Of a DNA stretch of 64,000 bases, positions 1 through 64,000 are shown in pieces (positions within the stretch are counted from its first letter, which is position 1; each line of letters starts with the position of its first letter). This DNA comes from Parcubacteria group bacterium. GTDB taxonomy: Bacteria > Patescibacteriota > Minisyncoccia > Phycocordibacterales > 21-14-all-47-15. Below the pieces are notes generated by a model. It did not search any database. It saw only the letters and a list, made by a program, of their open reading frames with translations, and was not told the DNA's origin. The stretch is taken from positions 2,845-66,844 of the forward strand of contig JACOYO010000005.1 of assembly GCA_016181845.1 (NCBI GenBank), written 5' to 3'. A program made the position numbers and the translations under genes.

Positions 1-780
1 TATCTGCGTGAAATCTGTTAGAGAGTGTGGCGTATCTACAAGGAGAATATTTTTATTTGAATCACTGAAATATGCCAAGGTTGGAGTATAAGCATTGTTC
101 TGTCCTATAACGAACCGCCCTTGCATTTCATAGTTGGAACCGGCAATGAATGAGAGAATACCCCAACGGGCATTCACCGCGTCGTTGGCGGATGCCGCGC
201 CGGAGAATGTCGCTGGTGTCACATCGTCTCCGGCGGTAATATATATTCCCGTGCCATAGCGAATGGCGTCAACGCCAAGATTTGCACTTTTCACTGTGCC
301 GGTAATATTTGCCGTAGCGCCGAAGTATTGCGGATTTGCTCCTGGAGAACCGGTCAGTGTTCTATACGGAGCTGAGCCGCTTGACGTTGTCACATATCGT
401 ATTGGATAACATTTACCGACACGTCCTACGGCTCCGTAGGTATCGCTTCCTTCAACGTGAAAAGTGTTATAGGCGGTGGTTGCTGTCCCCAATACAATAC
501 CCAAACCCCTAAGGGCGAGAGTGTTTGAAACGCCTGGTGTCGCAAGAAATACCCACACAAAAAAATGGGTATTCGTACCCGGCGTTATAGTAGAACCAAA
601 ATTGTATATCTGGCCCTTTTCTGAAGCAGTAACCTGTTTATCAACGCAGTTTGTCCCCTCCATGGCAAAGTCCGGACCAGCACCAAGACCAGAAGCGCCG
701 CCGCCAAGAGCGACCCAGCCGGTAACGTTTTCGGCTAATGTGATGTCTGTTAAGTCTTCTGTGTATGATGGTGCTGCCAT
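1..780 (-). CDS. Hypothetical G/T/A-rich protein, partial: the ATG is at 778-780 and the ORF runs off the window start (at least 260 codons, no stop)
   Basis: I translated the minus strand 780->1 by hand and found a continuous open frame (MAAPSYTEDLTDITLAENVTGW...RFVIGQNNAYTPTLAYFSD...). It is missing from the ORF track because its stop lies outside the window. The plus-strand ORF 476..805 is its antisense shadow. Confidence 0.5.
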   Translation of the reverse strand, partial: MAAPSYTEDLTDITLAENVTGWVALGGGASGLGAGPDFAMEGTNCVDKQVTASEKGQIYNFGSTITPGTNTHFFVWVFLATPGVSNTLALRGLGIVLGTATTAYNTFHVEGSDTYGAVGRVGKCYPIRYVTTSSGSAPYRTLTGSPGANPQYFGATANITGTVKSANLGVDAIRYGTGIYITAGDDVTPATFSGAASANDAVNARWGILSFIAGSNYEMQGRFVIGQNNAYTPTLAYFSDSNKNILLVDTPHSLTDFTQI

Positions 781-870
781 AATTTCATTTTACCAAAAAA
801 ATTAAACCAATGCCAAATAGCTGGGCGACAGATTAGTTGCGATGGTTTTTTGTCCACATGATATGAATAA

Positions 871-960
871 AATGTCGCAATTAAATGACTTAGATAAACG
901 ATATTTCGCATATCTCTACATAAAATGTCGCAAAGGGGCTTGAAAAGTGTCGCAATTAAT
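871..960. promoter_or_regulatory. Three direct copies of TGTCGCAA(TTAA) in the divergent intergenic region upstream of the Fic-like wHTH gene; candidate operator sites
   Basis: The motif aa(a/g)tgtcgcaa occurs at 871-882, 923-934 and 945-958 between divergent genes, directly upstream of a gene encoding an HTH protein. Confidence 0.25.
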
Positions 961-974
961 TATAGCATATATCT

Positions 975-2021
975 ATGGCTAAAAAACAGGCAAGACAAAC
1001 TAAAATGCTCACTTTTCTTGAAGGTAAGGGAGGAGTATCAATAACCAATATTTTGAACTTTTTGGGCGCCGGTGTAGGTAGAAAAACTGCGCAAAGAGAT
1101 TTGAACGAACTCGAAGAAAAACTTTTAGTTTCAAAAAAAGGCGCGGGAAGAACTACCACTTACTCATTATCGGAAGCCTCTAAAATTTTATGGGGGATTG
1201 ATGTTAACGCCTATTTTGAAACTCCGTACTTGGAAAGAGACATACAAGAAAGATTTAATTTTGAAATATTCAACACGCTCCGCGGTGATATTTTTACCGA
1301 AATAGAAAAAAAGAAGCTGGAAGATCTGCAAGGCGAGTTTATTAAAAATTTTTCAACATACGAAAGTCAAACGCTTATCAACAAAGAGTTTGAAAGAATA
1401 ATGATCGAATTTTCCTGGAAATCCTCGGCGATAGAGGGAAACACCTACACACTCTTGGCCACCGAAGCGTTAATCAAAAATAATGTCGCCGCAGAAGGCA
1501 AGACCAAAGAGGAAACCCAAATGATCCTTAATCATAAGGACGCTTTTAATGAGATCGTCCAAAATAAAGAAAGATTCAAAAAGCTGGACTTCCCTGATAT
1601 TGAGTATATCCATTCCGTGTTGACCAAAAAACTTGGCGTCACAAAAAATATCAGAAACGCGGCAGTCGGGATTACCGGTACTAAATACAAACCACTGGAC
1701 AACAGTCATCAGATCAAAGATGCCGCGCTAGACATGGTGGGTTTAATAAACAAGAAAGAATCTTTCTTTGAGAAGGCATTTTTGGCGCTGGTTCTTATTT
1801 CATACATTCAGATTTTTGAAGATGGCAACAAGAGAACCGCTCGTACTGTCTCCAATGCCATGTTATTGTCGCATAATTCTATTCCACTTTCATACCGGAT
1901 TGTTGATGTTGAAGAATATAAAAAAGCAATGATCTTGTTTTACGAAATAAATAATATCTCGTATTTCAAAAAGATTTTCATCACCCAATTTCAAGACGCG
2001 GTCACTAATTACTTCAAATAA
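975..2021 (+). CDS. Fic/Doc-family protein with an N-terminal winged HTH and a non-canonical active-site motif (QIFEDGNKRTAR instead of HPFx[DE]GNGRxxR)
   Basis: The N-terminus carries a wHTH (..GRKTAQRDLNELEEKLLVSKKGAGRTTTYSL). SSAIEGNTYTL and QIFEDGNKRTAR match the Fic core blocks, but the catalytic His is replaced by Gln and GNG by GNK. Confidence 0.55.
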   Translation: MAKKQARQTKMLTFLEGKGGVSITNILNFLGAGVGRKTAQRDLNELEEKLLVSKKGAGRTTTYSLSEASKILWGIDVNAYFETPYLERDIQERFNFEIFNTLRGDIFTEIEKKKLEDLQGEFIKNFSTYESQTLINKEFERIMIEFSWKSSAIEGNTYTLLATEALIKNNVAAEGKTKEETQMILNHKDAFNEIVQNKERFKKLDFPDIEYIHSVLTKKLGVTKNIRNAAVGITGTKYKPLDNSHQIKDAALDMVGLINKKESFFEKAFLALVLISYIQIFEDGNKRTARTVSNAMLLSHNSIPLSYRIVDVEEYKKAMILFYEINNISYFKKIFITQFQDAVTNYFK

Positions 2022-2073
2022 AGAAGTTCATTTTGACTTTTAACTTTTGATTTTTGCTTTATATATCAGTAGT

Positions 2074-2150
2074 TCTAATGGCGTTGATGGTCTGGTTACT
2101 GGATGTTTGAGTCCAAGAAGAAATAAACTGCTTAATAGGAGTTCCGCCCC
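2074..2150. repeat. 77-bp exact direct repeat, copy 1; identical to 3694-3770
   Basis: It is identical to the 3'-terminal coding sequence of the 3679..5892 gene. Read on the minus strand it encodes [29 protein letters not shown] as a fossil gene end downstream of the FG-GAP gene. Confidence 0.85.
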
Positions 2151-2168
2151 TACTTTTTTTACTTCTAC

Positions 2169-3659
2169 TTAGCGGCTATCATGTCCGGTATTAACAAAGG
2201 CAACACACTGGCCTTGGTTGCGGAAGCCGAAGTTCATCCAACCTAGATTCTTGCATTGGTCTGTGCCGGTTGGGTTTGGATCAGGATCGCCGTCGGGCGT
2301 AGGGTCACAAACATTGCCGATACCATCATTGTCATTGTCCTCTTGGCCCGGATTCGCTATACCTTGGCAATTATCTGCGAGATTATCTACGCCGTCATTA
2401 TCAGTGTCACCGTTGGGTGTAAAGTCACAAAGGTTGCCTTGACCATCACCGTCTGTATCGGCCTGGTCGGAGTTGACGTCCGCTGGACAGTTGTCTGCAC
2501 TGTCAATTATTCCATCGCCATCGGTGTCAGCAAGATATAAATACACAAACTCGGCGCTTTCAGATCCGACTAAGAAATTAATACCTGAAATGAAGACAGA
2601 ACCGCCACCTGCTAGATTGAGGAATGTCTGGAGTAGAGCGCCGTTGATGGCTTCATAGAGATAGACACTTCCGTCGTACGCATTTCCTATTACCAGCTTA
2701 TCCCCCGATATGGATACAGACCAGCCAAAATAGTCCAGATATACCGGCGTAGGGTTATTAAATGTCTGAAGTAAGGCACCCGTCGCGGCATCATAGAGAT
2801 AGGCAGAGCCGGCATTCTCAGCTCCGGTGTCGTCTCCACGTACGCCAATTAAAACATTGTCACCAGATACTGATACAGACCAGCCGAAAGAGTCACCAGA
2901 TTCTGGCGTAGGATGAATGAAGGTCTGGAGTAGAGTGCCGGTTGTAGCGTTATATAGATATGCAGAACCGGCGTTGTTGCCCCCGGTGTCGTTATAAGGC
3001 GCTCCAATCAATATATTGTCGCCAGATATAGCTACAGAGATACCAAAGTTTTTATAGGGTGTCGATGTAGGGTTATTGAAAGTGTAAAGTAATGATCCAG
3101 TCACTGCGTCAAAAAGGTAGGCGGAGCCAGCGTTGATGGCTCCAGTATCGTCCGCATATGCGCTAATCAACACTTTGTCGCCAGATATAGCTACAGAGTA
3201 GCCGAAGCCGTCATCGAATGCAGGTGCAGGGTTATTGAAGGTTTGGAGTAATGCGCCGGTCGTGGCGTTGTAAAGATAAGCAGAGCCGGCATTCTCAGCT
3301 CCGGTGTCGTCACTCCATGCCCCAATCAACACATTGTCACCTGATATAGCTACAGAGTAACCGAAAGAATCATCTATCGCTGGTGTGGGGTTGTTGAATG
3401 TCTGGATCAATGCGCCGGTCGTGGAGTCAAAGAGGTAGGCAGAGCCAGCATCGGTGGCGCCAGTATCGTCGTAAGGAGCACCGACAATAAACTTATTACC
3501 ATCAATGGCCACAGACCTGCCAAAGCGGTCACCTGCCGCTAGTGTAGGATTGTTTATTGTGACCGGCGCTCCATATGTCATCGCCGATGCTCCAATAGGC
3601 GCGATAACAAGAGCAAGCAATGAAAGCAGAGTGAGTGACTTGCGGATTGATGTATTCAT
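2169..3659 (-). CDS. Secreted FG-GAP-like beta-propeller repeat protein with C-terminal thrombospondin type-3-like (Asp-rich calcium-binding) repeats
   Basis: A signal peptide ([26 protein letters not shown]) starts at the ATG at 3657-3659. About 7 repeats of [32 protein letters not shown] follow, then C-terminal [33 protein letters not shown] motifs. Confidence 0.6.
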
Positions 3660-3678
3660 AATTATTAATGTCTGAATA

Positions 3679-5892
3679 TTATATGTCGGTGGATCTAATG
3701 GCGTTGATGGTCTGGTTACTGGATGTTTGAGTCCAAGAAGAAATAAACTGCTTAATAGGAGTTCCGCCCCCATCTCTTACAATAACAACTAAGTTTCTTG
3801 AACCGGATTGCACCGAAGTAAATCTGTCTGTTCCATTCTGCCCACCAGGTCCACTAGTATCTGTACTACTATATAGAGCATCTACATAAGCAATCCAGAC
3901 ATTGTTGCCTGCATTTGCATTCACCGAAAGAAAATCTTCATTACCATCTGTAGTGTCAATAACAAATGTATCAGTTGCCCATGAGGTATAATGGAGTCTT
4001 CTCTCAAAGCCATTATTATCTGTTACTCTGATGTATCCAATTGAAGGAGTGTCGGAAGGAATAGTTGTTGAAACCGCTACTGAGGTAATATTATCTGTTG
4101 TTAAAGCACTGGCGGCTTTAATAGCAAGTTGTGTTTTGGTTATCGCAGGATCTCCGTTTGTATCTGTTGTACTTCCGTCCCAAGGGGCGACCAACACTCT
4201 GTCTTCTCCATTAGCCAATCCTGCAACAATGTTAGTGACATTGTTAGGAGGAGAAATAACCGTATTTGTAAGGTCTGTCACTTTGTCCGAAGAAGATAAA
4301 TCCGCAGTTTGTAGGGCCAATCCATACGAACCGATCAAAGCAGAACCGGTTGAAGCTCCAACAAATGGCTTAGAAATACTACGTTCAGTTACCGTCACAT
4401 TTACTAATGCTGTTGCGCCTGAATTAGCTCCTGTAATTGTGTCGTTATCTACCGGCGCATTTCCTGTAAGAAGCTGTATCCACATCTTTGTGGAGCTACC
4501 TGTTCTGTCATTGATTGCAAGCATCTGTCCTGTACCACCAGACCACGAGACTGCTTCAACGGCATCGAAGTCTGTTGCGGATTGAGTATCAACGTTAATT
4601 TCGTGGGTAATACCCCTAAACAACTCTCCATTTAGCCCATAGACTTGCTCGGTAGAGCCGTCTGCTGTTTGGTATTTACCATATTCATAAAACTGGTTGA
4701 TAGTCTTGGCTCCTCTATCCCAAACCGCATAGTAGTTTTCATTTGTAGTGTTGTTATCAACATCAATGCTCTTATATCCAATATTAAGGTCGTATACCGC
4801 CTCACCGCCAGCAGTTGCTACTTGCAAGTTTCTGTTAAGGGTTAAAGCGTTTGTTGCTATTGAAACAATCTTATACTCACTGTTCTCTCCAGCCCACATG
4901 ATAAAATCTCCATCTGCAAATAATGCGCCATTAGATACATTTAGAATAGCTTGGCCTGTACTATTTACGCCAACGACTGTTGCAGTAGAGTCCGTTCTAT
5001 CAATAAAAACATCTTGCCACCCACTCACCGTGGTTTCACTTGTTGCGTTGTTTAAGTCTGATGAATCAGATAAGGCGAGGACGTTGTTACCCCTTGCAGT
5101 TGCATTAATTGAGAACTCGCCGTAGGTATACCCAAATCTCCTATTGGTTCCGAGTAGTTTTCTAAGGTCAACATCTGTTCCGCTAGTACGAACTTTTTGC
5201 ATCCATCTGTGAGATATACCCGCTGAAACAGACCTATTAACTCCAAGACCTACTTTGTAAACATCGGAAACTGCAAAAGTATTAGCAGTTCCTCCAAACA
5301 AACCAGCGGAACAAGTAATTGTGCCTGTTGTATTAGATGTAATTATTCCATGACTTCCGTCTGTCACGTTATAGAGTGTGAACCCAATGAGGTCATCTGT
5401 AGTAAGACTTCTGTTTGATAAAGCCGTTGATAACGCTGAGTCTGTGACTACAGTAGCAGATGCGGCAGAGGTGACACTTCCCCCCAAGCTATAGTTCCAC
5501 CAGTCATCGCTTACAACAGAACCATTTTGGTGAAGCTGGATAAGAACTCCTTTGTTGCCGAAGTTTACAATACCATCCCAAATATCAGAACCCGAAGTTC
5601 CTTGAATAACAGAACCATCATAGAGATGTTCTGACGATGTTTGGTCAATCGTATACCCGTTAATAAGGGTGATGATGTTGTCGGTTGACCTGCGAGAAGG
5701 GTCAATGTTGGTTACGTCCAATTGGTCGGAACTTGACGGTACTGCCACTGCATCATCTGCCAATCCTTGCAACCATCTGTGAAATTCAATTACTGTCGCA
5801 TACGAAGGATTCACTCCGGTATGGACGTCGCCAGTATATGCGATTACTTTTGTCGCTCTCGTTATTGTCCAGTCTGTTGCTACTATTGCCAT
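3679..5892 (-). CDS. Large (737 aa) T/S/N/G-rich hypothetical protein, possibly an adhesin or phage-receptor-binding-like structural protein
   Basis: Long ORF with tail-fibre/adhesin-like composition and no recognisable enzymatic motif. Its last 29 codons are duplicated at 2074-2150. Confidence 0.5.
3694..3770. repeat. 77-bp exact direct repeat, copy 2; the 3' end of the 3679..5892 CDS
   Basis: Identical to 2074-2150. Confidence 0.85.
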
Positions 5893-5924
5893 GTATTTAT
5901 AATAATATCAAATTAATTTCTTTT

Positions 5925-6227
5925 TTAATTATCCTTCCATATTTTGAAAGATTTTTTTTGAGGCTTGATAGCCGGTTTTTTCCATGCCTGCGCAGGCAGG
6001 TCTTTAGGTTTTTCTTTGGTTTCTTCTCCAACTTCACCATATTCAGTCTTACAAAATGGACATTTGGTGTCCTTCTCTGTGTGCATAAAATATAGCCCGC
6101 ATTGGCTACGTTTACATTTTACTACTTTGTTCACATTATCAGACATACAACAATTATAGCATGCGCATTTGTGGTCAATAGTCTTATGGTGTGGATAACT
6201 GTAACTAATGCAAAAATAAAATATCAA
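5925..6227 (-). CDS. Small Cys-rich zinc-ribbon protein; the start may instead be at the internal Met MSDNVNK, about 6146
   Basis: CxxC..CxxC pattern (KCKRSQCG...CPFCKTEY). It lies immediately upstream of, and in the same orientation as, the 737-aa gene. Confidence 0.4.
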   Translation of the reverse strand: MIFYFCISYSYPHHKTIDHKCACYNCCMSDNVNKVVKCKRSQCGLYFMHTEKDTKCPFCKTEYGEVGEETKEKPKDLPAQAWKKPAIKPQKKSFKIWKDN

Positions 6228-6291
6228 AAATCAAAATGTAAATATCAAAATATAAAATTTTTAATTTTGAGTTGTCATTTTGATTTAACTA

Positions 6292-7125
6292 TTATGAATA
6301 AGTGTGGCCAGCATAACCTGTCCAAGTATTATTAAAACCGGCATCACCGTCGGCCCATGTGATAACAACGCCGGAAGTACTGTCAACTTTTTTTATACGC
6401 CATAATGTGGCTCCCTCTGCTGTTCCGACTGTCGCTTCTCCCACATAATCTATGTCACCAACCGTTGCCACGCGGAGGGCATATTTAACACCGCCAAACG
6501 AAATTGTTTGGAGAGTTGTCTCTGTGGAAGCTGATGAGGGCAGCGCCGAACTCAAGACATCGACCTGCACGTGTCGGTCGACGTCTACCAGACCGCTTTT
6601 GGCCACATCTCCCGAATCACTGAAACTGCTGGATCCACCAGGCTGGGAAGTGACCTTGACTTGCAAAGATCCGGTATCAAACGTCAAATCTGAAGTTTTA
6701 AGGAGTGAAGAAACAGTTGCTTCGGTGGCGAGTGAAGAGACCGTTTCCTCTGTGGCGGGATTTATTCTCGTGTTGGCTGAATTCTTGACACCGACCACGC
6801 CAGTCGTCGGCGAACTGCCCATGATGAATGCCTCGGCTTTTTTGGGTGAAAGTTGGGAAGCGATGATACCGGCCCCAACAACACCAGCAACTTTCAAAAA
6901 GTTGCGTTTACTCTTGTCACTAACTTTGGACTGTTCCGAATCTGTTGATTGATGGATGGCGTCTACGACGTTTTCTGGCACAGGCGCAAAATTAGGCCGA
7001 ACAATTGGCCTTTGTCGTCTTAATAGAAAAGAATCTGTATTTGGTAAAAACACAGAAAAACTAGGCCTAACGATTGGCTTTTGTATTAACAGAAAAGAAT
7101 CTGTATTTGGTAAAAACGTAGACAT
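6292..7125 (-). CDS. Hypothetical exported protein with a possible Tat-like signal (SKRNFLKVAGVVGAGIIASQL..AEA); start codon uncertain
   Basis: ORF with an S/T-rich body. The N-terminal ~50 codons are encoded by a 2x ~66-bp tandem repeat, so the true start is probably downstream of the ORF-track start. Confidence 0.4.
   Translation of the reverse strand: MSTFLPNTDSFLLIQKPIVRPSFSVFLPNTDSFLLRRQRPIVRPNFAPVPENVVDAIHQSTDSEQSKVSDKSKRNFLKVAGVVGAGIIASQLSPKKAEAFIMGSSPTTGVVGVKNSANTRINPATEETVSSLATEATVSSLLKTSDLTFDTGSLQVKVTSQPGGSSSFSDSGDVAKSGLVDVDRHVQVDVLSSALPSSASTETTLQTISFGGVKYALRVATVGDIDYVGEATVGTAEGATLWRIKKVDSTSGVVITWADGDAGFNNTWTGYAGHTYS
6992..7123. repeat. Tandem direct repeat, two units of ~66 bp (6992-7060 and 7061-7123), ~85% identical
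   Basis: ttaggccgaacaattggcctttgtcgtcttaatagaaaagaatctgtatttggtaaaaac... is repeated head-to-tail; seen directly in the sequence. Confidence 0.6.
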
Positions 7126-7308
7126 AATCCGTCAATTTAAATTATATCAGATTTTACACATCGTGTTGTTGACAACTTATACTACGTTAGAAGTAGCTAC
7201 GCCGCGGTCCTCCGAACTCGCGACTTCTAACTGAGCATATTGTGGATTATTGATTTTATATATGTGATATAATTTAGGAACAGGTGTGGGGGTAGAGAAA
7301 AAATTTTC

Positions 7309-8484
7309 ATGAAGAATTACATATCCTATTTTTCATTTTTCTGTTTTGTATTTTTCGGTCTTTTTTCAATTTCTGTCGCGTTTGCCAATAGTTATCAAAA
7401 AATCGCTCCCGGCGACACAGTCACCTTGGGCGAATTCGTTTTTGATGACGATTTTGTCGCGACTACGACAAATTGCACTGTTGGAATAACCAATCCTCTT
7501 AATGCTGAGATAGTTGCATCAACCACATTGATGAACGCTAATACTGATGGCTGGCATTACTATAACTATACGACGGCGGCGGACGCCCCTTCCGGTATCT
7601 GGCCATCAATTATGATTTGCGGAACGGTAGCAAGGGGAGATTTGGTTATAGTAGACAAAAGTTTTATCGTTGATTGGTCAGTCGTTTCAACCAGCACAAT
7701 TAAAGAGGTGGTTGATGAAAGTTTGACCATAGCGACATCTTCCCTGGCGACAGTTATTAATACTCATACCGATACTAAGGCATCCGATATTGTGAGCGCT
7801 GTCAATCTCGTCACCGAGTCAGCTTCATCAAGTTTGTTTGCCACGCTTCCTTCCGCGATCTGGTCATTTAGCAGTCGGACACTCACTTCGTTTGGTACTC
7901 TAGTTGCCGACACGGCTTCGGCGGTGTGGACATCGGTGACATCGGTGACCCGCACCCTGACCGGCGCCGGTCTTGATTCTGGTTCTTTGGCTACCCTCTC
8001 TGATGTACAAACAGCAACGAGTTCTCTCGCTTCAGCAATCACGGCTGGAACGGTGGCGGTGAATACTAATACGAACGCAGAACTTCTTGCCGCCTCAACA
8101 TCCCTTGCCAATTTCATTAATAACAACAGCAACGCGACGATTCTTGCGGCTTCTACGTCACTGGCTTCATATCTAAGCGCTCACACGGATGCGGCGTCAT
8201 CATCAATCGCCTCATTTGTGAACGCTAATACCAACAGCACGGTATTGGCGGCATCAACATCGCTTGCGGCATTCATTAATGCAAATACGAATACACAAAC
8301 CGCCGCGGTAACGTCAGCAGTGAATGCAAACACCGATGCGCGGATCGCAACAGCATCAAGTTCGCTTGCGGCCACGCTTCCTTCCGCGATCTGGTCATTT
8401 AGCAGTCGGACACTCACTTCGTTTGGTACTCTAGTTGCCGACACGGCTTCGGCGGTGTGGACATCGGTGTGTGGACATCGGTGA
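7309..8484 (+). CDS. N-terminal part (signal peptide plus AASTSLAxFINANTN repeats) of a surface protein gene interrupted by a 14-bp tandem duplication; a frameshifted pseudogene or a phase-variable gene
   Basis: Signal peptide MKNYISYFSFFCFVFFGLFSISVAFA. The ORF ends AVWTSVCGHR* exactly where tgtggacatcggtg is duplicated (8456-8469 and 8470-8483). Removing one copy fuses it in frame to 8457..9968. Confidence 0.55.
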   Translation: MKNYISYFSFFCFVFFGLFSISVAFANSYQKIAPGDTVTLGEFVFDDDFVATTTNCTVGITNPLNAEIVASTTLMNANTDGWHYYNYTTAADAPSGIWPSIMICGTVARGDLVIVDKSFIVDWSVVSTSTIKEVVDESLTIATSSLATVINTHTDTKASDIVSAVNLVTESASSSLFATLPSAIWSFSSRTLTSFGTLVADTASAVWTSVTSVTRTLTGAGLDSGSLATLSDVQTATSSLASAITAGTVAVNTNTNAELLAASTSLANFINNNSNATILAASTSLASYLSAHTDAASSSIASFVNANTNSTVLAASTSLAAFINANTNTQTAAVTSAVNANTDARIATASSSLAATLPSAIWSFSSRTLTSFGTLVADTASAVWTSVCGHR

Positions 8485-9968
8485 CCCGCACCCTGACCGG
8501 CGCCGGTCTTGATTCTGGTTCTTTGGCTACACAATCTTATATTGACACTGCCACTTCAACTCTTTCTGCCAAAATCCAAAGCGGCTCTACGGTAACACTA
8601 TCTGATTTTGGGGCGACCACACCTAACACCGCGTACAAAGCAAAATTGCAGGTCCTAAACCAAGCGACCGTTCCAACGGATGCTGATTCTCTGCCAACGG
8701 TGGTTATTACTGATTCCGCCGGAACGGTCCAAGTCAATGGTAGCGTGATGACAAAGGACTCAAACGGCACCTACAGCTTTAGTTATAGTCTTGGCGGCAA
8801 CCCTGTCGGCGGTGTTTGGGAGACAGTAGTTTCCGTCGTCATTAATGGGCAAACGGTTAGAGTAAATGACTATTGGGAAGTTGCGTCAGCTCCGGCACAA
8901 GTGATTGTAAATTCTATTACCGATCATACTATTCCGAGCATCACCGCGAATGTGACCATAACTAATGAAGGAAGTTCCGCTTTTGAGTACCACTATGAAT
9001 GGTGCGTAGTAAAAGAACAAAATAATCCTTGCGGAGATGGTGATGATATTGATTACGCTTCAGCCGCCAAATTTATTCAGCCGGGTGAGGACTTTATCAC
9101 TGATTTGTCTCTTACTCTTAATCAAGAAGGAATTTTCTACTTCAAAGTGGCGGTTACGTGGGGGACGAAAAAATCATTTGCTTCCAGTCAGTTTGACGCG
9201 AGAGGATTTACCGTCTCTGGCGATACATTTGTCCGATTGGAAACGAATGAAGCAACATCTTCACCGTTTGTAACCGATGAAGGAAGTACCATAACGCAAG
9301 GTATTCCTGACGGGGCAACAAATGAAGCATCAAATTTCCACATTTCCAGATTGTCAAAAACGGATGTACTTGCGTCATTTGCCGCCCCGTCAGGAAAAAC
9401 GGCTCTTGGAAGTTACATCTTCGGGTTAAGAGCCAGCACGGTGGCAAGTGGCACGACGATTACCTTATTCAACAAACCGATTACTGTCACGTTTGAATAT
9501 GACGAGAGTTTGCTCGGCGGTTTAGATGAAAGCGCTTTACAAATTTATCATAATCTTGAAAACGGTAGTGGCTGGATTGCTTTGGATAATCAAAGTATTA
9601 ATACCACCAGCAACATCATAACTGGACAAACAATGAGATTTAGTTTGTTTGGTGTTTTTGGATCCGAGGTGGCTCAATCACCATCACCATCTCCATCACC
9701 TGCGCCTTCTAGCGGTGGCGGTGGTGGGGGCGGTGGAGGTGGAAGCGGTGCGGCCGCACCTTCCCAGCCGGCGGCTGTAATTACTTCAAAAGCCGAAAAC
9801 AGCGCGGACTTCAACGGGGACAATAAAGTGAATTCCGTTGACTTCTCAATCTTGCTATTCTTCTGGAAGACATCGCCGCCATTTGCAAATCCGGGAGTTG
9901 ACATAAACAAGGATGGAAAAGTAGATTCCGTTGACTTCTCAATCTTGCTCTATCACTGGAACAAATAA
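8457..9968 (+). CDS. C-terminal part of the same surface protein, ending in a Pro/Ser/Gly linker and a canonical type-I dockerin pair
   Basis: The C-terminus reads ..SPSPSPSPAPSSGGGGGGGGGGSG..DFNGDNKVNSVDFSILLFFW...DINKDGKVDSVDFSILLYHWNK. That is two 12-residue Ca-binding loops (D-x-N-x-D-x-K-V-N/D-S-x-D), each followed by an (F/L)SILL helix, which is the dockerin signature. Confidence 0.6.
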   Translation: MDIGVWTSVTRTLTGAGLDSGSLATQSYIDTATSTLSAKIQSGSTVTLSDFGATTPNTAYKAKLQVLNQATVPTDADSLPTVVITDSAGTVQVNGSVMTKDSNGTYSFSYSLGGNPVGGVWETVVSVVINGQTVRVNDYWEVASAPAQVIVNSITDHTIPSITANVTITNEGSSAFEYHYEWCVVKEQNNPCGDGDDIDYASAAKFIQPGEDFITDLSLTLNQEGIFYFKVAVTWGTKKSFASSQFDARGFTVSGDTFVRLETNEATSSPFVTDEGSTITQGIPDGATNEASNFHISRLSKTDVLASFAAPSGKTALGSYIFGLRASTVASGTTITLFNKPITVTFEYDESLLGGLDESALQIYHNLENGSGWIALDNQSINTTSNIITGQTMRFSLFGVFGSEVAQSPSPSPSPAPSSGGGGGGGGGGSGAAAPSQPAAVITSKAENSADFNGDNKVNSVDFSILLFFWKTSPPFANPGVDINKDGKVDSVDFSILLYHWNK

Positions 9969-9970
9969 AT

Positions 9971-10900
9971 ATGCATACATTCTCTAACAAAAAAATACAC
10001 ATCTTCATTCTGTTGTTTAGCGCAATGTTTTTGCCGTTTTCGGTTTCCGCCTCAACCGCGTATATAGACACCGGTCATACAGATTTTTTCGTTGGGGATA
10101 CTATATTGTTTAGTGTTCGTGTTGACTCTGAAAATAAAGATATAAATGCGGTTGATGGGGAGGTTTTGTTGGATCATGCGGCAAGGTCGGTTTCTTTAAT
10201 TGATATCAATACGGCGAGTTCCGAATTTTCTCTTTGGCCATTAAAACCTTTGCCATCGGAGAGAAATATGAGCATTTCTTTTGTCGGCGGGTCTCCCGGT
10301 GGTTTTAACTCCAAAGACGCGGTTATTTTCAACATTGTCTTGAAATTGGAAAAAGAAGGCCCAATAACTCTGACACCTAGTGATTTTTCTGTGTATCTAC
10401 ATGACGGCAAAGGCACCAAAGATGATGTACATGCTAAACAATTAGCCATAAATGTCTTGCCTAAAAAACCAGATTCGCAGCCAGTTGATGATTGGAATAA
10501 TGTAATTTCAAATGATAAGACCCCGCCCGAGTTTATTGAAGCAATCATAGATAGAGACCCGTATATTTTTGATAACCAATATTTTGTGAGTTTCTTTGCT
10601 GTTGATAAGGATGCTGGGGTCGCTTATTATGAAATTAAAGAGAACGATCTTGATTTCGTTCACGCCGAGAGTCCTCACCTTCTCCAAGACCAATCACTTA
10701 AAAGCGTTGTCCAAATAAAAGCGGTTGATAAAGCAGGAAATGAAATCTTTGTGACTCCAAAATTGGCCCCGGTACCGATAACAGGAATTCCTTACAAAAC
10801 ATATCTGGTCTGGGTTCTTGTTATCCTGGTAATTCTAGCGTTTATTTTCTGGCTTTTGCGGTTCTGGACGACTACATTAAAAAAGAATGTTCAAAAATAA
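9971..10900 (+). CDS. Membrane-anchored protein with an N-terminal cohesin-like beta-sandwich domain; signal peptide and C-terminal TM helix
   Basis: Signal peptide MHTFSNKKIHIFILLFSAMFLPFSVSA. Residues ~28-165 follow a cohesin-like pattern of alternating hydrophobics (ILFSVRV..INAVDGEVLLD..SISFVGG..G.FN...AVIFNIVLKL..G). C-terminal TM YLVWVLVILVILAFIFWLL. It sits directly downstream of the dockerin gene. Confidence 0.5.
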   Translation: MHTFSNKKIHIFILLFSAMFLPFSVSASTAYIDTGHTDFFVGDTILFSVRVDSENKDINAVDGEVLLDHAARSVSLIDINTASSEFSLWPLKPLPSERNMSISFVGGSPGGFNSKDAVIFNIVLKLEKEGPITLTPSDFSVYLHDGKGTKDDVHAKQLAINVLPKKPDSQPVDDWNNVISNDKTPPEFIEAIIDRDPYIFDNQYFVSFFAVDKDAGVAYYEIKENDLDFVHAESPHLLQDQSLKSVVQIKAVDKAGNEIFVTPKLAPVPITGIPYKTYLVWVLVILVILAFIFWLLRFWTTTLKKNVQK

Positions 10901-12617
10901 AAAAATACAATTTTTGAAGTTTGCGCTGTTTCTCGGTCTTTTCGTCTTTTCGTTTTTTGGCGCAAGGACAGTGAACGCCGCGACTATTTATTTTAGTCCG
11001 TCTTCCGGTAATTTTTCTGTTGGGAATATTTTGACCATGAGTGTTTTGGTTAATACCCAAAGCAAGGCAATAAACAACTCCAATGCAATTATAAATTTTC
11101 CAGCCGGCCTTTTGGAGGTCGTTTCGATTAGCAAATCCGGCTCCATCTTTTCGTTGTGGGTTGAAGAGCCGTCTTTTTCTAATAGCGCGGGGACTATCTC
11201 TTTTGATGGCGGACTGCCAACACCAGGTTTTAACGGCACAGCGGGTAAAATTGTAAATATCGTTTTTAGGATTCGCAACGCCGGCACTGCTTCATTGGTA
11301 TTTTCTTCCGCGGCCGTCCGAGCAAACGACGGCTACGGCACGGATATTTTGCAGACCAAAGCCAATGCTCAATTTAATTTAATTTCAGAAGAAAGACCAA
11401 TAGCGCCTCCGCCGGTTACCCTCGGGACTCCGCAGGCGCCAAGCATTTCTTCGCCAACTCACTCCGATTCTAATAAATGGTATTCAAATAATAGCCCCAA
11501 ATTTATGTGGGATGTTCCTTCTGGTATTACCGGTGTAAGATTGCTCGTTGGTCGTTTGCCTACAGCCACTCCAACCATACTTTACACAGAGCCAATTTCA
11601 GAAAGACAATTAGAAGATTTTGCTGATGGTGTATGGTATTTCCACGCTCAATTTAAGAATGAGGCGGGCTGGGGCGGCATTGCACACTTCCGTTTCCAGA
11701 TTGATACTGAAAAGCCTAGCCGCTTTGAGTTAACGGAAATTCCGCGAAAAGACATTACCGAACCAAAAACTAAATTTATTTTTGACGCAAAAGACGAAAC
11801 TTCGGGCATTGACCATTACAAAGTTCAAATAGATGCAGGAAGTTCGCAGGTCTGGCAAGATGACGGAAGCCACAAATATGAGACACCTGTTTTAGAACCG
11901 GGCAAACACACATTAATCGCAAAAGCAGTGGATAAAGCAGGCAACTCATTAGCCAATTCAGTAGAATTTACTATTGAAGCCCTGAAACCGCCGACTATTA
12001 CCGAATATCCAAAAGAATTACAAAGCGGTGAGATACTCAAAGTTGAAGGAAATACCTATTTGAATTCTAAAGTTGTCTTGTGGCTTCAAAGAGAAAAAGA
12101 AGACGCCCAAAGTTATAGTATAGAAAGCGACAAAAACGGAAACTTTACTTTTATCGCTGATGAAAAGTCAAAAGATGGTATTTACAAATTGTGGGCAGAA
12201 GCAATTGATGATAGAGGCGCAAGAAGTGAACCGTCAGACAAATTAACTATTATTGTCCAGCGATTGGCAATCTTGGAAATAGCAACTCGAGCAACAATAT
12301 TCCTGATCATTATAATCCCACTTATTGCTCTACTTATCATTTTACTCATGTTGGTCTGGTACCTCTGGCATAAATTTATAACCATGAGGAACCGGCTTCA
12401 AAAAGAAGTCCGTGAGGCCGAGCAAGCATTGCATAAAGCATTTGATCTACTAAAGGAAGATATTCGAGAGCATATCAAAATGCTTGAGAAAGCCCAAACA
12501 AAACGGCGCCTTACCGAAGAAGAGGAAAAAATTATAAAGCAACTCAAAAAAGATTTAGATGACGCTGAAAAGTTTGTGCGAAAAGAAATTGAGGACATTG
12601 AAAAAGAAGTAAAATAG
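10887..12617 (+). CDS. Membrane-anchored protein with an N-terminal cohesin-like domain, Ig-like middle region, C-terminal TM helix and a charged coiled-coil tail
   Basis: The signal peptide is followed by a cohesin-like segment: ATIYFSPSSGNFSVGNILTMSVLVNT..AINNSNAIINFPAGLLEVVSISKSGSIFSLW...GTISFDGGLP..GFNGTAGKIVNIVFRIRNAG.ASLVF. It shares the AVDKAGN motif with the upstream paralog. TM IFLIIIIPLIALLIILLMLVWYLW, then a KE-rich coiled coil. Confidence 0.5.
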   Translation: MFKNKKIQFLKFALFLGLFVFSFFGARTVNAATIYFSPSSGNFSVGNILTMSVLVNTQSKAINNSNAIINFPAGLLEVVSISKSGSIFSLWVEEPSFSNSAGTISFDGGLPTPGFNGTAGKIVNIVFRIRNAGTASLVFSSAAVRANDGYGTDILQTKANAQFNLISEERPIAPPPVTLGTPQAPSISSPTHSDSNKWYSNNSPKFMWDVPSGITGVRLLVGRLPTATPTILYTEPISERQLEDFADGVWYFHAQFKNEAGWGGIAHFRFQIDTEKPSRFELTEIPRKDITEPKTKFIFDAKDETSGIDHYKVQIDAGSSQVWQDDGSHKYETPVLEPGKHTLIAKAVDKAGNSLANSVEFTIEALKPPTITEYPKELQSGEILKVEGNTYLNSKVVLWLQREKEDAQSYSIESDKNGNFTFIADEKSKDGIYKLWAEAIDDRGARSEPSDKLTIIVQRLAILEIATRATIFLIIIIPLIALLIILLMLVWYLWHKFITMRNRLQKEVREAEQALHKAFDLLKEDIREHIKMLEKAQTKRRLTEEEEKIIKQLKKDLDDAEKFVRKEIEDIEKEVK

Positions 12618-12733
12618 TTAGAAAAAACATTGAAATATGGATATTAAAGAACAAGCAAGATGATGATCAGCCGCCATGAAAAATCTCCGCCAGTCCAGCG
12701 TTATTGAGTCGTCTGTGTCTTTTTCTACAAAAT

Positions 12734-12788
12734 TGGAGCCGCCTCCCGGGCTTGAACCGGGGACCTACGGTTTACAAAACCGTTGCTC
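12734..12788 (-). pseudogene. Partial direct duplicate (3' 55 nt: D-stem 3' strand through CCA) of the adjacent tRNA-Thr; a possible att-site scar
   Basis: 55 nt are identical to the 3' part of the tRNA at 12933-13008. There is no 5' acceptor strand. An inverted D-arm-like fragment (ccaactgagctagctcagttgttagagcaac) lies between the two copies. Confidence 0.55.
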
Positions 12789-12932
12789 ATCCCTCCTATC
12801 GCCAGTTTCGCTTCGCTTCACATGGGCGATTTTCTGCCTTAGGCAGAAACCGGAAAAAAAGCAAAGCAGTTTGCTTTTTTTCCAACTGAGCTAGCTCAGT
12901 TGTTAGAGCAACACAAGAAAATATACTGCATT

Positions 12933-13008
12933 TTGGAGCCGCCTCCCGGGCTTGAACCGGGGACCTACGGTTTACAAAACCGTTGCTCTACCAACTGAGC
13001 TAAGGCGG
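12933..13008 (-). tRNA. tRNA-Thr (anticodon UGU), 76 nt with encoded CCA
   Basis: The reverse complement is GCCGCCTTAGCTCAGTTGGTAGAGCAACGGTTTTGTAAACCGTAGGTCCCCGGTTCAAGCCCGGGAGGCGGCTCCA. This folds as a canonical cloverleaf with a 7/7 acceptor stem, anticodon loop UUUGUAA and T-loop TTCAAGC. Confidence 0.9.
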
Positions 13009-13033
13009 CAATTGATTTTATATTTTTACAAAG

Positions 13034-13058
13034 TTTACAAAGGAGGAACCTTTGTAAA
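13034..13058. repeat. REP2-family palindrome (solo copy) tacaaaggaggaacctttgta, immediately beside tRNA-Thr
   Basis: It shares the 16-nt core GGAGGAACCTTTGTAA with five other copies at 41040, 45661, 46212, 46431 and 47348. Confidence 0.7.
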
Positions 13059-13068
13059 AATAAGGGTT

Positions 13069-13485
13069 TTATTCGTCTTTGCGGGGCTTATCCTTGTTAA
13101 GATTGCCGTTTAATTTATATTCCGCGATAGTTTTTAAAAACGGCGACGCTTCCCCACGTGCCATCATCTCGTTCCTGCCTTCCAAAGAACGTTTGATACG
13201 AACTAATTTTTTGTGCATAGCGCCAAACAGCTCCGCAAGATAATGCACGACCGCTTGCGTGGCGGCGTGCACTCGAGGGGCAATGTGTATTTGATGCACT
13301 CGTTCCGCATGCAATGATATAAGCGCAATATATTTTGCAGTTATTCCACGGATATTAAACATTGCGTGTGTGTGCTCCTCTTCATCACATATAATCTTCC
13401 CCGTGCGAATCTGCCACAAGCGAAATGAAAACATGCCGATAATTTCGGCGGCGGCAATCATAAATATTGAAGCAAGAATATACAT
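13069..13485 (-). CDS. Hypothetical protein; the start is uncertain and the ORF-track N-terminus overlaps tsf
   Basis: An ORF with no recognised motif. I favour the internal Met MYILASIF as the start. Confidence 0.35.
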   Translation of the reverse strand: MYILASIFMIAAAEIIGMFSFRLWQIRTGKIICDEEEHTHAMFNIRGITAKYIALISLHAERVHQIHIAPRVHAATQAVVHYLAELFGAMHKKLVRIKRSLEGRNEMMARGEASPFLKTIAEYKLNGNLNKDKPRKDE

Positions 13486-13549
13486 AATATAAGTATAGAA
13501 TACGCGCCAACAAATACAATCTGGCGCATAGTTTGCCACAAGCTGATTA

Positions 13550-14140
13550 TCAACGTGTTCCAAACCGCTCAAAACGAGAGACCTCTATTTTTTCACCGAA
13601 TTTTTGGACTGCTTGTTCAATGAGTTTTTCAACGGTTATTGAATCATCTTTTACAAATGGTTGTTTCAAAAGAATGCGCTCGCCAAAGTATGCGGCAATT
13701 TTCCCCTCAAGCGCTTTTTCTTTTACCGCGTCGGGCTTGTCCATTGCTTCCACTTCTTTCGCGAAAACTTCTTTTGCTTTTTCGCGCTCCGATTCCGGCA
13801 CGTCTTCCGATTTCAAAAACGAAGGATTGAGCGCCGCCACGTGCATCGCGATATCGTACGCCAGAGAAACAAAATCTTCATTTTTGGCGACAAAGTCGGT
13901 CTCGCAAGAAAGAAGCACCATGCTCCCAACCGTGCGGTCAGGATGAATATACGCATGTATCGCTCCGGCGCCAAGCGTACGGTCCGCTTTTTTTGAAGCA
14001 ATCTCACCGCTTTTTTTCTGCAAAATAACAAGCGCTTTTGCTTCATCTCCGCCCGCTTCTTCAAGCGCTTTTTTGCACTGCATGACCGATATGCCGGTTT
14101 TGTCCCGCAATTGTTTTATTTGTTCTGTAGTAATCACCAT
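13550..14140 (-). CDS. tsf: Translation elongation factor Ts
   Basis: N-terminal UBA-like ITTEQIKQLRDKTGISVMQCKKALEEAGGD and the conserved core LLSCETDFVAKNEDF; a short-form EF-Ts. Confidence 0.85.
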   Translation of the reverse strand: MVITTEQIKQLRDKTGISVMQCKKALEEAGGDEAKALVILQKKSGEIASKKADRTLGAGAIHAYIHPDRTVGSMVLLSCETDFVAKNEDFVSLAYDIAMHVAALNPSFLKSEDVPESEREKAKEVFAKEVEAMDKPDAVKEKALEGKIAAYFGERILLKQPFVKDDSITVEKLIEQAVQKFGEKIEVSRFERFGTR

Positions 14141-14141
14141 G

Positions 14142-14903
14142 TTAGATTGTTTTTGTCTTCACTCCATCCTTATACGCATCGGCGATTGCTTGGACAAAAA
14201 ACGCAACGCTTTTTTGCACGGCATCGTTTGCGGGAATCGGATACGCAATATTTTTTATATCGGAATCTGAACTCCCAAGCCCGATAATCGGCACGCGCAT
14301 TTCTTTCGCTTCTCCCACTGCAGTCTTTTCATTTCTAAAATCAACGATAAAAAGTGCCGCCGGCTTGTCTGGCATAGACACAATCCCACCGAAATTCTTT
14401 TCAAGCCGCTCAATTTCGCGGTCAAACATGAGCCGCTCTTTTTTGGTGTATTGAGAGAGTTCTCCTTTTTCGCGTTTAGTGCGAAGCGATACCAATCGCG
14501 CGATACGTTTTTTAATTTCAGAAAAATTGGTGAGCGTGCCGCCAATCCAGCGGTTGTTTACATATGGCATACCAATGGCTTGTGCCGCGTCTTTGGTGAG
14601 ATTCGCGGCGACTGATTTGGTGCCGACAAAAAGAATCTGCTTGCCCATTTTGCCCAATTCTGCCGCAAACGCTTTCGCGGTATTCAAGCGCGTAATAGTC
14701 TGTTCAAGGTCAATCACATCAACGCCATTTTTATTGCCCAAAAGAAGCGGCACATATGAAGGATGCCTGCGTGAACGCGAATAGCCGTAATGCGCGCCAA
14801 CGGCAAATAACGCGTCAATTTCCGTATCTGATGGTTTCTTTTTTGTTTCAGTTGTCATTTCGGTCATAAGTGAAAAGATAACAGAAAATCGCGTACCGCG
14901 CAA
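14142..14903 (-). CDS. rpsB: 30S ribosomal protein S2
   Basis: FAVGAHYGYSRSRRHPSYVP...ILFVGTK...PYVNNRWIGGTLTNF...GLGSSDSD are typical S2 blocks. It lies directly upstream of tsf, in the usual rpsB-tsf order. Confidence 0.9.
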   Translation of the reverse strand: MRGTRFSVIFSLMTEMTTETKKKPSDTEIDALFAVGAHYGYSRSRRHPSYVPLLLGNKNGVDVIDLEQTITRLNTAKAFAAELGKMGKQILFVGTKSVAANLTKDAAQAIGMPYVNNRWIGGTLTNFSEIKKRIARLVSLRTKREKGELSQYTKKERLMFDREIERLEKNFGGIVSMPDKPAALFIVDFRNEKTAVGEAKEMRVPIIGLGSSDSDIKNIAYPIPANDAVQKSVAFFVQAIADAYKDGVKTKTI

Positions 14904-14950
14904 CCCTGTTGAAGTTTGACTTCAACAGGATCTCAATTTTTTGAAAAAAA

Positions 14951-15892
14951 TCAACCTTGCGCGAATCGGCTGATTATCGGCTCTATATCTCCGGCAAAAA
15001 TACGCTCGATGCCGTGCCACGACTCTTTGATACGATGGTCGGTTACGCGGTCTTGCAATATGTTGTATGTGCGAATCTTTTCAGAGCGGTCTCCGGTGCC
15101 AATCTGACTTTTACGCTCTGCCGCGTGTTCTTTGTCGGCTTTTTCGCGCTCCATTTCTTCCAATTTTGCCGCAATAATTGAAAGCGCTCTTTCGCGGTTT
15201 TTCTGCTGGCTTCTCTCACTCGTGCATCGCACGACAAGCCCCGACGGCTTGTGCAATAGACGCACCGCCGTTTCCACCTTGTTCACATTCTGCCCGCCAG
15301 CACCGCCCGATCGCGAAAAGGTAATTTCCAAATCAGCCGGACTTATTTCTACGTGCGATGTCTTGCGTACCGGCAAGACCGCCACCGATGCTGTGGATGT
15401 GTGCACGCGTCCGGATTTTTCCGTTGCGGGAATTCTCTGGATGCGGTGTACGCCGGTTTCATATCGTAATTTTTTGTACACTTCTTGACCTTTGATTTCA
15501 AAAGATGCTTCTTTGTATCCGTCCATCGCCGAGAGAGATTCATCAAGTCTATGAAACGACCAGCCATTTTTTTCCGCATATTTTTCATACATCTCCGAGA
15601 GATTGCGCGCGAAAATCGCCGCCTCTTCTCCGCCGGCGCCAGCTCGTACTTCAAGGATGATTTCATTTGGGAATTCCTCTTCTTCTTTATCCTTTGCCAA
15701 AATTTCATCCATCTGCTTAATGAGGGCGTCTTGCTGTTCTTCAATTTCTTTCAATTCTTCTTGCGCCAATTCTTTAAGCATTTCATCCGCTTCGGCGGTT
15801 TGGAGAGCGTCTGCTTTGGCACGTTCAAGCCGCTCGTGTTCCTGCGCGAGAAATTGCGTTTTTGGATTTTCTTTGTAGATGTTGATGTCCAT
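14951..15892 (-). CDS. prfA: Peptide chain release factor 1
   Basis: A GGQ motif ([19 protein letters not shown]) and the RF1-type PAT tripeptide ([14 protein letters not shown]). Confidence 0.9.
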
Positions 15893-15949
15893 GTTGTTTA
15901 TTGTAGCGTGCCTTTGTATGGCTTGACAAGTATATTTAATGATGCATTA

Positions 15950-15977
15950 AAAAATCCGCGGAAGCGGCGGATTTTTT
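15950..15977 (-). terminator. Rho-independent terminator downstream of rpmE
   Basis: aaaaatccgcggaagcggcggatttttt is a GC stem with flanking A/T runs. Confidence 0.5.
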
Positions 15978-15999
15978 ATGCTTAACCAACAGCGTGGGA

Positions 16000-16218
16000 C
16001 TATTTCTTTTTTGGAGCTGCTTTCGCGCGGCGGGTTTTGAATTTTTCCACGCGGCCGGCTGTATCCACCACCTTTTCTTGCCCAGTAAAAAACGGGTGGC
16101 ACGCACTGCAAATTTCCACGTGTATTTCAGGCATGGTAGAGCCAACTTCAAAAATATTGCCGCAGGCGCAAGTCACTTTCGCTTTTTGGTGATATTCCGG
16201 ATGAACATCTTTTTTCAT
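16000..16218 (-). CDS. rpmE: 50S ribosomal protein L31 (zinc-binding type)
   Basis: [39 protein letters not shown] is the L31 signature with CxC..CxxC. The start Met is at 16216-16218; the longer ORF-track N-terminus is REP-derived. Confidence 0.85.
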
Positions 16219-16290
16219 AAGTATAACCATAACATATCTAATTTCTTTTGCAATATGTTGAAAATCTGCAATGTAATATGTGTGACAAAT

Positions 16291-16315
16291 ATGTTGGACA
16301 TCGGATGTCCAACAT
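16291..16315. repeat. REP1-family palindrome (aTGTTGGACATCgGATGTCCAACAt), copy a
   Basis: A 19-bp perfect palindrome TTGGACATC-G-GATGTCCAA. There are 5 copies in the window: 16291, 16341, 16557, 17110 and 19264. Confidence 0.8.
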
Positions 16316-16340
16316 ACAACATGAACTAATTTCTTTAGTA

Positions 16341-16369
16341 ATATGTTGGACATCCGATGTCCAACATAT
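16341..16369. repeat. REP1-family palindrome, copy b, with the centre base flipped (catcCgatg); it forms an inverted doublet with copy a
   Basis: atatgttggacatccgatgtccaacatat, 25 bp after copy a and just upstream of the transposase start. Confidence 0.8.
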
Positions 16370-16387
16370 ATAATATTATTTATTATT

Positions 16388-17098
16388 ATGCATAACGAAT
16401 TTTTTCATTTACTTAATCGCGGCGTAGACAAAAGAAACATTTTTCTAGACGAAAGGGATTATTTTAGATTCATACATAACTTATTTGAATTCAACGATAT
16501 TAATAATGTCAATCCAAATAGCAGTAATCGTGTATTTAAATCTAAATCTCACAATTCCCAATGGTTGGACATCGGATGTCCAACCATTGGGAAAACTGAA
16601 AGAAGACCGCGTAAATTGTTGGTAAATATTCACTTCTTTTGTCTAATGCCCAATCATTACCATCTTCTTGTCTCCCCTCTCGTGGAAAATGGCATCTCAT
16701 ATTTTATGAAAAAATTAAATATGGGATACTCAAAATATTTTAACGAAAAATATGATAGGTCCGGAGCTTTGTTCCAGGGAAAGTACAAATCCGTTCACAT
16801 TGAACGGGACGCTCATTTTTTATGGATTCCTTATTATATTCACTTTAATCCTTTGGAATTAAAATTTCCCTCGTGGAAACATGAAAAAGTCTCCGATTAT
16901 AAACAAGCTATGAAATATTTAGAATCTTATAGATGGAGCAGTCATTTGGATTATCTAGGAAAGAAAAATTTTCCTTCGGTAACACAACGAGATTTTTTTC
17001 TTGAATCTTTTGGCGGAGAAAAGAAGTATCAAAATTCTGTTTCAGAATCTCTCTCTGAAATAAATATATCCGATATGGAAAATATAACTCTTGAGTAA
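16388..17098 (+). CDS. IS200/IS605-family HuH (Y1) transposase, RAYT-like, with an in-frame REP1 copy inside the CDS
   Basis: HuH motif [12 protein letters not shown], with the conserved downstream block [24 protein letters not shown]. The start is the ATG at 16388 ([12 protein letters not shown]); the ORF-track N-terminus is REP-encoded. A REP1 palindrome lies in frame at 16557-16591. Confidence 0.65.
16557..16591. repeat. REP1-family palindrome, copy c, embedded in frame in the transposase CDS (it encodes [13 protein letters not shown])
   Basis: cccaatggttggacatcggatgtccaaccattggg is a 35-bp extended palindrome. Confidence 0.8.
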
Positions 17099-17109
17099 TT
17101 TGAGTAATT

Positions 17110-17130
17110 GTTGGACATCGGATGTCCAAC
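17110..17130. repeat. REP1-family palindrome, copy d, 12 bp after the transposase stop
   Basis: gttggacatcggatgtccaac. Confidence 0.8.
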
Positions 17131-17138
17131 GGGTTGTC

Positions 17139-18491
17139 TTAATCGCCTTGCAAGATGTCAATCATATTTTGATATTTTTCCGCAAGCGCCATCACGTCGT
17201 CCCCATAAAACGCATACGATGGTTTCTGCCAATTACCTCCAGCCAAATACCGAAGCGCCGCGCGGCGCTCGGCGGTATACCCGCCAGCGCTAGCGCCGTT
17301 ATCCCGAAGCAAGAGCGCCGCCGCCATGAAAGCGTCTCCGGCATCCCACGGATTTGGCGGATTGTGTCCTGTCCGCGAAGCGATGGACGATTTATAGAGC
17401 TGCCATGTCGTCGGCATGAACTGCGCCGGTCCCATCGCCCCGCCGCATCCGTAGTATGGCGCCTTTGAAACTGGCATCGTATCGGGATTGAGGCCAAGCT
17501 CGCCGGTAATTGCAAGAAATGCAGATTTTTGATTTTCAGCCGATGTTGGATATCCTATGCTTATATAACATTGATACAAATCTTTTTTCCAATTACCAGT
17601 GCCGACATTTGCGCCGAGCTCCGATTCTTCGGCTATCGTCCCTAAAATAAATGCCGAGCGGACCCCAGTTGCCTTAGACGCCTTATCGGCAAATTGCAGA
17701 GCTTTTTCAAAAGGGATAGCCGCACTGCCACGAAGTGCAAACAACTCGCTTCTGATGACGGCTGCCGATTTTTCTTTTTGTTTGATAATCTGCTGATACG
17801 CATCTTCTTGCCCTTTGGTTATCTTGAGAATCTGTTTTTTATCGGCCTCACTTTGTTCTATGCGGCGTTGTTGCAACACCTGAATCCCGCGCAATTCTTC
17901 TTCTTCCGCCCGTTTTGATTCAAGCGCGTGCTTCTGCTCTTCGGTAAGATTTTTTGTATTTTCTATTTCATCAAGCGACTCACTCAACGCACGCCCAAGA
18001 AAATCGAGCGAATCAATGTCCGAAAACAAATCTGAAATATTTTCTTGCGCGAGAACAACTTCCACGATGGAGTACTGATCAACTTCGTTTGTCTTGCGCA
18101 CGAGCTGGGCAAGCGAGCGCCGTTCGCCGTCCATTTTTTCAATCAATGTACCTATCACTTTCTGTTTGTCTGCGATGTCGGTGCGTAATTTTTGAATTGC
18201 GATATCGCGGACACGAATGCTCAACTTGGCCTTCTCTATTTGAGCGTTCAAAATCGCGACATCCCGCTCAAGCGACACACGCTCACGCTGTTTGCTTTGA
18301 AGAACCGTCTGCTGTCCCGCGATTTCCTTCTCAAGATTGGCGAGGTCGTCCTCAAGCTGCGCGCGGCGGGCGTCAATGGTCGTGGCTATATCGGCGGCAA
18401 AAATATTCCCAACATTAAAAAAACCAAAAGACGCGGTTTGCCCAAAAACAAACACAAATATGCCTAGATAAAAAGACAATTTCTTCAACAT
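17139..18491 (-). CDS. Secreted or membrane-anchored coiled-coil protein with a C-terminal lytic-transglycosylase (SLT)-like domain
   Basis: N-terminal TM/signal, then ~250 aa of coiled coil. The C-terminus has GTIAEESELG...YYGCGGAMGPAQFMPTTW, with a catalytic Glu and a GLMQ-like block. Confidence 0.5.
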   Translation of the reverse strand: MLKKLSFYLGIFVFVFGQTASFGFFNVGNIFAADIATTIDARRAQLEDDLANLEKEIAGQQTVLQSKQRERVSLERDVAILNAQIEKAKLSIRVRDIAIQKLRTDIADKQKVIGTLIEKMDGERRSLAQLVRKTNEVDQYSIVEVVLAQENISDLFSDIDSLDFLGRALSESLDEIENTKNLTEEQKHALESKRAEEEELRGIQVLQQRRIEQSEADKKQILKITKGQEDAYQQIIKQKEKSAAVIRSELFALRGSAAIPFEKALQFADKASKATGVRSAFILGTIAEESELGANVGTGNWKKDLYQCYISIGYPTSAENQKSAFLAITGELGLNPDTMPVSKAPYYGCGGAMGPAQFMPTTWQLYKSSIASRTGHNPPNPWDAGDAFMAAALLLRDNGASAGGYTAERRAALRYLAGGNWQKPSYAFYGDDVMALAEKYQNMIDILQGD

Positions 18492-18520
18492 AAAAGATAT
18501 AAGTAGTATAGCATATTATA

Positions 18521-18556
18521 AAAAACCGCCTCGTCTGAAACAGGGCGGTTTTTTTA
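18521..18556 (-). terminator. Rho-independent terminator downstream of rplY
   Basis: aaaaaaccgcctcgtctgaaacagggcggttttttt is a perfect GC stem plus a T-run. Confidence 0.55.
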
Positions 18557-18560
18557 ATTA

Positions 18561-19217
18561 TTAAGCCTTGGTTTCGCTTGGCGCGGCCTCGCTTCCTTCT
18601 TCTTCTTTCTTGCCTTTCTTTTCCACTTCAATCGCAGAAAGGTCTATCGGCGCGGGCGCTTCTTCTTTTTCTTCAACTTTTTGAGTTATCATCGCGACTA
18701 CTTCTTCCGGATTATCCGTCGCCACTGCGCTTTCAGGAAGCGCGATATCTTTGATGGAAATCTGGCTGTCAAAATCTTTCAGCGTTGAAATATCAACTTT
18801 GATTTCATGCGGCAAATGTTTCGGCAACACTTCTATTTCCATTTCATACATCACTTTTACGAGCGTCCCGCCCAAATCTTTGACCGCAGGAGAAACACCT
18901 TCAAAAACAATCGGCACAGTAACCGTCACTTTCTTTTTCGCGTCAATCACATAAAAATCAGCGTGGATAGGCTCTCCGCGGACAGGGTCAAGCGTCACTT
19001 CATGAATCAAGATATCAAGCTTTCCTTCCGTGGTTTCAAGCGCAATCACCGATGATTCACCGGCTTCGTGCCATATTTTTTGAAAATCTTTCGTTGATAC
19101 AGAAACGGGCTTTGACGTGGTTTTTGAACCATAAAAAACCGCTGGCATTCTGCCTTCTTTTCGGAGCTTCGCGAGCCCTTTTTTCGCATCTCTTTTTTCT
19201 GTCGCTAATGTAAACAT
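18561..19217 (-). CDS. rplY: 50S ribosomal protein L25 / general stress protein Ctc
   Basis: N-terminus ..EKRDAKKGLAKLRKEGRMPAVFYG, beta-barrel blocks DFYVIDAKKKVTVTVPIVFEG, and an acidic C-terminal tail. Confidence 0.8.
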   Translation of the reverse strand: MFTLATEKRDAKKGLAKLRKEGRMPAVFYGSKTTSKPVSVSTKDFQKIWHEAGESSVIALETTEGKLDILIHEVTLDPVRGEPIHADFYVIDAKKKVTVTVPIVFEGVSPAVKDLGGTLVKVMYEMEIEVLPKHLPHEIKVDISTLKDFDSQISIKDIALPESAVATDNPEEVVAMITQKVEEKEEAPAPIDLSAIEVEKKGKKEEEGSEAAPSETKA

Positions 19218-19263
19218 ACACTACTGTATACACGAAAAACTCTTTCGTGTCAAAAAAATTAAT

Positions 19264-19287
19264 ATGTTGGACATCGGATGTCCAACA
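19264..19287. repeat. REP1-family palindrome, copy e; a solo copy between rplY and fba
   Basis: atgttggacatcggatgtccaaca. Confidence 0.8.
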
Positions 19288-19292
19288 ATTCA

Positions 19293-20144
19293 TTATGACT
19301 TGCTAAAAAGTCTCAAGCGCTTTTCGGCGGCTGTTCGCACCGCCTCTCGGGCATCATTCAAAATGTGATAAGGAGCAACGTCATCGGGATACCGCGACAA
19401 GTGATTTGCTACGGCGTCTTTCCACGCGACACGAATTTCGGTATTGATATGAATAATAGAGATTCCCGCTTTTATCGCGGCAAGAAAATCATCATCGGAA
19501 ATGCCGGAACCGCCATGAAGCACAAGCGGCACATTAGCGCTTTTTTTTATGTCGCCAATGCGCGCTATATCAAGACGCGGATTGGAAACGTTTTTCAGCA
19601 TGCCGTGAATATTGCCAACTGCCGGCGCAAGCATATCAACACCAGTTTCTTTAGCGAAATCTGCCGCTTCTTTGGGCTCCGTCAATTCCACCCCTTCGGG
19701 TATTGCATCTAATAATTTTGAAGAAACGCCGATAAAGCCAAGCTCTCCTTCCACCAGTACGTCGCGGCCAGAAGTGCCTGCGTATAAGACACATTGCTTG
19801 GTTATCGCAATACGTTCGTCTGCTGGCAATTTCGTGCCGTCAAAAATCACGGCATCCACTCCAGCGTCAATCGCATCTTTCACCTTTTCAAATGAATACG
19901 TGTGGTCGGCATTCACATACATCGGCACGCCAATCTCTTCCGAAATGCTTTTAACCGCTACCACCGCCTGCCTGATGCCGAAAAATTCGCGCTCTCCTTC
20001 CGAAAGTCCGATAATAACCGGTACGCCGACATTTTTTGCGGCAAGCGCAATCCCCCACAGCGCATCAATCGTTGAGATATTAAAATGCCCGATGGCAACA
20101 CCGCTCTTTACCGCGTCTGTTATTGTTTCTCGGAGTGTTTTCAT
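19293..20144 (-). CDS. fba: Fructose-bisphosphate aldolase, class II
   Basis: GVAIGHFNISTIDALWGIALAAKNVGVPVIIGLSEGE ... LVLHGGSGISDDDFLAAIKAGISIIHINTE are class II FBA/tagatose-bisphosphate aldolase blocks. Confidence 0.85.
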   Translation of the reverse strand: MKTLRETITDAVKSGVAIGHFNISTIDALWGIALAAKNVGVPVIIGLSEGEREFFGIRQAVVAVKSISEEIGVPMYVNADHTYSFEKVKDAIDAGVDAVIFDGTKLPADERIAITKQCVLYAGTSGRDVLVEGELGFIGVSSKLLDAIPEGVELTEPKEAADFAKETGVDMLAPAVGNIHGMLKNVSNPRLDIARIGDIKKSANVPLVLHGGSGISDDDFLAAIKAGISIIHINTEIRVAWKDAVANHLSRYPDDVAPYHILNDAREAVRTAAEKRLRLFSKS

Positions 20145-20169
20145 TACATTATGATATACTGTAAATAAG

Positions 20170-20318
20170 ATGTCAGATCTCTTGATTGGTAAAATATCGG
20201 CATTGGCCGTTTAGACGTCCGACCTCTGGATTGGTAAAATATCGACATTGGCCACAAATAAAAAATTACCACATCAGAGGTCGGACGTCTCGCACATCAG
20301 AGGTAGGACATCTTAAGT
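20170..20318. repeat. REP3-family MITE-like element: a 16-bp inverted repeat AGACGTCCGACCTCTG/CAGAGGTCGGACGTCT flanking a ~45-nt spacer, with tandem sub-duplications
   Basis: A near-identical ~110-bp element recurs at 51964-52073. It sits in the divergent promoter region between fba and the pfkB-family kinase gene. Confidence 0.7.
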
Positions 20319-20329
20319 ATATCATAAGT

Positions 20330-21319
20330 ATGGAAAATTTTGACTTCATAGCCATCGGCGACACGACGACCGATGCGTTTATTAAAATCAAACAGGCAAG
20401 CGTCTATAAAGACGGCGTAGGCGAAGAAAAACTCTGCGTTGAAAACGGGGCAAAAATCCCCTATGAATCTGTGACCGTTGTGCCGGCCGTTGGCAACAGC
20501 CCAAACGCGGCAGTCGCGGCGCACCGACTCGGATTGCAGTCCGCTCTTGTGTCAAATATCGGTGATGACGCCTACGGAAAAGAAGATTTGGAAACACTCA
20601 AAAAAAATGGCGTAGACACGCGATTCGTGAAAGTGCATACTGGAAAGCCGAGCAACTATCACTTCGTGCTCTGGTTTCATGCGGAGCGCACCATTCTCAT
20701 CAAGCACACGGAATACCCGTACGAGTTCCACGACATCGGAAAACCAAAGTGGGTGTACCTTTCATCGTTGGGAGAAAACTCTCTTTCGTACCACCATGAA
20801 ATCTCGGCATTTTTAAAAACGAACCCAGACATTAAACTCGCGTTTCAGCCGGGCACCTTTCAGATAAAGTTGGGCTACGAAGCGTTAAAAGATTTGTATG
20901 AAATGTCAGAATTGTTTTTCTGCAATAAAGAAGAAGCGCGCATAATTTTGAAGACTGCTCGAGACGACGCCGCGAAACTCGCAGAAATGATGCGCGAGCG
21001 CGGACCAAAAATCGCCATCATCACCGACGGTCCAAACGGCGCATACGCGGCAAATGGCAATGCGACATGGCACATACCGATGTATCCAGACCCTGCGCCG
21101 CCAATTGACCGCACCGGCGCCGGAGACGCATTCGCATCAACCGTCACTTCGTACATGACGCTCGGCATGTCTATTGAAGAAGCGCTCTTGCGAGGGCCAA
21201 TCAATTCCATGTCGGTCGTGCAGTTCGTCGGCGCGCAAGAAGGACTTTTGGGCCGTGAAAAACTGGAGGAATTGTTAAAAAAAGCGCCAAAAGAATACAG
21301 AGCAGAAAAAATAGGATAA
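20330..21319 (+). CDS. PfkB/ribokinase-family carbohydrate kinase
   Basis: An N-terminal GG-like block (FIAIGDTTTDAF) and the C-terminal anion-hole motif DRTGAGDAFAS. The start is the ATG at 20330; the ORF-track N-terminus is REP3-derived. Confidence 0.75.
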   Translation: MENFDFIAIGDTTTDAFIKIKQASVYKDGVGEEKLCVENGAKIPYESVTVVPAVGNSPNAAVAAHRLGLQSALVSNIGDDAYGKEDLETLKKNGVDTRFVKVHTGKPSNYHFVLWFHAERTILIKHTEYPYEFHDIGKPKWVYLSSLGENSLSYHHEISAFLKTNPDIKLAFQPGTFQIKLGYEALKDLYEMSELFFCNKEEARIILKTARDDAAKLAEMMRERGPKIAIITDGPNGAYAANGNATWHIPMYPDPAPPIDRTGAGDAFASTVTSYMTLGMSIEEALLRGPINSMSVVQFVGAQEGLLGREKLEELLKKAPKEYRAEKIG

Positions 21320-21339
21320 ACTATAAATCCCGCCGGCAT

Positions 21340-21762
21340 TCACGGCGGGATTTTATTGAAATCAGACTTTCCTCTTTTTTTTTCCAAAATGGAAAGTTTA
21401 AATTTAAGCAAGGCAATATTTAATTTATTGGCAAGGAATTCATACCAGATGGATCGAAGCCCTTGAAAATTACCGCGTGCGTTCTTAAACTCTTCAATTT
21501 TTGCTTTGTATTCGTCTATTTGAGCGGCCGACAAATGATGAATCTCCTCTTTCTTCATAGCCCGCTGCCCTTCTTCCACGAAATCAAGCCACTTCATGTC
21601 CTCCTCATTCAACAAACCCAAAAACTCTTGCACATTATCAATGGATGAAAAATGAGCGGTCTTTTTGAGAGCCCTTTCGTCTTTAATCAAAAGATGGACT
21701 TTCTCTCGAAAAAGTTTCATTTGGTCTGCTAATTCATTTTGTTGTGGATTTTCTGTGCTCAT
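21340..21762 (-). CDS. Hypothetical protein
   Basis: ORF with no recognised motif. Confidence 0.35.
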   Translation of the reverse strand: MSTENPQQNELADQMKLFREKVHLLIKDERALKKTAHFSSIDNVQEFLGLLNEEDMKWLDFVEEGQRAMKKEEIHHLSAAQIDEYKAKIEEFKNARGNFQGLRSIWYEFLANKLNIALLKFKLSILEKKRGKSDFNKIPP

Positions 21763-22748
21763 TTTCGTTCCTTTACTTTTTTTACTGCTGTTATAATTGA
21801 AGCTATATCAATACCGTATTCTTTTATCAGTTCATTGGGTTCGCCTGACTGCCCAAATCTATTTTGCACTCCGACAAATTCCATCGGAACCGGATATTCG
21901 CGGGCAAGCACTTCCGCAACCGCCGAGCCCATACCACCCATGACCTGATGCTCTTCAACCGTGACCACGGCTCCGGCTTTTTTCGCCACTGCAACAACCG
22001 CCTTTGCATCCATTGGTTTTATTGTATGATTATTTAACACTAAAACGTTAATCTTGTCAAGCGCCAACTGCTCTGCCGCCGTGAGCGCGTTGTGCATAAT
22101 AGAACCACAGGCGATAATCGCCACATCTGGACTTTCGCTCTCCCAAAGAAGATTCGCATTCCCTATTTCAAACGGTGATTCGTTCGTCGTGATAATCGGC
22201 GTTTTTTCGCGCGCGAAGCGGAGATATGTCGGCTTGCCATTAAACGCGGCGGCATACGTCGCTTTCCTCGCTTCTTCAGCATCGCAAGGAACGATAACTG
22301 TCATATTTGGCTGTACGCGCATCAGCGCAATATCCTCAAGCGCTTGATGGGTCGCGCCGTCTGGTCCTACCGAAACACCAGCATGCATACCGCAGATTTT
22401 CACAGGCGCGTCATTGAGCGCAATCGTCGTGCGAATTTGTTCGTTGTTACGCCCGGGAGAAAAGACGGCGTAAGATGAAATGAAAGGAATTTTCCCGTAG
22501 ACGGCAAGTCCTGAAGCCACCGTCGCCAGATTTTGCTCCGCCACACCGAGCTCAATGTATCGCTTGGGGAATTTTTCGGCAAACCAGTGCGAACGCGTAG
22601 ACTCCGCCAAATCGGCGCAGAGCACCACGACCCTCTCGTCTTTTTCGCCCGCTTCCAACACACCCTTGCCATAGCCGTCGCGGGTCGGTGCCTGTTCAAC
22701 ATCCGGGCTAAAAATATTTTCTTTCAGTTTTTGTGATTTGTTTAACAT
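21759..22748 (-). CDS. Transketolase, C-terminal subunit (pyrimidine-binding and C-terminal domains) of a split transketolase
   Basis: ..RDGYGKGVLEAGEKDERVVVLCADLAESTRSHWFAEKFPKRYIELGVAEQNLATVASGLA.. matches the transketolase Pyr domain. The adjacent upstream gene encodes the TPP-binding N-terminal half. Confidence 0.8.
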   Translation of the reverse strand: MLNKSQKLKENIFSPDVEQAPTRDGYGKGVLEAGEKDERVVVLCADLAESTRSHWFAEKFPKRYIELGVAEQNLATVASGLAVYGKIPFISSYAVFSPGRNNEQIRTTIALNDAPVKICGMHAGVSVGPDGATHQALEDIALMRVQPNMTVIVPCDAEEARKATYAAAFNGKPTYLRFAREKTPIITTNESPFEIGNANLLWESESPDVAIIACGSIMHNALTAAEQLALDKINVLVLNNHTIKPMDAKAVVAVAKKAGAVVTVEEHQVMGGMGSAVAEVLAREYPVPMEFVGVQNRFGQSGEPNELIKEYGIDIASIITAVKKVKERK

Positions 22749-22874
22749 ATTCTTAAATAATTTTGAATTTCCAATTTTTAATTTTGAATCAAATTCTAAT
22801 TTTAAATTAAGATATTCTAAATTTATTCGAAATTCAAAATTCAAAATTGTTTAAGATTTCATGTTTCATGAATA

Positions 22875-23735
22875 TTATTCATGTTCACTCTTAATCTTTC
22901 CGCCAAGCGTCCGCAATTCGGCCAAAAATTTTTTCGCTTCTTCGGGCTTCGGCGGCTTCCCATGCCAGAGATAATCAAATTCAATTTCTTTTATGCCTTT
23001 GCCCGGGATCGTGTGCGCGATAATCACCGTCGGTTTTTCAAAAATCGCTTTTGCTTCTTCAATCGCGGAAACAAATTGCTCAAAATCATGCCCGCCCGTT
23101 TCAATCACATGCCAATTGAATGCTCTGTATTTATCAGCAAGCGGCTCAAGAGGCATCACGTCTTCAGTCATACCGTTAATCTGGATATTGTTGCGGTCTA
23201 TCACCGCCGTCAGATTTGAGAGCTTGTTTTTGCCCGCAAACATCACTGATTCCCAAAGGTTGCCGGCATCGTGTTCACCATCGGATAAAAGGCAGTAGGT
23301 GCGGAATTTTTTGCCGTCCATGCGCGCGCCGTATGCAATGCCAGCCGCCTGCCCAAGCCCCGAACCAAGAGGTCCGGATGTGCTCTCCATAGATGGCATT
23401 CGCGTTCGTTCCGGATGTCCCTGCAGCCGTGAGCCAAATTTTCGCAGGGTGTTTAATTCTTCAATAGGAAAATAGCCGGCGTGCGCCATCGTAGCGTATC
23501 GTATCGGCACAATGTGGCCGTTGGAAAGAATCAAACGGTCACGTTCTTCCCAAAGCGGATTCTTGGGGTCGTGATTTAGAATATGAAAATAGAATGCGGT
23601 AAATATGTCCGCCATGCCCAAAGGACCTGCCGTGTGCCCGGAACCCGCCGCCACAAGCTCCGTAATAAGCGACTGCCTGATTGCATTTGCTTTTTCTTCA
23701 AGAAATCGTATTTTGTCGTCGTGAAGATGCGCCAT
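22875..23735 (-). CDS. Transketolase, N-terminal subunit (TPP-binding)
   Basis: GSGHTAGPLGMADIFTAFYF...LILSNGH...CLLSDGEHDAGNLWES...AVIDRNNIQINGMT carries the TPP-binding GDG/N motifs. Confidence 0.8.
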   Translation of the reverse strand: MAHLHDDKIRFLEEKANAIRQSLITELVAAGSGHTAGPLGMADIFTAFYFHILNHDPKNPLWEERDRLILSNGHIVPIRYATMAHAGYFPIEELNTLRKFGSRLQGHPERTRMPSMESTSGPLGSGLGQAAGIAYGARMDGKKFRTYCLLSDGEHDAGNLWESVMFAGKNKLSNLTAVIDRNNIQINGMTEDVMPLEPLADKYRAFNWHVIETGGHDFEQFVSAIEEAKAIFEKPTVIIAHTIPGKGIKEIEFDYLWHGKPPKPEEAKKFLAELRTLGGKIKSEHE

Positions 23736-23740
23736 AACTT

Positions 23741-24076
23741 TTATTTTCCGCTTTCTATGCCGAGTTTTTGTTCAACATATTTTAACCGCGCGTATAAGTC
23801 TTCCACTTCTATCGGACTCGTGCCTAACGGAGTAAGATTGTTTCTCAAATCTTCAATGTCGTTATGCAACAGACGAAAATTTTCTCCTGTTTTGAGTTCA
23901 AAATCTTCAAAACGCCGTTCAAGCGCATCAAAACGTTTATCAACCTGTTCAAAACGTTTATCAACTTGTTTGAAACGCTCATCTACATTTTCAAAACCTG
24001 CGGTAATAATCTCCGCCAGGTCATTTCGGAATTGTTTAAACTCACTTTGTAAAAATTGTTTCGTTTCTTCATTCAT
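23741..24076 (-). CDS. Hypothetical coiled-coil protein
   Basis: An ORF with repeated KRFEQVDKRF heptad-like segments. Confidence 0.35.
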   Translation of the reverse strand: MNEETKQFLQSEFKQFRNDLAEIITAGFENVDERFKQVDKRFEQVDKRFDALERRFEDFELKTGENFRLLHNDIEDLRNNLTPLGTSPIEVEDLYARLKYVEQKLGIESGK

Positions 24077-24747
24077 AATTGCCGCAGTTCTCTTATTGCC
24101 TCTATTATATCACCACTCCCCCAAATTGCAGAACCGGAGACGAGCCGATTTGCCCCAGCCAGCACGAGCCGAGACGCCGTTTCCACGCTTACTCCACCGT
24201 CAACACTCAACACAATTTCCGGAAAACGGCGGCGAAAATCTTTTAATTTGTCTACCACACGTTCATCAAACGATTGTCCCTGGTAGCCAATTTTTGCTAT
24301 GCCCATACATTGGATAAAATCAATTTTATGAATAAATGGCTCCACTGCTTCGTTCGGCGTGTCTATATTGAGCGCGAGGCCCACTTCTTTTAGTCCATCT
24401 TTCGGCAGTTCGTCAAAAATCGCGCCGTCGTCTTCCAGACTTTCAATATGAAAAATAATCCGACGCGCGCCCGCGAGAGCCCAATCAAGCGCGTGGAGCG
24501 AAGGGTTTGCGACCATGAGGTCAATTTCAAACTGCACATTCCCGATATGTTTGAACAAAAAATTCCCTTCCACCATGTCATTAAAAACTTCCTCGCTCTC
24601 GCCCGAGAGATATGGCCAGTCAACGGATGGAACAAACACACCGTCCATAACATCTATCTGGACTGTATCCACGAGCCCCTCAACACGCCGCACGTGTGCT
24701 TCAAGGTCGTGAATACTTTTAGGCATAATTGCAGGAATAATCTCCAT
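24073..24747 (-). CDS. rpe: Ribulose-phosphate 3-epimerase
   Basis: IIPAIMP...VQIDVMDGVFVPS...IDLMVANP...IFHIE...VDGGVS...SGSAIW are Rpe blocks. Confidence 0.85.
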   Translation of the reverse strand: MEIIPAIMPKSIHDLEAHVRRVEGLVDTVQIDVMDGVFVPSVDWPYLSGESEEVFNDMVEGNFLFKHIGNVQFEIDLMVANPSLHALDWALAGARRIIFHIESLEDDGAIFDELPKDGLKEVGLALNIDTPNEAVEPFIHKIDFIQCMGIAKIGYQGQSFDERVVDKLKDFRRRFPEIVLSVDGGVSVETASRLVLAGANRLVSGSAIWGSGDIIEAIRELRQL

Positions 24748-24824
24748 GTTAAAAATTTTTAATTTTGAATTTTGAATTTTGAATAAATTTTGAATATCTT
24801 AATTTTAAATTCAAAATTGGAAAT

Positions 24825-25283
24825 TCAGCGATAATTTCCAAATTGTTCTATTTTCTTAATCCTCCGAACATGCCGTTCTTCGTCTGAAAACGGTGTTTCA
24901 AGCCAAAGCTCAAGAGCCGCTCTTGCCTCATCTTCCGAAATGAACCGCGCGCCGAGCGAAAGGATATTCGCGTCATTGTGTTCACGCGCCACTTTTACGA
25001 TATCAAGCGACCCGCCATAGTAGACAATTGCTCGCACATGCGGAAACCGATTTGCCATCATTGCTTCCCCTTGCCCTGAGCCGCCCAAAATAATGCCGCG
25101 AACCGTATCAGGATTTTCTGAAACTTTGCGCGCCACCGGCGTTATGTAGTCGGGATAATCATCAGCCTGGTCGTACGCATACGGTCCGCTGTCAGCGACA
25201 TCATAGCCGAGCTCTTTTAAATATCCTTTGAGCTTTTCTTTGAGTTCAAAACCGGCATGGTCAGAACCGAGATAAATTTGCAT
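24825..25283 (-). CDS. rpiB: Ribose-5-phosphate isomerase B
   Basis: MQIYLGSDHAGFELKEKLKGYLKELGYDV...ILGGSGQGEAMMANRFPHVRA is RpiB/LacAB-family; the start is at 25281-25283. Confidence 0.85.
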   Translation of the reverse strand: MQIYLGSDHAGFELKEKLKGYLKELGYDVADSGPYAYDQADDYPDYITPVARKVSENPDTVRGIILGGSGQGEAMMANRFPHVRAIVYYGGSLDIVKVAREHNDANILSLGARFISEDEARAALELWLETPFSDEERHVRRIKKIEQFGNYR

Positions 25284-25296
25284 AATAAAAAAATAA

Positions 25297-26289
25297 TTAC
25301 TTGGAAAGAAACGGGGCGAGCGACTCAACATGTTTCAAAAGCATCGCCGAATATCCCCACTCATTGTCGTACCATGAGAGAATTTTCACAAGATCGCCGT
25401 CAACAACGCGCGTCATGTTCAAATCAACAATCGCGCCATACGGCTCGCGTATGATATCGGTTGAAACAATCGGCTCGTCGGTCGTCTTGAGTATCCCTTG
25501 CCATTCATCGCGCTTTTCGGCTTGTTTGAAAATGTCATTGATTTCTTCAACACTGGTTTTTCTTTTGGCGACAAACGTGAAATCAACAAGCGAGCCGGAG
25601 ATAACAGGCACGCGCATGGCAATACCATCAAAAATATCACGCATACCTGGAATCGCTTTTGCTGTCGCGACTGCCGCTCCTGTTGATGACGGCACGATAT
25701 TTTGCGCCGCGGCTCTCCCGCGCCGAAAATCTTTTGCTATCGGACTATCAACCAAACTTTGGCTTGCGGTATATCCATGCACTGTATTCAAAACGGCCTT
25801 CGCGACTCCGACCGTCCCCATCATCACCGCGACTACCGGCGTGGCCGCGTTGGTCGTACACGAAGCATTTGAGGTAATCGCAGAAAGCCCCGCCGTGTCC
25901 ACTCCCACATTCGGTGTAAACGTCTTTGCGTCATCATCTTTGACCGGCGCCGTAATCACGACGCGCTTGGCTCCCGCCCCTAGATGCGCTTTTGCTTTTT
26001 CGTATGAATCAAAAACTCCGGTAGACTCAACCACCACATCAATATTCAGGTCTTTCCAAGGCAGTCGAGTGGGGTCCTTTTCGGAAAGAAACACCAGGTC
26101 TTCAGAAATCGGCGTTTCGTATTTTCCATACACGCTATCGCGCCGCAACAGATACAAAAGATTTTCTTTTGAACCGAGGTCATTTATAGCCACAATATTA
26201 ACATTTGGATTTGCATACGCTTGTCGGAAAAATATCCGCCCTATTCTCCCGAAGCCATTGATAGCGATGTTGATTTTTTTAGTATTCAT
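25297..26289 (-). CDS. gap: Glyceraldehyde-3-phosphate dehydrogenase
   Basis: INGFGRIGR NAD-binding N-terminus and the SNASCTTN active-site block. Confidence 0.9.
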   Translation of the reverse strand: MNTKKINIAINGFGRIGRIFFRQAYANPNVNIVAINDLGSKENLLYLLRRDSVYGKYETPISEDLVFLSEKDPTRLPWKDLNIDVVVESTGVFDSYEKAKAHLGAGAKRVVITAPVKDDDAKTFTPNVGVDTAGLSAITSNASCTTNAATPVVAVMMGTVGVAKAVLNTVHGYTASQSLVDSPIAKDFRRGRAAAQNIVPSSTGAAVATAKAIPGMRDIFDGIAMRVPVISGSLVDFTFVAKRKTSVEEINDIFKQAEKRDEWQGILKTTDEPIVSTDIIREPYGAIVDLNMTRVVDGDLVKILSWYDNEWGYSAMLLKHVESLAPFLSK

Positions 26290-26412
26290 ATATGCAGTAT
26301 ATCAAAAAAGAGACCGCGGCAACATTCATTCTTGGCTTGACATAATATATAAATATGATAAACTATACAACAGTTAAGTATTTATTGTCATGATAAAAAT
26401 AAAGGAGAACAT

Positions 26413-26754
26413 GTGGGCGTAAAAAAAATGGAAAATCACGTAGCGGTAGCGATAACACTCTCCACTTTGCTACTCCTTTATGTAGTAGCGATTTTTGGAT
26501 TGATTGTATCCAACAATGCCTCACATGAGTGGTGGGTACTTTCTACCCAATTGCTGTTGGTGTGGTTTAGTTTACGGTGGGGAAACATATCTGTTCCTAT
26601 CAACCTGCCCGCAATGCAGGTATACATTGCGATAATGGTTGTCTTGTGTTTTGTTCCTGTGTTGTTTATTAATAGTATTGGGATAGTATCGTTTCCAATA
26701 TTTCTTGGGTGGGCGGCGGGGTTTGGCAGACAAGTACACGCTGTCGACGGCTAA
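26413..26754 (+). CDS. Small hypothetical membrane protein (3-4 TM)
   Basis: A hydrophobic ORF followed by a terminator. Confidence 0.35.
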   Translation: MGVKKMENHVAVAITLSTLLLLYVVAIFGLIVSNNASHEWWVLSTQLLLVWFSLRWGNISVPINLPAMQVYIAIMVVLCFVPVLFINSIGIVSFPIFLGWAAGFGRQVHAVDG

Positions 26755-26779
26755 TGCGACTCGCCACTCGCCGTCAAAC

Positions 26780-26812
26780 AAACCGCCTCGTCATCAAGAC
26801 GGGCGGTTTTTT
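26780..26812. terminator. Bidirectional rho-independent terminator between the small membrane-protein gene and gatB
   Basis: aaaccgcctcgtcatcaagacgggcggtttttt. Confidence 0.55.
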
Positions 26813-28235
26813 ATGTGAGTAATTCAATAAATATTTTTTTGAGAACTGCCGGATTTCCCGCGCCTTTTGTTTCTTTCATGCCTTGCCCGATTAAAAACTG
26901 AATTGCCGATTCTTTGCCATTTTTGTACTCATCCGCAACTTTTTGATTTTCTGAAATGATTTTTCGCGCGATGGCTTTGAGCACCGCCTCATCGCTTTGC
27001 TGAAGCAATCCTTTTTCTTCCGCAATTTTTTTCGGATCTCCTCCCTTTTCAAACAAAACCGCCAGTATGTCTTTTGCCCCGCGGGAAGAAATAATTCCCT
27101 CGCGCGCCATGCGTATCAATTCAGCAAAAGAATCAGGCGATACCGCGCCAAGCGCCTTATCATCGGAAATTTTTATCAAGCCAACCAAATCGGATGTAAT
27201 GTAATTTGACGCAAGCGCCGTGAGCGCTTTATCACTGCCCAAAAGCGCCGTAACTTCTTCAAAAAACCCGCCGAGCATACGGTCAGCCACATACGTCTCA
27301 ATGTCCTCCGATTTTATTCCGTATGCTTTCGCGTAGCGTTCGCGTTTCTGCCATGGTAATTCCGGCAAAACAAAGTTTTGAAAATCTGCAATTTTTGAGA
27401 GCCATAATTTCGGCAAATCGGGTTCAGGAAAATAACGATAGTCTTGGGACGTTTCTTTCAACCGCTGTGAGAATGTTTTCCCAGCGTTTTCATCCCACCC
27501 TCGCGTCTCCTGCACGATTTTCTCGCCTTTTTCAATCGCTTCAGACTGCCGTTTTATTTCGTACTCAATCGCCTTTTCAACCGCGCGAAACGAGTTGAGG
27601 TTTTTTATTTCTACTTTTGTGCCGCGAGACCCTTCAGGCGCGACAGACACGTTCGCCTCCACGCGCATCTCTCCTTTTTCCATGTTTGCTTCCGACACGC
27701 CGAGCGTGCGCAAAAGTAGCTGTAGCTCGCGCGCAAAATCTCCCGCTTGTTTCGCGCTTTTTATCACCGGCTCCGTCACGAGCTCCATGAGAGGCACTCC
27801 CGCCCTGTTGAAATCAACGAGCGAATAATCGCCGGTTTCCCCTGCCAGCGCAGGCAAGTGCGACGAGCTTGCCGTATCTTCTTCCAAATGCACCCTTGTG
27901 AGCGCCACGCCGTTAAGCAAACCGCCGGAAACAATCGGGTGCTCATACTGGCTGATTTGATACCCCTTTGGAATATCGGGATAAAAATAATTTTTGCGGT
28001 CAAATTCCGTAAAATCGGCAATCCTGCCACCGACCGCCTTTCCAACTTTTACAATATGATTGACCGCTTCTTTATTTATAACCGGCAATGTCCCCGGGTG
28101 CGCCATACACACCGGGCAGACGTTCACATTCGGACGCGTTTCGTCGGGGTCATTCTTTGAATCACAGAACATTTTTGTCCGCGTCTTCAATTCTGCATGC
28201 ACTTCAAGCCCGATTGTGGGTATATATACTGACAT
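26811..28235 (-). CDS. gatB: Asp-tRNA(Asn)/Glu-tRNA(Gln) amidotransferase subunit B
   Basis: IGLEVHAEL..TKMFC...PNVNVCPVCMAHPGTLPV and the C-terminal YqeY-like domain. Confidence 0.9.
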   Translation of the reverse strand: MSVYIPTIGLEVHAELKTRTKMFCDSKNDPDETRPNVNVCPVCMAHPGTLPVINKEAVNHIVKVGKAVGGRIADFTEFDRKNYFYPDIPKGYQISQYEHPIVSGGLLNGVALTRVHLEEDTASSSHLPALAGETGDYSLVDFNRAGVPLMELVTEPVIKSAKQAGDFARELQLLLRTLGVSEANMEKGEMRVEANVSVAPEGSRGTKVEIKNLNSFRAVEKAIEYEIKRQSEAIEKGEKIVQETRGWDENAGKTFSQRLKETSQDYRYFPEPDLPKLWLSKIADFQNFVLPELPWQKRERYAKAYGIKSEDIETYVADRMLGGFFEEVTALLGSDKALTALASNYITSDLVGLIKISDDKALGAVSPDSFAELIRMAREGIISSRGAKDILAVLFEKGGDPKKIAEEKGLLQQSDEAVLKAIARKIISENQKVADEYKNGKESAIQFLIGQGMKETKGAGNPAVLKKIFIELLT

Positions 28236-28393
28236 ACAAACAAGTATACTACAGATTACGAAACTCTATTACGAGCAGAACATTGCGGACCCAAACGATA
28301 CTGTCGTGGGAGCATAGCATCCACCCTGGGCGGAATGCGCGTTCTGCGAATAATGAGAGTTTCGTAATTTAAATTAGTTACAACATTGTAGCA

Positions 28394-29296
28394 TTACGCT
28401 TCCAACGCTTTTTTTGCAAGTGCGATTGCACCTTCTTTGGAACGACTGCCGGCGAGCCAAAGACCATTATGGCAAAATTTGGCATCCGGTACGCCGCTAA
28501 TAGCCGCAAACTCTCCATCTCTTTTCCCAGCCCATTCTTTGGGAAGATTTTTGCGATTGTTAAATATCGCGCCATTTTTTTCTACCGCCCGCACATGCCA
28601 ATCTCCGTTGCTTGATGAAGACGCCGGGTAGACAACATAGAGCGGCTCCGGATATTTTTCCAACACGGAGCGCGAAGGATAATAGCGGTCAAGCACGATA
28701 AGTCTTTTGTCAGACGCTCCTTCATAAGCTTCTTTCACTTTTCCCGCCGCCCGAGCAGAGCTTTTTGCGCGAATCACCTCTCGCAGTAAAATCTTTTTTG
28801 CCACCTCAAGCGCTTCCATAAACGCTTCGTCAAAACCGCGCGCTTCATCCCATCCGACAGAAAACGACTCTATTACTTCTCCCACTCCATATGTCGCCAC
28901 CCCTTCAAATTTCGGCTGAACGTTCGCCATGCCATTATCCATGGCGTCAATATATTCCACAAGTTTTTTTTCAATCAGGTCAGATACCTCTTGAGAACCG
29001 GAAAATTCCGCGCCAAATTTTTTCCACACAAGCCCAAGCGACGAGTACGGCACGCCGTTTTCGTGTTTGCCAGCCCCGCCTTCCTGGTGGTGGTCAAACC
29101 GATTTTTTTGAGCATCGTACACGTCGCCGACGTCCACGACAAAATCACCTTTCCTCCACAAATCGGGATTGCGGCTGCGTGCTATAGTATACGAGATATT
29201 TTTTTGTTCGTGGAGAAGTGTTAGTAGCGCCACGGCAAAAACATCATCCGCGTGAAAATGCCCGTCGTGGGTTACAATACTTACTGACGACGCCAT
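28394..29296 (-). CDS. MYG1/UPF0160-family metal-dependent hydrolase
   Basis: The N-terminus IVTHDGHFHADDVFAVALL is the family's His-rich metal-binding motif. Confidence 0.55.
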   Translation of the reverse strand: MASSVSIVTHDGHFHADDVFAVALLTLLHEQKNISYTIARSRNPDLWRKGDFVVDVGDVYDAQKNRFDHHQEGGAGKHENGVPYSSLGLVWKKFGAEFSGSQEVSDLIEKKLVEYIDAMDNGMANVQPKFEGVATYGVGEVIESFSVGWDEARGFDEAFMEALEVAKKILLREVIRAKSSARAAGKVKEAYEGASDKRLIVLDRYYPSRSVLEKYPEPLYVVYPASSSSNGDWHVRAVEKNGAIFNNRKNLPKEWAGKRDGEFAAISGVPDAKFCHNGLWLAGSRSKEGAIALAKKALEA

Positions 29297-29297
29297 A

Positions 29298-29645
29298 TTA
29301 ATCTATAACTTCAATAAAATGCTTCCCGATAAAACTTATCGCGGAAACAACCAGCGCGCCGAAAAACGCGGCAAAAAATCCTGCCACCGCAAACCCCTGA
29401 ATAAAAGAGGCGAGAAACCAAAATAAAAGCGCGTTGATAACAAACGTAAAAAGCCCGAGCGTAAGAAGGGTGACTGGGAGCGTCAACACCACTAAAATCG
29501 GCCGCACCAAAAGATTAAGCGCTCCGAGAAGTACTGCGACAATGAGCGCGATATAAAAAGAAGCCACGGAAACGCCGGGCACCACATAACCCGCCGTCAA
29601 AACCCCAAAAGCATTCACGAGCCACTGCGCGATAAAAGACACCAT
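29298..29645 (-). CDS. Phage holin family 4 / DUF360 membrane protein
   Basis: Four TM helices with the characteristic LVNAFGVLTAGYVVPGV...VRPILVVLTLPVTLLTLGLFTFVINALLFW pattern of PF04020-type proteins. Confidence 0.5.
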   Translation of the reverse strand: MVSFIAQWLVNAFGVLTAGYVVPGVSVASFYIALIVAVLLGALNLLVRPILVVLTLPVTLLTLGLFTFVINALLFWFLASFIQGFAVAGFFAAFFGALVVSAISFIGKHFIEVID

Positions 29646-29714
29646 ATCAAAAAGTATAACTGTATTTTTTAAAAAAACAAAGCCGCCTCGTAAAATGAGG
29701 CGGCTTTAACTACT

Positions 29715-30314
29715 TCAAGAACGAACTGATTTGACTAGTTTGTCGGCGTTTTTGACAACCAACCCAGTGCATCCGGGCGGGCGTTCTATAAATTCAAGAA
29801 CCGTAAACGGGTGTCCATCGCGATACATAGGTTTCGTGAAAATTTGCTTGAGACCGGTATCTATGTCGCACGCAATATCCCCGACAAAAGGAACACCCCA
29901 TTGGGTCCATATATGCACCGCCTTTTCAATTTCTTGCACCCGAACGGCAACGTGATGAAATTGACGATATCCGAATTTTACTATCCAATCATAAATGATT
30001 CTACCGCCACCAGAACTCAAAATCTTGTCGTGATTCGGCTGGTCAACGACAATGGTCGGATACCCAGGCTTATAAAAAACCTGAAGGAACCAATCCCCCA
30101 TATTAATTTCCCCATCGGAGACTTTTTCAAAACCTTCCGTGTACAGCCATTTTGCCACATGTTCTATGTTAAATGCTCGAATCGTGCAGTGGTCTACCAG
30201 CGCGCTAATATCAAATTTACAATTTTCAATTTGATGCATAAAATTCCGCGCGTCGTTGTTTTGCCGTACATAATCATCAAAATATTCTTTCAGAAATGAT
30301 TTTTCCGAAAACAT
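29715..30314 (-). CDS. Hypothetical protein, possibly a VOC/glyoxalase-like fold
   Basis: Weak resemblance only (HHVAVRV..FTVLEFIER); the start is at 30312-30314. Confidence 0.3.
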   Translation of the reverse strand: MFSEKSFLKEYFDDYVRQNNDARNFMHQIENCKFDISALVDHCTIRAFNIEHVAKWLYTEGFEKVSDGEINMGDWFLQVFYKPGYPTIVVDQPNHDKILSSGGGRIIYDWIVKFGYRQFHHVAVRVQEIEKAVHIWTQWGVPFVGDIACDIDTGLKQIFTKPMYRDGHPFTVLEFIERPPGCTGLVVKNADKLVKSVRS

Positions 30315-30437
30315 ATTCCTCCTTTGATTTATGGTTAATTGATGAAGAACATTTCTAATCTGAAACACAGAATACCGAAAAACATAAAAAAAGCAAGCCG
30401 ATTGCGCCAAGACGACTTGTGTTTTTTCTTACGCTTC

Positions 30438-31460
30438 TTATGCCGCAGGTTTTACCACGTTTGCCGGAGCCCCGGCATTAAATGCGTTTATATTTTCTGC
30501 CGTAGTATCTAGAATACGCTGAAGCGCTTCTTTCGTATTAAATGCCATGTGCGGGGTGATAATCACGCGCGGATGGTCAATAAGATAGTGATTTTCAAGC
30601 ATGGTTTTCAAGCTTTCCACATTCGGATGCGGATCGTTCAAAAGCGCCGTTTCATCAAGCAAATACCCTTCTTCTTCAAGCACGTCTAGTCCCGCTCCAG
30701 CGATAATTCCCTTTTCAAGTCCGTACACAAGCGCGTCGGTCTCCACCAAACCACCGCGCGCCGTGTTGATAATGTATGCGCCTTTTTTTATTTTTTCCAC
30801 ATTGCCGCGATTAATAAGATGATGCGTGTGCGGATTGTACGGCGCGTGAAGCGTAATAATATCTGATTGCGCGAGAAGTTCGTCAAATGATACATACGAA
30901 ATCCCAGCCTCTTTTGCGTACGCATCATCGCGCTTAACATCAAACGCGATAATGTTCATTTCAAAACCTTTCGCCATACGAATCACATGCCGCCCGATAT
31001 GTCCGGTGCCCACAACGCCAAACGTCTTCCCTTTCAAATCAAACCCGCGTAGTCCTTGCGGAGAAAATGAGCCGGTCTTAATAACACGGTCATGCCCTTC
31101 GTATGTCATACGAGAAAGCATGAGGAGAAGCGCGAACGCAAATTCAGCGACCGTATTTTCTCCATAAAAAGGCACGTTGGAAACCGTAATCCCGCGCTTG
31201 GCCGTCTCTGAAAGTTCAATGTGGTCAAACCCAGTGGAGCGTGTGGCGATAAATTTTAGGTTTGGGAAACGGTCAAGCTCGGGCGCGCCGATATGCGATT
31301 TCACAAATACCGAGAGAATTTCGGCTTCTGCGTCTCGCGGGTCAGGATTGTCTTGCATGGAACCGGCGTAAAATATCCACTCGTATTCTGGCAATTTTTC
31401 CGCAAGATATTTTTGCTCCCACGGCTCGTTATAAAAAGATACGATTTTTGTTTTTGGCAT
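30438..31460 (-). CDS. D-isomer-specific 2-hydroxyacid dehydrogenase family protein (NAD-dependent)
   Basis: Rossmann motif GVVGTGHIGRHV and catalytic-region blocks (..NTARGGLVD..., HMAFNTKEA); the start is at 31458-31460. Confidence 0.7.
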   Translation of the reverse strand: MPKTKIVSFYNEPWEQKYLAEKLPEYEWIFYAGSMQDNPDPRDAEAEILSVFVKSHIGAPELDRFPNLKFIATRSTGFDHIELSETAKRGITVSNVPFYGENTVAEFAFALLLMLSRMTYEGHDRVIKTGSFSPQGLRGFDLKGKTFGVVGTGHIGRHVIRMAKGFEMNIIAFDVKRDDAYAKEAGISYVSFDELLAQSDIITLHAPYNPHTHHLINRGNVEKIKKGAYIINTARGGLVETDALVYGLEKGIIAGAGLDVLEEEGYLLDETALLNDPHPNVESLKTMLENHYLIDHPRVIITPHMAFNTKEALQRILDTTAENINAFNAGAPANVVKPAA

Positions 31461-31562
31461 TGAAATAAGATGAATTGGTAACATGGCTATTATAACATAC
31501 ATGCCTCCACCGAGCATAAAAACGCGCGGTCTTTTTATAGACCGCGCATGAGTGAGGCTGAA

Positions 31563-32306
31563 TCAGCCGAATTTAATTTTTTTGCACACGCCATTTTGGC
31601 ATACTTCAACATCGTTCCATGACGTGCCGGCGCGAAGAGAGCCGCCCAATTTTTTTGCGACAATCTTTTTTTCAACATTCAGATACGTTTCATCAATCTG
31701 AATGAAATCAACGACGCCGTCTTGGTTGGTATCTTTCGCCACACCTATCGCGGTATGCAACCCGCCACCCAATGTTTCCTGAAATACAAACACCGGATTC
31801 CCGAGTTTGTTTTCTTCTATCGGAAATTGGATGAGACGGGAAACAAGCATGTCTTTGTCCGCTTTTGAAAAAATATGGAGCATAAACACTTTATTATCCT
31901 CTTCATTGCTCCACATGTTCCAAAGAAGCGTGGCGTCGTAGAGCGGCGAGGCGAGCAGATTTTTTTTATACGACAGCCGCCCTACATGAAACAATTGCCC
32001 GTCCATGATTTGCGTCGCAATAGTGATATCAAACACTCCAATCGCCGATTCGCCATGCAAAAAAGTTGTTGACCCTATCGGCGATTGCGCAATCGCATTG
32101 AGCAGTAGGTCGTAGGTGTAATAAGTGGCCTTGTGAAAATTTTCCTGACCGACAATGTGTTCAAAGGCGCCGCTTATTTGCTCCAACTTTTCAAGAATAA
32201 GCGCAGAATCCCATTCCTCGTCCGTTTTGGATTGCGTCTCCCCAAATACCACCGCTGGCATATAAAGCATGCATGCAATCATTACTGCAAATGCTATTTT
32301 TTTCAT
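31563..32306 (-). CDS. Hypothetical secreted protein
   Basis: Signal peptide MKKIAFAVMIACMLYMPAVVFG. Confidence 0.4.
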   Translation of the reverse strand: MKKIAFAVMIACMLYMPAVVFGETQSKTDEEWDSALILEKLEQISGAFEHIVGQENFHKATYYTYDLLLNAIAQSPIGSTTFLHGESAIGVFDITIATQIMDGQLFHVGRLSYKKNLLASPLYDATLLWNMWSNEEDNKVFMLHIFSKADKDMLVSRLIQFPIEENKLGNPVFVFQETLGGGLHTAIGVAKDTNQDGVVDFIQIDETYLNVEKKIVAKKLGGSLRAGTSWNDVEVCQNGVCKKIKFG

Positions 32307-32472
32307 CCGTCACCTCCAGTTAAAATGAGCACGTTGTGTCTACTGTCAAGAATAACAGACGGGCTTGATTTGTCTACAATATCTCCGCTTAATTCTTGAC
32401 AAAGATATTGTCAATGATACCTTGAGCAAAGTTCTTTGTACTAGACTATCAAACATTTTTTGGGAGGCAATC

Positions 32473-32874
32473 ATGCTTAAAAAAGGTCTAGTGATACTAA
32501 TAGCATCAATAATTACTTTCGCAATTTCTTCTTTTGTTTTTGCAGAAACGGCAACAGAACTCCCCGAGTTCAAAGACTGGCCTGTGTATAAAGAACTTCC
32601 TTGCAAGGAACAGTTCGACTTCAAAATGGAAGAATGGCAGTCGGATAAAAATGGGACACAAAAAATTGCGCGAATTACACAAAAATCAACCGATATCACA
32701 TTTATCCTCTTTGAACAACAGGAACAAAACGGTAAGGAGGGCTATTTTTATAAAAATGGAAAACAATTAAAAGATAGAGACTTTTTTGAGGAACTATTCA
32801 AGGCCACTGGTAGTAATGAGGAGACCTTTCTAATGATAATGACGGCCTGTACTGGGCAGTTCAATATAATGTAA
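32473..32874 (+). CDS. Small hypothetical secreted protein
   Basis: Signal peptide MLKKGLVILIASIITFAISSFVFA. Confidence 0.4.
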   Translation: MLKKGLVILIASIITFAISSFVFAETATELPEFKDWPVYKELPCKEQFDFKMEEWQSDKNGTQKIARITQKSTDITFILFEQQEQNGKEGYFYKNGKQLKDRDFFEELFKATGSNEETFLMIMTACTGQFNIM

Positions 32875-32951
32875 TAGGCCACCATCATACACTAAAAAGC
32901 GCCGCGTCAGTGGCGCTTTTTTTTCGTGATATGCTTTTCCAAAAAAATCAT

Positions 32952-33446
32952 TCAATCAAATCTATGCCATTCGGTCTTCTTCCCCTTTCTTTTGTTTTCA
33001 GCCATGACTAATTCGTCATAAATTCCGTCAAGAAGCTTGTAGTTTTTTGCTTCCTCAATGCTAATCCAGGCAAATTGATCATTTTCCTCAATTTGCAGGT
33101 TGATTTCACCGGAAACATAATCCGCGACGCAAGAAATTACCAGTGACGGACTGCCGTCGGCATGAACGGTCGCCAGACTGGTAATATATTCTATGTTGTT
33201 GATATCAATTCCGACCTCTTCTTTTACTTCTCTGCGCAGAGTTCTCTCAAGAACATTGTACCAATAAAATTCTGTGTCTTTCGGGAGCTTCAAGTAATCG
33301 CTAGTCTCCATTTTTCCTCCCGGCACGGTCCACATTCCGGGAAATCGTTTTTTATTGGGCGATCGTCTGGTAATGAGATATTTGCCATCCTTCACGACGA
33401 TTGCAGTAACCGCTACTTCGTGCAGATATTGATTATTTGTTTCCAT
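32952..33446 (-). CDS. NUDIX hydrolase
   Basis: Nudix box GGKMETSDY..x7..REVKEEVGI. Confidence 0.7.
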   Translation of the reverse strand: METNNQYLHEVAVTAIVVKDGKYLITRRSPNKKRFPGMWTVPGGKMETSDYLKLPKDTEFYWYNVLERTLRREVKEEVGIDINNIEYITSLATVHADGSPSLVISCVADYVSGEINLQIEENDQFAWISIEEAKNYKLLDGIYDELVMAENKRKGKKTEWHRFD

Positions 33447-33486
33447 ATATTTTGTTGTTTAAAAAATAATTTTTTAATACTATTTC

Positions 33487-33690
33487 TCATCTCGCATGAA
33501 TATATTGATACGATAATTTATTATATGCATCGGTAGAATATTCACAAATCCCATCTTCGATTATTACGCCATTTTTCACAATAACCGCGCCGCATTGCGC
33601 CCGAAGACATAAAGATTTCTTTGCAACTTTCGCCGTCGCATTCATCCACCCTTTTGCTTCCCTTTCTTGTTGTCCTGTAAGATATTTCAT
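33487..33690 (-). pseudogene. Truncated cytidine/deoxycytidylate-deaminase-like fragment (67 aa)
   Basis: CLRAQCGAVIVKNGVIIEDG resembles the N-terminal block of CMP/dCMP deaminases, but the zinc-binding HAE/PCxxC half is missing. Confidence 0.3.
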
Positions 33691-33737
33691 ATCTTAGTTA
33701 TCAATTACACGTTTTCTTACTAAACGCTGGCCTACAT

Positions 33738-34142
33738 TTATATCGTCGCGGACACAAACTCAAGTAGTGATTTCAGCGCATATTCTGTATAAATATCCTT
33801 GGCAACAAAATTTTTATAATCCTCAATAGACCGGATGATGTTGTTTGGGTCTGTCGTTCCGATTCTTTTAGTTGATTCCAAACAGTCGTTCATTTTGGAT
33901 ATAATTTTTTCTATTTCATCTTCCGGTATTTTTTCTGTGCGCAAGTCTTCAATAATTTCTAGATATTTCTGATAAATAGGTTTCAGATATTTTTCTATTA
34001 GAGCGTCTTTTTGTTCTTCTCCCGCCCAACCGCTTGATAATGCATATTGAATACACTTATCAACATATTCCTGCTCGGTTCTAATACGAGATCTTTCTTT
34101 TTTTTGCTCTAATCTAGATATGCGCTCCATGATATTTTTCAA
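33738..34142 (-). CDS. Hypothetical protein
   Basis: ORF only. Confidence 0.35.
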   Translation of the reverse strand: MKNIMERISRLEQKKERSRIRTEQEYVDKCIQYALSSGWAGEEQKDALIEKYLKPIYQKYLEIIEDLRTEKIPEDEIEKIISKMNDCLESTKRIGTTDPNNIIRSIEDYKNFVAKDIYTEYALKSLLEFVSATI

Positions 34143-34243
34143 TTCGTTTTGGTCAAATTTTTTGTAAAATTCGGCTATGCGAAAGCCGAATTAAAAGAGC
34201 TTTTGGCTTAAATTCCCGGTTTTAAAGGTTTTTTAGGCTTCCC

Positions 34244-36760
34244 TCATGACCCATGACATTTCTTATATTTCTTTCCGCTTCCACAAAAACATAAATCGTT
34301 TCTGCCGATTTCATGGCCTTCGCTATCTTTCGGTTTGTGCGAAATCGCTTGCTTCGGCTCTGCATCGCCCGCTGTACTGCCGCCGATTAATTGCGCCGAT
34401 TTGTGCACTTCCTGTAATTTCGTTTCTTCGCGCGCGAACGCTCCTTCACCGATATTCGGCAAAAGAGAAAGTATCTGTCCGGCAATCGCACCTTCCATTT
34501 CTTTGAAAAGAGCGAGTCCTTCTTTTTTATATTCCACGAGCGGATCGCGCTGCCCATACGCGCGCAACCGCACCGAGCTTCGCAGATAATCCATCGTTTC
34601 CAGATGCTCCATCCAAAACATGTCTATCGTTTGCAATATGAGCCCGCGCATCGTCTCGGCAAATTTTTCCTCGCCCATCGCCGCACGTTTCTTCTCAGTC
34701 ATTTCTTTTGTTTCTCCCGCGACCGAAGCATCGGTTATTTCATCAAGATATGTTTCTATCGCTTCACTGCCACCAAAGAGAATACCGCGCCTCCGTCCGT
34801 AGAGAATCTGCCGCTGATGGTTCATCACATCATCGTATTCAAGCACATGGCGCCGCGCGTCAAAATTAAACCCCTCAATTTTCTCCTGCGCCGCTTCAAG
34901 CGATTTTGAAATTAGCTTGTTTTCAATCGCCTGCTCTTCAGGAATACCAAAGCGCCCCATCATATTTTTAATCGTGTCGGAGGCAAACACCCGCATGAGC
35001 GAATCGTCAAGCGATACGAAAAACTGCGTTTCCCCCGTGTCCCCCTGCCTGCCAGCGCGTCCGCGAAGCTGATTGTCTATGCGCCGCGCTTCGTGCCGTT
35101 CGGTACCGAGCACAAAAAGACCGCCTAAAGATTTTACTTCTTCCGACAACTCTTGTGTCGCGGGATTTCCACCAAGTTTTATATCAACCCCGCGCCCCGC
35201 CATGTTGGTCGCAATCGTTACAGCGCCCTTGCGTCCAGCCTGCGCGATGATTTCTCCTTCTCTTTCATGATTCTTTGCGTTGAGTATTTCGTGCCGTACT
35301 CCTTCGCGCGAAAGATACTCCGACAAAATTTCATTTTTCTCAATGGAAACCGTGCCCACGAGCACCGGCTGGCCTTTTTCATTAAGTGTTTTTATTTTCT
35401 TCGCGATTGCTTTTAATTTCCCCTTCTCGTTTTGGTAAATCAAATCATCGCGGTCAATACGCAAAATCGGCTTATTGGTTGGAATTGCAATCACATCAAG
35501 CCCGTACACTTTTCTAAATTCTTCCGCGGAAGTGAGCGCGGTACCGGTCATTCCGGAAAGTTTTTTATACATCCGAAAATAATTTTGAAACGTAATTGAT
35601 GCAAACGTGCGCGATTCACGCTGGATTTCAACCCCCTCTTTTGCCTCAATCGCCTGGTGCAGTCCTTCACTCCACCTGCGCCCGGGCTGAAGCCGCCCGG
35701 TAAACTCATCAACAATGACCACTTCGCCATTGCGGACGACATAATCTTTATCACGCTGGAAAAGCGCTTTGGCGCGCACGGCCGTTTCCAGATGATGCAC
35801 ATATTTAATGCCTTTTTCCGTGTAGATATTTTCAACCCCGAGTAATTTTTCTGCCTTTGTTATTCCTTCGTCGGTCAGCGTCGCCGATTTGAATTTTTCA
35901 TCAACCTTAAAATCAGTTTCTTTTTGCAGTTGCGCCGCAATTTTTGCAAACACGGTGTAAAACGCATCCGATTCTTGCGCCGGAGCCGAAATGATAAGCG
36001 GCGTGCGCGCTTCGTCTATTAAAATGGAATCAACCTCATCAACAATCGCATAATAGTGTCCGCGTTGACGTACTTCTTCTTTGCGATAACTGATATTATC
36101 GCGCAAATAATCAAATCCGAATTCATTGTTTGTGCCATACGTAATGTCAGCCGCGTACGCTTCGCGCCTGCTTACCGGACGCAAAAATTCATGCACTACT
36201 TTGAACGCGCCTTTTTCATCCCGTTCTTTATCGAGTTCGCTATCCGTTTGCGCAGACAAATGTTTCGGGTCATATATAAAAGATGATTCATGATTGATAC
36301 ATCCGACCGACATTCCGAGCGCTTGATATATCTGCCCCATCCACACGGCATCGCGGCGCGAGAGATAATCATTCACCGTCACCACATGCACACCTTCACC
36401 AGCAAGCGCGTTGAGATACGCAGGCAATGTGGCAACAAGCGTTTTCCCTTCACCGGTTTTCATTTCTGAAATGTTGTTTCGATGGAGCACGATTCCTCCC
36501 AACAATTGCATATCAAAATGCCGCTCCCCGAGGGTCCGTCGAGCCGCCTCGCGCACCGTCGCAAACGCTTCCGGCAAAATGTCGTCAAGAGATTCGCCGC
36601 TTGCAATCCGCTCTTTGAATTGCGCGGTTTTTTGAGCCAATGCTTCGGAAGAAAGGTCATTGAGCTTATCTTCAAAAGAGTTGATTTGAGCCACCAGAGG
36701 CGCGAGCCGCTTGACAGATTTTGTATTTTCGTCGCTGAATATTTTCGTAAAAAATCCCAT
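34244..36760 (-). CDS. secA: Preprotein translocase ATPase SecA
   Basis: N-terminal SecA DEAD motor blocks (MKTGEGKTLVATLPAYLNAL, VVTVNDYL), the helical scaffold, and the C-terminal zinc finger CFCGSGKKYKKCHG. Confidence 0.95.
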   Translation of the reverse strand: MGFFTKIFSDENTKSVKRLAPLVAQINSFEDKLNDLSSEALAQKTAQFKERIASGESLDDILPEAFATVREAARRTLGERHFDMQLLGGIVLHRNNISEMKTGEGKTLVATLPAYLNALAGEGVHVVTVNDYLSRRDAVWMGQIYQALGMSVGCINHESSFIYDPKHLSAQTDSELDKERDEKGAFKVVHEFLRPVSRREAYAADITYGTNNEFGFDYLRDNISYRKEEVRQRGHYYAIVDEVDSILIDEARTPLIISAPAQESDAFYTVFAKIAAQLQKETDFKVDEKFKSATLTDEGITKAEKLLGVENIYTEKGIKYVHHLETAVRAKALFQRDKDYVVRNGEVVIVDEFTGRLQPGRRWSEGLHQAIEAKEGVEIQRESRTFASITFQNYFRMYKKLSGMTGTALTSAEEFRKVYGLDVIAIPTNKPILRIDRDDLIYQNEKGKLKAIAKKIKTLNEKGQPVLVGTVSIEKNEILSEYLSREGVRHEILNAKNHEREGEIIAQAGRKGAVTIATNMAGRGVDIKLGGNPATQELSEEVKSLGGLFVLGTERHEARRIDNQLRGRAGRQGDTGETQFFVSLDDSLMRVFASDTIKNMMGRFGIPEEQAIENKLISKSLEAAQEKIEGFNFDARRHVLEYDDVMNHQRQILYGRRRGILFGGSEAIETYLDEITDASVAGETKEMTEKKRAAMGEEKFAETMRGLILQTIDMFWMEHLETMDYLRSSVRLRAYGQRDPLVEYKKEGLALFKEMEGAIAGQILSLLPNIGEGAFAREETKLQEVHKSAQLIGGSTAGDAEPKQAISHKPKDSEGHEIGRNDLCFCGSGKKYKKCHGS

Positions 36761-36816
36761 AACCGATATCTTTTTAAAAAGTAAAAAGTATGTCTATTCT
36801 ATCAGAAAACGCAAAA

Positions 36817-36842
36817 TCCCCGAAGCATCGGGGATTTTGGAA
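36817..36842 (-). terminator. Stem-loop terminator downstream of murB
   Basis: aaaatccccgaagcatcggggatttt. Confidence 0.4.
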
Positions 36843-37149
36843 TGCCATCCGCAGAAAACGCGGATAATTGACGGCAAGGGCATTTATCGCTTTTTGCGAT
36901 GTGATGATTTCTTCTTTTTTGAAACTTTCTTTTTCTTAGAAACTTTTTTTGATGACTTCTTTTTCTTTTTCATAAAATATTTTATTTTTATTTTTAGTAA
37001 CAATATTGTCGACCGTTTTTCCAAAAAATATTTTTTTATTTTTTAGAAAAAACTTTACTATCTTCATTATCGTACAAATAAAAAACAAAAACAATACTTT
37101 TTTTCAAAACTGTGGATAACTTTTGCAAAAAAATATTTCAGAAAATGTT

Positions 37150-38193
37150 TCAGATTGTCGTTTGTGAAAAATCTCCGAGCGTTTGCACTTCAAATTCCAG
37201 CGTAATACCTGTTTCTTTTTTTACGCGCGTTTTAATTTTTTGCGCGAGGATAAACACATCTTGCGCGCGAGCACGACGATGATTAACCAGCACCAATGGC
37301 TGGCGGATATATATCGCCGCATCGCCGCAACGAAACTGTTTTTCGCCGCAAAAATTTCTGATGAGCCACGCCGCGGAAAGCTTGTCATGCGTTTCCGTGT
37401 GAGCATGGAGCGGCGCGCCGTAAAAAAGATGCTTGAAAATATGACTATGCGCTTTTTGCAATAAAGGATTCTTGAAAAACGAGCCGGCAGTTCCCGTCTC
37501 GCTCACATCGGGAAGTTTTTGTTTTCTAATGGCAATAATCGCTTCGCGCATGCGCGCTGGATTGGGCGCAACAATGCCTTTCGCCTCAAGATATGCTTCA
37601 ACTTCAGGATATCCTCTTTCCGGATGGCCATCGCGCGAAAGACGAAAAGCAATACGAAGCACGATAAGATTTTTATTATTCTCATTCTTAAACATGCTGT
37701 GCCGATATGAAAATCCGCATTCGTCGTTTGAAAGCCGCCGTACCGCTTTCGTGTCTGCGTCAAATACTTCAACCCATTCAATAACATCTTTCACTTCCTG
37801 CCCGTACGCGCCGATATTTTGTACCGGAGACGCGCCCACCGTGCCCGGAATAGCAGACAGATTTTCAATCCCATAGAGTCCTTTTGCAACGGTATCGGCG
37901 ACAAATGCATCCCATGATTCACCGGAATGCGCAATGACACGCGCGAAAGAACCGTCATCGGAATATTCTTTCCCGCGCAAACGCATTTTAATCACGAGCC
38001 CGGGAAGTCCATTGTCTGCTATAAGAACATTTGAACCGCCGCCTAAAATAAAAAAAGGCGCAGATTTTGTTTCCGCGAATGCCAACGCCTCTGCTAATTC
38101 AGCTTCATTTGAAGCCTCGCAAAAATATCGCGCCGGTCCGCCGATGCGAAAAGTGGTGTGTTTGGCGAGCGGCTCTTGTTCCAAAATACGCAT
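37150..38193 (-). CDS. murB: UDP-N-acetylenolpyruvoylglucosamine reductase
   Basis: FAD-binding N-terminus TTFRIGGPA...ILGGGSNVL and the C-terminal MurB domain. Confidence 0.85.
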   Translation of the reverse strand: MRILEQEPLAKHTTFRIGGPARYFCEASNEAELAEALAFAETKSAPFFILGGGSNVLIADNGLPGLVIKMRLRGKEYSDDGSFARVIAHSGESWDAFVADTVAKGLYGIENLSAIPGTVGASPVQNIGAYGQEVKDVIEWVEVFDADTKAVRRLSNDECGFSYRHSMFKNENNKNLIVLRIAFRLSRDGHPERGYPEVEAYLEAKGIVAPNPARMREAIIAIRKQKLPDVSETGTAGSFFKNPLLQKAHSHIFKHLFYGAPLHAHTETHDKLSAAWLIRNFCGEKQFRCGDAAIYIRQPLVLVNHRRARAQDVFILAQKIKTRVKKETGITLEFEVQTLGDFSQTTI

Positions 38194-38370
38194 ATCTTAT
38201 TATCTATACAAATGTGGTCAGCCGGAGCGAGCTCCAAAGCAAATATCTATGTGAGTGCGCGGCTGACCGCATTTACATACAAAACATATCTTCAGTATAG
38301 CATCATGCTCATACAGCGCAATCACTTGGAGGCTTCGCCTCCAAGTCTTCTAAGTGACGCCAAAAAACGT

Positions 38371-38395
38371 AAAACCCCGCACTTGGCGGGGTTTT
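38371..38395 (-). terminator. Rho-independent terminator downstream of the TPR membrane protein gene
   Basis: aaaaccccgcacttggcggggtttt. Confidence 0.55.
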
Positions 38396-38514
38396 ACGCA
38401 GATATTGCTCGAGAAATGTCTCCAATGAAGGACACACTCACATTTCAAAGATAGCAGACGGCATGCAAAAAGTCAAGAAATTTATCCACAACCGTAGAGC
38501 GAATGTCCGTCTGA

Positions 38515-40707
38515 TTATGGATTCCGTCCAGCCCGAATTTCATTGATAAAATATTCCCCCTTGTCCTTAAATTGCGGATTGATGATTATAACTTTTTGTA
38601 TTTCATTGATGGCTTGCTGGCGTTCTCCAATTTGCAAGTAGCTCGCGCCGAGAGAGAGGTGATACTGCGGATTATTCGGGTCTTTCTCAAGACGCAATTT
38701 CCATATCGCGATAACTTTGTCGTATTGCCCTGTCGCCGCATACGCGCCTATTAATCGGTCATCGTCAATAATCATTGTGCCATATACAGATACGAGCAGT
38801 TCTTTCGCCAAATCATTCTGCCCCGCATAAAGAGCCGCCATCGCGTACACCACCAGCGCGCGGTCATACGTTTGGTCAAATTCAAACGCTGTTTTTAATG
38901 TTGCAAGCGATTTATCGTATTCTTTTTTGTTTAAATATGAAGTTGCGAGTTCAAAATACATCGCTTGTTTTTTCGGAGAAAGCTCAATGGCGCGTAGAGC
39001 ATACGGAATCGCGGCGTCAAAATTGCCGGTGCGGTTAAGAAATGACGCCATAAAGATTTGGTATCGGGCATCGTTTGGCATTTGTTTGATTTGTTTTTGC
39101 ATCTCATCTCCGCCGAGCGCGGCAAATTGTTGTTTCAAATCGGGAGAAACATTGATGTCGGCGGCTTGCGAAGCGGCTTGCAATAGTTGTTCCCGTGTTT
39201 CAGAAGTGCCAAAGGTCTCGTAAGAGAGCGCTTTTTTATAAAATTCCAAATTCTTTTCGGGTCCTTCTTGGTGCGGCGCAAGCGCTTGCAAGAGTGATTG
39301 CGCGGTCAATATGCCTTTGATGTTTACAACATACAGCACCGACACAAGCGCAATAAGCACGATAGGTCCGAAGATGAGACCGGCATGTTTATTTGTCATT
39401 TCCTCACCATTATTATTCACAAAAGCGTTTGCTTTTGCTGTTTCAACAGCCATCGCGTGCATGTAGGCGAGCATTGAGAAAAAAAGAATATAACTGATGA
39501 GATTATCAAACACAAATACATTGTGGAAAAAATAACCCGCCAAAAGCCCCGTGAGAATACTTTTATCAACGAGAGAAAAATGATTGTCTGAACTCTTTCG
39601 CCAAAGATAATAAAGAATTGCGCCAAAAAGCGAGAGGTATGATAAAAGACCCAAAAGACCGCCGGCAATAAGCCAGTCAAAAAAGATATTGTGGGAACGG
39701 TCAAACCACGGCTCCTGCCTCCAAAGACGCGGTTCAAAATATTTGTTGAATACTAAATTATAATTTTCCTGACCCCAGCCGAGAATCGGGTGCTCTTTGA
39801 ACCCTTGTATACTCATGCCCCAAATAATAAAACGAGATTGGGTAGTGACTTCACTCGGAGAAATATTGGCAAAACGGGAAAGCACCGGGCTTGTTTTTAC
39901 AAATTCTGTATTTCTAGCCGCTAAAAACGCGCCTGCCAGCGCCAAAATTCCGATGAAAACTCCTGCGGTAATTTTCCGCGCGCGCGGATATTCTTTTCCA
40001 AAAACCATTACGAGAAAAGCCGCGAGCAACGCCCCGCCGATAAGACCCAAAATAGTGCCACGAGTCGCCGTATAATACAAAACGACAAGCTCCGCTGTCA
40101 TGAGCGCTCCGTAAATCCATTTCACCCATTGCGCGCCACGATGTCTGAACAAAAGAAACGCGAGAATAAAAATATGAAAGAGCATGTATACGGCCAAGTA
40201 CGTTGGATTGCCAAGTGTCGCATCCAAACGGCTCCCCTGATGGAGAGAGAGCGTTCGTACCAATTGCACGATGCTATAGATGCTCACTATAGCGCTAGCG
40301 CCGATAGATGTATTCGCAAACCACCACCATAATCTTTGCGTATTAAGAACGGTCCCTGCCACGAGTACATACGCGCCCAAGTGCCAAATGGTGATGAGCC
40401 CCTCCATCCGTTCAAAATTGCTCCAAAAACTTTTATATATATTTTCGCCCAAAAAATCTGCGAGCGTGATAATGCCGACAAACGCTGATACTGCCGCAAA
40501 CACCCATGAAAACCTCGGGCGATGCGACGAATCGCGATACGCCAGTATAAGCCATAGCGCAAAAACGATTTCAATGATAATCCGAAATGCAAAATTTTTT
40601 CCGGTTATAAACGGAAAAAACATTGACGGCACGACGATAAGCGGTATAAAAGGAACCAAAAAGATGCCTCCAATAATAATCCGCCGCAAGATAGTGTTTA
40701 TATTCAT
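38515..40707 (-). CDS. Polytopic membrane protein (~12 TM, O-antigen-ligase/Wzy-like?) with C-terminal TPR repeats
   Basis: Many predicted TM helices in the N-terminal 450 aa, then tandem TPR-like repeats (AIELSPKKQAMYFELATSYLNKKEYDKSL...). The Wzy-like assignment is a guess. Confidence 0.45.
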   Translation of the reverse strand: MNINTILRRIIIGGIFLVPFIPLIVVPSMFFPFITGKNFAFRIIIEIVFALWLILAYRDSSHRPRFSWVFAAVSAFVGIITLADFLGENIYKSFWSNFERMEGLITIWHLGAYVLVAGTVLNTQRLWWWFANTSIGASAIVSIYSIVQLVRTLSLHQGSRLDATLGNPTYLAVYMLFHIFILAFLLFRHRGAQWVKWIYGALMTAELVVLYYTATRGTILGLIGGALLAAFLVMVFGKEYPRARKITAGVFIGILALAGAFLAARNTEFVKTSPVLSRFANISPSEVTTQSRFIIWGMSIQGFKEHPILGWGQENYNLVFNKYFEPRLWRQEPWFDRSHNIFFDWLIAGGLLGLLSYLSLFGAILYYLWRKSSDNHFSLVDKSILTGLLAGYFFHNVFVFDNLISYILFFSMLAYMHAMAVETAKANAFVNNNGEEMTNKHAGLIFGPIVLIALVSVLYVVNIKGILTAQSLLQALAPHQEGPEKNLEFYKKALSYETFGTSETREQLLQAASQAADINVSPDLKQQFAALGGDEMQKQIKQMPNDARYQIFMASFLNRTGNFDAAIPYALRAIELSPKKQAMYFELATSYLNKKEYDKSLATLKTAFEFDQTYDRALVVYAMAALYAGQNDLAKELLVSVYGTMIIDDDRLIGAYAATGQYDKVIAIWKLRLEKDPNNPQYHLSLGASYLQIGERQQAINEIQKVIIINPQFKDKGEYFINEIRAGRNP

Positions 40708-41039
40708 AGCATTTAGTCTATCGTAAAACGCGCCCGGCTACAAGCAAGGCGCGTTTTTTAACAAAATCAAAAACGGAGCAGACGGCGCGGTGGGTTGGCA
40801 ATAATATCAACCACACCGCAAAACAAAAGAAGTACGATCAACCCCAAAAAGATAAGAAAAAGATTGTATCGAATCACCCACCAATAGTTACTGAAACGAG
40901 ACATAATTTCTCCTTTCCAAAGGATAGCGTGTTCATACTTTCTCTATATCAAAGTATAGTAAAAAAACCGCAGTTTGGATACCTCATAATATGCTACCAC
41001 AGATTAGAAGGGCTCTTTATCGCCGTATTGTTTGAATGA

Positions 41040-41096
41040 TTTACAAAGGTTCCTCCTTCGTGAGTTATCCACAACGAAGGAGGAACCTTTGTAAAA
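41040..41096. repeat. REP2-family composite palindrome: an inverted pair of the 16-nt core flanking a DnaA-box-containing spacer
   Basis: tttacaaaggttcctccttcgtgagTTATCCACAacgaaggaggaacctttgtaaaa. Confidence 0.75.
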
Positions 41097-41119
41097 CTCT
41101 TAAAAATCAATCGCCACAA

Positions 41120-44100
41120 TCACCAAAGATTCGCGGGACTGGTAGTGGCAACATTATTATTTCCAAAAGTAATATTGGAAACTGAAATGGAATAATTGTT
41201 TGTCGTCGCCGTGTCCGCAGAAACTGCGAGCGTGTTGTCTGAAAAAATAACATCCGAAAGAATAATTGGCGAATTGAGATACGATAGCGCCGTTTTCATA
41301 AACTTAAAGACCGCGCCGGAAATATTTGAAGTACTGCCCGATTGCAATACCGTGCTTTGAATAATGCCCGTGGCGCCAGTGCTCGCGCCGTCGTTTGACG
41401 CATCGTTTCCATTCGAGTCGTCGTAAACTGAAGTAAAAGTAACAGGATGTTCCGCGGTGCTTTGGATAGACAAATGACCATTAACCAAAAGCCGCTCGTC
41501 TTTGAATTTTACGATCACATCCGGGTCAATCGCAAGAGTTGAACTTGCAAGAATAGTTACCGTGCCTGATTGTTTTATCAAATACGGCAGCGTATTTTGT
41601 TTTAGCGTCGTTGTCGCGTTTGTTTTGGTGATAGCGCTGGCGAGCGCGATGCCATTCCATGCGTTTCCAGACCCGCTATTGCCTGAAAAATAGCCGTCAC
41701 CGATAACGCCGCTCGCGTAAATTGCTTCAGACGTGCTCGACGCAATAGTATTTGATGAGACTCGCGCTTCAGACGCAACCATATAAATACCGATAACATT
41801 ATCGGAAAATTGATTGTTTTCTATCGTCGGCGCGCCGCCGGTGCTCATCACGCCTCCCATCCAAAAACCGGAACCGTTATGCTGAAATACTGAATTGGAA
41901 ATAGTGGAACTTGCGGAGAAAAGCCGCAGACCGTGCATGCCTCCATACTCAAAAGTAGAGTGATTAATTGATGGCGAGGTATTTGCCAAATATAGATTGG
42001 CGGACGGCTGTCCTTGTCCGTCATAATATTTTCCACCATAACGAAACAGCGCGTAATCAAACACCGACGCATCGGAGCCCAACGCAAGCTCCACGCCATA
42101 CCAATCTCTTTTGGCGGGAGCGGTTACGCTGCCGTCTTGATTGGTATCGCCACCATAAGCATCATCAAGAAAACTGGTGAAAATTATTTTGTCGCTTTCC
42201 GTGCCTTGCGCATTCAATGTGCCCGACACGGCAAGACGGGCATTGTTATAAAATTTAATGATGGCGCCGGGTTCAAGCGTGAGTGTCTTACCCGACTGCA
42301 CAGTAATCGTGTCGTTATTTACCACATACGGACTTTTTGTTTTTTCAATAGTCATATTTTCTGTAATTGTCGGGTTGCCTTTGTTGAGCATGCGCGAAAA
42401 ACTATTGTATGCTTTTGGAGTTCCGTTGAGCACACTGCCGTTTGTATCATATCCGTTACGGATAATGACCTGGTTCCGTCCCCAATTTGTCCAGTCGGTG
42501 CCAGCTACATTCACATCAAAACGTTCCATTGAACGAAAATCTGGACTGCCGCTTCCTTTTGCGCACCAAACATAGCAATACGAAATCTCATCTATTGTCG
42601 TTGTCGCACTGCTTCCGCTTTTTCGCGCGAGAATAAGATTTTCGCCATCATTACTCAAGCCATCTCCAAAACTTGTCCATAAGTCGGCGGTGATATCTTT
42701 CACAGGTGACTGCGTTGCCTCGTCAGTTTCTCCTGTATTTTTTCTTTCAATCAGATAATAGCCGCCGGCTGGAATGGAGCCGCTCAAAGAAATATACGGA
42801 GAGCCGTCTGCCGTGTAAATTATAAACTCTGAAAGATTCACGGTGCTTGCCGTTTTGTTGTACAGTTCTATCCATTCATCAGCTGTGGATGCGTTTGTCC
42901 CGCCCCACGCCACTTCATTTATCACCACAGGCGAGGTGCTTATTTCCGCAGTAATAGTTGTTGTTGCTGAAGCGTTGCCTGATGTATCAATCGCCGCAAT
43001 CGCAAAAGAATAAGTTGTGTTGTTTGTTGCCGAAGCTGATGTTGAAGTCGCGGTCGTCGTGCTCACGGCGCCGTTTTTATTGATGACAAAGTGGCTGAAA
43101 TCATTCGCTTCAGAAGATAACCACGAAATAGAGAGCGTTGTTGTCGCGACGAGACAGCCGCTTGAAGCAAGCGAGCTTGCGCATTCTGCAATTGCGGGCG
43201 CGGGTGATTGCGGCGCGATTGAATCTATAAAAAATGTCGTGCTTGTGGCGGCAGAAATATTGCCCGCGCCGTCGGTGGCAAAAAATTGCGCTGTCGTCGT
43301 GCCTTGATTAAAAGTAAGCGCAAGAGACCATTCACCTGATTGGCTGACAGTGGTTGTCGCCGATGATACATCAGAGTTTATGACACTTCCCGATTCGGCA
43401 GTCCCGCTAAAGATTATTGATGGGCTCGTAAAGGTTCGCAAAAAATCCGCCGGAGCGGTGATCGCGGGGGCGGATGGCGGGATGGTGTCTGTTGCTGTTT
43501 GTGCATTCGCCGAAGATGTGGTTTGTGTTGTTGCATCTCCTCCTCCGCCGAAGCCTGGTGTGACAATTATCGGAAGTGATACGCCGGGAACAGTTTTGTT
43601 TGCGGAAGCATTTTCAGTGTTAAGCACTGCATCCGGTGAACCGCCGACATATGCTTCATCAGAATTTTGGTTTTGATTGGTTTGTTCTTCGGTGCGCAAA
43701 TTTGTGTTTTTCAGAGAAAAATCGGCAAGTGCAAAAGCAAGCGCTTGTGTTTCTTTTTCTGCCATCGCTACTTTTTGCTCAAGCGCGAGAAGCTCTTTGA
43801 CAGGCGACACGACATCACTAACATCACTAGATGACAGAAGCACAGGTTGTTCTTTTGTGAGCGGTAAATCAAGCACTTCAGCCACCGCGCTTGATTGCTC
43901 TTTTGGTGATGTGTTAAAGACGCTCGCGAGAGTGTTGGCGACTGAAAATATTCCTTGCGCAAGAGTGCTTCCCGCTTGATGCGCTCCTTTTGCAACAGCA
44001 ACAACAGTGCTTATACTTTTGCTTGCAACAGGGTCAGCAACGGCAAATATCGCGCCTTCTATTTTGTGTACGCGGGTCAGCTTGGGCGCTACGATACAGG

Positions 44101-44845
44101 GCATATTTTCGTCTATTCTATCATTGCTTTTTAATGCATCTAACGAAGCCGCTATATCAGAAACAACCTGACCGCCACGATATTTCAGATATACTTTCGC
44201 GAAATCATGCCCAGTAATATCATCGTCGGATTTTAATTTAATGTGAGTATTCGGCGGCATAATGCTTTTGAATGGAACATGCCCGACAACGCCGGCAATC
44301 ACTTTATCCGTATCGGACGTGAGCCATTTTCCGCCGCCGGCAACACTGCTTGCCGGAGTCGCAACACTGTAAACACCCATTGATTCTTTTGAGACGCCAG
44401 CTTCTTGCTCCGCGACGGTATCATAAAAACTATTGGCATAAAAATTGCCCTGTGAATGGGCAACGAGAAGGAGTTTTTGAGTACGAACTTTTTCACTTGC
44501 TGATTTAAGCATTTCCACGAGGTCATAGTCTGTCACTGTCTCCTGGTCAAACAACCCCTGTTCTATGGATTTTATAACGTCGCCGATACCGCCGAGGTGC
44601 GGTGGGTTGAGGAGAAAGTCAATAATCAATTTTTCTCCTTTGTAGGTATTCTTAAAATAATATTTTAAAGCATCTCTGTTTGAAATAGCTGCGTTTTCAT
44701 CAGTAAAGACACCATTAATTGTATTGATTGTATAACCCTCAGAAGAACAAGCTTCGCCAGACGTTTGAGCGAAAACTGTAAATGGAGAGAAGCTAACGAA
44801 AAAAGCAACTGCAATTATTTTAAATTTTATTGAAAAATGGTTCAT
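41120..44845 (-). CDS. Giant secreted protein (1241 aa): N-terminal esterase/lipase-like region (AHSQG), central lamin-tail domain, C-terminal parallel beta-helix-like repeats
   Basis: Signal peptide; GxSxG-like LVAHSQGN; the LTD signature VVINEVAWGG..ADEWIELYN...LSGSIPAGGYYLI; T/S/N-rich repeats. Confidence 0.5.
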   Translation of the reverse strand: MNHFSIKFKIIAVAFFVSFSPFTVFAQTSGEACSSEGYTINTINGVFTDENAAISNRDALKYYFKNTYKGEKLIIDFLLNPPHLGGIGDVIKSIEQGLFDQETVTDYDLVEMLKSASEKVRTQKLLLVAHSQGNFYANSFYDTVAEQEAGVSKESMGVYSVATPASSVAGGGKWLTSDTDKVIAGVVGHVPFKSIMPPNTHIKLKSDDDITGHDFAKVYLKYRGGQVVSDIAASLDALKSNDRIDENMPCIVAPKLTRVHKIEGAIFAVADPVASKSISTVVAVAKGAHQAGSTLAQGIFSVANTLASVFNTSPKEQSSAVAEVLDLPLTKEQPVLLSSSDVSDVVSPVKELLALEQKVAMAEKETQALAFALADFSLKNTNLRTEEQTNQNQNSDEAYVGGSPDAVLNTENASANKTVPGVSLPIIVTPGFGGGGDATTQTTSSANAQTATDTIPPSAPAITAPADFLRTFTSPSIIFSGTAESGSVINSDVSSATTTVSQSGEWSLALTFNQGTTTAQFFATDGAGNISAATSTTFFIDSIAPQSPAPAIAECASSLASSGCLVATTTLSISWLSSEANDFSHFVINKNGAVSTTTATSTSASATNNTTYSFAIAAIDTSGNASATTTITAEISTSPVVINEVAWGGTNASTADEWIELYNKTASTVNLSEFIIYTADGSPYISLSGSIPAGGYYLIERKNTGETDEATQSPVKDITADLWTSFGDGLSNDGENLILARKSGSSATTTIDEISYCYVWCAKGSGSPDFRSMERFDVNVAGTDWTNWGRNQVIIRNGYDTNGSVLNGTPKAYNSFSRMLNKGNPTITENMTIEKTKSPYVVNNDTITVQSGKTLTLEPGAIIKFYNNARLAVSGTLNAQGTESDKIIFTSFLDDAYGGDTNQDGSVTAPAKRDWYGVELALGSDASVFDYALFRYGGKYYDGQGQPSANLYLANTSPSINHSTFEYGGMHGLRLFSASSTISNSVFQHNGSGFWMGGVMSTGGAPTIENNQFSDNVIGIYMVASEARVSSNTIASSTSEAIYASGVIGDGYFSGNSGSGNAWNGIALASAITKTNATTTLKQNTLPYLIKQSGTVTILASSTLAIDPDVIVKFKDERLLVNGHLSIQSTAEHPVTFTSVYDDSNGNDASNDGASTGATGIIQSTVLQSGSTSNISGAVFKFMKTALSYLNSPIILSDVIFSDNTLAVSADTATTNNYSISVSNITFGNNNVATTSPANLW

Positions 44846-44851
44846 AAAATC

Positions 44852-45457
44852 CTAATTTGGTAATGCAAAAAGATTAATATCGCATATCTCATTTTCTGAT
44901 TCACTATAACTACCTACATACTGAACAAAATCTTTTCTGGCATTTTGTCGGTCCAGTGTATTTCTTTGCTTATTTTCTACAAACCCATGCAACTTATCTC
45001 CAATTTCAAGAAATTTTTTTATATCATCTCGTGAAGTTATTTCCCCAACGCAATAATGTGCCCTGCTCTGCTCTCTCACAACTTCAGTCACCGTCTCCGT
45101 ATTCACAATCGGCTGTATCACCTCCATCTGCAATGCCAGCGCATACTGAAGCAAAACCGCCCGTGTCTTTGCCGAGTTCGGATATTCTTTAAAAATCTCC
45201 AGCTCAACATCATCACGGATCCCGTTTTGATTCGCGTCAACGCCGGCAATAGTTTTATCCGCATCTGCCCCTGGGTCAGGCGGCAAATTCTTCCCCATCA
45301 CATCATCAAGCGTAAGTTTTGTCGCGTGAATTTTTGCGACTTGTTCTTCCGTCTTTTGCAGATTGTAAAAATAAAACATGCGCACAATGACCAACAAGGC
45401 GTAAGCACTGGCAATGACCGCAAGAATAATCAATAGTATCTTTTTTGTTTTTGACAT
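44852..45457 (-). CDS. Hypothetical membrane-anchored protein
   Basis: N-terminal TM (ILLIILAVIASAYALLVIV), then a soluble domain. Confidence 0.35.
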   Translation of the reverse strand: MSKTKKILLIILAVIASAYALLVIVRMFYFYNLQKTEEQVAKIHATKLTLDDVMGKNLPPDPGADADKTIAGVDANQNGIRDDVELEIFKEYPNSAKTRAVLLQYALALQMEVIQPIVNTETVTEVVREQSRAHYCVGEITSRDDIKKFLEIGDKLHGFVENKQRNTLDRQNARKDFVQYVGSYSESENEICDINLFALPN

Positions 45458-45660
45458 AGTATGAACCGCGATTATCTTGCTTGCTCAACCACCGGAGTAG
45501 CCGGTGTTGACGTATCTTGCACTCCCAAAAAGAAAACGGCGACCACGCCTATAGCGATAATCGCAAGAAACCCGAGTACGAATTTTATAAACGTAGAATT
45601 AAAAAATTTCATATAATACCAATCAGCTAATCAATCTAAACAGTTTACCACAAACCAAAA

Positions 45661-45740
45661 TTACAAAAGTTTACAAAGGTTCCTCCTTCGTTGTGGATAA
45701 CTTGTTATATTTACAAAGGTTCCTCCTTTGTAAATATAAC
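45661..45740. repeat. REP2-family composite element (two direct copies of the core flanking a DnaA box); it overlaps the last 8 codons and stop of the second RAYT-like gene
   Basis: ttacaaaagtttacaaaggttcctccttcgttgTGGATAActtgttatatttacaaaggttcctcctttgtaaatat. Confidence 0.75.
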
Positions 45741-46394
45741 GTTGGTATTGAATTCAGATATTAAATTGCCAATGTCATTTAACGTCTTGAAGTGTTCCGG
45801 GAAAGAATCTTTGTTTAAAATAGAACTTTCCGGTCTATTTTTTACAAAATAATCACCATAACTAGAGTAGTGATAATTAGACAAAAAAGACTTTGTTTTT
45901 GCCAGGTTGGCGATGCCCATCTCTTTCCAATCGGGATTAGCAATCTTTATCGGATTTAGATGAATATATGAAAAAAGCCAATTAAAATACGGCTCATTAT
46001 CAACATATTTTGCTTTGAAAGACCCCTCAAAAAGCGTGCCGGTTCTATCATGCTTCCGATTAAAATACATAGAGTACGCCGTGGCAATCTTTTTCATAAA
46101 AGTACTAATGCCCAAATGCTGTTTTTCATAAATAAGTATATGAAAATGGTTTGGCATAAGGCAATATGCCCCAATATCAACAAGTGTTGATATTTTTTCT
46201 GTGGTAAACAAATTTACGAAGGAGGAACCTTTGTTAAAATAATCCCTCATATCAACCGCTTCAGAATTGTTACATAAATACAAAAGAGCTAAAAAGCGCC
46301 TATAATCATGCTCGTCTTCGAAAATAATTCTTTTATCAGTACCTCTATTGTAAAGATGGTAATAATTACCGAGCGTAAATGATATTTGTCTCAT
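45711..46394 (-). CDS. Second IS200/IS605-family HuH (Y1) transposase, RAYT-like, cognate to REP2, with an in-frame REP2 core inside the CDS
   Basis: HuH motif CLMPNHFHILIYEKQ and the downstream GTLFEGSFKAKYV..YFNWLFSYIHLNP block, collinear with the first RAYT (16388..17098). The start is at 46392-46394. The C-terminal ...TKEEPL* is encoded by a REP2 palindrome. Confidence 0.65.
   Translation of the reverse strand: MRQISFTLGNYYHLYNRGTDKRIIFEDEHDYRRFLALLYLCNNSEAVDMRDYFNKGSSFVNLFTTEKISTLVDIGAYCLMPNHFHILIYEKQHLGISTFMKKIATAYSMYFNRKHDRTGTLFEGSFKAKYVDNEPYFNWLFSYIHLNPIKIANPDWKEMGIANLAKTKSFLSNYHYSSYGDYFVKNRPESSILNKDSFPEHFKTLNDIGNLISEFNTNVIFTKEEPL
46212..46236. repeat. REP2 core copy embedded in frame in the RAYT2 CDS (it encodes FNKGSSFVNL)
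   Basis: atttacgaaggaggaacctttgtta. Confidence 0.75.
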
Positions 46395-46430
46395 TGGTGA
46401 TATTATTGTTATGCTTAATTTATCGTTATT

Positions 46431-46510
46431 TTTACAAAGGAGGAACCTTTGTAAGTTATTCACATATTATCCACAACGAATGAGGAACCTTTGTAAAGAC
46501 TTTGTAAAAA
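46431..46510. repeat. REP2-family composite element between RAYT2 and the TPR gene
   Basis: tttacaaaggaggaacctttgtaagttattcacataTTATCCACAacgaatgaggaacctttgtaaagactttgtaaaaa. Confidence 0.75.
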
Positions 46511-46520
46511 GCCTCATAAA

Positions 46521-47342
46521 TCAAAGAGCGGAAATACGCTGTTTTAGTTGATCTTGCAATTTTGTATCGTTTGATTGCATGGCTACATCAAGAGCCTCTT
46601 GATAGTACTTTTTTGCGGAAGTTTTATCCCCTTGCCCTGCGTAATACTCGGCGAGTGTTGAGAGAAGAAGTATGTTTTTAGGGTTATTTTTCAATCCTTC
46701 AAGCAAGATACCGTCTGCCAAATTCGCTTTTTCTACATAAGAGAGCGAGTACAGCTCATGCATGCCGATATACGATGGAATAGAGTTTGGTTTTACACTT
46801 ATCGCTTTTCTAAAAGCAGATTCAGATTTTGCAAAATCATGTATTTGATAATGGTAGAAATTGCCCAAATTGATGTACGGCACATCATGTTCAGGCCACT
46901 GTTTGGTCATGAAAACCCATATTTCTTCGGCCCCCATATTGTCGCCAATCAATTTGCGGTACGATGCAAGATCAAGCCAGCTGCCAAAAAGCCCAGGTTC
47001 TGCTGCAAGCTCTTTTGCCAATTCAGCAATTTTGGTTCGGGCCATAGTTTCCGTCTCTGGAGCAAGCGCCGATAAAATAACGACTGGTCGCGCCAAATCA
47101 GGAAGCGGGGCGAGCAGTTTCGTAGATTTTTCTGAATTTGCTGTATTTGTCTCTCCTAAATTTGCGGTTTTATTTAAGCTGCCCACTGTTTCTGGTGTAG
47201 TCGTCGCCACATCAATAGGGACTATTTGTGGCTTATTAATAGTATTTTTATATACAGCATAACCAACAACAGTAGCTGCAAAAATAATCAAGAAAATAAG
47301 TATTTTTTGGCTTTTCATATCTAACAAGCATAGCAAAAACAT
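46521..47342 (-). CDS. TPR-repeat protein with an N-terminal signal/TM anchor
   Basis: N-terminal hydrophobic helix; the C-terminal 200 aa carry TPR-like repeats (AEYYAGQGDKTSAKKYYQEALD...). Confidence 0.5.
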   Translation of the reverse strand: MFLLCLLDMKSQKILIFLIIFAATVVGYAVYKNTINKPQIVPIDVATTTPETVGSLNKTANLGETNTANSEKSTKLLAPLPDLARPVVILSALAPETETMARTKIAELAKELAAEPGLFGSWLDLASYRKLIGDNMGAEEIWVFMTKQWPEHDVPYINLGNFYHYQIHDFAKSESAFRKAISVKPNSIPSYIGMHELYSLSYVEKANLADGILLEGLKNNPKNILLLSTLAEYYAGQGDKTSAKKYYQEALDVAMQSNDTKLQDQLKQRISAL

Positions 47343-47347
47343 AGATA

Positions 47348-47413
47348 TTTACAAAGGAGGAACCTTTGTAAGTTATTCACATATTATCCACAACGAAGGA
47401 GGAACCTTTGTAA
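47348..47413. repeat. REP2-family composite element, near-identical to 46431-46497
   Basis: tttacaaaggaggaacctttgtaagttattcacataTTATCCACAacgaaggaggaacctttgtaagtt. Confidence 0.75.
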
Positions 47414-47420
47414 GTTGGGC

Positions 47421-47462
47421 AACGCAAAACCCCCCGGCTCCGAAGAGCGGGGGGGTTGCGTG
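47421..47462 (-). terminator. Strong GC stem-loop downstream of the S-layer-like gene; a probable terminator that lacks a clear U-tract
   Basis: caacgcaaaaccccccggctccgaagagcgggggggttgcgtg. Confidence 0.35.
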
Positions 47463-47530
47463 AAGGCATTGCCTTCGCTTTAGCTTCTATCTCGTCCGTT
47501 GTTACACGGAGTTCGACCGAGAGAAACTAG

Positions 47531-50500
47531 TTAGATTGAATAGGTATGTGTTACAGAATCCATGTTTGATGTTGGCAACCCCGGTACCAAGTATCCGTTT
47601 GTCCAATCGAAGTCCGTAATCAATTCTGATGACGTCGTTGAGATTGGTGACCAGATAAAGTCGTCATTGATATCGTTGTCAACACCAGTTGCGCCAAGTT
47701 CTGTACCCGCAACATCCATCAAAGTTGTCGGCACTGCCGCATCTCCTTCTAGCTGAACAGTGATTTGCTCTGAACCGGTAGTCGTCCGCAAGTTGCCAAC
47801 GGTTGCTTTCAATTCAAAGTATCGTGTTGCGCCAGATGGGACTTTGTATGTCGTCGTGGCTGAAGCCTTGTCTGGATAGATCTCAACGATAGTTGGGCGC
47901 TTTGCATCTGATGAATCGTCGGCATTTGCACCGAGACCATTGATGTATTTATTTGCGTTAACCAAACCGTCTGAAGAGAATGTCGTATCCGGACTTGAGA
48001 ATCCAGAATCAGTGAAGGCGTAGAGACCGTAGGCTGAAGTGGTCGCTGATACGGATGATGAGCCCATAGTAAATGTCCATTTACCAAGCGCAATGTCTCC
48101 ACTATTAGCGGTTACACTGAAGCGGTACAATCTATAACCTGAACTGTTCTGAAGAGTCTGGCTTGGAGGATTAATCTTCGCAAACGTTGGGTATGCTTTG
48201 AAGATTCGTACTCCTGAAGGAGTTACGTCTCCAGACGTACCCGCAATGTTTGTGCCTCCTGCGACACCGACACCGTAGTTACCGTTTGCAAGACCGTTTG
48301 CTCCACCATCGTAAGCAACAATGAGCAAATCTCCTGATGCCGTCAAAGGACCAGTGACTGCTGATATACCGGAAATCGTACCTTTAATAGTCATTGTCTT
48401 AGACCCGCCCTGTGGAACACGGAATGCTCCTGATGCAATGTCTGATGATGTCGCGTTATCGCCATTGTTTGAGAACGTTGCTGTTCCAACCTGTGTGTTG
48501 CCATTCCACATTGTTACCTGGCTACCAACCAAGTCGATAGCTGTATTTCCTGCAGGGGTTGCGAGCTTGAACGCCACTCTCCTGATATCAATATCTTCAG
48601 ACGTTGCTGTAAATTTGATTTTCAAGAGTGTTGCTTCGGTTCCTGGAGATACGATTGTATATCCCGGTGTTGAATCATCCGCAACTGTGTATGAACCGCC
48701 TGTAGTCATTGTCATTGTCTGTCCGGCGCTGTTGTTTACTGTAATTGCTGAAGCTGAAGTTAAAGCTTGTCCTGACTGTACGCCTGTTGCTGACTGTGAA
48801 GCATCTGCGTTTGCAGAAATACCCCACTGGTACTGGTCAGTCGTTGTTGTTGCTGAAGTGTTGCAGTTCAAAGACAAGGTCTTTACCGTTCCTTTTGGAA
48901 TAACAAATCCATTGTCAAATGTGAAGCTCGTTGAAGATGCTGTCGCTTGCGTCTGTGCCGCTGTTGGGTTTACCAAGTTTGAGCCAGTCTGCAATGCGGT
49001 TGCGCCATCAGAAAGCCCGCAGTTTGTAAGGTTTGATGCTGTTCCAGCTCGCGTATTCAATGCCAATTTTACTGAATTGAAACGAATATCATCGCCTGAT
49101 TGTGACGCGTCAAACTGATACTTTGCGAAGTTGAATGAACCACCAGCAACTGCAGTCTGCGCCAATGGCGTTGAAAGTACGCTGATGGTGACCACCGGCG
49201 CTTTCACCGTCATTGTGTTCATCGTGATTGCAGATGAAGGTGTCGGGGTGATTGAATTACCAGTTGATTGACCTGTTACCGTGCCCCAACCGCTTGGTGT
49301 CGTTGATGCTTGTACAGTGTCATTGCTCGTGTAATCAGTGCTCAATTTACCTTTCAAGGTGTAGAGTCCCTTTCCAACCGGGAAAGTAACCGTATCAGTG
49401 AAGCTAAATGTGCCTGACTGAGTTACTGATGAGGAAGTATTTGCTCCATCAACTGGACCGGCAACAATATTGCCATTTGGACCAACTATGGTGACGTTTG
49501 TAATGTGGGCTACCGTATCTCCTACTGAGTTTGCAGTAAATGTCATGCTCGAAACAGAGATTGGTTCGCCTTTAACATCAACATTGAAACCTCCCAAAAC
49601 TTGGTTTGCTGTGTTGATTGAAATGTTTTGCGCGCCAACGCTTGTTGCCGCTTCTACTGTCAAGCTGCCGTTTGAAACCGTTGCCTGATATGCGTCATAC
49701 CATGGGTTTGTGCTTTCGTGGAACGCACCGTCATCTGATCCTGAAGTATCGGTACCGTTAGGAGGCGTAATTCCATATCCATACGTTTCACCCGTTACGT
49801 ATAGGTCTGTCCTCTTGTAGAGATCAAAGTCTATCGTACGAGCAGAACCGCCCAAGATATCACCTTTGATGTAGATTTCTTTTGAGGCTCCTTTGTCAAC
49901 AACGAGGCCTTCGCCAAATGTTGTTGTGTAGTATTTACCATCTGAAGAGACAACTACATCGTATGATGTTCCGTCAACGTATGTTTTTACATTTCCAATG
50001 TCAGCAGTCGCCGCTGAACCAGACTGATTCCATCTAATTGAATGAACGCGAACTTTTTCTGCTGAACCTGCCGTTACTTTGACTGATGAGAAAGTGTAAC
50101 CTGCTGTTCCAATTTCTTTTGAATTGCTTGCGCCAGGGTCAAGCGGACCTGCTGCCATCGTTACCGTGCCGATTGAAAGCGAGTTGTTTATTGTGTGTCC
50201 CGCGCCGGTGATAGGAAGAGAGCCTGAAACTGTTGCCGAGGTGTTAACCGCTACAACAGAAAGACTTGCAACCTGTCCTGCGTATGAACCCAAACTTGAA
50301 CCCATGTTTCCTGCAATCGTCATCGTGCGAGAGGTTCCCGCCTTTACAACGAAGGCATCTCCTACCGTTGCCTTGTGGTCAGAGTTCAAAGTCTTTTCAA
50401 TACCGAGCTGTGCGCCGTTTTCATCCAAAAGGACGATTCCGGCAAATACTGCGTCATTTGCAAGACCTGTGCGCTCAATCACTACGCTGTTTACTGTCAC

Positions 50501-51166
50501 ATCACCATCAAATCCTGCGGTGAGAGTAACTTTAGTAAACGGAACGCGTGCCGCACTAGCTGGTGCGAGCGATGCCGCTGGCTGGTCTGCCGACACAACC
50601 GACAATCCTGTCCCAGGAACACTTACAACCGGAGTTGAAGGTGTTGACGGGGTTGAAGGAGTTGAAGGTGTCGTTGCAACGCCGCCCATCGTGTTTAATT
50701 TTGCCCGTGTTGAGGCGCCGACAAAGCCGGTACCATTTGAAAGACCAACTGGGGTCAAAATATCTGAAGCGTATTTCTCTTGGAATTTGATAACTGCCGC
50801 TTTGGTCGCTGGACCAAAGAATGAAGTCTCATTTCCCGGAGAACCTACTCCGCTGACCGCGACTTTCGTGTCAGCGCTCATGTTCAACACTTTCTGAAGA
50901 TTCATCACATCGGTTCCTGTAGAACCTACTTTAAGGTTTACCGCGAACGTGTATGAACCAACCGAAGCGCTGCCTCCTGTCATTGTTGAAAGTTGTGCTT
51001 GGAGTGCCGAGATCGTTGCAAGCAAGCTGTTGATTTGAGCGGTAAGCTCTTCAACCGTTGCCGCCTGTGCGGGAACAAATACTGCTCCCATCATCATGAG
51101 CCCCGTTGCAATGCTTGCGAATCCAGCAATCACTTTTGAGAATGAAGATTTTCTAATTTTACTCAT
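47531..51166 (-). CDS. S-layer-like giant cell-surface protein (1211 aa) with a signal peptide, coiled coil, peptidoglycan-binding domain (PGBD-like) and a TPS-linker
   Basis: Signal peptide ..ATGLMMMGAVFVPAQA. PG-binding-like VGSTGTDVMNLQKVLN...FFGPATKAAVIKFQEKYA. A (TPS)4 linker, then >900 aa of T/S/G/A-rich beta-rich sequence. A ~900-bp AT-rich upstream leader fits a highly expressed surface-layer gene. Confidence 0.55.
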   Translation of the reverse strand: MSKIRKSSFSKVIAGFASIATGLMMMGAVFVPAQAATVEELTAQINSLLATISALQAQLSTMTGGSASVGSYTFAVNLKVGSTGTDVMNLQKVLNMSADTKVAVSGVGSPGNETSFFGPATKAAVIKFQEKYASDILTPVGLSNGTGFVGASTRAKLNTMGGVATTPSTPSTPSTPSTPVVSVPGTGLSVVSADQPAASLAPASAARVPFTKVTLTAGFDGDVTVNSVVIERTGLANDAVFAGIVLLDENGAQLGIEKTLNSDHKATVGDAFVVKAGTSRTMTIAGNMGSSLGSYAGQVASLSVVAVNTSATVSGSLPITGAGHTINNSLSIGTVTMAAGPLDPGASNSKEIGTAGYTFSSVKVTAGSAEKVRVHSIRWNQSGSAATADIGNVKTYVDGTSYDVVVSSDGKYYTTTFGEGLVVDKGASKEIYIKGDILGGSARTIDFDLYKRTDLYVTGETYGYGITPPNGTDTSGSDDGAFHESTNPWYDAYQATVSNGSLTVEAATSVGAQNISINTANQVLGGFNVDVKGEPISVSSMTFTANSVGDTVAHITNVTIVGPNGNIVAGPVDGANTSSSVTQSGTFSFTDTVTFPVGKGLYTLKGKLSTDYTSNDTVQASTTPSGWGTVTGQSTGNSITPTPSSAITMNTMTVKAPVVTISVLSTPLAQTAVAGGSFNFAKYQFDASQSGDDIRFNSVKLALNTRAGTASNLTNCGLSDGATALQTGSNLVNPTAAQTQATASSTSFTFDNGFVIPKGTVKTLSLNCNTSATTTTDQYQWGISANADASQSATGVQSGQALTSASAITVNNSAGQTMTMTTGGSYTVADDSTPGYTIVSPGTEATLLKIKFTATSEDIDIRRVAFKLATPAGNTAIDLVGSQVTMWNGNTQVGTATFSNNGDNATSSDIASGAFRVPQGGSKTMTIKGTISGISAVTGPLTASGDLLIVAYDGGANGLANGNYGVGVAGGTNIAGTSGDVTPSGVRIFKAYPTFAKINPPSQTLQNSSGYRLYRFSVTANSGDIALGKWTFTMGSSSVSATTSAYGLYAFTDSGFSSPDTTFSSDGLVNANKYINGLGANADDSSDAKRPTIVEIYPDKASATTTYKVPSGATRYFELKATVGNLRTTTGSEQITVQLEGDAAVPTTLMDVAGTELGATGVDNDINDDFIWSPISTTSSELITDFDWTNGYLVPGLPTSNMDSVTHTYSI

Positions 51167-51963
51167 AATTTATTTAATTACTAATGAATCCATAATTTTG
51201 CGAATGTTCATCTATGAAACACCTTGCAAAAAAATGGCTTGGCGTACTTATTTTTTATTGTTAATTTTTATTGTTAATTTAATAAAAATAATAAAAAATA
51301 GTGCGCCGCTTTTATTATTGTATCGTTTCGTATCATCTTGATACAAAACGCGTCCGACCAGTTACCTATTAAAAATATTCAACCGTTCGTGTCCCCGCTT
51401 TGACCCGCCCCAAACAAATACGACGAAGCAAGGTGGACAAACGAACAAATTGAAAAATCTTTCGCTAATTTGCTAATAAAGGTTCCTCGTGGCAAGCCCC
51501 CGAGGTATTAACCTATATTTCGTCTTCGCTCGTACGAAATGAGAATTGCGATTCTCATTTCGCTCCTCGCTAGCCGAAATAATTTTTTTAACGTTGTCTG
51601 TTTTTGTTGTCTAATTTATTTTGTTTTCAAGGTTCCCACCGCTATGCAAAATACTCAAAAATTTCTTGCGTCATTCTAACCTTAAATCCACTAATCTGAA
51701 AAATCCGCAAAAAACTTTTTGCCGTCATTATCAATTATATGCTGAATTTAATAACCTGCAAAATATTTAATGTGGATAACTTTCTATATCATTTCGGAAC
51801 CGCCTATTTACTTTTATCCCTTGAATTTCGCGACAAAAACACATCTTTTTGCATACTTTTATACATTTCTCTAGTTATACAACACTATACTATGCAGGCA
51901 AAAAGGTCAATATATACATATATTAGACGCCCGATAAATGATAAAGCATTGGCATTGACCACT

Positions 51964-52073
51964 TAAACGTCCGACCTCTGCAGTGGTAAAACATCGGCAT
52001 TGGCCATAAATAAAGGAATTACCACATCAGATGTCGGACGTCTCGTTACCACATCAGAGGTCGGACGTCTTAA
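51964..52073. repeat. REP3-family MITE-like element, second copy
   Basis: taaACGTCCGACCTCTGcagtggtaaaacatcggcattggcc...CAGAGGTCGGACGTcttaag matches 20209-20318, including the 16-bp terminal inverted repeats. Confidence 0.7.
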
Positions 52074-52885
52074 GAGACTAAAGAATACCTGCTCCACCGC
52101 CGTTCTCCGTTTTTTTTTAAGATTCCTTTCTGCACCAGATAAATCAAGTCGCGCTGTAATGTTTTCTCACTGCACCCACTAATACGGTTAGATATGTCTT
52201 TAATATTCACATCACTATTTGTGTCTTTTATAAGCTGTACGATTGTTTCTTTCCTTTCTTCTTGAATGACATTTTCTTTTGTTTGTGTATCAAGCGCTTT
52301 TTCAACTTTTTCTGTGCCCTGTTTTTTTATTGCAATGAACCCACGATTTTCATTATTTAATAATTTTTTTTCTGCTTGTCCTTTATCAATAGTATGTCTT
52401 TTATCATGTCCTTTAGATTTAACTGTCCCGAAATTGTCGATAGACAACATATTATCTTTTTCAAAAAAATGATTACCAAATACAACTTCTGTCCCGGAGT
52501 AGCAAAAATAATCACGGCGAGATTCAAGAAATGAACTTAGATTTAGATATTCTTTTTGAAGAATGTTTGCATTCATTTCAGAAACAACACCGCTCGTTCT
52601 GGCAATTCGCAAAAAAGCATTAGTCTCCTCTATGTTTGTTAATACCATTAAAAAGACATTTTCTTTGGCGTCTTTCTTGATGGGGGCCGTACAAGAAAAT
52701 ATATCGGACAAAATTATCAGTCCTTTATTTCGTAATAATGTCTTTAACGGTTCTGATGGCGGGATGAGGTCAGAGACAAGATAAAGCGCGGAGGTTAAAC
52801 GCTCCGCCATTTTTACCGCAAAATCAATAACATCCTTGCTTGAATCGCGGTATGACACTATGTCTTTTATATTTTTTGCAAACAT
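52070..52885 (-). CDS. Hypothetical protein with a C-terminal winged-HTH (putative transcriptional regulator)
   Basis: The C-terminus ISNRISGCSEKTLQRDLIYLVQKGILKKNGERRWSRYSL resembles the wHTH of the Fic-like protein at 975..2021. Confidence 0.4.
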   Translation of the reverse strand: MFAKNIKDIVSYRDSSKDVIDFAVKMAERLTSALYLVSDLIPPSEPLKTLLRNKGLIILSDIFSCTAPIKKDAKENVFLMVLTNIEETNAFLRIARTSGVVSEMNANILQKEYLNLSSFLESRRDYFCYSGTEVVFGNHFFEKDNMLSIDNFGTVKSKGHDKRHTIDKGQAEKKLLNNENRGFIAIKKQGTEKVEKALDTQTKENVIQEERKETIVQLIKDTNSDVNIKDISNRISGCSEKTLQRDLIYLVQKGILKKNGERRWSRYSLVS

Positions 52886-53118
52886 ATTTTATTGTGTCCT
52901 TTATTTTTGTCTTTAATAAATTTTTGTGAATTGAAATATTTATGGGAGTAATTTTCGTATACATGTCCATTATATATAAGGCACTCTAAAATAAAAGTCT
53001 TTTTGAGCAACATGAAATAACAAAGTAACGCTGTAAAGAGCCGCGTCCTGATATTTTTTGTTTCCACAAGAAATGTCGGTTTCTTTATGTTATGATGGGG
53101 TATATTTTGATAGAAAAT

Positions 53119-55362
53119 ATGGCAAAGAAAAAACCTGAACATCCGATAAAAATAAATTTTTTAAATACCTTAAAAGAGGAGACGAGGCGCAGTATGCTTG
53201 CCATTTTATTTTTTGCCATGGCTTTTCTTTTTCTGCTTGCGTATTTCAACGGCGCTGGTCCGGTGGGAGAATTTATCTACGCCACGCTGGGAGGATTTCT
53301 TGGTATCGGCTTTTCTCTTCTGCCGATTTTATTTTTTCTTTTGGGAGTCTCTGTTGTCAGAGCGTCCACATCGGATATTGCGGCGCCCATCACGGTTGGT
53401 TCTCTTTTGTTTATTGTCTCGGGATTGGGGCTGGCTGGCATGATAGCGCCGGGGGCAGGCGGGGGCATCGGCGACGCGATAGCCAACACGCTCATTTCTT
53501 TTTTTGATATATACGCCACGGCAATTATTTTGGGAACCATCGCCGCCATTTCCATATTTCTGATTTTTGATACTACCCCGCCGCTATCTCTTTTGTTATT
53601 TTGGAAAAGAAAAAATAAAGATGAAGATACAGCGATTCTGGTAAACGGAAATCAATTGGGAGAAGAAGCAGAACTTTCAGAAGAAGAGGCGGCTACCGAT
53701 GATATGGTCAGCCAGAAAACAGAAAGTGGAAGTGAAACTAAAGAAACCGACAATACAGACGCCATGCGAATCATCGCCCCTCTTTCCAAACAATCTTCAA
53801 AAAATGGAGGCGAGCTTGCATTTGCGGTTCAAATGAAGCGTGGATCTTCTCCATATTCCCCGCCCCCGCTTTCCATTCTTGAATACGACCGCGGGAAACC
53901 TGGCGTCGGCGATATTAAAGCAAACGCGAATATCATCAAGCGCTCGCTCCAGAATTTCGGCATTACGATTGAAATGGATGAAATTTCTATTGGACCATCA
54001 GTTACCAGATACGCGTTCAAGCCGGCAGAGGGGGTGAAACTCTCGCGTATTGTCGGTCTGCAAAACGATATCGCTCTGGCTCTTGCCGCGCACCCGCTTC
54101 GTATTGAAGCTCCGATTCCAGGGAAGTCTCTCGTCGGTATTGAGATTCCAAACAGCATTAAAACGACCGTCGGTCTCGCCACTCTCCTTTCCGCAAAAGA
54201 ATTTACCGAAAGGTCAAACCATCTCCTGTTTTCTCTCGGCAAGGATATTTCCGGAAAAGCGCATTTTGCCGATTTGGGCAAAATGCCGCATCTCTTGGTC
54301 GCCGGCACCACCGGCTCCGGAAAATCGGTTATGATTCACACGATTATCACCTCTCTTTTGTATAGAAACTCACCGGAAATTTTGAAATTCATCATGATTG
54401 ACCCCAAGCGCGTAGAATTAACGCTCTACAATTCCATTCCGCATCTCTTGACTCCTGTCGTTACCGACCCTAAAAAAGCGATTCTCGCGCTCAAATGGGC
54501 GACTAAAGAAATGGAGCGGCGATATGATATTTTGGAAACGGAAGCCGTGCGCGACATAGACTCATACCACAATACGGTCTTGAAACCGGCGCTTGAGAAA
54601 TTAAAAAATCAAAAAACAGAAGAGATTGACGAAGGGGAACTCCCGGAAACAATGCCGTATATAGTCATTATCATTGATGAACTCGCCGATATCATGACTT
54701 CGTACCCGAGAGAGCTTGAGTCGTCTATCGTGCGCCTTGCCCAAATGAGCCGCGCGGTGGGGATTCACCTGGTTCTTTCAACACAGCGGCCGTCGGTTGA
54801 TGTTATTACTGGCTTGATTAAAGCAAACATACCGGCAAGAATCGCACTGCAAGTGTCGTCGCAGATAGATTCCCGCACCATTCTTGATACAAGCGGCGCA
54901 GAAAAACTTTTGGGTTCCGGCGATATGCTTTTCCTTTCCGGAGAAATGTCAAAACCGAGGCGGCTCCAGTCAGCATTCATTTCTGAACAAGAGGTGAAAA
55001 AAGTGACGCAATATATAAAACAGCACGCGCGGGGTGAGGTAGCGGACGACATCAATCTCACCGCGGGGACAATGCATAGCCCGGCTTCTATTTTTGACGC
55101 GCTGGAAGATACTTCAGAAAATGGCGATGATGATGATTTGTATGAGGAAGCGCGAGAAATAGTGGTTCACGCCGGCAAGGCATCAACATCGTATCTTCAA
55201 CGAAAACTTAAGGTGGGGTATGCGCGCGCGGCGCGCCTCATGGATATGCTTGAGGAACGCGGCATTGTTGGACCAGCCGATGGCGCGAAAGCGCGCGAGG
55301 TGCTCGCCTCTCATACTGATAGCGGTTATGGCGCCGATGAAGAAGAGGGCTCCTCTGCTTAA
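53119..55362 (+). CDS. ftsK: DNA translocase FtsK/SpoIIIE; the start may instead be at 53092
   Basis: N-terminal TM helices, an acidic linker, Walker A LLVAGTTGSGKSV, a Walker B region, and the C-terminal gamma wHTH (ASTSYLQRKLKVGYARAARLMDMLEERGIV). Confidence 0.85.
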   Translation: MAKKKPEHPIKINFLNTLKEETRRSMLAILFFAMAFLFLLAYFNGAGPVGEFIYATLGGFLGIGFSLLPILFFLLGVSVVRASTSDIAAPITVGSLLFIVSGLGLAGMIAPGAGGGIGDAIANTLISFFDIYATAIILGTIAAISIFLIFDTTPPLSLLLFWKRKNKDEDTAILVNGNQLGEEAELSEEEAATDDMVSQKTESGSETKETDNTDAMRIIAPLSKQSSKNGGELAFAVQMKRGSSPYSPPPLSILEYDRGKPGVGDIKANANIIKRSLQNFGITIEMDEISIGPSVTRYAFKPAEGVKLSRIVGLQNDIALALAAHPLRIEAPIPGKSLVGIEIPNSIKTTVGLATLLSAKEFTERSNHLLFSLGKDISGKAHFADLGKMPHLLVAGTTGSGKSVMIHTIITSLLYRNSPEILKFIMIDPKRVELTLYNSIPHLLTPVVTDPKKAILALKWATKEMERRYDILETEAVRDIDSYHNTVLKPALEKLKNQKTEEIDEGELPETMPYIVIIIDELADIMTSYPRELESSIVRLAQMSRAVGIHLVLSTQRPSVDVITGLIKANIPARIALQVSSQIDSRTILDTSGAEKLLGSGDMLFLSGEMSKPRRLQSAFISEQEVKKVTQYIKQHARGEVADDINLTAGTMHSPASIFDALEDTSENGDDDDLYEEAREIVVHAGKASTSYLQRKLKVGYARAARLMDMLEERGIVGPADGAKAREVLASHTDSGYGADEEEGSSA

Positions 55363-55394
55363 AACAAAAAATTTTATCCCATATATACGCTGTT

Positions 55395-55748
55395 ATGCCA
55401 TACGCGCAAAATACACGAACAATGCTATACATAATGCTTACAACCGTTTGTGCTATAATAATCTTTGCCTATGCGTACTATCAGATGCGTGATTTTTTAA
55501 CCGGTCCTGTAATCGCCATAGCCACGCCACAAAATGGCGAAACATCGCGCACTGAGTTTGTCACCGTATCTGGGAACGCACAGCGCATTTCAGGCATCAC
55601 ATTGAATGACCGCAAAATTTTTACCGACACGAACGGGCTATTTTCAGAAATGGTAGTGTTATCACCCGGATACAATGAAATTGAAATTTCCGTGAAAGAC
55701 CGATTTAATAGAGAAAAAACGGCATTATTAGAAGTAGTTTACCGTTAA
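55395..55748 (+). CDS. Small hypothetical membrane protein
   Basis: One N-terminal TM helix; ORF only. Confidence 0.35.
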
Positions 55749-55761
55749 AAAGTTAATAGAC

Positions 55762-56772
55762 ATGAAAAGTAAAACAACAGAGACAAAAGACATTCGCGCA
55801 ACGAGCGTTGACGAAACGCTTCGCGCCATCCGCACCAAATTTGGCGAAGACGCGATTATGAAATTGGGCGACAAGCCAAAAGTAAACATCGGAGCAATTC
55901 CCACCGGCTCTATTTCTCTTGATTACGCGCTCGGTGTCGGCGGACTCCCCCGCGGACGCATCATTGAAATTTTCGGTCCTGAATCATCTGGGAAAACCAC
56001 GCTCACATTGCATGTCATCGCGGAAGCGCAAAAAAAAGGCGGTGTCTGCGCGTTTATAGACGCGGAGCACGCCATGGACCCAGAATACGCAAAAAAATTG
56101 GGTGTTAATACAAACGAGCTTCTTATTTCACAACCCGACACCGGAGAGCAGGCGCTTGAAATCACCGAATCGCTCGTTCGTTCCGGCAAAATTGATGTTA
56201 TTGTCATAGACTCTGTTGCGGCCCTTACTCCAAAAGACGAGATTGAGGGAGAAATGGGAGCGCATCATGTGGGCAAGCAAGCGCGGCTCATGTCGCAGGC
56301 GCTCCGCAAGCTCACCGCCATAGTCGACCGAAGTAAAACGATTGTCATTTTCATCAATCAAATCCGCATGCAAATCGGCGTCATGTTCGGCAATCCGGAA
56401 ACGACCCCCGGAGGGAAAGCGCTAAAGTTTTATACTTCTGTGCGCATTGATATCCGCCGCACAGCGCAAATTAAAAAAGGCGACGAGGTTGTTGGCAATC
56501 GCGCGCGCGCAAAAGTGGTAAAAAACAAAGTCGCCGCTCCGTTCAAATCAGGAGAGTTTGACATAATGTACGGCGAAGGTATCTCACGCGAAGGAGAGCT
56601 ACTGGCACTTGGAGAAAAATACGGAATCGTAAACAAATCCGGTTCATCGTACTCGTATGGCGATATAAAATTAGGCCGCGGCTATGATGCCTCGCGACAA
56701 TTCTTGAAAGAAAACACAAAAATCTCAAACGAGCTTGAAAAACAGATTCGCGGAAAATTGGTGGAACAGTAG
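55762..56772 (+). CDS. recA: Recombinase RecA
   Basis: Walker [10 protein letters not shown], and L1/L2 loops with the conserved [14 protein letters not shown] block. Confidence 0.95.
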
Positions 56773-56779
56773 AAAACTC

Positions 56780-58795
<2,016 letters not shown>

Positions 58796-59239
58796 TTAAT
58801 ATGTTACCCGCAATGCCCGCTCTACTCGCCGCGGGTCATCAAGATTGCACGTGTTGTGTCCGCGCGATGTCACTACAATTTGCGACGGCGCGGTTTTATC
58901 AACCGTCACCTCAGCGCACGCGCCATTGGACAGCGGCAAAGAAAACGTGCTGATGTCTCCGCCTCCGACAAGCATATTGGTGTTCGCGCAAGTGATTGCG
59001 TGTGTCGTAGAAGTTGAAAACGCTTTCCCCTGAATATCCCAGTAGAGTGCGCATTCAGTCCCCGCGTCTGCGGCATAAAAAGCCAATTGGGAATCACGCA
59101 CTGACGAAGAGATGATGAGTTCTTTCAGCGTAATGGCGTGCAAACCGATACCGATGGATAACACGATGCTTGCCACGAGCACGGCATAGAGCAATACAAA
59201 TCCGTTATTATTGGTTGATGGCAATTTTATATATTTCAT
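58796..59239 (-). CDS. Type IV pilin-like protein (minor pilin / pseudopilin)
   Basis: N-terminal ..NNNGFVLLYAVLVASIVLSIGIG is a hydrophobic class-III-like leader with a degenerate G-F motif. Confidence 0.45.
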   Translation of the reverse strand: MKYIKLPSTNNNGFVLLYAVLVASIVLSIGIGLHAITLKELIISSSVRDSQLAFYAADAGTECALYWDIQGKAFSTSTTHAITCANTNMLVGGGDISTFSLPLSNGACAEVTVDKTAPSQIVVTSRGHNTCNLDDPRRVERALRVTY

Positions 59240-59266
59240 GTTTTGGATTTCTCAAGTATTGAGTTT

Positions 59267-59803
59267 TTATTTGTGCCAATTAAACAAGGTTTCTTCCAGC
59301 GTCAGCGTTCTGGCGGCTAGCGCGCCGCGTTTCCAAGCGACAGTTGAAGACACGATGACCTCTTCCCCGGGCACCACCTGCGTGACCGTAATAGTCCTGG
59401 TAAAATTGGTTCCGCTCCAGGATGCATCATATCCGTATACACCGGTAGCGCTGTCGTAGCGAACGATTGGGCACGCGCCGGAACAGGCGCTTATCGTATT
59501 GTCCGGCGAATCAACAAAACACGAGTTTGAAAGACAGGCATCTATTCCAACAAGCCAGTCAACACGAGAAAGAGCGTTTGAATCCCGCAGATTACGAATG
59601 TATTCCAATCCTTCTTGCGCTAGAAAAAACGCCGTTGCCTGATCGCGGGCATATGTCGCAAGCGCTATTCCATTTGCGGCAATGGTCATAGGCCCCAATA
59701 TTGCCGTTACCAGAATAGTAATGGCAACAAGCGACTCTATGAGCGTGAAGCCGCGTTGAATTGTGCAATTATTATTTCTTTTTTTTAATTTTATTTGAAA
59801 CAT
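59267..59803 (-). CDS. Type IV pseudopilin / minor pilin
   Basis: Prepilin leader MFQIKLKKRNNNCTIQRGFTLIESLVAITILV, with the G|FTLIE cleavage/methylation motif. Confidence 0.6.
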   Translation of the reverse strand: MFQIKLKKRNNNCTIQRGFTLIESLVAITILVTAILGPMTIAANGIALATYARDQATAFFLAQEGLEYIRNLRDSNALSRVDWLVGIDACLSNSCFVDSPDNTISACSGACPIVRYDSATGVYGYDASWSGTNFTRTITVTQVVPGEEVIVSSTVAWKRGALAARTLTLEETLFNWHK

Positions 59804-59898
59804 ATTCTTGATTAGCTTATTAGCTTGTTAGGTTTTAGCTTTTTAGGAATTCCACTGTCACATAAAAAGCTAACAAGCTAAAACCTAAGAAGCTCCGC

Positions 59899-60492
59899 CT
59901 ATGAATCAATCAATCGCTCCGACACCGTAGTCTGCAAATGAAATTCTGATACCAGTCCCTTGCCTGCTTCTGCCGTGCCGCCGACAAGCAATAATATTTT
60001 CGGTTGTTTCCCGTCTAACGCGGGCGCACCGCTCACATAAAACTTCAGCGTGGAAATCGTAATATCTGGAGAAGTCATGCCGAGAAAGGTGTCTCCGGAA
60101 TCGGTTGATTTTTGTATCTGACCGTTTATCAGACGAAACACGATTTGGTCGTTACTATTCGCGCTTGAGCCGCTTGCTCCCTCAAAAGCAATGTAATCAG
60201 AACCGGTAACCGAACAATCTTGCGCTGAAGTAATGTCTCCGGTATCTCCACAATGATAGACACTGCCGGTACGCAAGGTGCGTGAAATATTCTCCAGCGC
60301 AAAATTTAGATTGTCCATAAGCGCGCGCATTGACTGGATTTTCCGGTTTGAGTCGTTGATACTGATGAGCGCGCCTATGGTAATGAGAACCACTACGGTA
60401 AATACTGAAATAGAAACCATTATTTCAATGAGCGTAAAACCGCGTTTTGTTCTGCATATGTTATTTCTTTGGTTTAATTTTATTTGAAACAT
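59899..60492 (-). CDS. Type IV pseudopilin / minor pilin, paralog of 59267..59803
   Basis: Leader MFQIKLNQRNNICRTKRGFTLIEIMVSISVF. Confidence 0.6.
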   Translation of the reverse strand: MFQIKLNQRNNICRTKRGFTLIEIMVSISVFTVVVLITIGALISINDSNRKIQSMRALMDNLNFALENISRTLRTGSVYHCGDTGDITSAQDCSVTGSDYIAFEGASGSSANSNDQIVFRLINGQIQKSTDSGDTFLGMTSPDITISTLKFYVSGAPALDGKQPKILLLVGGTAEAGKGLVSEFHLQTTVSERLIDS

Positions 60493-60578
60493 ACATTTAG
60501 CTTGCTAGCTTCTTGGGTTTTAGCTTGTTAGGAACGTGGTTTTACTAACCTAAAAACCTAACAAGCTAAAAAGCTGGG

Positions 60579-61208
60579 TTATTCTATGCTTATCTGTCCG
60601 TTCGCCCACACCACAACCGTTTTTTGCGCCGTTTCACGGGCGGCGCTTAAAATAATTTCCGCGTCGGAATACACTTTTGAAACTCCTCCCAAAACACCGA
60701 TAATGGACGCGTCTGGATTCGGACGCGTAAATGCAATATCAAGCGACGAGAGCCCGCATTCAGCTGTCGGGTCATTTATGGTCTTGCCGTCTGTTTTCAC
60801 ATTCCCGCATAGACGCGCGATGTTTGCGTTGGATTGTATGTTGAATACTTCCAGACATTCCGTGCCGGCGACGCCGCAGGAAATTCCATTGTACTGCTTA
60901 TCCCCGCCTGTGATATCGGCAAACAGCACAAAAGAATCAGTGATGGAGGAATTCAAAAAAACGCCATACGAAGGAAAGGTATTCGACCCCGCGCCAAATT
61001 CTCGGACATTTTGTCCGTATGTTTGCGCTTGCCGTATTGAAACGGCAATTTCGTTTGCAAGCGTTCCAAGAGAAACGGTATTTAAAAATTTTTGATAATT
61101 TGCCAGAATGAGCGAAGTCATGATAACAAAAATACCGACAGAAACAACCATTTCAATCATGGTAAACCCCGACACCAAACATGGCGTTGTGCTTTTATGT
61201 CGCTTCAT
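60579..61208 (-). CDS. Type IV pseudopilin / minor pilin
   Basis: Leader MKRHKSTTPCLVSGFTMIEMVVSVGIFVIM; the start is at 61206-61208. Confidence 0.5.
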   Translation of the reverse strand: MKRHKSTTPCLVSGFTMIEMVVSVGIFVIMTSLILANYQKFLNTVSLGTLANEIAVSIRQAQTYGQNVREFGAGSNTFPSYGVFLNSSITDSFVLFADITGGDKQYNGISCGVAGTECLEVFNIQSNANIARLCGNVKTDGKTINDPTAECGLSSLDIAFTRPNPDASIIGVLGGVSKVYSDAEIILSAARETAQKTVVVWANGQISIE

Positions 61209-61341
61209 GTTATGGAGAGAGTATTTGAAGACGGTAAGACGCCTATACAATCTCTTTGTTTTCAAGAAAGCACGCGACATGACGCCATGTTGTGGTGTGT
61301 GGGTAAACCCCGCATTCGCATTGCATTGCTGGTTTGTATGT

Positions 61342-62190
61342 TTATCCATAAAAAGAGAGAAGTGAAATGACGGTGCCGATATGAAACCGTAATAAAAAAG
61401 AGGTCAGCGCGCCAAACGCAAGAAACGGCCCGAATGGAATCTCACTCTTCAGTGTAAAATAGTTTCCGCGTAAAAACAATGCGCGCATTTTGCTTGCCGC
61501 GATAAGCAATATCCCGACAATCGCTCCCGACCACACAGCTATAAGAATAGCGAACGTGCCATGCGTCGGGCCCAAAAGCCACCCGATAGCAAGCGCTAAT
61601 TTTGCATCGCCAAGTCCGATAACGCGACCACGTGAAAAAATCCAAAGGGCTCCAAAAAACAGAAAAAAAACAATTCCTGTAATAAGGGCTGAAGTGTCAA
61701 ATGCAGTTCCTGCAGTTCCGGTAAAAAGTCTCACGCCAGCCAAAAGAATGAGCGGGTACACGAAACCGTTTGGAATAATAGTATGCCGAATATCATACAC
61801 TGAAATGATAAGAAACAAGATTGAGATAAAAAGCGCGTACACAAAGGAAACAATATCAAAACGCGACACTGCCCAAAACATCTCTGTTGGAGCAATCGTA
61901 TTCCGAGCAAAAAAGGCGGCAAACAGAGAAAGAAAGATTAGGCCGGTTACTAATTCCACTATCGGATATTGCCATGAGATGGCGCTTTTGCAGACGCTAC
62001 ATCTGCCTTTTTGAATAATAAAACTCAAGAGCGGAAAAAGTTCTTTCCACGAGAGTGTCTTTCCGCAAGCAAAACATTGGGACCTTCCTCCGAGAGAGCG
62101 GCCGCTATGATACCGCGCTATTATCACATTTAAAAAACTGCCGATAATAGTTCCGAAAATAAATATAAAAACAAAAGAAAAGTATGGCAT
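61342..62190 (-). CDS. pilD: Prepilin peptidase (A24 family, PilD-like)
   Basis: N-terminal TM plus the zinc-binding CFACGKTLSWKELFPLLSF..GRCSVCKSAI motif (CxxC..CxxC), then polytopic TM with the conserved GDAKL block (VIGLGDAKLALAIG). Confidence 0.8.
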   Translation of the reverse strand: MPYFSFVFIFIFGTIIGSFLNVIIARYHSGRSLGGRSQCFACGKTLSWKELFPLLSFIIQKGRCSVCKSAISWQYPIVELVTGLIFLSLFAAFFARNTIAPTEMFWAVSRFDIVSFVYALFISILFLIISVYDIRHTIIPNGFVYPLILLAGVRLFTGTAGTAFDTSALITGIVFFLFFGALWIFSRGRVIGLGDAKLALAIGWLLGPTHGTFAILIAVWSGAIVGILLIAASKMRALFLRGNYFTLKSEIPFGPFLAFGALTSFLLRFHIGTVISLLSFYG

Positions 62191-62349
62191 ATTTTCTGAT
62201 TACTTTTTATTATACCTTTTCTTTAGGTCTTTGCGAAAGAGCGCATGAACGCTTCCCAACCGTCAAATATTCTAAAAGTCTAAAAACAAAAATACCCCGC
62301 CATATGGCGCGGGGCATTTTTGCCTGTATCAATACAGTACGGAAATGGA

Positions 62350-62796
62350 CTATGGTTTCAAGTCGTAAATCGGGTCAGTTCCCGCAAAATCAGCGGCGCT
62401 TCCTGAACAAATATCCGTGCTCGCGGATGCGTCAGAGTCGGTTGTCAATACAGCGTGCCCTGTTGCCTCCATGGTCGCTCCCAAGTGATAGGAGGTGCAT
62501 GATGTGCCAGAGAGAAGCGCCGCGTATTGGTATGCCGGCGTGATGAGCGGGTCTTGCGGAATTGAAGGAATGTAGATCGTCGCCAAACTATCGAGTATTG
62601 GCGGATAGGCGCGATTCGCGTCAAAGTAAAGCTCGAGCGCAAGCTGAAGCTGTTTCAAATCTGCAATGCGCTTCGCATCCCGTGATTTCTGGCGAGCGGT
62701 GTTGAGCGATGCCAGTACTACGCTTGACAAGATGCCGATAATGGCGATTACAACCAAAAGTTCAATGAGCGTAAAACCTTTATTTTTTTTCTGCAT
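62350..62796 (-). CDS. Type IV major pilin (PilA/GspG-like)
   Basis: MQKKNKGFTLIELLVVIAIIGILSSVVLASL is a canonical class III prepilin leader and N-terminal helix. Confidence 0.7.
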   Translation of the reverse strand: MQKKNKGFTLIELLVVIAIIGILSSVVLASLNTARQKSRDAKRIADLKQLQLALELYFDANRAYPPILDSLATIYIPSIPQDPLITPAYQYAALLSGTSCTSYHLGATMEATGHAVLTTDSDASASTDICSGSAADFAGTDPIYDLKP

Positions 62797-63001
62797 ATAA
62801 GTAGAGGATGGATTTCAAAATTTATAAAAAATAAATAATAGGTGCACCTATTATTATCGACCGATAAAACTTAATACTTGTACAAACATTAAGCGACACA
62901 CCTGCATGGTATGCTTACCTAATATCAATAGTAAGTATATAACATTGTGGCAAAACGCAAAAGACGCCCTTGTGGATAAGGAGCGGATAAAGAAAAGCCA
63001 T

Positions 63002-64000
63002 TTACAAGCCGGAAGTCGTCTGATAGATGGGGACCAACACAGCCGCAAGCAAAAGACCGACTCCGACGCCAAGCGCAACAATAAGAATCGGCTCAATGAG
63101 CGATACAATTGTATCAACCTCATTGTTTACCTCGCGTTCATAAAAAGACGAGAGTGTTTTCAACACATACCCGAGCTTGCCGGTTTCCTCCCCCACTTTT
63201 ACCATCTGAATTAAAATACTTGGTATCTCTTCGTATGCCCCAAGCGCTTGGGAGAGCGTATCTCCTCCCTGCACCGCGCCTGCCGTTTTTTCTAAAATAT
63301 TTTCGTATACTTCGTTGCCGACAACCGCGGCCGTCACTTCAATGGAACGCACGATTGGGATGCCGCTCGTGAGCATTGTATCAAGGTTGGTTGCAATGCG
63401 GGCCAAATAAAACTTTCTGTAGAGCCGCCCGATAAACGGCAGAGAAATTTCCAAGCGTGCAATCGCCGTTTTTCCGCCGCGTCCAATCCAAAACCTCCAC
63501 AAAAAGATACCGCCCACCACCAATACCAACAGAAAAAATAGCCCGTACTGCACCAAAAAATGGCTTATGCCGATAATCACTTTCGTATAGAGAGGAATTG
63601 CTTGCCCAGTTTCCGTGAGAATCGCGCTCAAGCGCGGAATGACCATGACAAACATGACAATCATGACAACTATAAAGGTCGTTATGACAAAAGCGGGATA
63701 AATCAGCGCGTTTTTCGCCTTGCTAGAAAGAGCGTAACTGCGGTCAAGATGGTCGGCCAAATATAAAAAAGTTTCATTGAGTTTGCCGGACTCCTCGCCG
63801 GAGTGCACCATACTCACATAAAAATTTGAAAAGGCGCGCGGGTGCTTCCCCATCGCCTGCGAAATAGTGATGCCACTTTGAATATCGTCGGTAATGGTCG
63901 CCAATATTTTTCGGAGCGTTTCGTTGTCTGATTCGTTGGCAAGTAATTTAAAAATTTCAAGCGCCGGCACTTTTGCCTCAAAGAGCGTCGCTATCTGCCG
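63002..64000 (-). CDS. Type IV pilus assembly / type II secretion platform protein PilC/GspF, N-terminally truncated by the window end
   Basis: GspF-type repeated domain (..LSQALG..YEEIPSILIQMVKVGEETGKLGYVL...) and polytopic TM segments. The reading frame stays open from 63970 to the window end. Confidence 0.75.
   Translation of the reverse strand, partial: RQIATLFEAKVPALEIFKLLANESDNETLRKILATITDDIQSGITISQAMGKHPRAFSNFYVSMVHSGEESGKLNETFLYLADHLDRSYALSSKAKNALIYPAFVITTFIVVMIVMFVMVIPRLSAILTETGQAIPLYTKVIIGISHFLVQYGLFFLLVLVVGGIFLWRFWIGRGGKTAIARLEISLPFIGRLYRKFYLARIATNLDTMLTSGIPIVRSIEVTAAVVGNEVYENILEKTAGAVQGGDTLSQALGAYEEIPSILIQMVKVGEETGKLGYVLKTLSSFYEREVNNEVDTIVSLIEPILIVALGVGVGLLLAAVLVPIYQTTSGL

Follow-up and report, generated by a model that had tools for sequence, protein, structure and literature searches.

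A large share of bacterial diversity belongs to the Patescibacteria (CPR), which live mostly attached to other cells; to our knowledge the machinery of this attachment is largely unknown beyond a few Saccharibacteria. The locus described here raises the question of how such a cell might hold a protein on its surface, as a gene ending in a dockerin is directly followed by two genes for cohesin-like membrane proteins. The initial annotation of this DNA had read the arrangement as a docking system in which the two membrane anchors display the dockerin protein. Re-inspection of the sequence, together with HMMs and structure models, found the features described for all three proteins, as well as the neighbouring tRNA, in their places.

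Organisation of the locus

The window, that is the whole stretch of 64,000 nucleotides that was analysed, contains one dockerin in total. It belongs to a cassette of three genes which lie beside a tRNA gene:

7309 to 9968, plus strand: cargo gene, made up of open reading frames A (7309 to 8484) and B (8457 to 9968); secreted beta-sandwich protein with a C-terminal dockerin
9971 to 10900, plus strand: small anchor C, 309 aa
10887 to 12617, plus strand: large anchor D, 576 aa
12934 to 13009, minus strand: tRNA-Thr

The genes are tightly packed, with a gap of 2 nt between B and C and an overlap of 14 nt between C and D. The source is a MAG of the Parcubacteria group, in agreement with the reduced-genome setting assumed earlier. 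Of the “surface-protein island” proposed for the locus, the adjoining tRNA stood, while the island itself holds only loosely: neighbouring genes vary among all relatives examined. A prophage or mobile island, suggested by a partial tRNA copy, was rejected, since PHROGs are silent on the cassette (the single match among cassette and neighbours is a Fic/Doc-like protein nearby) and the flanks vary among relatives. A promoter scan stayed at about the shuffled level (14; shuffled mean 11.9, sd 3.7) and a terminator scan gave 15 against a shuffled mean of 7.0 (sd 2.9); no signal was drawn from either. In the deposited NCBI record, B is HYT28_02380 and C is HYT28_02385 (100% identity), both labelled “hypothetical”.

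A secreted cargo protein encoded by an interrupted gene

The stretch from 8457 to 9968 had been taken as a stand-alone gene. This did not hold, as its GTG start at 8457 is a frameshift artefact and A and B form one gene with the following features:

7309 to 7386, plus strand: signal peptide MKNYISYFSFFCFVFFGLFSISVAFA, then NS; seen in the sequence and conserved in the homologue consensus, with a predicted cleavage site
7408 to 7602, plus strand: first MG2-like (macroglobulin/Ig-like) domain, from a weak Pfam MG2 match (E 0.051)
7840 to 8004, plus strand: direct repeat copy 1, about 166 nt, encoding ATLPSAIWSFSSRTLTSFGTLVADTASAVWTSV(TSV)TRTLTGAGLDSGSLAT
8371 to 8540, plus strand: direct repeat copy 2, which differs from copy 1 solely by 5 nt in length at a short tandem unit
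8456 to 8483, plus strand: 14-nt tandem duplication TGTGGACATCGGTG in two copies, which shifts the frame and leads to a stop at 8482 to 8484
8586 to 9203, plus strand: two conserved beta-sandwich domains, B residues 44-142 and 147-249 (AlphaFold2 pLDDT 83-97)
9204 to 9668, plus strand: extra beta domain, B residues ~250-404 (AlphaFold2 strands at 292-402, pLDDT 74-92)
9669 to 9794, plus strand: flexible linker rich in Pro/Ser/Gly, from the sequence and a pLDDT below 50
9795 to 9965, plus strand: type-I-like dockerin (Pfam PF00404)

B as called lacks a signal peptide. Deleting one 14-nt unit in silico yields an 881-aa open reading frame that begins with a signal peptide and is collinear with the orthologues. 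One orthologue, that of L026, aligns collinearly with both reading frames (A over residues 13-247, B over 4-254 and 405-503), those of L021 and L009 give the same alignment across A and B, and the consensus of 38 homologues runs from the signal peptide through the N-terminus of A into B. The deposited model of the cargo gene is probably wrong. A programmed -1 frameshift was considered and rejected as unlikely, since inspection of 8456-8484 reveals no slippery heptamer.

Because the duplication interrupts the cargo gene, the system is at this point either inactivated in this organism or mis-assembled. That the cassette is real but defunct here, with the duplication a true mutation and the gene a fresh pseudogene or a variable surface gene in its “off” state, is a serious though rather unlikely alternative; A would then be secreted without a dockerin and B would be a non-functional cytoplasmic fragment. 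The frameshift and the early stop are present in the sequence, the deposited annotation likewise separates B as a protein of 503 aa, and the junction lies in a recently duplicated, slippage-prone repeat, a region in which the orthologues L036 and L021 also show repeat expansion. Against this, copies 1 and 2 of the repeat agree at 100% over 99 and 67 nt, and identical repeat copies are where short-read assemblers typically make junction errors; in addition, A and B contain no further stops and the genes for C and D are intact. An exact-pattern scan of metagenome contigs for a second assembly of the junction returned 0 matches, and the one other contig with an identical C gene (1.8 kb, Logan assembly of SRR12113431) ends short of it.

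The cargo is built from MG/FN3-like sandwiches only, with no enzyme fold found by Pfam, Foldseek or precomputed annotation and no catalytic family by Pfam, NCBIfam or Foldseek, which bears out the earlier statement that a glycoside hydrolase is absent. Its homologues bear PF01835 in precomputed annotation, and Foldseek matches the two conserved sandwiches to MG domains of TEP1, C5 and alpha-2-macroglobulin and also to RbmA. The second conserved sandwich adjoins the dockerin in most orthologues, including giant ones, and in L001, L002 and L005 the stretch directly preceding the dockerin aligns with B residues 145-248. The extra beta domain is missing in most homologues, which span just ~50% of B. 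Between species the length of the cargo ranges from ~270 to >5000 aa, while the dockerin is constant.

The dockerin

The “textbook dockerin” described at the end of B was confirmed by Pfam Dockerin_1 (PF00404) with 36.8 bits (E 4.7e-9) at a gathering score of 22.9. It comprises two segments of ~22 residues, each an EF-hand-like Ca loop followed by a helix. Preceded by SPSPSPSPAPSSGGGGGGGGGGSG, the loops read D451-FNGDNKVNSV-D462 (9807-9842) and D482-INKDGKVDSV-D493 (9900-9935), with D or N at positions 1, 3, 5, 9 and 12 (D/N/D/N/D in loop 1, D/N/D/D/D in loop 2) and FSILL after each; in the AlphaFold2 model, residues 460-468 and 491-499 are helical (pLDDT 86-93). The duplication is also visible in the DNA as an internal repeat (9807-9873 and 9900-9966). 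At the recognition positions (SV...FSILL) the two halves are near-identical, as in type I dockerins with a dual binding mode. Sequence matches in the PDB are the cellulosomal dockerins 4fl4, 2yik and 2mte, and the C-termini of orthologous cargo proteins score 34.8-42 bits with the Pfam dockerin model.

Two paralogous membrane anchors with cohesin modules

Both anchors start with a hydrophobic signal peptide, which carries an AxA-type site; a cohesin-like module of ~140 aa forms their N-terminal part, and a single TM helix lies towards the C-terminus. The parts of D are as follows:

10887 to 10979, plus strand: signal peptide
10980 to 11396, plus strand: cohesin
11424 to 11711, plus strand: FN3-like domain
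11724 to 11981, plus strand: Big_13 Ig-like domain (Pfam E 4.7e-13)
11997 to 12236, plus strand: third domain, low confidence
12297 to 12353, plus strand: TM helix
12354 to 12614, plus strand: charged (K/E-rich) cytoplasmic helix of 87 aa

The cohesin claimed for residues ~30-165 of D stood by structure and not by the Pfam Cohesin HMM, which gives no hit. Searched alone against the PDB by sequence, D reaches at best E ~0.8, to 2vn5_A and 1g1k_A, the only cohesins that this search finds, and the profile of its family matches the Ig-like (PKD/Big) part and none of the solved cohesins. As these sequence searches are weak, a comparison of folds is needed. Residues 32-170, modelled by AlphaFold2 with a pLDDT of 94-98, fit the nine-stranded flattened beta-sandwich (jelly-roll) fold of solved cohesins, on which they can be superposed: Foldseek against the PDB matches type I cohesins with TM scores of 0.70-0.77, rmsd 2.5-2.8 A, E 1e-9 to 1e-10 and probability 1.00. 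These include 5nrm_A (TM 0.77), 1g1k_A (TM 0.76, rmsd 2.5 A, 24% identity), 6kge_A (TM 0.76), 2xdh (TM 0.75) and 2vn5/2vn6, with 2w1n, a cohesin followed by FN3, as the top hit to D. Pfam Cohesin does pass its threshold in many homologues, and within the family of D it matches 16 of 35 members (E up to 0.01, best 1e-8), homologues carry the name “cohesin domain-containing protein”, and the motif SKSGSIFSLWVEEPSFSN, which the analysis assigns to strands 5-6, is highly conserved. The TM helix and a charged tail of ~86 aa recur in all 84 D-type proteins. Matches of the tail to TMEM154, ATP synthase subunit b or similar proteins were dismissed, being below threshold and reflecting a TM helix next to a charged helix rather than homology.

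The small anchor C is divided as follows:

9971 to 10051, plus strand: signal peptide
10052 to 10468, plus strand: cohesin module
~10508 to 10756, plus strand: Ig-like domain
10802 to 10858, plus strand: TM helix, then a basic tail of 13 aa

For C, the evidence from the family upholds the claimed cohesin and the Pfam evidence falls short: the match to Pfam Cohesin spans model positions 12-130 of 139 at 14.8 bits (E 0.034), below the gathering score of 24.1. A sequence search of C against the PDB gave no match, and an OmpL47-type barrel match is weak. BLASTP (E 6e-18) and hhalign (probability 99.7%) identify C and D as paralogues, a cohesin HMM built from the family matches C with E 4e-16, and the counterpart of C in L004 reaches 25.3 bits with Pfam Cohesin, above the gathering score. 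By its paralogy to D, C probably adopts the cohesin fold. Of 74 C-type proteins, 67 have a TM helix and a short basic tail, and the family is annotated throughout as “hypothetical”, without Pfam domains.

Conservation of the cassette

In the window, a scan places the dockerin (DOC) at 9804-9962 and the cohesins (COH) at 10046-10468 and 10974-11396, so that a dockerin-ended gene is followed on the same strand by a small cohesin-TM gene and a large cohesin-Ig-TM-charged-tail gene. Among 80 loci taken from species-representative genomes of Patescibacteria, 65 show the same order of DOC, small COH and large COH on one strand. The other 15 are all cut by contig ends, with no more than ~2.5 kb of upstream sequence, which leaves 65 of 65 informative loci with the full order. 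Without exception, the dockerin forms the very end of the protein encoded immediately upstream, and Pfam confirms it independently in L001, L002 and L005. At least 534 species-representative Patescibacteria genomes encode a relative of D.

In a mirror-tree comparison, in which shared phylogeny and unequal rates are confounding factors, dockerin distances correlate with those of the D cohesin at r 0.74 and with those of the C cohesin at r 0.58 (partial r 0.59 and 0.22). SEML1_0315, the essential dockerin protein of the Saccharibacterium Southlakia epibionticum, was rejected as a member of the same cassette, its neighbours being an alpha/beta hydrolase and a tRNA rather than cohesins. No published description of the operon, its architecture or its conservation was found; single proteins are automatically annotated as cohesin or dockerin.

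A model for the cassette

Taken together, the cassette is probably a three-gene operon for a non-cellulosomal, membrane-anchored cohesin-dockerin surface tether. The cargo would be exported by Sec as a non-enzymatic protein of MG/Ig-like sandwiches and Ala/Ser/Thr-rich repeats, with the Pro/Ser/Gly linker and the dockerin at its end. The paralogues C and D would sit in the membrane as type I proteins, N-terminus outside; once the signal peptide is cleaved, each would present one cohesin on an Ig-like stalk (~110 aa in C, ~300 aa in D) and be anchored by its single C-terminal TM helix. The dockerin would bind a cohesin non-covalently, probably in a Ca2+-dependent manner, and thereby keep the cargo on the surface of a Patescibacterium that has a wall and is devoid of an outer membrane. 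Indirect evidence for such binding, expected on the 8-3-6-5 sheet of a cohesin, comes from the strict synteny and from the high conservation of SKSGSIFSLWVEEPSFSN. Of the two anchors, D is the likelier principal receptor: it is conserved more strongly, it follows the dockerin more closely in co-variation, and its stalk has the length needed to reach the surface. The conserved cytoplasmic helix of D, ~86 aa long, probably serves to oligomerise the anchor or to connect it with a partner in the cytoplasm. The cargo may be an adhesin or fibre for contact with a host or substrate, a role which fits a length that varies between species next to a dockerin that does not. The tether model does not account for the role of the second, shorter anchor C.

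A bolder form of this model, which we consider improbable, makes DOC-COH-COH the core attachment organelle at the cell surface of Parcubacteria and related CPR. A rapidly evolving adhesin or fibre of 270 to >5000 aa would plug, through its invariant dockerin, into a membrane socket of two tiers where both cohesins engage the symmetric dockerin, and the coiled coil of D would report occupancy or load to the inside. If true, C near the membrane and D distal to it would be used in sequence or together, and this would be the first cohesin-dockerin system to act as a transmembrane-coupled device for host attachment instead of an enzyme scaffold.

Slightly less probable still is a role of C and D as helpers in export or assembly that bind the dockerin transiently, with C near the membrane and D farther out relaying the cargo through the wall to an S-layer-like or fibrillar structure. 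The fixed heights of the two paralogous cohesins, ~110 and ~300 aa above the membrane in nearly every locus, and the symmetry of the dockerin halves would suit such a relay, as would the occurrence of the cassette once per locus in very many species, which resembles a housekeeping component of the envelope. However, the data do not separate a relay from static display, cohesin-dockerin interactions are typically very tight and long-lived, and no cohesin is known to us to serve as a relay chaperone.

The least probable reading, in which neighbouring modules do not interact, the cohesins binding a host surface, a glycan or the like and the dockerin-like EF-hands stabilising the cargo with Ca2+ or binding a partner encoded elsewhere, could draw on the many dockerin- or cohesin-like modules of non-cellulolytic organisms that have no known partner, on SEML1_0315 and on the sub-threshold Pfam Cohesin results for C and D, but 65 of 65 loci in synteny at a module identity of 31-53% across lineages are hard to explain without a functional link, the dockerin invariably ends the gene just upstream, and some relatives have extra proteins with cohesin and dockerin in a single chain, as in adaptor scaffoldins.

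Comparison with known cohesin-dockerin systems

The proposed tether is closest in principle to the single-cohesin anchoring scaffoldins OlpA, OlpC and SdbA of Clostridium thermocellum and ScaE of Ruminococcus flavefaciens, in which one cohesin on a surface anchor takes up a dockerin partner; the OlpA/OlpC cohesins also match D in structure (3ul4_A TM 0.75; 4dh2_C TM 0.72). In those systems SLH domains or sortase attach the anchor to the wall, whereas C-terminal TM helices and, in D, a cytoplasmic coiled coil are used here. Their ligands are enzymes or enzyme-loaded scaffoldins; the ligand in the cassette is one non-enzymatic beta-sandwich protein from the adjoining upstream gene, and CBMs and glycoside hydrolases are absent. 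The hallmarks of a cellulosome are missing: each protein has one cohesin and no CBM in place of a multi-cohesin scaffoldin with a CBM, and MG2-/Ig-like cargo stands in place of dockerin-bearing CAZymes.

The best single-domain matches to the D cohesin come from the type I pair of Clostridium (Ruminiclostridium) cellulolyticum (2vn5/2vn6, 1g1k; 24-26% identity, rmsd 2.5-2.7 A), whose dockerin likewise has two near-identical halves. By contrast, the proteins of the window have diverged below Pfam thresholds, S-V at loop positions 10-11 are the cassette family's own recognition residues, and a multi-cohesin scaffoldin does not form the context. Use of cohesin and dockerin beyond cellulose degradation is known from the cohesin-FN3 of Clostridium perfringens GH84C (2w1n), which has the same order of domains as D, and from the cohesin of Archaeoglobus fulgidus (2xdh). 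The modules of C. perfringens link secreted glycoside hydrolase toxins, no membrane anchor cassette is known for the cohesin of A. fulgidus, and in neither case is there a conserved operon of a cargo and two TM anchors. The “cohesin domain-containing” and “dockerin type I domain-containing” labels of Patescibacteria MAGs (NCBI/PGAP) refer to the same families and are automatic labels of single proteins.

Significance

The family of C would gain an annotation. The cassette would move the cohesin-dockerin pair into membrane-anchored, non-enzymatic display and would supply many co-evolving pairs for the study of specificity and for engineering. For bacteria that mostly live attached to other cells, a three-gene tether in hundreds of species offers a testable candidate which would use a well-understood, strong plug and in which the partners can be predicted from gene order.

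Organization of the locus

Positions 7309-12617 of the window are occupied by four open reading frames (A to D), all on one strand, with a gap of 2 nt between B and C and an overlap of 14 nt between C and D. The best-supported reading of this cassette, based on fold, family membership and very strong synteny, is a non-cellulosomal cohesin-dockerin surface tether, with A and B making up the gene of a dockerin-bearing cargo and C and D encoding a small and a large membrane anchor. Proteins 100% identical to B and C are deposited from a Parcubacteria group bacterium MAG as HYT28_02380 and HYT28_02385, both labelled hypothetical, so the window derives from a genome of the candidate phyla radiation (Patescibacteria). 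A gene identical to C is also present in the Logan assembly of SRR12113431.

Features of the cassette and its surroundings
975-2021, plus strand: protein with a DeoR-like HTH and a Fic/DOC domain (Pfam Fic E 6.5e-11; PHROG 11900 E 3e-27)
2169-3773, minus strand: FG-GAP protein, 534 aa, with six FG-GAP repeats (Pfam E 4.9e-67) and thrombospondin type-3 Ca-binding repeats
3679-5892, minus strand: Ser/Thr/Asn-rich protein, 737 aa; the called ORF overlaps the FG-GAP gene by 95 nt
6292-7125, minus strand: 277-aa protein with a tandemly duplicated N-terminus (repeats 7017-7056 and 7083-7122)
7309..8484, plus strand: ORF A, 391 aa
8457..9968, plus strand: ORF B, 503 aa
9971..10900, plus strand: ORF C, 309 aa
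10887..12617, plus strand: ORF D, 576 aa
12934-13009, minus strand: tRNA-Thr(TGT), beyond D
13550-14140, minus strand: ORF of 196 aa, translation read by eye
14951-15892, minus strand: ORF of 313 aa, translation read by eye

Upstream of the cassette, the FG-GAP protein is predicted to be a further surface protein, and the Ser/Thr/Asn-rich protein has no family match in Pfam or PHROG. In the 277-aa protein, a 66-nt period encodes FLPNTDSFLL...PIVRP twice, followed by a weak TAT-signal-like motif and a hydrophobic segment. The two ORFs past the tRNA read like EF-Ts and a class-1 peptide chain release factor (GGQ motif); if that reading is right, such neighbours would place the cassette in the core chromosome and not in an obvious mobile island. 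The 3' part of the tRNA-Thr gene recurs as a perfect 56-nt copy at 12733-12788, separated from the complete gene by 145 nt, and occurs nowhere else in the window. The copy resembles an att-type remnant left by integration or excision, or else a truncated tRNA pseudogene.

The cargo protein

The initial annotation treated B as a gene of its own ending in a dockerin. The dockerin has stood up to scrutiny, but the stand-alone gene has not, since A and B form one gene. A has a signal peptide, which is absent from B as called, and a direct repeat of 166 nt is common to the two (7840-8004 and 8371-8540); its copies differ only at a short tandem unit, which is ACATCGGTG twice in the first copy and TGTGGACATCGGTG twice, at 8456-8483, in the second. 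Both the stop at 8482-8484 and the shift of frame arise from the 14-nt duplication at 8456-8483, and the frame of B carries on the repeat-encoded peptide (TRTLTGAGLDSGSLAT). Removal of one 14-mer in silico yields a single 881-aa ORF spanning 7309-9968. In three related loci the orthologue is one protein that aligns with A and B in that order: in L026, residues 13-247 of A correspond to 43-262 (74% identity), 4-254 of B to 223-475 (62%) and 405-503 of B to 468-562, and L021 and L009 follow the same pattern. The consensus order of 38 homologues likewise runs from signal peptide to the N-terminus of A to B. The repaired ORF, the collinear orthologues and this consensus show that the real unit is one secreted protein. 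The interruption itself is either a real inactivation of the cargo gene or an assembly error within a perfect repeat; the junction did not turn up in any other assembly. Programmed frameshifting is unlikely, as 8456-8484 contains no slippery site.

From its N-terminus, the cargo consists of the signal peptide, an MG2-like domain, an Ala/Ser/Thr-rich repeat region, two conserved β-sandwiches, an extra β domain, a P/S/G linker and the dockerin. Pfam returns only weak MG2 matches on A and B, and the homologues carry PF01835 and PF00404. In the AlphaFold2 model of B (mean pLDDT 79; conserved domains 83-97), the best Foldseek matches are macroglobulin domains of TEP1, complement C5/C3 and alpha-2-macroglobulins, with further matches to the FN3-tandem biofilm scaffold RbmA and to repeats in large adhesins. 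Neither Pfam nor Foldseek detected a glycoside hydrolase, a CBM or any other catalytic family in the cargo, in agreement with the earlier statement that the locus has no glycoside hydrolase; judging from sequence and model, the cargo is not an enzyme. The extra β domain (9204-9668, B residues ~250-404) separates the linker from the conserved pre-dockerin module. It is missing from most homologues, which cover only ~50% of B; one of 710 aa (P0286), which covers B over its full length at 42% identity, may also carry it.

The C-terminus of B reads ...SPSPSPSPAPSSGGGGGGGGGGSG...AENSA-DFNGDNKVNSVD-FSILLFFW-KTSPPFANPGV-DINKDGKVDSVD-FSILLYHW-NK-stop and scores 36.8 bits against Pfam Dockerin_1 (E 4.7e-9; gathering score 22.9), with sequence matches to the solved cellulosomal dockerins 4fl4, 2yik and 2mte (E 0.005-0.014). 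Positions 1, 3, 5, 9 and 12 are D/N in both 12-residue loops, and the two halves are a repeat at the DNA level too (9807-9873 and 9900-9966). The model places dockerin helices at 460-468 and 491-499 (pLDDT 86-93) behind a disordered linker. The recognition positions of type I dockerins are nearly identical between the two halves; in cellulosomes, near-identical halves accompany a dual binding mode.

The membrane anchors

The two downstream proteins had been proposed to be cohesin-bearing membrane anchors, a view now borne out by fold, by paralogy and by transmembrane helices conserved in relatives. The N-terminal 277 aa of D have at least 196 homologues, mostly from Patescibacteria/Parcubacteria MAGs, several of them titled "cohesin domain-containing protein" and many with a precomputed PF00963 match. 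The search with the cohesin HMM that the initial annotation had suggested gave a divided answer: Pfam Cohesin does not match D itself and reaches only E 0.034 on C (model positions 12-130 of 139), but it matches 16 of 35 aligned members of the D family (best E 1e-8). AlphaFold2 models residues 30-170 of D very confidently (pLDDT 94-98), and likewise 180-365, and by Foldseek against the PDB the N-terminal domain superposes on the type I cohesins 1g1k_A (TM 0.76, rmsd 2.5 Å, 24% identity), 2vn5 and 2vn6 (TM 0.70-0.74, 25-26% identity). The cohesins 6kge, 5nrm, 3ul4 and 4dh2 also match, as does the non-cellulosomal archaeal cohesin 2xdh (TM 0.75), while the top match is 2w1n, a cohesin + FN3 construct of C. 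perfringens GH84C (E 4e-13). Behind its cohesin (residues 32-170), D has an FN3-like domain and then an Ig-like domain of the Big_13 type (Pfam E 4.7e-13). A third domain, which is modelled poorly, leads to a transmembrane helix at about residues 471-489, and beyond this lies an 87-aa helix rich in K and E.

As judged by sequence, C, with its cohesin at residues 28-166, is a paralogue of D. BLASTP aligns the two at 34% identity across 153 N-terminal residues (E 6e-18), with a second match in the Ig-like domain, hhalign of C against the D family gives a probability of 99.7%, and the family cohesin HMM hits C at E 4e-16. At least 265 proteins belong to the C family, and those listed are all without a Pfam annotation. 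All 84 D-type proteins have a charged tail of ~86 aa, preceded by a transmembrane helix that lies ~300 aa beyond the cohesin; in 67 of 74 C-type proteins the helix lies ~110 aa beyond the cohesin, and the tail is basic and ~8 aa long. The positive-inside rule, together with the N-terminal signal peptides, would put both cohesins outside and both tails inside.

Conservation across Patescibacteria

The same arrangement of genes was found in four relatives reached via D homologues: L001 (2177-aa MG2 + dockerin protein, then 303 and 483 aa), L002 (>5045 aa, then 196 and 484 aa), L005 (1989 aa, then 203 and 474 aa) and L004, which has two cassettes (300-3752 and 7171-9245). The upstream proteins of these relatives end in Pfam dockerins (34.8-42 bits). 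With one genome per GTDB species scanned, a relative of D is encoded in at least 534 genomes. The best 80 of these loci, scanned with custom family HMMs, span Portnoy-, Wolfe-, Colwell-, Jorgensen-, Magasanik-, Uhr-, Doudna-, Sung- and Vogelbacteria as well as Paceibacterota, Microgenomatus and unnamed Patescibacteria. The order dockerin, small cohesin, large cohesin on one strand holds in 65 of the 80, and all 15 exceptions lie at contig ends that leave at most about 2.5 kb upstream. In the loci scanned, the protein of the gene directly upstream always ends in the dockerin, whose frame, stop to stop, ranges from 269 to >2200 aa in the fetched DNA, with one called gene (that of L002) exceeding 5045 aa.

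The number of anchors is not fixed at two, as some genomes have two cassettes (L004) or three successive anchor genes (L036). In L036, the three cohesin-anchor genes stand in a row behind one dockerin gene (6328-11701). In three related genomes, the custom HMMs detect a protein of ~250 aa just downstream of the cassette that combines a cohesin with a C-terminal dockerin (L082 12379-13140, L084 12387-13151, L086 3566-4396); that of L082 has a Pfam dockerin of 24.4 bits, above the gathering score, and a cohesin at E 0.0066. These proteins resemble an adaptor scaffoldin, which suggests that the tether can be extended.

A model for surface display

In the proposed mechanism, the cargo would be exported by Sec, its C-terminal dockerin would plug, probably Ca2+-dependently, into a cohesin on an Ig-like stalk held by a membrane anchor, and a variable, adhesin-like β-sandwich protein would be displayed on the cell. 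What the analysis establishes is the identity of the domains, the features of topology and the synteny, from which binding, its Ca dependence, the choice of receptor and the biological role are inferred. D is more likely than C to be the receptor because it is conserved as much as the dockerin (mean pairwise identity 50% among D cohesins and 53% among dockerins, against 31% among C cohesins), because its stalk is long enough to cross the wall, and because dockerin distances follow those of D more closely than those of C (r 0.74 vs 0.58; partial r 0.59 vs 0.22), a correlation that is only a hint as it includes phylogeny. C and the conserved cytoplasmic helix of D could possibly serve as a relay, a two-point socket or a means of oligomerisation.

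Comparison with known systems

Single-cohesin anchoring scaffoldins (OlpA, OlpC, SdbA, ScaE) capture a dockerin in the way proposed for the cassette, but they are anchored by SLH domains or sortase, whereas the cassette uses a transmembrane helix with a cytoplasmic coiled coil. This anchor, the single cohesin per protein, the lack of CBM and CAZyme and a ligand encoded within the same operon set the cassette apart from those scaffoldins, and for these reasons it is not a cellulosome. It groups with the cohesin-dockerin systems found outside cellulosomes, among them the toxin complexes of C. perfringens and the modules of A. fulgidus; a 2009 survey reportedly covered non-cellulosomal modules of both kinds in all three domains of life. 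In the open-access literature, no paper was found that joins cohesin, dockerin and Parcubacteria, nor one on such a cassette in Patescibacteria/CPR, although an earlier description elsewhere is possible. The closest report is of an essential dockerin-domain protein from a Saccharibacterium (PMC10633639), whose gene has no cohesin genes beside it. The interest of the cassette lies in its phylum-wide conservation within a poorly understood, host-dependent bacterial radiation, and in a partner prediction that is directly testable.

Follow-up and report, generated by a model that had tools for sequence, protein, structure and literature searches.

A 14-base tandem duplication splits the gene of a dockerin-terminated surface protein in an uncultured groundwater bacterium

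Why is a gene for a secreted, dockerin-terminated protein read as two ORFs in the genome of a Parcubacteria group bacterium? The locus lies in a window of 64,000 nt (the whole stretch of DNA analysed here, from contig JACOYO010000005.1; all features below are on the forward strand), where a 14-bp tandem duplication interrupts the coding sequence. A sequence-only reading had offered three explanations: a fresh pseudogene, an assembly error or an on/off phase-variable surface antigen. The likely answers are among these three, but the argument by which phase variation had been favoured fails: in this uncultured groundwater bacterium, the split looks more like an assembly error at a join, or a single recent mutation, than an evolved on/off switch.

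One gene in two reading frames

Positions 7309–9968 are one gene, for a secreted, stalked surface protein, that is split by the 14-base tandem duplication. ORF1 (7309–8484, 391 aa) encodes a Sec-type signal peptide, an N-terminal beta-sandwich, a Ser/Thr/Ala/Asn-rich helical stalk and both repeat modules described below, and ends with ...AVWTSVCGHR. ORF2 (8457–9968, 503 aa) starts at a GTG inside the first 14-mer, lacks a signal peptide and encodes Ig/MG-like domains, an extra domain, a Gly linker and a dockerin with two calcium-binding-type repeats (9807–9966; internal repeat 9807–9873/9900–9966), which matched Dockerin_1 PF00404 with E 9e-9 and 35.8 bits against a Pfam cut-off of 22.9. The intact product would run from the signal peptide through an N-terminal beta-sandwich head and a long helical stalk to the Ig/MG-like domains and the C-terminal dockerin, and the stalk would be broken by at least one linker module, W-x4-RTLTGAGLDSGSLAT. 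This picture of a stalked surface protein was drawn also from the structure of the orthologue P0002.

The 14-mer TGTGGACATCGGTG occupies 8456–8469 and again 8470–8483, with GGTGTGTGGACATCGG as the two-copy junction sequence, and Tandem Repeats Finder (TRF) reported the array at 8455–8483 with period 14, 2.1 copies and 100% match. Out of frame, the second copy reads CGG TGA, which supplies the stop of ORF1 at 8482–8484. Deletion of 8470–8483 yielded a single ORF of 881 aa, and deletion of TGTGG alone (5 bases, 8470–8474) a single ORF of 884 aa, both free of internal stops. Sequence and TRF thus bear out the proposal that a tandem 14-mer ends ORF 7309–8484 and that loss of one copy gives a single signal-peptide-to-dockerin protein. 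When the window was simulated 200 times with a first-order Markov model, no perfect tandem duplication of at least 14 bp appeared (0/200), and no other tract was found within 7309–9968. Further stops or indels were found in neither half, ORF2 consisting of 503 intact codons.

The sole other oddity in the gene is an in-frame 9-bp tandem duplication in module 1, ACATCGGTG twice at 7930–7947 (copies 7930–7938 and 7939–7947; TRF 7929–7949), which adds the residues TSV and gives W-x7-R in place of the W-x4-R of the family. The duplication had been noticed before, with a start at 7931; TRF and the sequence place it one base earlier.

ORF2 corresponds to MBI2046241.1 (HYT28_02380, 503 aa), which begins MDIGVWTSV, indicating that it is translated through the duplication junction and that the duplication is present in the deposited NCBI record. 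The protein cluster of MBI2046241.1 has this one member only, and the exact ORF1 sequence was absent from the protein collection searched. From the accession gap at MBI2046240, we infer that NCBI annotated ORF1 separately.

A direct repeat holds both duplications

Both duplications occupy the same point of one direct repeat that would be 146 bp long when undisrupted. Its copies are module 1 (7840–7994), which codes for ATLPSAIWSFSSRTLTSFGTLVADTASAVWTSV(TSV)TRTLTGAGLDSGSLAT, and module 2 (8371–8530), which is the same except at the duplication point. The left arms (7840–7938 and 8371–8469) are 100% identical over 99 nt and the right arms (7938–7994 and 8474–8530) over 57 nt, and apart from the duplications the two copies show 0 substitutions in 146 nt. 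In each duplication the first unit ends at nucleotide 99 of the repeat, at 7938 and at 8469, so that the first 14-mer stops where the left arm stops. This shared repeat was missed by the sequence-only reading, which had taken the coincidence of two duplications as a sign of slippage; what they share instead is the same 99-nt offset of one exact repeat.

Module 2 of the syntenic orthologue L001 is diverged and 12 nt shorter, so module 2 in the window looks recently overwritten by module 1. On this comparison, the repeat looks like a recently homogenised gene module, probably produced by gene conversion. A paralogous donor for the module was sought within the window and none was found.

Homologues and surface display

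The species representatives that were scanned do not include the source genome. The restored frame was colinear across the junction with 12/12 of the closest homologues, all of which read through and have AVW-xxxx-RTLTG, and L001 carries one intact gene of 719 aa. The fusion of the two ORFs proposed from sequence therefore holds. The earlier reading had also called the motif a recurrent slippage site and had named a comparison with related loci as a check; that comparison found no ungapped frameshift (0/109 related loci), the patch TGGACATCGGT was unduplicated in 14 related loci and the W-x4-R spacing was held in 374 of the 384 motif instances of the family, which contradicts recurrence. What does vary is the number of modules: homologues have between 1 and at least 4 of them, modules are often gained, lost or homogenised in the family, and long exact intragenic repeats occur.

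Two membrane-anchored cohesin-like proteins, encoded downstream in the same operon, would hold the dockerin protein on the cell surface. The first downstream gene (MBI2046242.1, 9971–10900), the probable dockerin anchor, encodes a cohesin-like N-terminal domain, aligned to the A3 profile by hhalign with a probability of 98.5% and E 2e-15, and a C-terminal transmembrane helix. The second (10887–12617) encodes a cohesin-like N-terminal domain, a Big_13 Ig-like domain, a transmembrane helix and a coiled coil, and 12 of the 23 family members of its N-terminal domain matched Pfam Cohesin PF00963 (best E 3e-10). The cohesin-like domains of the window itself fell below the Pfam Cohesin threshold, which was reached only via homologues; cohesin assignment by PDB sequence search was not significant with a single sequence (E ~0.8) or with a profile. 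The same dockerin/cohesin-like gene order is found at L001.

As in cellulosome-type cohesin–dockerin systems, two cohesin-like genes with membrane anchors lie here downstream of a gene whose product ends in a type I dockerin (PF00404). The passenger, in contrast, has no enzymatic module and is stalked, Ig-like and adhesin-like, and its cohesin binding is a prediction. Streptococcal M-like and alpha-C-type proteins are repeat-module surface fibrils that vary by intragenic recombination and are anchored by LPXTG. They share with the present family a variable module number and exact intragenic repeats under ongoing homogenisation, whereas there is no sequence relationship and a dockerin stands in place of LPXTG.

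Origin of the duplication

The 14-bp duplication may well be a contig-join or local assembly artefact, a reading that we rank first but regard as evenly poised, and the 9-bp duplication is probably also an assembly or scaffold-join error. Gene conversion of module 2 by module 1 would leave an exact intragenic repeat of ~146 nt; a contig extending from the unique left flank would end k nt (99) into it, and the contig joined to it would keep too much of the overlap, an excess of 14 nt in module 2 and of 9 nt in module 1. The true gene would then be intact, with W-x4-R in both modules, each reading ...GTGTGGACATCGGTGACCCGC....

Several features of the locus are those expected of such a join. The exact repeat (arms of 99 and 57 nt; 146 nt undisrupted) is at least as long as an assembler k, and the breakpoint lies 99 nt from the repeat boundary, as it would for a k of 99 or 100. 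The value 99 is a member of the MEGAHIT default k list and equals k−1 for the IDBA-UD default maximum k of 100; both duplications sitting at the offset of a common assembler k indicates a technical cause. Removing the duplications restores the W-x4-R of the family, and ORF2 shows no other lesion. Among genome scaffolds of the gene family, 6/39 are broken within the module region by a gap of 100 Ns, and five of these six gaps are flanked by exact-repeat arms of 55 nt (L024, L034, L037 and L038) or 127 nt (L041). As 55 and 127 are assembler k values, breakpoints at offset k are seen within the gene family itself, and 33 of the 109 contigs stop short within the gene.

From its HY* locus tags, the MAG presumably belongs to the MEGAHIT and IDBA-UD study of He et al. 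2021. There, MEGAHIT assembly was followed by IDBA-UD scaffolding (PMC7906910), and SRR12113431, the likely source run, and HYT28 were not found in the supplements. Local assembly errors are prominent in IDBA-UD assemblies: Chen et al. 2020 (Genome Res, PMC7111523) counted 13 in one 1.13-Mb CPR (Candidate Phyla Radiation) genome, one of them in a repeat-containing gene, and described duplicated sequence at scaffold joins. The present case resembles those errors in the repeat-containing CPR gene, the k-like 99-nt offset and the duplicated sequence at a presumed join, whose deletion gives back the family consensus. It differs in that there are no Ns at the duplication site, which speaks against an artefact, and in that it is known from the assembled sequence, with the assembler presumed.

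The offset of 99 may also be a coincidence, with a chance of roughly 5% (~8 k-like values among the ~146 offsets allowed). Moreover, every k-mer of a pure de Bruijn contig must be present in the reads, which leaves a scaffolding or merging step as the only place where the error could have arisen. The 9-bp duplication in module 1 could be genuine, because real tandem duplications of this length are frequent in these genomes: in 700 kb of related loci there were 36 short perfect ones of 9 bp (3.3 per 64 kb), along with 8 duplications of 12 bp and 3 of 14 bp. A general excess of tandem duplications was considered as a pipeline signature and rejected, the 9-bp ones being equally common in the 700 kb from other assemblies.

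Sequences from the same sample were sought across the duplication, whose flanks are identical over 99 and 57 nt, so that unique sequence lies only before 8371 or after 8530. The strict DNA pattern CTTCGGCGGTGTGG-N{0,30}-ACCCGCACCCTGAC, which allows any spacer of 0–30 nt, had 0 matches in the metagenome collection and hence returned no contig of the same population across the duplication; exact-protein look-ups with ORF1 and ORF2 returned no contig either. Look-ups with neighbouring genes retrieved two short Logan contigs only, both of run SRR12113431: L110, which covers 9261–11079, and L111, which reaches to ~7474, neither extending to the duplication. L110 is a second haplotype of the same gene in the sample, with 16 differences in 9260–9345. 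A diversity-generating retroelement acting on this variable patch was rejected, the differences not being adenine-specific.

Weighed against an assembly artefact, a real and very recent mutation by replication slippage or misaligned repair, fixed or allelic, is possible, if on balance doubtful. It would make the gene a nascent pseudogene with no regulated switch and, as an equally tentative consequence, would uncouple the secreted ORF1 part from the dockerin-bearing ORF2, which would stay cytoplasmic. The duplication is part of the deposited record and far beyond chance, these genomes often acquire short perfect tandem duplications by natural mutation, and the 9-bp duplication has GAC/GAC microhomology. 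Module 2 has recombined recently, module turnover is frequent in the family, and the second haplotype shows that the gene varies within the sample. The ORF is interrupted where orthologues are intact, as in a frameshift pseudogene; the additional degenerative lesions of an older pseudogene are absent, both halves being otherwise undamaged, which fits a very young lesion. A real mutation would, however, mean that two rare indels arose independently at one position of a repeat whose copies otherwise show 0 substitutions over 146 nt, and both at offset 99. The 14-bp event has microhomology of 1 nt only, the out-of-frame tandem duplications of at least 10 bp in the 700 kb of related loci were all intergenic or non-disruptive, and no homologue is frameshifted. 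Folds of the ancestral, 9-bp-duplicated and 14-bp-duplicated DNA were ordinary (z −1.1 to −1.9), and a hairpin or quasi-palindrome hotspot was rejected as evidence.

It is improbable that the patch is a phase-variable switch, evolved or de facto, that is hypermutable in gaining and losing short units and by which the dockerin protein is withdrawn from the surface and displayed again; that gene conversion between stalk modules made a genuine duplication hotspot, at which gain and precise loss of 9–14 bp reversibly uncouple the stalked adhesin from its dockerin anchor, we consider quite improbable. Such readings draw on the regain of the frame by precise loss of one unit, on the two different duplications at one site and on the target, a surface protein of a presumed episymbiont encoded by a recombination-prone gene. 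Yet the site is not recurrent among relatives, and the co-located duplications have a simpler technical explanation. Simple-sequence-repeat contingency loci, as in Neisseria, Haemophilus and Campylobacter, have long tracts of 1–9-nt units or homopolymers. As there, a change in repeat number alters the frame of a surface-protein gene here. Against a tract threshold of a homopolymer of about at least 8, or several copies of a 2–9-nt unit, in an ORF or promoter, however, the locus has 2.1 copies of a 14-nt unit and no simple-sequence tract, and an ungapped frameshift was seen in none of the 109 loci. A nearer precedent is cap3A of Streptococcus pneumoniae, for which the passage of PMC11163986 on Waite et al. 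2001 describes reversible on/off switching by tandem duplications within the ORF, with reversion and a spectrum of duplications seen experimentally. In both genes a perfect tandem duplication within the ORF stops production of the protein, which exact removal of one copy would bring back; here the truncating duplication is perfect and its excision restores a protein colinear with homologues. The difference is that the present case is one static sequence with no recurrence in relatives, whereas reversion of cap3A, as that passage has it, was seen experimentally. Programmed ribosomal frameshifting between the ORFs, or two deliberately separate functional genes, is extremely improbable. The ORFs overlap by 28 nt and ORF2 is a CDS in the NCBI annotation, but the shift needed is −1/+2 and 8440–8484 contains no slippery X XXY YYZ heptamer or homopolymer; the split was made by a perfect duplication and is found in no homologue; and ORF2 has neither a signal peptide nor a Shine–Dalgarno-like sequence before GTG 8457. 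A prfB-type frameshift suspected at 15892 was looked for and not found.

Discussion

The finding is an ordinary one, of a kind already known. If the duplication is an artefact, the ORF1 protein and MBI2046241.1 are one dockerin protein of 878–881 aa and not two 'hypothetical proteins', and the locus is an example of exact intragenic repeats leading to corrupt gene calls in MAGs built from short reads. A real duplication would be a recent inactivating mutation in a surface gene prone to recombination, which is routine. Only if switching were true would the locus matter more widely, as a first hint that surface display in CPR bacteria can be phase-variable; on the hotspot reading this would be an on/off or anchored/released switch of a host-contact protein in an episymbiotic CPR bacterium. 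The gene family is not a new kind of system and is of some descriptive value, for its stalked Ig-like passenger, its variable W-x4-RTLT modules and its dockerin beside two membrane-anchored cohesin-like proteins.

A 14-bp duplication splits the dockerin gene in the deposited sequence

Within the dockerin gene (7309..9968, plus strand), the 14-mer TGTGGACATCGGTG is present as two adjoining copies at 8456-8469 and 8470-8483 (Tandem Repeats Finder: period 14, 2.1 copies, 100% match); perfect tandem duplications of at least 14 bp occurred in 0 of 200 simulated windows. The frame shift introduced by the second copy makes the first ORF (ORF1), 7309..8484 (391 aa), stop at CGG TGA (8482-8484), and a second ORF (ORF2), 8457..9968 (503 aa), carries on in the −1/+2 frame. 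Deletion of 8470-8483 yielded one 881-aa ORF, and deletion of only TGTGG (8470-8474) yielded an 884-aa ORF with a TSV insert as in module 1. The junction is uninterrupted (AVW-xxxx-RTLTG) in all 12 closest homologues, and the closest orthologue, P0002 (719 aa, 73% identity), is a single intact gene, found as an identical assembly in two ENA groundwater samples (loci L001 and L002). Together, these results confirm the duplication and the fusion of both ORFs into one gene, as proposed in the sequence-only reading. The public record also holds the duplication, with ORF2 deposited as NCBI MBI2046241.1 (HYT28_02380, Parcubacteria group bacterium, 136-kb contig) and starting inside the first 14-mer copy.

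The gene also carries an in-frame 9-bp duplication (7930-7938 and 7939-7947), and both duplications lie at the same position within a long direct repeat formed by two stalk modules, module 1 (7840..7994) and module 2 (8371..8530). The left arm of the repeat (7840-7938 = 8371-8469) spans 99 nt and the right arm (7938-7994 = 8474-8530) 57 nt, both 100% identical. In each case, the first copy of the duplication ends exactly 99 nt into the exact repeat.

This short motif had been read as a recurrent slippage site. The restored protein, with the duplication removed, was compared by tblastn with 109 related loci, of which 39 came from species-representative genomes, 68 from metagenome contigs and 2 from ENA contigs; this revealed no ungapped frame change, and none of the 14 loci with the same nucleotide patch, TGGACATCGGT, carried a duplication. 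Four residues separate W from R in 374 of the 384 instances of [VI]W-x(n)-R[TS]L[TS]; module 1 of the window (n = 7) is among three outliers in this set, and module 2 shows the only frameshift. The site is thus not a family-wide hotspot, and recurrent slippage at the motif is not borne out.

Gene product and genomic context

The window comes from the chromosome of a Candidate Phyla Radiation (CPR) bacterium; EF-Ts, ribosomal protein S2, a release factor and tRNA-Thr are encoded nearby. The restored protein starts with a Sec-type signal peptide, as read from its sequence, and ends with a type I dockerin (PF00404, E = 9e-9). Patescibacteria MAGs and groundwater metagenomes contain over 110 homologues, 500-1500 aa long. 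P0002, the intact orthologue, has an AlphaFold model (mean pLDDT 76.8) in which an N-terminal beta-sandwich is followed by a helical stalk of ~270 residues, broken at two low-confidence linkers that coincide exactly with the W-x4-RTLTGAGLDSGSLAT modules, then by two Ig/MG-like beta-sandwiches (Foldseek matches to RbmA, complement MG domains and adhesin extender repeats), a Gly linker and, last, the dockerin. ORF1 encodes the secreted head and stalk and ORF2 lacks a signal peptide; the split therefore parts the head and stalk from the presumed anchoring part.

Two tightly packed genes lie downstream (9971..10900 and 10887..12617), each encoding a cohesin-like N-terminal domain and a C-terminal membrane anchor. 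The N-terminal domain is common to both (hhalign probability 98.5%), and 12 of 23 homologues of the cohesin-like domain match Pfam Cohesin. With the dockerin gene, 9971-12617 may form a three-gene dockerin/cohesin surface-display operon; gene order is the same at L001, the orthologous locus.

Origin of the split

We judge the chance that the split arose as an assembly artefact to be about even. Where a repeat exceeds k, a contig entering from unique sequence stops k (or k − 1) nt inside it, and 99 is a member of the MEGAHIT default k list and equals k − 1 for the IDBA-UD default maximum k. If a scaffold join left the overlap of the next contig under-trimmed by 9 nt at module 1 and by 14 nt at module 2, this one type of join would explain why both modules are struck at the same offset with unequal lengths, and why the strict family spacing is broken twice in an otherwise undamaged gene. 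Other assemblies of the family show such k-dependent breaks directly. In six of the 39 scaffolds from species-representative MAGs (L024, L031, L034, L037, L038 and L041), a 100-N gap interrupts the module region, with unlike reading frames on its two sides; in five of the six, the bounding exact-repeat arms, exactly 55 nt in L024, L034, L037 and L038 and exactly 127 nt in L041, correspond to the assembler k. One third of all related contigs terminate within the dockerin gene. Its HY* locus tags suggest that the window's MAG may stem from the He et al. 2021 study. In that study, MEGAHIT assembly of groundwater CPR MAGs was followed by the IDBA-UD scaffolder (PMC7906910). Local assembly errors are prominent in IDBA-UD output, and duplicated sequence is also described at scaffold joins; one 1.13-Mb CPR genome had 13 such errors, one of them in a repeat-containing gene (Chen et al. 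2020, PMC7111523). Counted against an artefact are the absence of Ns at the duplication site, the inability of a pure de Bruijn contig to include unseen k-mers, so that a scaffolding or merging step is needed, and a possible coincidence of the 99-nt offset (a chance of roughly 5% when several k-like values count).

That the duplication is a real recent or polymorphic mutation, making the gene a nascent pseudogene, is a serious if somewhat doubtful explanation. Short perfect tandem duplications are naturally frequent in these genomes (3.3 nine-bp events per 64 kb, across 700 kb of loci that many different pipelines produced), the 9-bp duplication has GAC/GAC microhomology and the gene is recombinogenic. 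A second haplotype within the sample would also fit: Logan contig L110, an independent assembly of SRR12113431, probably the source run, carries 16 differences packed into 9260-9345, an 86-bp patch in the extra domain of the dockerin gene, and past 9345 is 100% identical to the window up to 11079 (1.7 kb), which indicates a putative second haplotype or recombined patch in the population. However, a real mutation would take two rare indels, arising independently at a single site, in copies otherwise free of substitutions, and out-of-frame tandem duplications of at least 10 bp in related loci are all intergenic or non-disruptive. Evolved or de facto phase variation is very unlikely: the site resembles a cap3A-type switch in silico, with a perfect tandem duplication inside an ORF and a frame that is regained when one copy is precisely removed, but unlike a simple-sequence contingency locus it has two 14-mer copies, no tract and no recurrence in relatives. 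A programmed frameshift or intended split is scarcely credible. We conclude that the split either does not exist in the organism or represents an ordinary lesion of recent date, of low interest unless both alleles at module 2 appear in reads.

Other repeats in the window

A 77-nt exact direct repeat (2074-2150 and 3694-3770) brackets an FG-GAP/thrombospondin-repeat gene (2169..3773, minus strand), with one copy overlapping the 3′ end of a 737-aa gene (3679..5892), and may have been left behind when a cassette was inserted or duplicated. For tRNA-Thr(TGT) (12934-13009, minus strand), the 3′ two-thirds recur as a 56-nt exact copy 200 bp away (12733-12788 / 12933-12988), which resembles the att-site remnant that an integrated element would leave. 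Tandem pairs of the 23-nt motif CACATCAGAGGTCGGACGTCTCG lie 32 kb apart at 20270-20315 and 52023-52072 (4 matches, 0 expected). Exact direct and inverted repeats of 30-50 nt (41063-41095, 45670-45702 and 47384-47413; 46431-46480 and 47348-47397) flank two minus-strand genes, each longer than 1200 aa (41120..44845 and 47531..51166).

Module homogenisation and stalk length

Module 2 of the orthologue is strongly diverged from its module 1 and 12 nt shorter, although the gene around the modules is ~87-90% identical to the window; this argues that module 1 overwrote module 2 in the window's lineage. Across the gene family, modules are commonly homogenised and commonly vary in number. The W-x4-RTLT stalk modules range from one (P0010, P0011 and P0033, among others) to at least four (P0015) among homologues, including loci L006, L025, L026 and L041, and other loci of the family contain exact intragenic repeats, the longest of them 296 nt. 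On the basis of module number and these repeats, intragenic recombination appears to be a driver of stalk-length evolution.

Follow-up and report, generated by a model that had tools for sequence, protein, structure and literature searches.

The Y1 HUH gene in the analysed DNA (hereafter the window, the whole stretch of 64 kb) is a member of a large clade of class-2 (Y-x3-NP) enzymes in Patescibacteria that resemble TnpA_REP/RAYT proteins, and does not belong to IS200; together with the palindromes around and within it, this gene probably forms a REPtron-like unit, in which the enzyme is bracketed by its cognate hairpin repeat and a further copy of the repeat, inside the coding sequence (CDS), is still recognised or processed (probability roughly 0.65). 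The features of the unit and its surroundings are, in order of position:

16290–16316, no strand: distal palindrome upstream of the gene, arms of 13 nt around a centre G at 16303, 85 nt from the ATG
16341–16369, no strand: proximal palindrome upstream of the gene, arms of 14 nt around a centre C at 16355 (inverted), 33 nt from the ATG
16347–16374, plus strand: promoter-like site, TGGACA-16 nt-TATAAT, 11/12 matches, a consensus match only
16388–17098, plus strand: class-2 Y1 HUH gene (TnpA_REP/RAYT-like), 236 aa
16555–16593, plus strand: perfect 39-bp palindrome in the CDS, 19-nt arms, 13 codons, in a disordered loop
17110–17130, no strand: palindrome downstream of the gene, arms of 10 nt around a centre G at 17120, starting 12 nt past the stop
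18561–19217, minus strand: rplY
19265–19287, no strand: solo copy between genes, arms of 11 nt around a centre G at 19276

Five copies of the 19-mer TTGGACATC[G/C]GATGTCCAA start at 16294, 16346, 16565, 17111 and 19267 of the window, where 0.01 matches are expected by chance; all five are present where the first-pass annotation had placed them, and no sixth copy occurs in the 64-kb window, even when a looser 15-mer with two mismatches is allowed. Four of the five bracket the Y1 gene or sit inside it, at –85, –33 and +22 relative to the gene for the flanking copies, and the fifth is solo. The centre-G form (TTGGACATCGGATGTCCAA) occupies 16294–16312, 16565–16583, 17111–17129 and 19267–19285, whereas the copy at 16346–16364 has the centre-C form (TTGGACATCCGATGTCCAA) and so the opposite orientation; the inverted doublet recognised earlier upstream of the gene is real, and the proximal and distal palindromes that form it resemble a REPIN. 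The repeat had been called a perfect 19-bp palindrome, which is not strictly accurate, because the centre base of its 9+1+9 architecture is not self-complementary and gives the 19-mer two orientations; all five copies are nested in longer perfect palindromes, with arms of 13, 14, 19, 10 and 11 nt in positional order. The copy within the CDS, previously delimited as 16557–16591, is in frame as described, and the true palindrome is slightly wider (16555–16593), its centre G at 16574 being the first base of the Gly63 codon. The downstream copy begins 12 nt past the stop codon, and the solo copy lies near rplY, both as reported before; an aldolase gene and rplY flank the solo copy, which is about 50 nt upstream of the latter and 2.18 kb from the Y1 stop codon. 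Predicted hairpin stabilities of the window copies as single-stranded DNA range from –8.4 to –20.7 kcal/mol, and none of the shuffled sequences folds as stably as the palindrome copies. Direct reading of the sequence shows that the 19-mer is open in all six frames, with no stop codon. A terminator scan listed the downstream palindrome, but its tail (GTTGTCTTAA) is only a weak T-run, and the copy is a doubtful intrinsic terminator; a known Rfam family was rejected for the interval 15800–19600, where only sub-threshold matches to generic miRNA hairpins and no real family were found.

The most likely start of the Y1 gene is the ATG at 16388, and its stop codon occupies 17096–17098. The protein contains NHYH at residues 89–92 (the HUH motif, H90-Y91-H92), the tyrosine motif YYIHFNP at 149–155 (YIHFNP at 150–155) and an SS motif at 184–185, and it carries a C-terminal extension; NHYH (HUH), LFQGKY, YYIHFNP (Y-x3-NP) and WSSH are invariant across 28 homologues. 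The comparison with profile HMMs proposed in the first-pass annotation gave a divided outcome: Pfam Y1_Tnp matches residues 79–152 with 36.4 bits, above its cutoff of 23, and the NCBIfam model NF047646 (REP_Tyr_transpos) scores 36 bits, under its cutoff of 80. The protein database holds 6,324 homologues, of which the named ones are nearly all from Parcubacteria or Patescibacteria; since homologue lengths span 221–259 aa, the 236 aa are ordinary for this Patescibacteria Y1 family, and the protein length, although given correctly before, is not the distinguishing oddity for which it was taken. The AlphaFold2 model of the protein (pLDDT 82.8) has as its top Foldseek match 4er8_A, in which E. coli TnpA_REP is bound to a REP hairpin, and the TnpA proteins of IS608 and ISDra2 come next, at a structural-alignment sequence identity of only about 12%; a sequence search of the PDB returned nothing at E <= 1, so that the fold search alone succeeded. 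Motifs and length, read against the criteria of PMC6006769 Table 1, would place the enzyme in class 2, closest to subclass 2.1, and are at odds with the IS200 subclass 1.1 (Y-x3-Q, about 150 aa).

The copy within the CDS encodes residues 57–69, ahead of the HUH motif (90–92), in the loop between helix alphaA and strand beta2. Residues 43–69 are the sole long low-confidence segment of the model (pLDDT < 50), and this disordered segment extends between helix 22–34 and strand 79–86, upstream of the HUH strand. The copy is probably tolerated because it falls in this disordered surface loop, before the catalytic motif.

The arrangement recurs among related genomes. A scan of GTDB species genomes turned up 289 relatives; 80 loci were retained, with at most 10 kb of flank per side, and most of these loci have a triad of palindromes: one 18–85 nt upstream of the gene, one in the CDS, and one 5–60 nt downstream. 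In about 88% of the orthologous loci the in-CDS palindrome is present at the same codon, so that its absence from orthologues, named in the first-pass annotation as a refuting outcome, is not what is seen; the palindrome lies between +150 and +186 of the CDS, and its centre is always on codon position 1, in a family whose median protein identity is 58%. The usual repeat unit is about 31 bp long, (C)AAT-N4-core-N4-ATT(G). Its 15-nt core varies widely between genomes (examples are GGACATCsGATGTCC, GGACGTCsGACGTCC, CGACATC.., CGACGTC.., TGACACCgGGTGTCA, GGAAGTCsGACTTCC, GGACTTGcGAAGTCC and AGACGTC.., and asymmetric forms such as CGACATCGCAAGTCG), and within a locus the same core stands at the three sites, imperfections included; the imperfect core CGACATCGCAAGACG, for example, is common to all three. 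GGACGTCSGACGTCC is an example of a core that would be non-cognate to the window's enzyme. Outside the core, the arms differ in sequence between copies, and complementarity is kept up to 25 nt. The flanking copies show no consistent relative orientation; both occur.

The match between sites within a locus is close. The in-CDS 15-mer agrees with its own upstream and downstream copies at 13.7 and 13.3 of 15 positions, compared to 10.4 and 10.2 for the copies of other loci, and the within-locus value was not attained in any of 10,000 permutations; matches of at least 13/15 to the flanks were found in 66 of 75 loci, versus 3 of 750 control 15-mers from other parts of the same CDS. Among the loci with all three copies (n = 59), 23 are identical at all sites; where a single copy deviates, it is the CDS copy in 12 loci and the upstream or the downstream copy in 7 loci each, and by these counts the in-CDS copy is retained about as well as the flanks. 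Since it tracks the flanking copies through changes of the core and is equally kept, the in-CDS copy is best regarded as a live cognate site and not as a dead relic. The within-locus matching fits copying or homogenisation and selection for binding alike. About 10% of the loci have lost the in-CDS copy while retaining the flanking copies, which indicates that it is dispensable; in such relatives the loop segment is gapped (L064, L073, L078) or the loop is shorter (L114, L147), and the flanks are kept.

The pairing of the in-CDS stem has been maintained by compensating changes. In an ungapped alignment of 69 in-CDS sites, a stem of 14 pairs was compared with shuffles and with slid partners: both partners vary in 13 of the 14 pairs, 80.5% of the cells are paired (60.1% in shuffles), double changes are seen in 186 cells (65.5 in shuffles), and the covariation score of 0.454 stands against 0.123 for shuffled alignments, none of 500 reaching the observed value, and at most 0.127 for the slid controls. 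The encoded peptide varies along with the preserved pairing (DIGCP, DVGRP, DVRRP, DIECP, EVGLP, DTGCQ, DLRSP and others), which argues that the constraint lies on the nucleic acid and not on the amino acids. It is hardly credible, then, that selection on the amino acids of a protein motif (DIGCP) conserves the element, or that a dimeric regulator uses it as a double-stranded operator, with palindromy as a secondary feature; D61 and P65 are indeed nearly invariant in the protein alignment, but the peptide changes all preserve base pairing, the residues belong to the segment with pLDDT < 50, and arms that differ outside the core and are nevertheless complementary up to 25 nt point to a hairpin and not to a fixed operator. 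G-U accounts for only about 2% of the cells, without enrichment among the non-standard ones, and the pairs are almost all Watson-Crick; the rarity of G-U and the occurrence of the flanks in either orientation favour a DNA hairpin that could work on either strand, rather than an RNA element, and on the same grounds RNA-level structure was ruled out as the main selected feature.

The repeat is also dispersed beyond the Y1 loci. Exact matches in metagenome contigs came from at least 120 contigs, with 140 occurrences among the matches listed; the palindrome is not restricted to insertion-sequence copies that bear a tnpA gene, as most of these occurrences are away from Y1 genes. Among the matches listed, 113 of 140 occurrences have no Y1 homologue in the available stretch or within 1 kb, and 34 of the 39 with at least 2 kb on both sides have no Y1 gene within 2 kb. 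The source genomes of these metagenomic solo copies do not necessarily encode the enzyme. Sites inside ORFs of at least 150 codons account for 60% of the metagenomic matches listed, compared to 81% of random positions; the in-ORF copies among these matches occur in all three phases, where they encode LDIGCP/LDIRCP, LGHPMSK/LGHRMSK or TWTSDVQ. The host ORFs are intact, and full-length NCBIfam matches to ArgRS, GatB, LeuRS, LigA and RecG span the repeat in frame. In a second Y1 subfamily (33–40% identity) the 19-mer recurs in another phase, directly behind the tyrosine motif; one member carries it twice within its CDS, and one of these two copies falls in the alphaA-beta2 loop, as in the window's protein. 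Residence in a reading frame is therefore a general property of the repeat, and not special to the Y1 gene. With one solo copy in the 64-kb window and about 21 in 937 kb of genome loci (approximately 1 per 45 kb, 80 loci), copy numbers are far below those of classical REP families.

This dispersal bears on the possibility that the unit is an ordinary insertion sequence of the IS200/IS605 type, whose left- and right-end hairpins would be the flanking palindromes and whose in-CDS copy would be incidental. Such an element would account for similar hairpins that bracket the gene near its ends, and for the absence of the whole unit at the syntenic site of two relatives, where it has moved or been lost; yet it is very improbable here. 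The tyrosine motif is Y-x3-NP (class 2) and not the Y-x3-Q of IS200 transposases (PMC6006769), the protein has 236 aa and a C-terminal extension, as opposed to a TnpA of about 150 aa (PMC6006769 Table 1), no tnpB gene is found near the Y1 gene, and most palindromes among the matches listed are far from Y1 genes, many of them in housekeeping ORFs. In addition, seven genomes contain two or three Y1 paralogues that are 60–77% identical to each other, not near-identical, and that each have their own palindrome core; diverged paralogues with their own cores follow the RAYT pattern, not the IS pattern. The initial preference for a REP/RAYT arrangement over IS200 is upheld by the class-2 motifs (NHYH, FQ, YIHFNP, SS), by the structural match to 4er8_A, by the diverged paralogues and by the dispersal of the repeat.

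The two relatives that lack the unit at the syntenic site, L006 and L039, share the block rplY / SLT-domain gene / rpmE / prfA with the window and have their Y1 genes elsewhere; the spacer between the SLT-domain gene and rpmE measures 30 nt and about 86 nt in these loci, versus 920 nt in the window. Its absence from the syntenic site in both implies that the Y1 unit moved or was lost over evolutionary time; the DNA of L006 and L039 is too diverged for these empty sites to define the ends of an insertion. At the downstream junction of L001, the 3' end of the gene is perfectly duplicated together with a palindrome over 123 nt, and 7 extra nucleotides resemble the flank of the CDS copy; as evidence of recombination at the hairpins, this junction is suggestive only and does not amount to proof.

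The in-CDS hairpin could alternatively be a selected cis-regulatory device, which would keep enzyme levels low either because the enzyme binds its own gene or mRNA, or because the stem slows transcription or translation. Conservation at one codon position at a median protein identity of 58%, with retention about like that of the flanks, is consistent with such a role, as is the RNA fold that the first-pass annotation had suggested predicting (–31.4 kcal/mol, z = –6.8, an 18-bp stem). In the window, moreover, the proximal copy overlaps a strong promoter-like site, the –35 hexamer of which lies inside the left arm of the palindrome, and protein binding at this position could in principle regulate the gene; but the overlap is not conserved in the family, where a –10-like hexamer at a spacing of 16–18 nt is present in only 9 of 55 loci. 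The almost exclusive Watson-Crick pairing, with about 2% G-U, points to DNA rather than RNA, the in-CDS copy is absent from about 10% of the loci that have the flanks, and the repeat also stands in frame in unrelated housekeeping genes, as well as in the second Y1 subfamily, where its positions and phases are different; because of these other copies, residence in the CDS needs no regulatory explanation. An autoregulatory role, though possible, is not supported by the wider comparisons, and we regard a selected regulatory device as unlikely.

A different origin for the three-way matching would be a vertically inherited master copy in the CDS, from which the flanking and dispersed palindromes were made, with the result that enzyme and substrate are coupled. 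Asymmetric cores (e.g., ..ATCGCAA..) occur in a single orientation in the CDS in about 23 loci and in both orientations in the flanks, a pattern that fits vertical inheritance, and core imperfections are common to all three copies. Against this, in 12 of the 59 loci the CDS copy deviates from two flanks that agree with each other and are the better palindromes (for example, in the clade of L010, L011, L013, L014 and L020), the four non-CDS copies of the window have common arms (ATGTTGGAC..) unlike those of the CDS copy (ATGGTTGGAC..), and some clades have flanking copies and no CDS copy. The strict master-copy model is weakened by the clades that combine a drifted CDS copy with perfect flanks, and appears improbable. 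A broader proposal would make the in-CDS hairpin a built-in cis element, either master copy or autoregulatory site, that locks the specificity of the enzyme to its repeat family while the repeat colonises in frame the essential genes of ultra-small Patescibacteria genomes; this proposal we consider doubtful.

Under the preferred REPtron-like reading, the cognate repeat would be a palindrome of 21–31 bp (core GGACATC-S-GATGTCC in the window) that forms a hairpin on single-stranded DNA. By analogy to E. coli TnpA_REP and IS608 TnpA, the enzyme would bind this single-stranded hairpin and would cut and rejoin the adjacent DNA; the same activity may spread copies of the repeat and keep the copies alike. 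The in-CDS copy would be an old in-frame member of the repeat family, which amounts to 13 codons in the window. Observations that speak against a REPtron-like unit are the distance to the structural homologues (about 12% identity), the sub-cutoff NCBIfam score, the lack of a GT[AG]G foot, flanks without consistent orientation, low copy numbers, and the loss of the in-CDS copy from about 10% of the loci.

REPtrons, TnpA_REP/RAYT genes flanked by cognate REPs, were reportedly described by Nunvar in 2010, by Bertels and Rainey in 2011 and by Ton-Hoang in 2012. Canonical REPs are defined by a 5' GT[AG]G (or CGTC) foot of an imperfect hairpin. As in REPtrons (E. coli TnpA_REP, PDB 4ER8), the enzyme has a Y1 HUH fold with a single catalytic tyrosine in Y-x3-NP, the gene is bracketed by hairpin repeats that are also found dispersed, and the gene is present in low copy number with diverged paralogues, each with its own repeat type. 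In contrast to REPtrons, the repeats are near-perfect palindromes without a GTAG/CGTC foot, many family copies have a CAAT...ATTG base, repeat copy numbers look low (tens, not hundreds), and the 236-aa form scores below the NCBIfam RayT cutoff and is hosted by Patescibacteria. Gene A of phiX174 and repC of pT181 encode HUH replication initiators that have the nick site inside their own gene. They share with the window an HUH enzyme whose cognate hairpin or site lies in its own reading frame; their sites, however, are origins of rolling-circle replication, whereas no sign of a replicon or origin is seen here. The Rickettsia palindromic elements (RPEs), which Ogata and colleagues are said to have found in frame in housekeeping genes in 2000, and intragenic REPs resemble the present repeat as in-frame palindromic repeats of housekeeping genes (tRNA synthetases, DNA ligase, repair genes) that add short peptides in tolerant regions. 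Compared with RPEs, the present repeat is much shorter (a core of 15–19 nt, about 7–13 added codons), and from both intragenic REPs and RPEs it differs as another sequence family in a Patescibacteria host.

Two published comparisons limit what is new. Quentin et al. (2018; PMC6006769) described in-frame REPs inside tnpA_REP genes, a feature reported for subclass 2.4 alone, and Di Nocera et al. (2013; PMC3733652) reported REPs that lie within host genes, among them those for DNA ligase and tRNA synthetases; the suggestion that a palindrome embedded in the transposase reading frame had not been described is contradicted by these reports, and the earlier claim of novelty was therefore only partly right. 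The window resembles subclass 2.4 in having a cognate REP in the enzyme's own CDS, with the frame intact and in a peripheral region of the protein (PMC6006769). In contrast to subclass 2.4, the copy lies before the HUH motif, at a codon position and phase that are fixed clade-wide, and co-varies with the flanks; the subclass 2.4 motif NH[IFV]H/WQ/YIxNNP (PMC6006769) is not matched. By its motifs in the alignment (NH[YF]H, FQ, Y[IV]H(L)NP, SS) and its length, against a median of about 238 aa, the enzyme would be linked to subclass 2.1 and the TIRYT genes (PMC6006769, PMC3733652). Subclass 2.1 was reported without REP-like sequences nearby (PMC6006769), and TIRYT genes are flanked by terminal inverted repeats of the GGGGWSAS type (PMC3733652); here, in contrast, cognate hairpins flank the gene, and GGGGWSAS repeats are absent. 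The literature searched contained no account of this Patescibacteria clade, of cognate hairpins around a subclass-2.1-like enzyme, of a clade-wide orthologous in-CDS site, or of its co-variation with flanking copies, and searches for the encoded peptides or for CPR together with in-frame palindromic repeats returned nothing relevant. What is new is the clade, the fixed in-CDS site and the three-way matching of cores; the general arrangement was already known.

RAYT/REP systems are a leading model for domesticated transposases and long-lived non-autonomous replicators, and they raise the question of how enzyme and repeat stay matched. The Patescibacteria clade offers dozens of independent changes of the hairpin, each of which recurs at three sites, including one within the enzyme's own gene; it constitutes a natural data set for reading the recognition code between enzyme and hairpin, and for testing whether the enzyme homogenises the copies. 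The tiny, densely coding genomes of Patescibacteria tolerate the repeat within essential proteins, with consequences for annotation, protein alignments and phylogenies.

In ten metagenome contigs (L102, L143, L104, L194, L109, L161, L115, L195, L200 and L166), the 19-mer that forms the hairpin repeat around and within the Y1 gene also lies in frame within intact ORFs, and the host genes are those for ArgRS, GatB, LeuRS, LigA, RecG and an rRNA methyltransferase. The in-frame 19-mer adds the peptide LDIGCP, LGHPMSK or TWTSDVQ to these housekeeping proteins; some of the ORFs carry two copies side by side, and homologous proteins from different contigs have the 19-mer at the same site with its centre base flipped. 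Long ORFs hold cognate palindromes in two GTDB genomes as well: three lie within an 807-codon ORF of L018, 1.9-2.0 kb 3' of the Y1 gene of L018, and one within a 1,261-codon ORF of L050, approximately 6.3 kb 3' of the Y1 gene of L050.

Four further loci (L129, L178, L100 and L199) represent a second Y1 subfamily, with 33-40% identity to the 236-aa window protein. Members of this subfamily carry the same palindrome in another reading phase, directly after the Tyr motif; in L199, the CDS contains two copies. The window itself harbors another, imperfect palindrome with 19-nt arms (ACCCGCACCCTGACCGGCG / CGCCGGTCTTGATTCTGGT), present in two identical copies (7948-7983 and 8484-8519) at a distance of 536 nt; it bears no relation to the REP-like repeat.

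To the left of the Y1 gene, CTAATTTCTTT[T/A]G[C/T]AATATGTTG, a direct repeat of 23 nt, occurs at 16238-16260 and 16327-16350, with 21/23 identity and a spacing of 89 nt. The second copy is directly abutted by the proximal upstream palindrome, and the first is followed by unrelated sequence; the repeat may be a local duplication, or it may represent the left flank in a palindrome-free version.

The interval between the SLT-domain gene and rpmE, which in the window is occupied by the Y1 gene and its bracketing palindromes, lacks this unit in two relatives, L006 (440-560) and L039 (approximately 15118-15204), that share the gene block rplY / SLT-domain gene / rpmE / prfA with the window; the Y1 genes of these genomes are found 4-9 kb away from the syntenic site. 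In the related locus L001 (10697-10860), the 3' end of the Y1 gene and a palindrome are duplicated immediately 3' of the stop codon, perfectly over 123 nt. Beyond the second palindrome, the sequence is similar to that flanking the in-CDS copy, which may be the trace of a hairpin-associated rearrangement.

Follow-up and report, generated by a model that had tools for sequence, protein, structure and literature searches.

Y1 (HuH) transposase-like genes of Patescibacteria carry a cognate hairpin within their coding sequence

The hairpins that flank the genes of IS608, ISDra2 and E. coli TnpAREP are substrates of the respective enzymes. The HuH nucleases coded by phiX174 gene A and pT181 repC have their nick site, the origin, inside their own gene, while IS200 uses RNA structures to restrict the synthesis of its transposase. 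Many genes are known to harbour in-frame REPs in tolerant loops, including those with Rickettsia RPEs. For tnpAREP genes of subclass 2.4, whose hosts are mostly Cyanobacteria and Bacteroidetes, such in-gene REPs were also reported (Quentin et al. 2018, PMC6006769). There they are inserted after HuH and before Tyr (beta3 to alphaC) in varying number, length and sequence, feature a GT[AG]G or a 'double-foot', and were called unique to that subclass (PMC6006769). No REPs were found for TnpAY1 subclass 2.1 (Quentin et al. 2018, PMC6006769). In-gene REPs as such are already known; what is new relative to this precedent is a conserved internal hairpin that precedes the HuH motif.

The window analysed here is the whole stretch of 64,000 nt (JACOYO010000005.1:2845-66844, assembly GCA_016181845.1) from a tiny, uncultured Parcubacteria group bacterium. 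It codes for two proteins, RAYT1 and RAYT2, identical to database entries annotated 'transposase [Parcubacteria group bacterium]'. They match Pfam Y1_Tnp (PF01797) with 36.4 and 40.1 bits against a gathering cutoff of 23, and the HuH motifs NHYH and NHFH and the Tyr motifs YIHFNP and YIHLNP are readable in their sequences. Their AlphaFold models have a pLDDT of 80 (RAYT1) and 87 (RAYT2), and the top Foldseek match is 4ER8_A, the E. coli RAYT-REP complex (E = 5e-5), followed by 2XM3, 2A6M and 2VJV. The two are divergent paralogues with 34% identity, and the gene order around both is conserved in related assemblies, in keeping with the low copy number and vertical inheritance of RAYTs. RAYT1 and the REP1 hairpins are located as follows (strand given where one applies):

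16388..17098, + strand: RAYT1, Y1 (HuH) transposase-like gene, 236 aa, HuH residues 90-92, Tyr motif YIHFNP
16290..16316 (core from 16293): REP1 upstream copy U1, loop CGG
16341..16369 (core from 16345): REP1 upstream copy U2, loop inverted (CCG), 18 nt before the ATG
16555..16593 (core 16564-16584): internal REP1 copy, 39-nt palindrome with a perfect 18-bp stem and a 3-nt loop
17110..17130: REP1 downstream copy D, 12 nt past the stop codon, terminator-like on the + strand
19266..19286: REP1 solo copy in an intergenic spacer

The 21-nt REP1 core (GTTGGACATCGGATGTCCAAC) is present in five copies in the 64-kb window against 0 expected, and only one of them lies away from RAYT1. The 5' arm of U2 contains a -35-like TGGACA, with TATAAT 16 nt further on. 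The internal palindrome has the same 21-nt core as the copies flanking RAYT1 and an outer stem unlike that of the terminal copies. It is the longest inverted repeat in the 64 kb, encodes the 13 residues 57-69 of RAYT1, and has a folding energy of -20.7 kcal/mol as DNA (z = -7.8) and of -30.1 kcal/mol as RNA (z = -7.4). RAYT2 is associated with a different palindrome, REP2:

45711..46394, - strand: RAYT2, Y1 (HuH) transposase-like gene, 227 aa, HuH residues 83-85, Tyr motif YIHLNP
46216..46234, - strand: internal REP2 copy, TTCGT subtype, 19 nt, without adjoining DnaA box
46434..46494, - strand: REP2 upstream composite module (REP2-B 46476-46494, DnaA box TGTGGATAA 46467-46475, spacer, REP2-A 46434-46452)
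45673..45731, + strand: REP2 downstream composite module (REP2-B 45673-45691, DnaA box 45692-45700, REP2-A 45713-45731)
47351..47411, - strand: solo B-box-A REP2 module upstream of the neighbouring gene
41043..41092: two inverted REP2-B copies around a DnaA box, REPIN-like
13037..13055, - strand: solo REP2-A copy

REP2 (ACAAAGGTTCCTCCTTYGT) has 10 copies in the 64-kb window against 0.02 expected, five of them away from RAYT2. The downstream module is inverted with respect to the upstream one, and its REP2-A encodes the carboxyl terminus TKEEPL of RAYT2 and provides the stop codon. The internal copy is an exact match to four other copies of the TTCGT subtype and encodes N54-V60 (NKGSSFV), the loop falling on the K-G-S-S turn. 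Alone it is a weak hairpin with an A.C mismatch on the sense strand, which folds no better than shuffled sequences (-3.7 kcal/mol, z = 0.07).

Cognate palindromes flank both genes, as in RAYTs. The scores against the NCBIfam RAYT equivalog NF047646 (36 and 42.5 bits) stay below its cutoff of 80, and the GT[AG]G tag is absent from the hairpin foot of both REP1, which reads GTTG (GATG in the orthologue), and REP2. The likeness to the E. coli REPtron (TnpAREP, 4ER8) resides in the Y1 HuH fold, the Y...NP motif, the bracketing of the gene by cognate hairpins and a separate hairpin family for each paralogue. The Patescibacteria system differs from it by the lack of a GTAG foot, the NCBIfam score below cutoff, ~70 additional amino acids and few dispersed copies in the 64 kb; unlike in RAYT1 and RAYT2, no internal REP copy is reported for the E. 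coli TnpAREP gene. The compact arrangement of a small Y1 gene between two hairpins recalls the IS200/IS605 elements IS608 and ISDra2, whose hairpins are recognised as single-stranded DNA. However, the genes have Y...NP instead of Y...Q and a conserved gene order instead of multiple identical copies, their flanking hairpins are in the same or inverted orientation, and a third hairpin is internal. None of the traits of IS200/IS605 TnpA (subclass 1.1), namely Y...Q, ~150 aa and near-identical copies, was found for RAYT1 and RAYT2.

With TIRYT/subclass 2.1 proteins (Di Nocera et al. 2013; PMC6006769) RAYT1 and RAYT2 share a length of ~230-240 aa, the motifs NH[YF]H and Y[IV]H[LF]NP and a carboxyl-terminal extension with an SS motif; read off against Table 1 of PMC6006769, they agree with the subclass 2.1 motifs NH[YF]H and Y[IV]HLNP, its SS tail and its median of 238 aa. 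The inverted ~60-nt composite modules of RAYT2 resemble terminal inverted repeats, which is TIRYT-like. Many members of subclass 2.1 have a distal HTH or Bac_DnaA_C domain, and the subclass was reported to be devoid of REP-like hairpins, whereas here hairpins are present, the C-terminal 75 aa showed neither an HTH nor a Bac_DnaA_C domain, and a DnaA-box consensus adjoins some hairpins. As in subclass 2.4, a cognate REP is accommodated inside a RAYT gene with preservation of the frame and at the protein periphery. Instead of a variable number and length of insertions between HuH and Tyr, a single copy precedes HuH (helix A to beta2); its site is conserved, it covaries and it undergoes the same changes as the flanking copies, in a Patescibacteria clade resembling subclass 2.1. 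Rickettsia palindromic elements, and other REPs that are in frame with an ORF, are likewise translated within a tolerant surface segment of a functional protein, but they are scattered in unrelated host genes and add length, whereas here the host gene encodes the presumed recogniser, the site is conserved in the family and no length is added. Finally, phiX174 gene A and pT181 repC also hold a HuH recognition site in their own coding sequence, associated with cis-preferential action. These are single-origin replication initiators, and nothing in the RAYT loci suggests rolling-circle replication.

From the centre of the internal hairpin to the first HuH His codon downstream the distance is 81 nt in RAYT1 and 77 nt in RAYT2, or 26-27 codons, and the Gly encoded by the loop of both hairpins occupies the same MAFFT column. 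In the two proteins the site is the linker that joins helix A to the HuH strand (beta2). According to the AlphaFold models, the RAYT1 hairpin encodes part of a disordered linker (no DSSP element in residues 42-78; pLDDT below 50 at 46-48 and 50-59, with block means of 47-56 up to residue 70) and the RAYT2 hairpin encodes the turn between two short helices of the same linker. A sequence-only reading of this DNA had proposed that the two palindromes have an equivalent in-gene location. The peptides and motifs that it quoted are all found where it placed them, and the shared alignment column upholds the equivalence in spite of the 34% identity. Its spacing of about 20 and about 25 residues to LMPNH was loose, exactly 16 residues separating the quoted peptide from LMPNH in both genes. 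It had also argued for function rather than accident: the shared position is indeed no accident, the hairpins being family-wide, covarying and cognate. The roles that it suggested, autoregulation through binding of the enzyme to its own hairpin or a landing pad, are something that we infer.

Internal hairpins are common across Patescibacteria homologues, as revealed by a survey for palindromes in and around ~140 homologous genes from other Patescibacteria assemblies. When perfect stems of at least 7 bp around 83 homologous genes were binned by distance from the His codon, they clustered in three bins at -300, -90 and +450 nt (38, 28 and 37 genes, respectively), the other coding bins between these peaks having 0-6 genes each. 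The three clusters in the ~140 homologues correspond to a position just before the start, the internal site and the stop. These Y1 (HuH) transposase-like genes of Patescibacteria are a three-hairpin unit, with one hairpin before the start codon, one inside the coding sequence and one at or after the stop codon. Upstream and downstream hairpins are both present in 68 of the 83 homologues. The internal core (15-21 nt) is repeated upstream and/or downstream with 0-1 mismatch in 26 genome loci, whose cognate cores differ from locus to locus, and ~33 of 61 further metagenomic genes also have an internal core matching the flanks. Altogether, more than 50 genes have an internal core that matches the flanking hairpins of their own genome with 0-1 mismatch. 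In 25 of the 26 loci the internal hairpin precedes the first His codon by 59-81 nt (by 115 nt in the other one); there is a single copy per gene, and the reading frame is kept through it. Its identity to the flanking copies reaches 29-31 nt in some genes, and its loop orientation relative to them is not fixed. It is present in 60 of 71 RAYT1-family genes. Nevertheless, the internal copy is dispensable: ~29 of the 83 genes lack it while retaining both flanking hairpins, and genes with and without it are intermingled in the tree.

When 71 RAYT1-family linkers were aligned with MAFFT, without fitting to any structure, the hairpin stood out as a gap-free block flanked by indel-rich stretches. Paired cells amount to 73.9%, compared to 59.1% in shuffled alignments (0 of 500 reach the observed value) and 28-40% with slid partners; changes on both sides of the stem affect 177 cells compared to 80 in shuffles, and the covariation score is 0.276 compared to 0.096. 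The effect is only modest in a structure-blind alignment of the RAYT2 family (72.8% paired, 63.6% when shuffled). In 105 of 120 RAYT2-family proteins, residues 55 and 59 are reverse-complement codon partners, with K-F in 38/38, E-F in 38/39 and Q-L in 23/23. In RAYT1-family proteins the corresponding pairs are I-C (37 cases) and V-R (34 cases). At the loop-closing Gly/Arg/Ala codon, the third position is four-fold degenerate and yet is A in 71 of 71 genes, GGA representing 28% of the Gly codons of the genome studied here.

In an 82%-identical RAYT1 orthologue, located in conserved gene order, GTTGGACAT..ATGTCCAAC of the window is replaced by the compensated GATGGACAT..ATGTCCATC in each of the three copies. 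The orthologue features two more compensated pairs in the outer stem, which only the internal copy has, and therefore conversion from the flanking copies cannot explain them. In the RAYT2 orthologue L084, whose gene order is also conserved, the flanking loop is changed to CGG/CCG and the internal copy is changed likewise. The match of cores to their own flanks, the compensated changes and the A found in 71 of 71 genes demonstrate a constraint at the nucleic-acid level, and since hundreds of relatives carry their own cognate hairpins, the hairpin is kept at the DNA level and is not a chance insertion. The internal copy is maintained at the nucleic-acid level, tracking the flanking copies as the sequence changes between genomes, and it largely dictates the amino acid sequence of the linker, where the REP core accounts for ~7 residues and the full RAYT1 palindrome for 13.

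Binding and cutting of cognate hairpins by Y1 HuH enzymes takes place in single-stranded DNA only, which leads to the proposal that the internal copy is a third putative binding site for the product of its own gene. By analogy with the biochemistry of these distantly related enzymes, there is slightly less than an even chance that the hairpin is such a site acting in cis. It would be exposed during replication or transcription of the gene and serve as a minimal site that is bound and probably not used for transposition, because it is devoid of the accessory flanks of the terminal copies. Binding might throttle gene expression, as a roadblock or through self-nicking, and/or keep freshly synthesised enzyme at its own element. 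The three copies might stay matched through their shared fit to the specificity of one protein together with copy-correction between repeats. That the hairpin is a selected, self-addressed recognition site, through which the enzyme attaches to, or nicks, its own gene each time this becomes single-stranded, appears rather doubtful. If true, it would represent a built-in negative feedback and cis-tethering device, a mode of transposase self-control not described before. Protein specificity would then evolve coupled to a hairpin copy inseparable from the gene, and REP-RAYT co-evolution would become directly testable, each gene bearing its own substrate.

Alternatively, a REP may have landed in, or been copied into, a tolerant linker as a neutral passenger without function for the gene or the element. 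It would be kept fresh by conversion or template switching with the selected flanks, which are only some hundred bases distant, and because the palindrome corrects itself during replication; indeed, copy-correction among nearby repeats and template-switch palindrome repair could keep a functionless copy perfect. In-frame REPs are known in tolerant loops (subclass 2.4 tnpAREP, Rickettsia RPEs), the RAYT1 host site is disordered, the internal copy was lost in many lineages that retained the flanking ones, the loop orientation flips freely, and the 29-31 nt identities suggest copying rather than independent selection. Such an origin is nonetheless rather doubtful in view of the use of one site by two subfamilies that share only 34% identity, its occupation in 60 of 71 RAYT1-family genes, the gap-free block between indel-rich flanks, compensated outer-stem changes for which flanking copies without that stem offer no template, linkers of similar length with and without hairpin, and no comparable stem pile-up elsewhere in the coding sequence.

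The identity of the internal core to the flanking copies, taken as substrates by analogy with IS608, ISDra2 and E. coli TnpAREP, would also suit an alternative transposition end or seed copy. The internal hairpin would then be cleavable and pair with the upstream or downstream hairpin to excise or copy part of the unit, to generate solo hairpins, or to ensure that at least one REP travels along. Solo copies and REPIN-like pairs of both REPs do exist in the window. This role is improbable: the internal REP2 has neither DnaA box nor second hairpin, the outer stem of the internal REP1 differs, a crude screen of 158 HuH motif hits gave no gene truncated at the hairpin, and the units move rarely, as both genes are in conserved gene order in related genomes. 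Still more improbable is an element of the mRNA that acts independently of the transposase by pausing or attenuating translation, by offering an RNase III site or by stabilising the transcript. The great stability of the RAYT1 hairpin as RNA (-30.1 kcal/mol, z = -7.4) and the IS200 precedent of RNA structures restricting transposase synthesis speak for it. An mRNA hairpin is unlikely in RAYT2, however, because its sense strand folds at the level of shuffles. Moreover, an mRNA element has no reason to match flanking DNA hairpins, and neither internal hairpin (REP1 or REP2) is terminator-like. In the RAYT1 family I-R (A.C on the sense strand) is tolerated as an intermediate 18 times, but V-C, which gives G.U on the sense strand, in no case. 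This runs counter to the expectation for an RNA stem, although a protein preference for Arg over Cys could also cause the bias. An ordinary conserved protein motif (DIGCP, KGxxF) whose DNA is palindromic by chance is hardly credible. In the RAYT2 family Gly56 and Phe63 hardly vary, and the RAYT2 segment is modelled as a helix-turn-helix, but the peptides vary (DIGCP, DVGRP, DLRSP, VLEGP, AVGQP, EVGLP, LQGRTL and others) while the DNA stays palindromic, and such a motif is contradicted by recurrence of the same DNA outside the gene, by covariation in the alignment and by the fixed synonymous A (71/71).

The sequence-only reading had suggested that the hairpin segment is an insertion and the reason for ~80 extra amino acids in both proteins. 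The site is a linker that is absent from 4ER8, the best structural match, but it gains no length from the hairpin, linkers with and without it having 74 and 71 aa in one comparison and 68 and 67 aa in the other. The proposed cause of the extra size does not hold: the homologues are all 217-274 aa long, and the additional length is due not to the hairpin but mainly to a ~75-aa C-terminal helical extension together with the family-wide linker.

The window belongs to a metagenome-assembled genome of Parcubacteria (Patescibacteria). Its two Y1 (HuH) transposase-like genes, RAYT1 and RAYT2, each contain within their coding sequence a copy of their cognate hairpin, REP1 and REP2, respectively, which also brackets the gene. 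The sequence-only reading had placed a cognate palindrome within each gene, and repeat counts recover both internal copies. The REP1 core GTTGGACATCGGATGTCCAAC is found five times in the window where none is expected, while REP2 occurs 10 times against 0.02 expected. Two REP2 subtypes are found, a perfect hairpin (TTTACAAAGGTTCCTCCTTTGTAAA) and a TTCGT variant followed by a consensus DnaA box (TGTGGATAA). Two inverted composite modules, each with the TTCGT variant, the DnaA box and the perfect copy, bracket RAYT2. The genes and the individually placed copies are the following:

16388-17098, plus strand: RAYT1, 236 aa, Pfam Y1_Tnp match
Upstream of RAYT1: two REP1 copies, one of them with an inverted loop
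Inside the RAYT1 coding sequence: internal REP1 copy, encoding residues 57-69
Downstream, 12 nt past the RAYT1 stop codon: REP1 copy
19266: solo REP1 copy
45711-46394, minus strand: RAYT2, 227 aa, Pfam Y1_Tnp match
46216-46234: internal REP2 copy, a TTCGT variant without DnaA box

The internal REP1 copy extends to a perfect 18-bp stem with a 3-nt loop (16555-16593), which is the longest inverted repeat of the 64 kb. Its folding energy is -20.7 kcal/mol as DNA and -30.1 as RNA, with z about -7.5.

RAYT1 and RAYT2 are 100% identical to proteins labelled 'MAG: transposase [Parcubacteria group bacterium]' and share 34% identity with each other; in both, the Y1_Tnp match begins only at profile position 41. 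The loop-encoded Gly of the two hairpins falls in a single column of their MAFFT alignment, and the hairpin centre lies 81 nt (RAYT1) and 77 nt (RAYT2) upstream of the first His codon of the catalytic HuH motif. The equivalent location proposed earlier, between the N-terminal block and HuH, is thus borne out, and the hairpin-encoded peptides quoted for the two proteins are all found in their assigned places. The AlphaFold model of RAYT1 features strand beta1 (5-12), helix A (22-41) and the HuH beta-hairpin (79-97), while residues 42-78 have no DSSP element and pLDDT drops below 50 at positions 46-48 and 50-59. The corresponding linker is predicted in RAYT2 to form two short helices (49-54 and 59-64), the internal REP2 loop mapping to the K-G-S-S turn between them. 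The closest fold to RAYT1 is the REP-hairpin-bound E. coli RAYT (4ER8, E = 5e-5), with the ISDra2 and IS608 transposases ranking next; these relatives came from the fold search only, the family profile giving no match when solved structures were searched by sequence. Both proteins score below the requirement of the NCBIfam RAYT equivalog and the GTAG foot is absent from their hairpins.

The hairpin had also been invoked to account for some 80 extra residues in both proteins. This did not hold, the actual source being a helical carboxyl-terminal extension of ~75 aa, in which Pfam detects no DnaA-like domain even at E = 10, together with a linker that is family-wide. From the NRG motif to HuH the linker measures 74 aa with and 71 aa without the internal copy in the NHYH clade, and 68 versus 67 aa in the NHFH clade, ruling out that an insertion adds length.

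The internal hairpin is preserved at the DNA level, as a cognate of the flanking hairpins, within a tolerant linker. In 71 RAYT1-family linker regions aligned by MAFFT, blind to structure, it appears as a gap-free block amid indel-rich flanks. Paired cells reach 73.9%, compared to 59.1% after shuffling (0 of 500 shuffles attain 73.9%) and 28-40% with slid partners; cells changed on both sides number 177 versus 80 in shuffles, and the covariation score is 0.276 versus 0.096. At least 7 of the 9 inner pairs are held in 60 of the 71 genes. The four-fold degenerate third position of the loop-closing codon is A in 71/71, while GGA makes up 28% of the Gly codons of the genome, and the stem Asp codon is GAC in 60/71 versus 39% genome-wide. 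Such constraint leaves an imprint on the protein. Residues 55 and 59 of the RAYT2 family have codons that are reverse-complement partners in 105 of 120 proteins (K-F 38/38, E-F 38/39, Q-L 23/23, R-S 4/7, I-Y 2/2), and in 120 RAYT1-family proteins I pairs with C (37) and V with R (34). The hairpin-encoded peptides are otherwise free to vary. Fixed synonymous sites combined with diverse peptides rule out an ordinary protein motif, providing a clear case of an amino-acid stretch dictated by nucleic-acid structure and not by protein function. The signal is only modest when RAYT2-like genes, a more divergent set, are tested blind to structure at the DNA level (72.8% paired versus 63.6% shuffled).

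Homologues of these proteins number in the thousands, all about 220-260 aa long, and were sampled at 80 genome and 80 metagenome loci. Around 83 homologues, perfect stems with 7 bp or more, counted in 30-nt bins from the His codon, peak at -300 (38), -90 (28) and +450 (37), the remaining coding bins between the three peaks holding 0-6. Hairpins are present both upstream and downstream in 68/83 genes (6-bp stem criterion). At 26 loci the internal core of 15-21 nt is found again upstream and/or downstream with 0-1 mismatch, and likewise about 33 of 61 additional distinct RAYT1-family genes have an internal core matching the flanks. The core itself varies between loci, as in CGGACTTGCGAAGTCCG, CGGTCCTTGAAGGACCG, CCGAGGTCGGACCTCGG and CCAAGGTCGAACCTTGG. 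The three stem peaks and the recurring cores define a unit composed of hairpin, 5' gene part, cognate hairpin, 3' gene part and hairpin.

Three loci (L018, L019 and L024) have an exact match to the flanking core outside the linker, in what was taken as the rest of the coding sequence (from 20 nt before the His codon to 60 nt before the stop codon); this may be another type of in-gene copy, or else the stop or a hairpin boundary may have been set wrongly. Six loci (L011, L019, L023, L026, L042 and L058) lie on contigs binned as Spirochaetia, Gammaproteobacteria, Acidimicrobiales, Omnitrophota or Planctomycetales, with all three cognate hairpins present at L011; the family may reach beyond Patescibacteria, or else these contigs are mis-binned.

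The gene order around RAYT1 and RAYT2 is conserved in related assemblies, which points to vertical descent rather than recent transposition. It is seen at homologous loci L081, L082 and L084. RAYT1 is accompanied (16388-20144) by genes for a 450-aa SLT_2-like protein, ribosomal protein L25 and an aldolase; RAYT2 (44852-51166) is flanked by a TPR gene together with a 1211-aa gene, and on its opposite side by a 201-aa gene. Presence and absence of the internal copy are interleaved on a neighbour-joining tree. About 29 of the 83 genes retain both flanking hairpins and lack the internal one, certain 'absent' cases being recognisably decayed cognate copies. The internal loop is not oriented in one fixed way with respect to the flanking loops. 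The pattern fits an old feature lost repeatedly rather than recurrent fresh insertion, and the internal copy may also have been replaced by conversion without length change.

Y1 HuH enzymes such as IS608, ISDra2 and E. coli TnpAREP recognize their hairpins as single-stranded DNA only, which makes the internal copy most simply a third site for the product of its own gene. The copy would be exposed while the gene is replicated or transcribed, and the enzyme could bind it without using it for transposition; the bound site might then hold down expression or keep the enzyme tethered in cis. Unlike the terminal modules, the internal copies have no accessory flanks, favouring a site that is bound without taking part in transposition. 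This reading is put forward tentatively. The main rival, somewhat less probable, is that of a functionless passenger refreshed by conversion and palindrome self-correction. In an 82%-identical RAYT1 orthologue the upstream, internal and downstream copies all read GATGGACAT..ATGTCCATC where the window has GTTGGACAT..ATGTCCAAC, one compensated pair change common to the three. The flanking loop of a 74%-identical RAYT2 orthologue is now CGG/CCG and its internal copy has changed likewise (AAAGGTCGGTCCTTC). The outer stem of the internal copy in the RAYT1 orthologue carries two more compensated pairs (CCCAA-CT...AG-TTGGG against CCCAA-TG...CA-TTGGG); this outer stem is missing from the flanking copies, which therefore were not the template for these changes.

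For RAYT2 a role of the internal hairpin in the mRNA is unlikely, given a sense-strand fold no more stable than that of shuffles, and the internal hairpins are not terminator-like: as intrinsic terminators they are unflagged on both strands, while the downstream copies are flagged. It is possible that the internal hairpin serves as an alternative transposition end, but a crude motif screen found no gene truncated there by hairpin-to-hairpin deletion. Wobble pairs give mixed clues to the strand of action. Sense-strand A.C exceeds G.T by 14 to 6 in the DNA alignment and, in RAYT1-family proteins, I-R is found 18 times and V-C never; the asymmetry runs the opposite way in the RAYT2 orthologue L083. 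The A.C excess could stem from Arg being preferred to Cys in the protein. By GC skew the minus strand would be the leading one over 12-64 kb, but REP orientations are mixed. Antisense promoter-like matches (9/12) over the internal REP2 copy are as frequent in shuffles.

In-frame REPs within tnpAREP genes were described as 'a unique feature of subclass 2.4' (Quentin et al. 2018, PMC6006769). Those are located in the HuH-Tyr interval and differ among themselves in length and sequence (PMC6006769), whereas the internal copy described here is single, occupies a conserved position between helix A and beta2, covaries, and shares the changes seen in the flanking copies. By motifs and length (NH[YF]H, Y[IV]H[LF]NP, SS tail, about 238 aa) the proteins resemble subclass 2.1, in which no REPs were found (Quentin et al. 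2018, PMC6006769). REPs translated inside other genes are known from Di Nocera et al. 2013 and the Rickettsia RPE literature. A literature search on Patescibacteria RAYTs and in-gene hairpins returned nothing except Quentin et al. 2018 and Di Nocera et al. 2013. What is new relative to the in-gene precedent is the different site, the conserved single position, the demonstrable covariation with the flanks and the lineage. Hairpin-associated Y1 enzymes are thereby extended to Patescibacteria and to a clade resembling a subclass reported without REPs. The finding bears on REP-RAYT matching, on the restraint of RAYT activity and on RAYT function. The conserved self-hairpin, with its imprint of reverse-complement codon pairs in the protein, is a natural experiment in the co-evolution of specificity across hundreds of lineages, and opens a simple in vitro question, whether the enzyme binds or cuts its own gene.

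The exact DnaA-box consensus TTATCCACA occurs nine times in the window versus 0.44 expected:

41065-41073: DnaA box
45692-45700: DnaA box
46467-46475: DnaA box
47384-47392: DnaA box
6190, 37111, 38482, 51771 and 62971: further DnaA boxes

Four boxes directly adjoin TTCGT-subtype REP2 copies, and the near-box TTATTCACA lies beside two of them. Exact boxes are 7.5-fold enriched in the flanking-hairpin zones of the 83 homologous loci, yet in 10 genes only; at locus L012 the box forms part of the hairpin stem.

The end of RAYT2 coincides with the downstream REP2 copy (45711-45731), its last residues TKEEPL and TAA stop codon coming from the hairpin, and the 81%-identical orthologue L083 has the same hairpin-derived gene end. 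Upstream of RAYT1 a strong promoter-like match (11/12, 16347-16374) combines a -35-like TGGACA in the 5' arm of the upstream REP1 with a perfect TATAAT 16 nt on, 14 nt before the ATG; the RAYT1 orthologue L081 has the same arrangement. If this promoter is real, hairpin extrusion or enzyme binding would overlap RAYT1's own promoter. The reading frame 5' of the RAYT1 ATG (16343-16387) runs through the upstream hairpin and would give LDIRCPT, resembling the internal peptide. For the L081 orthologue the annotation takes such an upstream start (150-206; 255 aa), which is probably an artefact brought about by the hairpin.

Two identical 36-nt imperfect palindromes (ACCCGCACCCTGACCGGCG / CGCCGGTCTTGATTCTGGT), not related to REP1 or REP2, are located 536 nt apart at 7948-7983 and 8484-8519, one inside the ORF 7309-8484 and the other at the start of the overlapping ORF 8457-9968.
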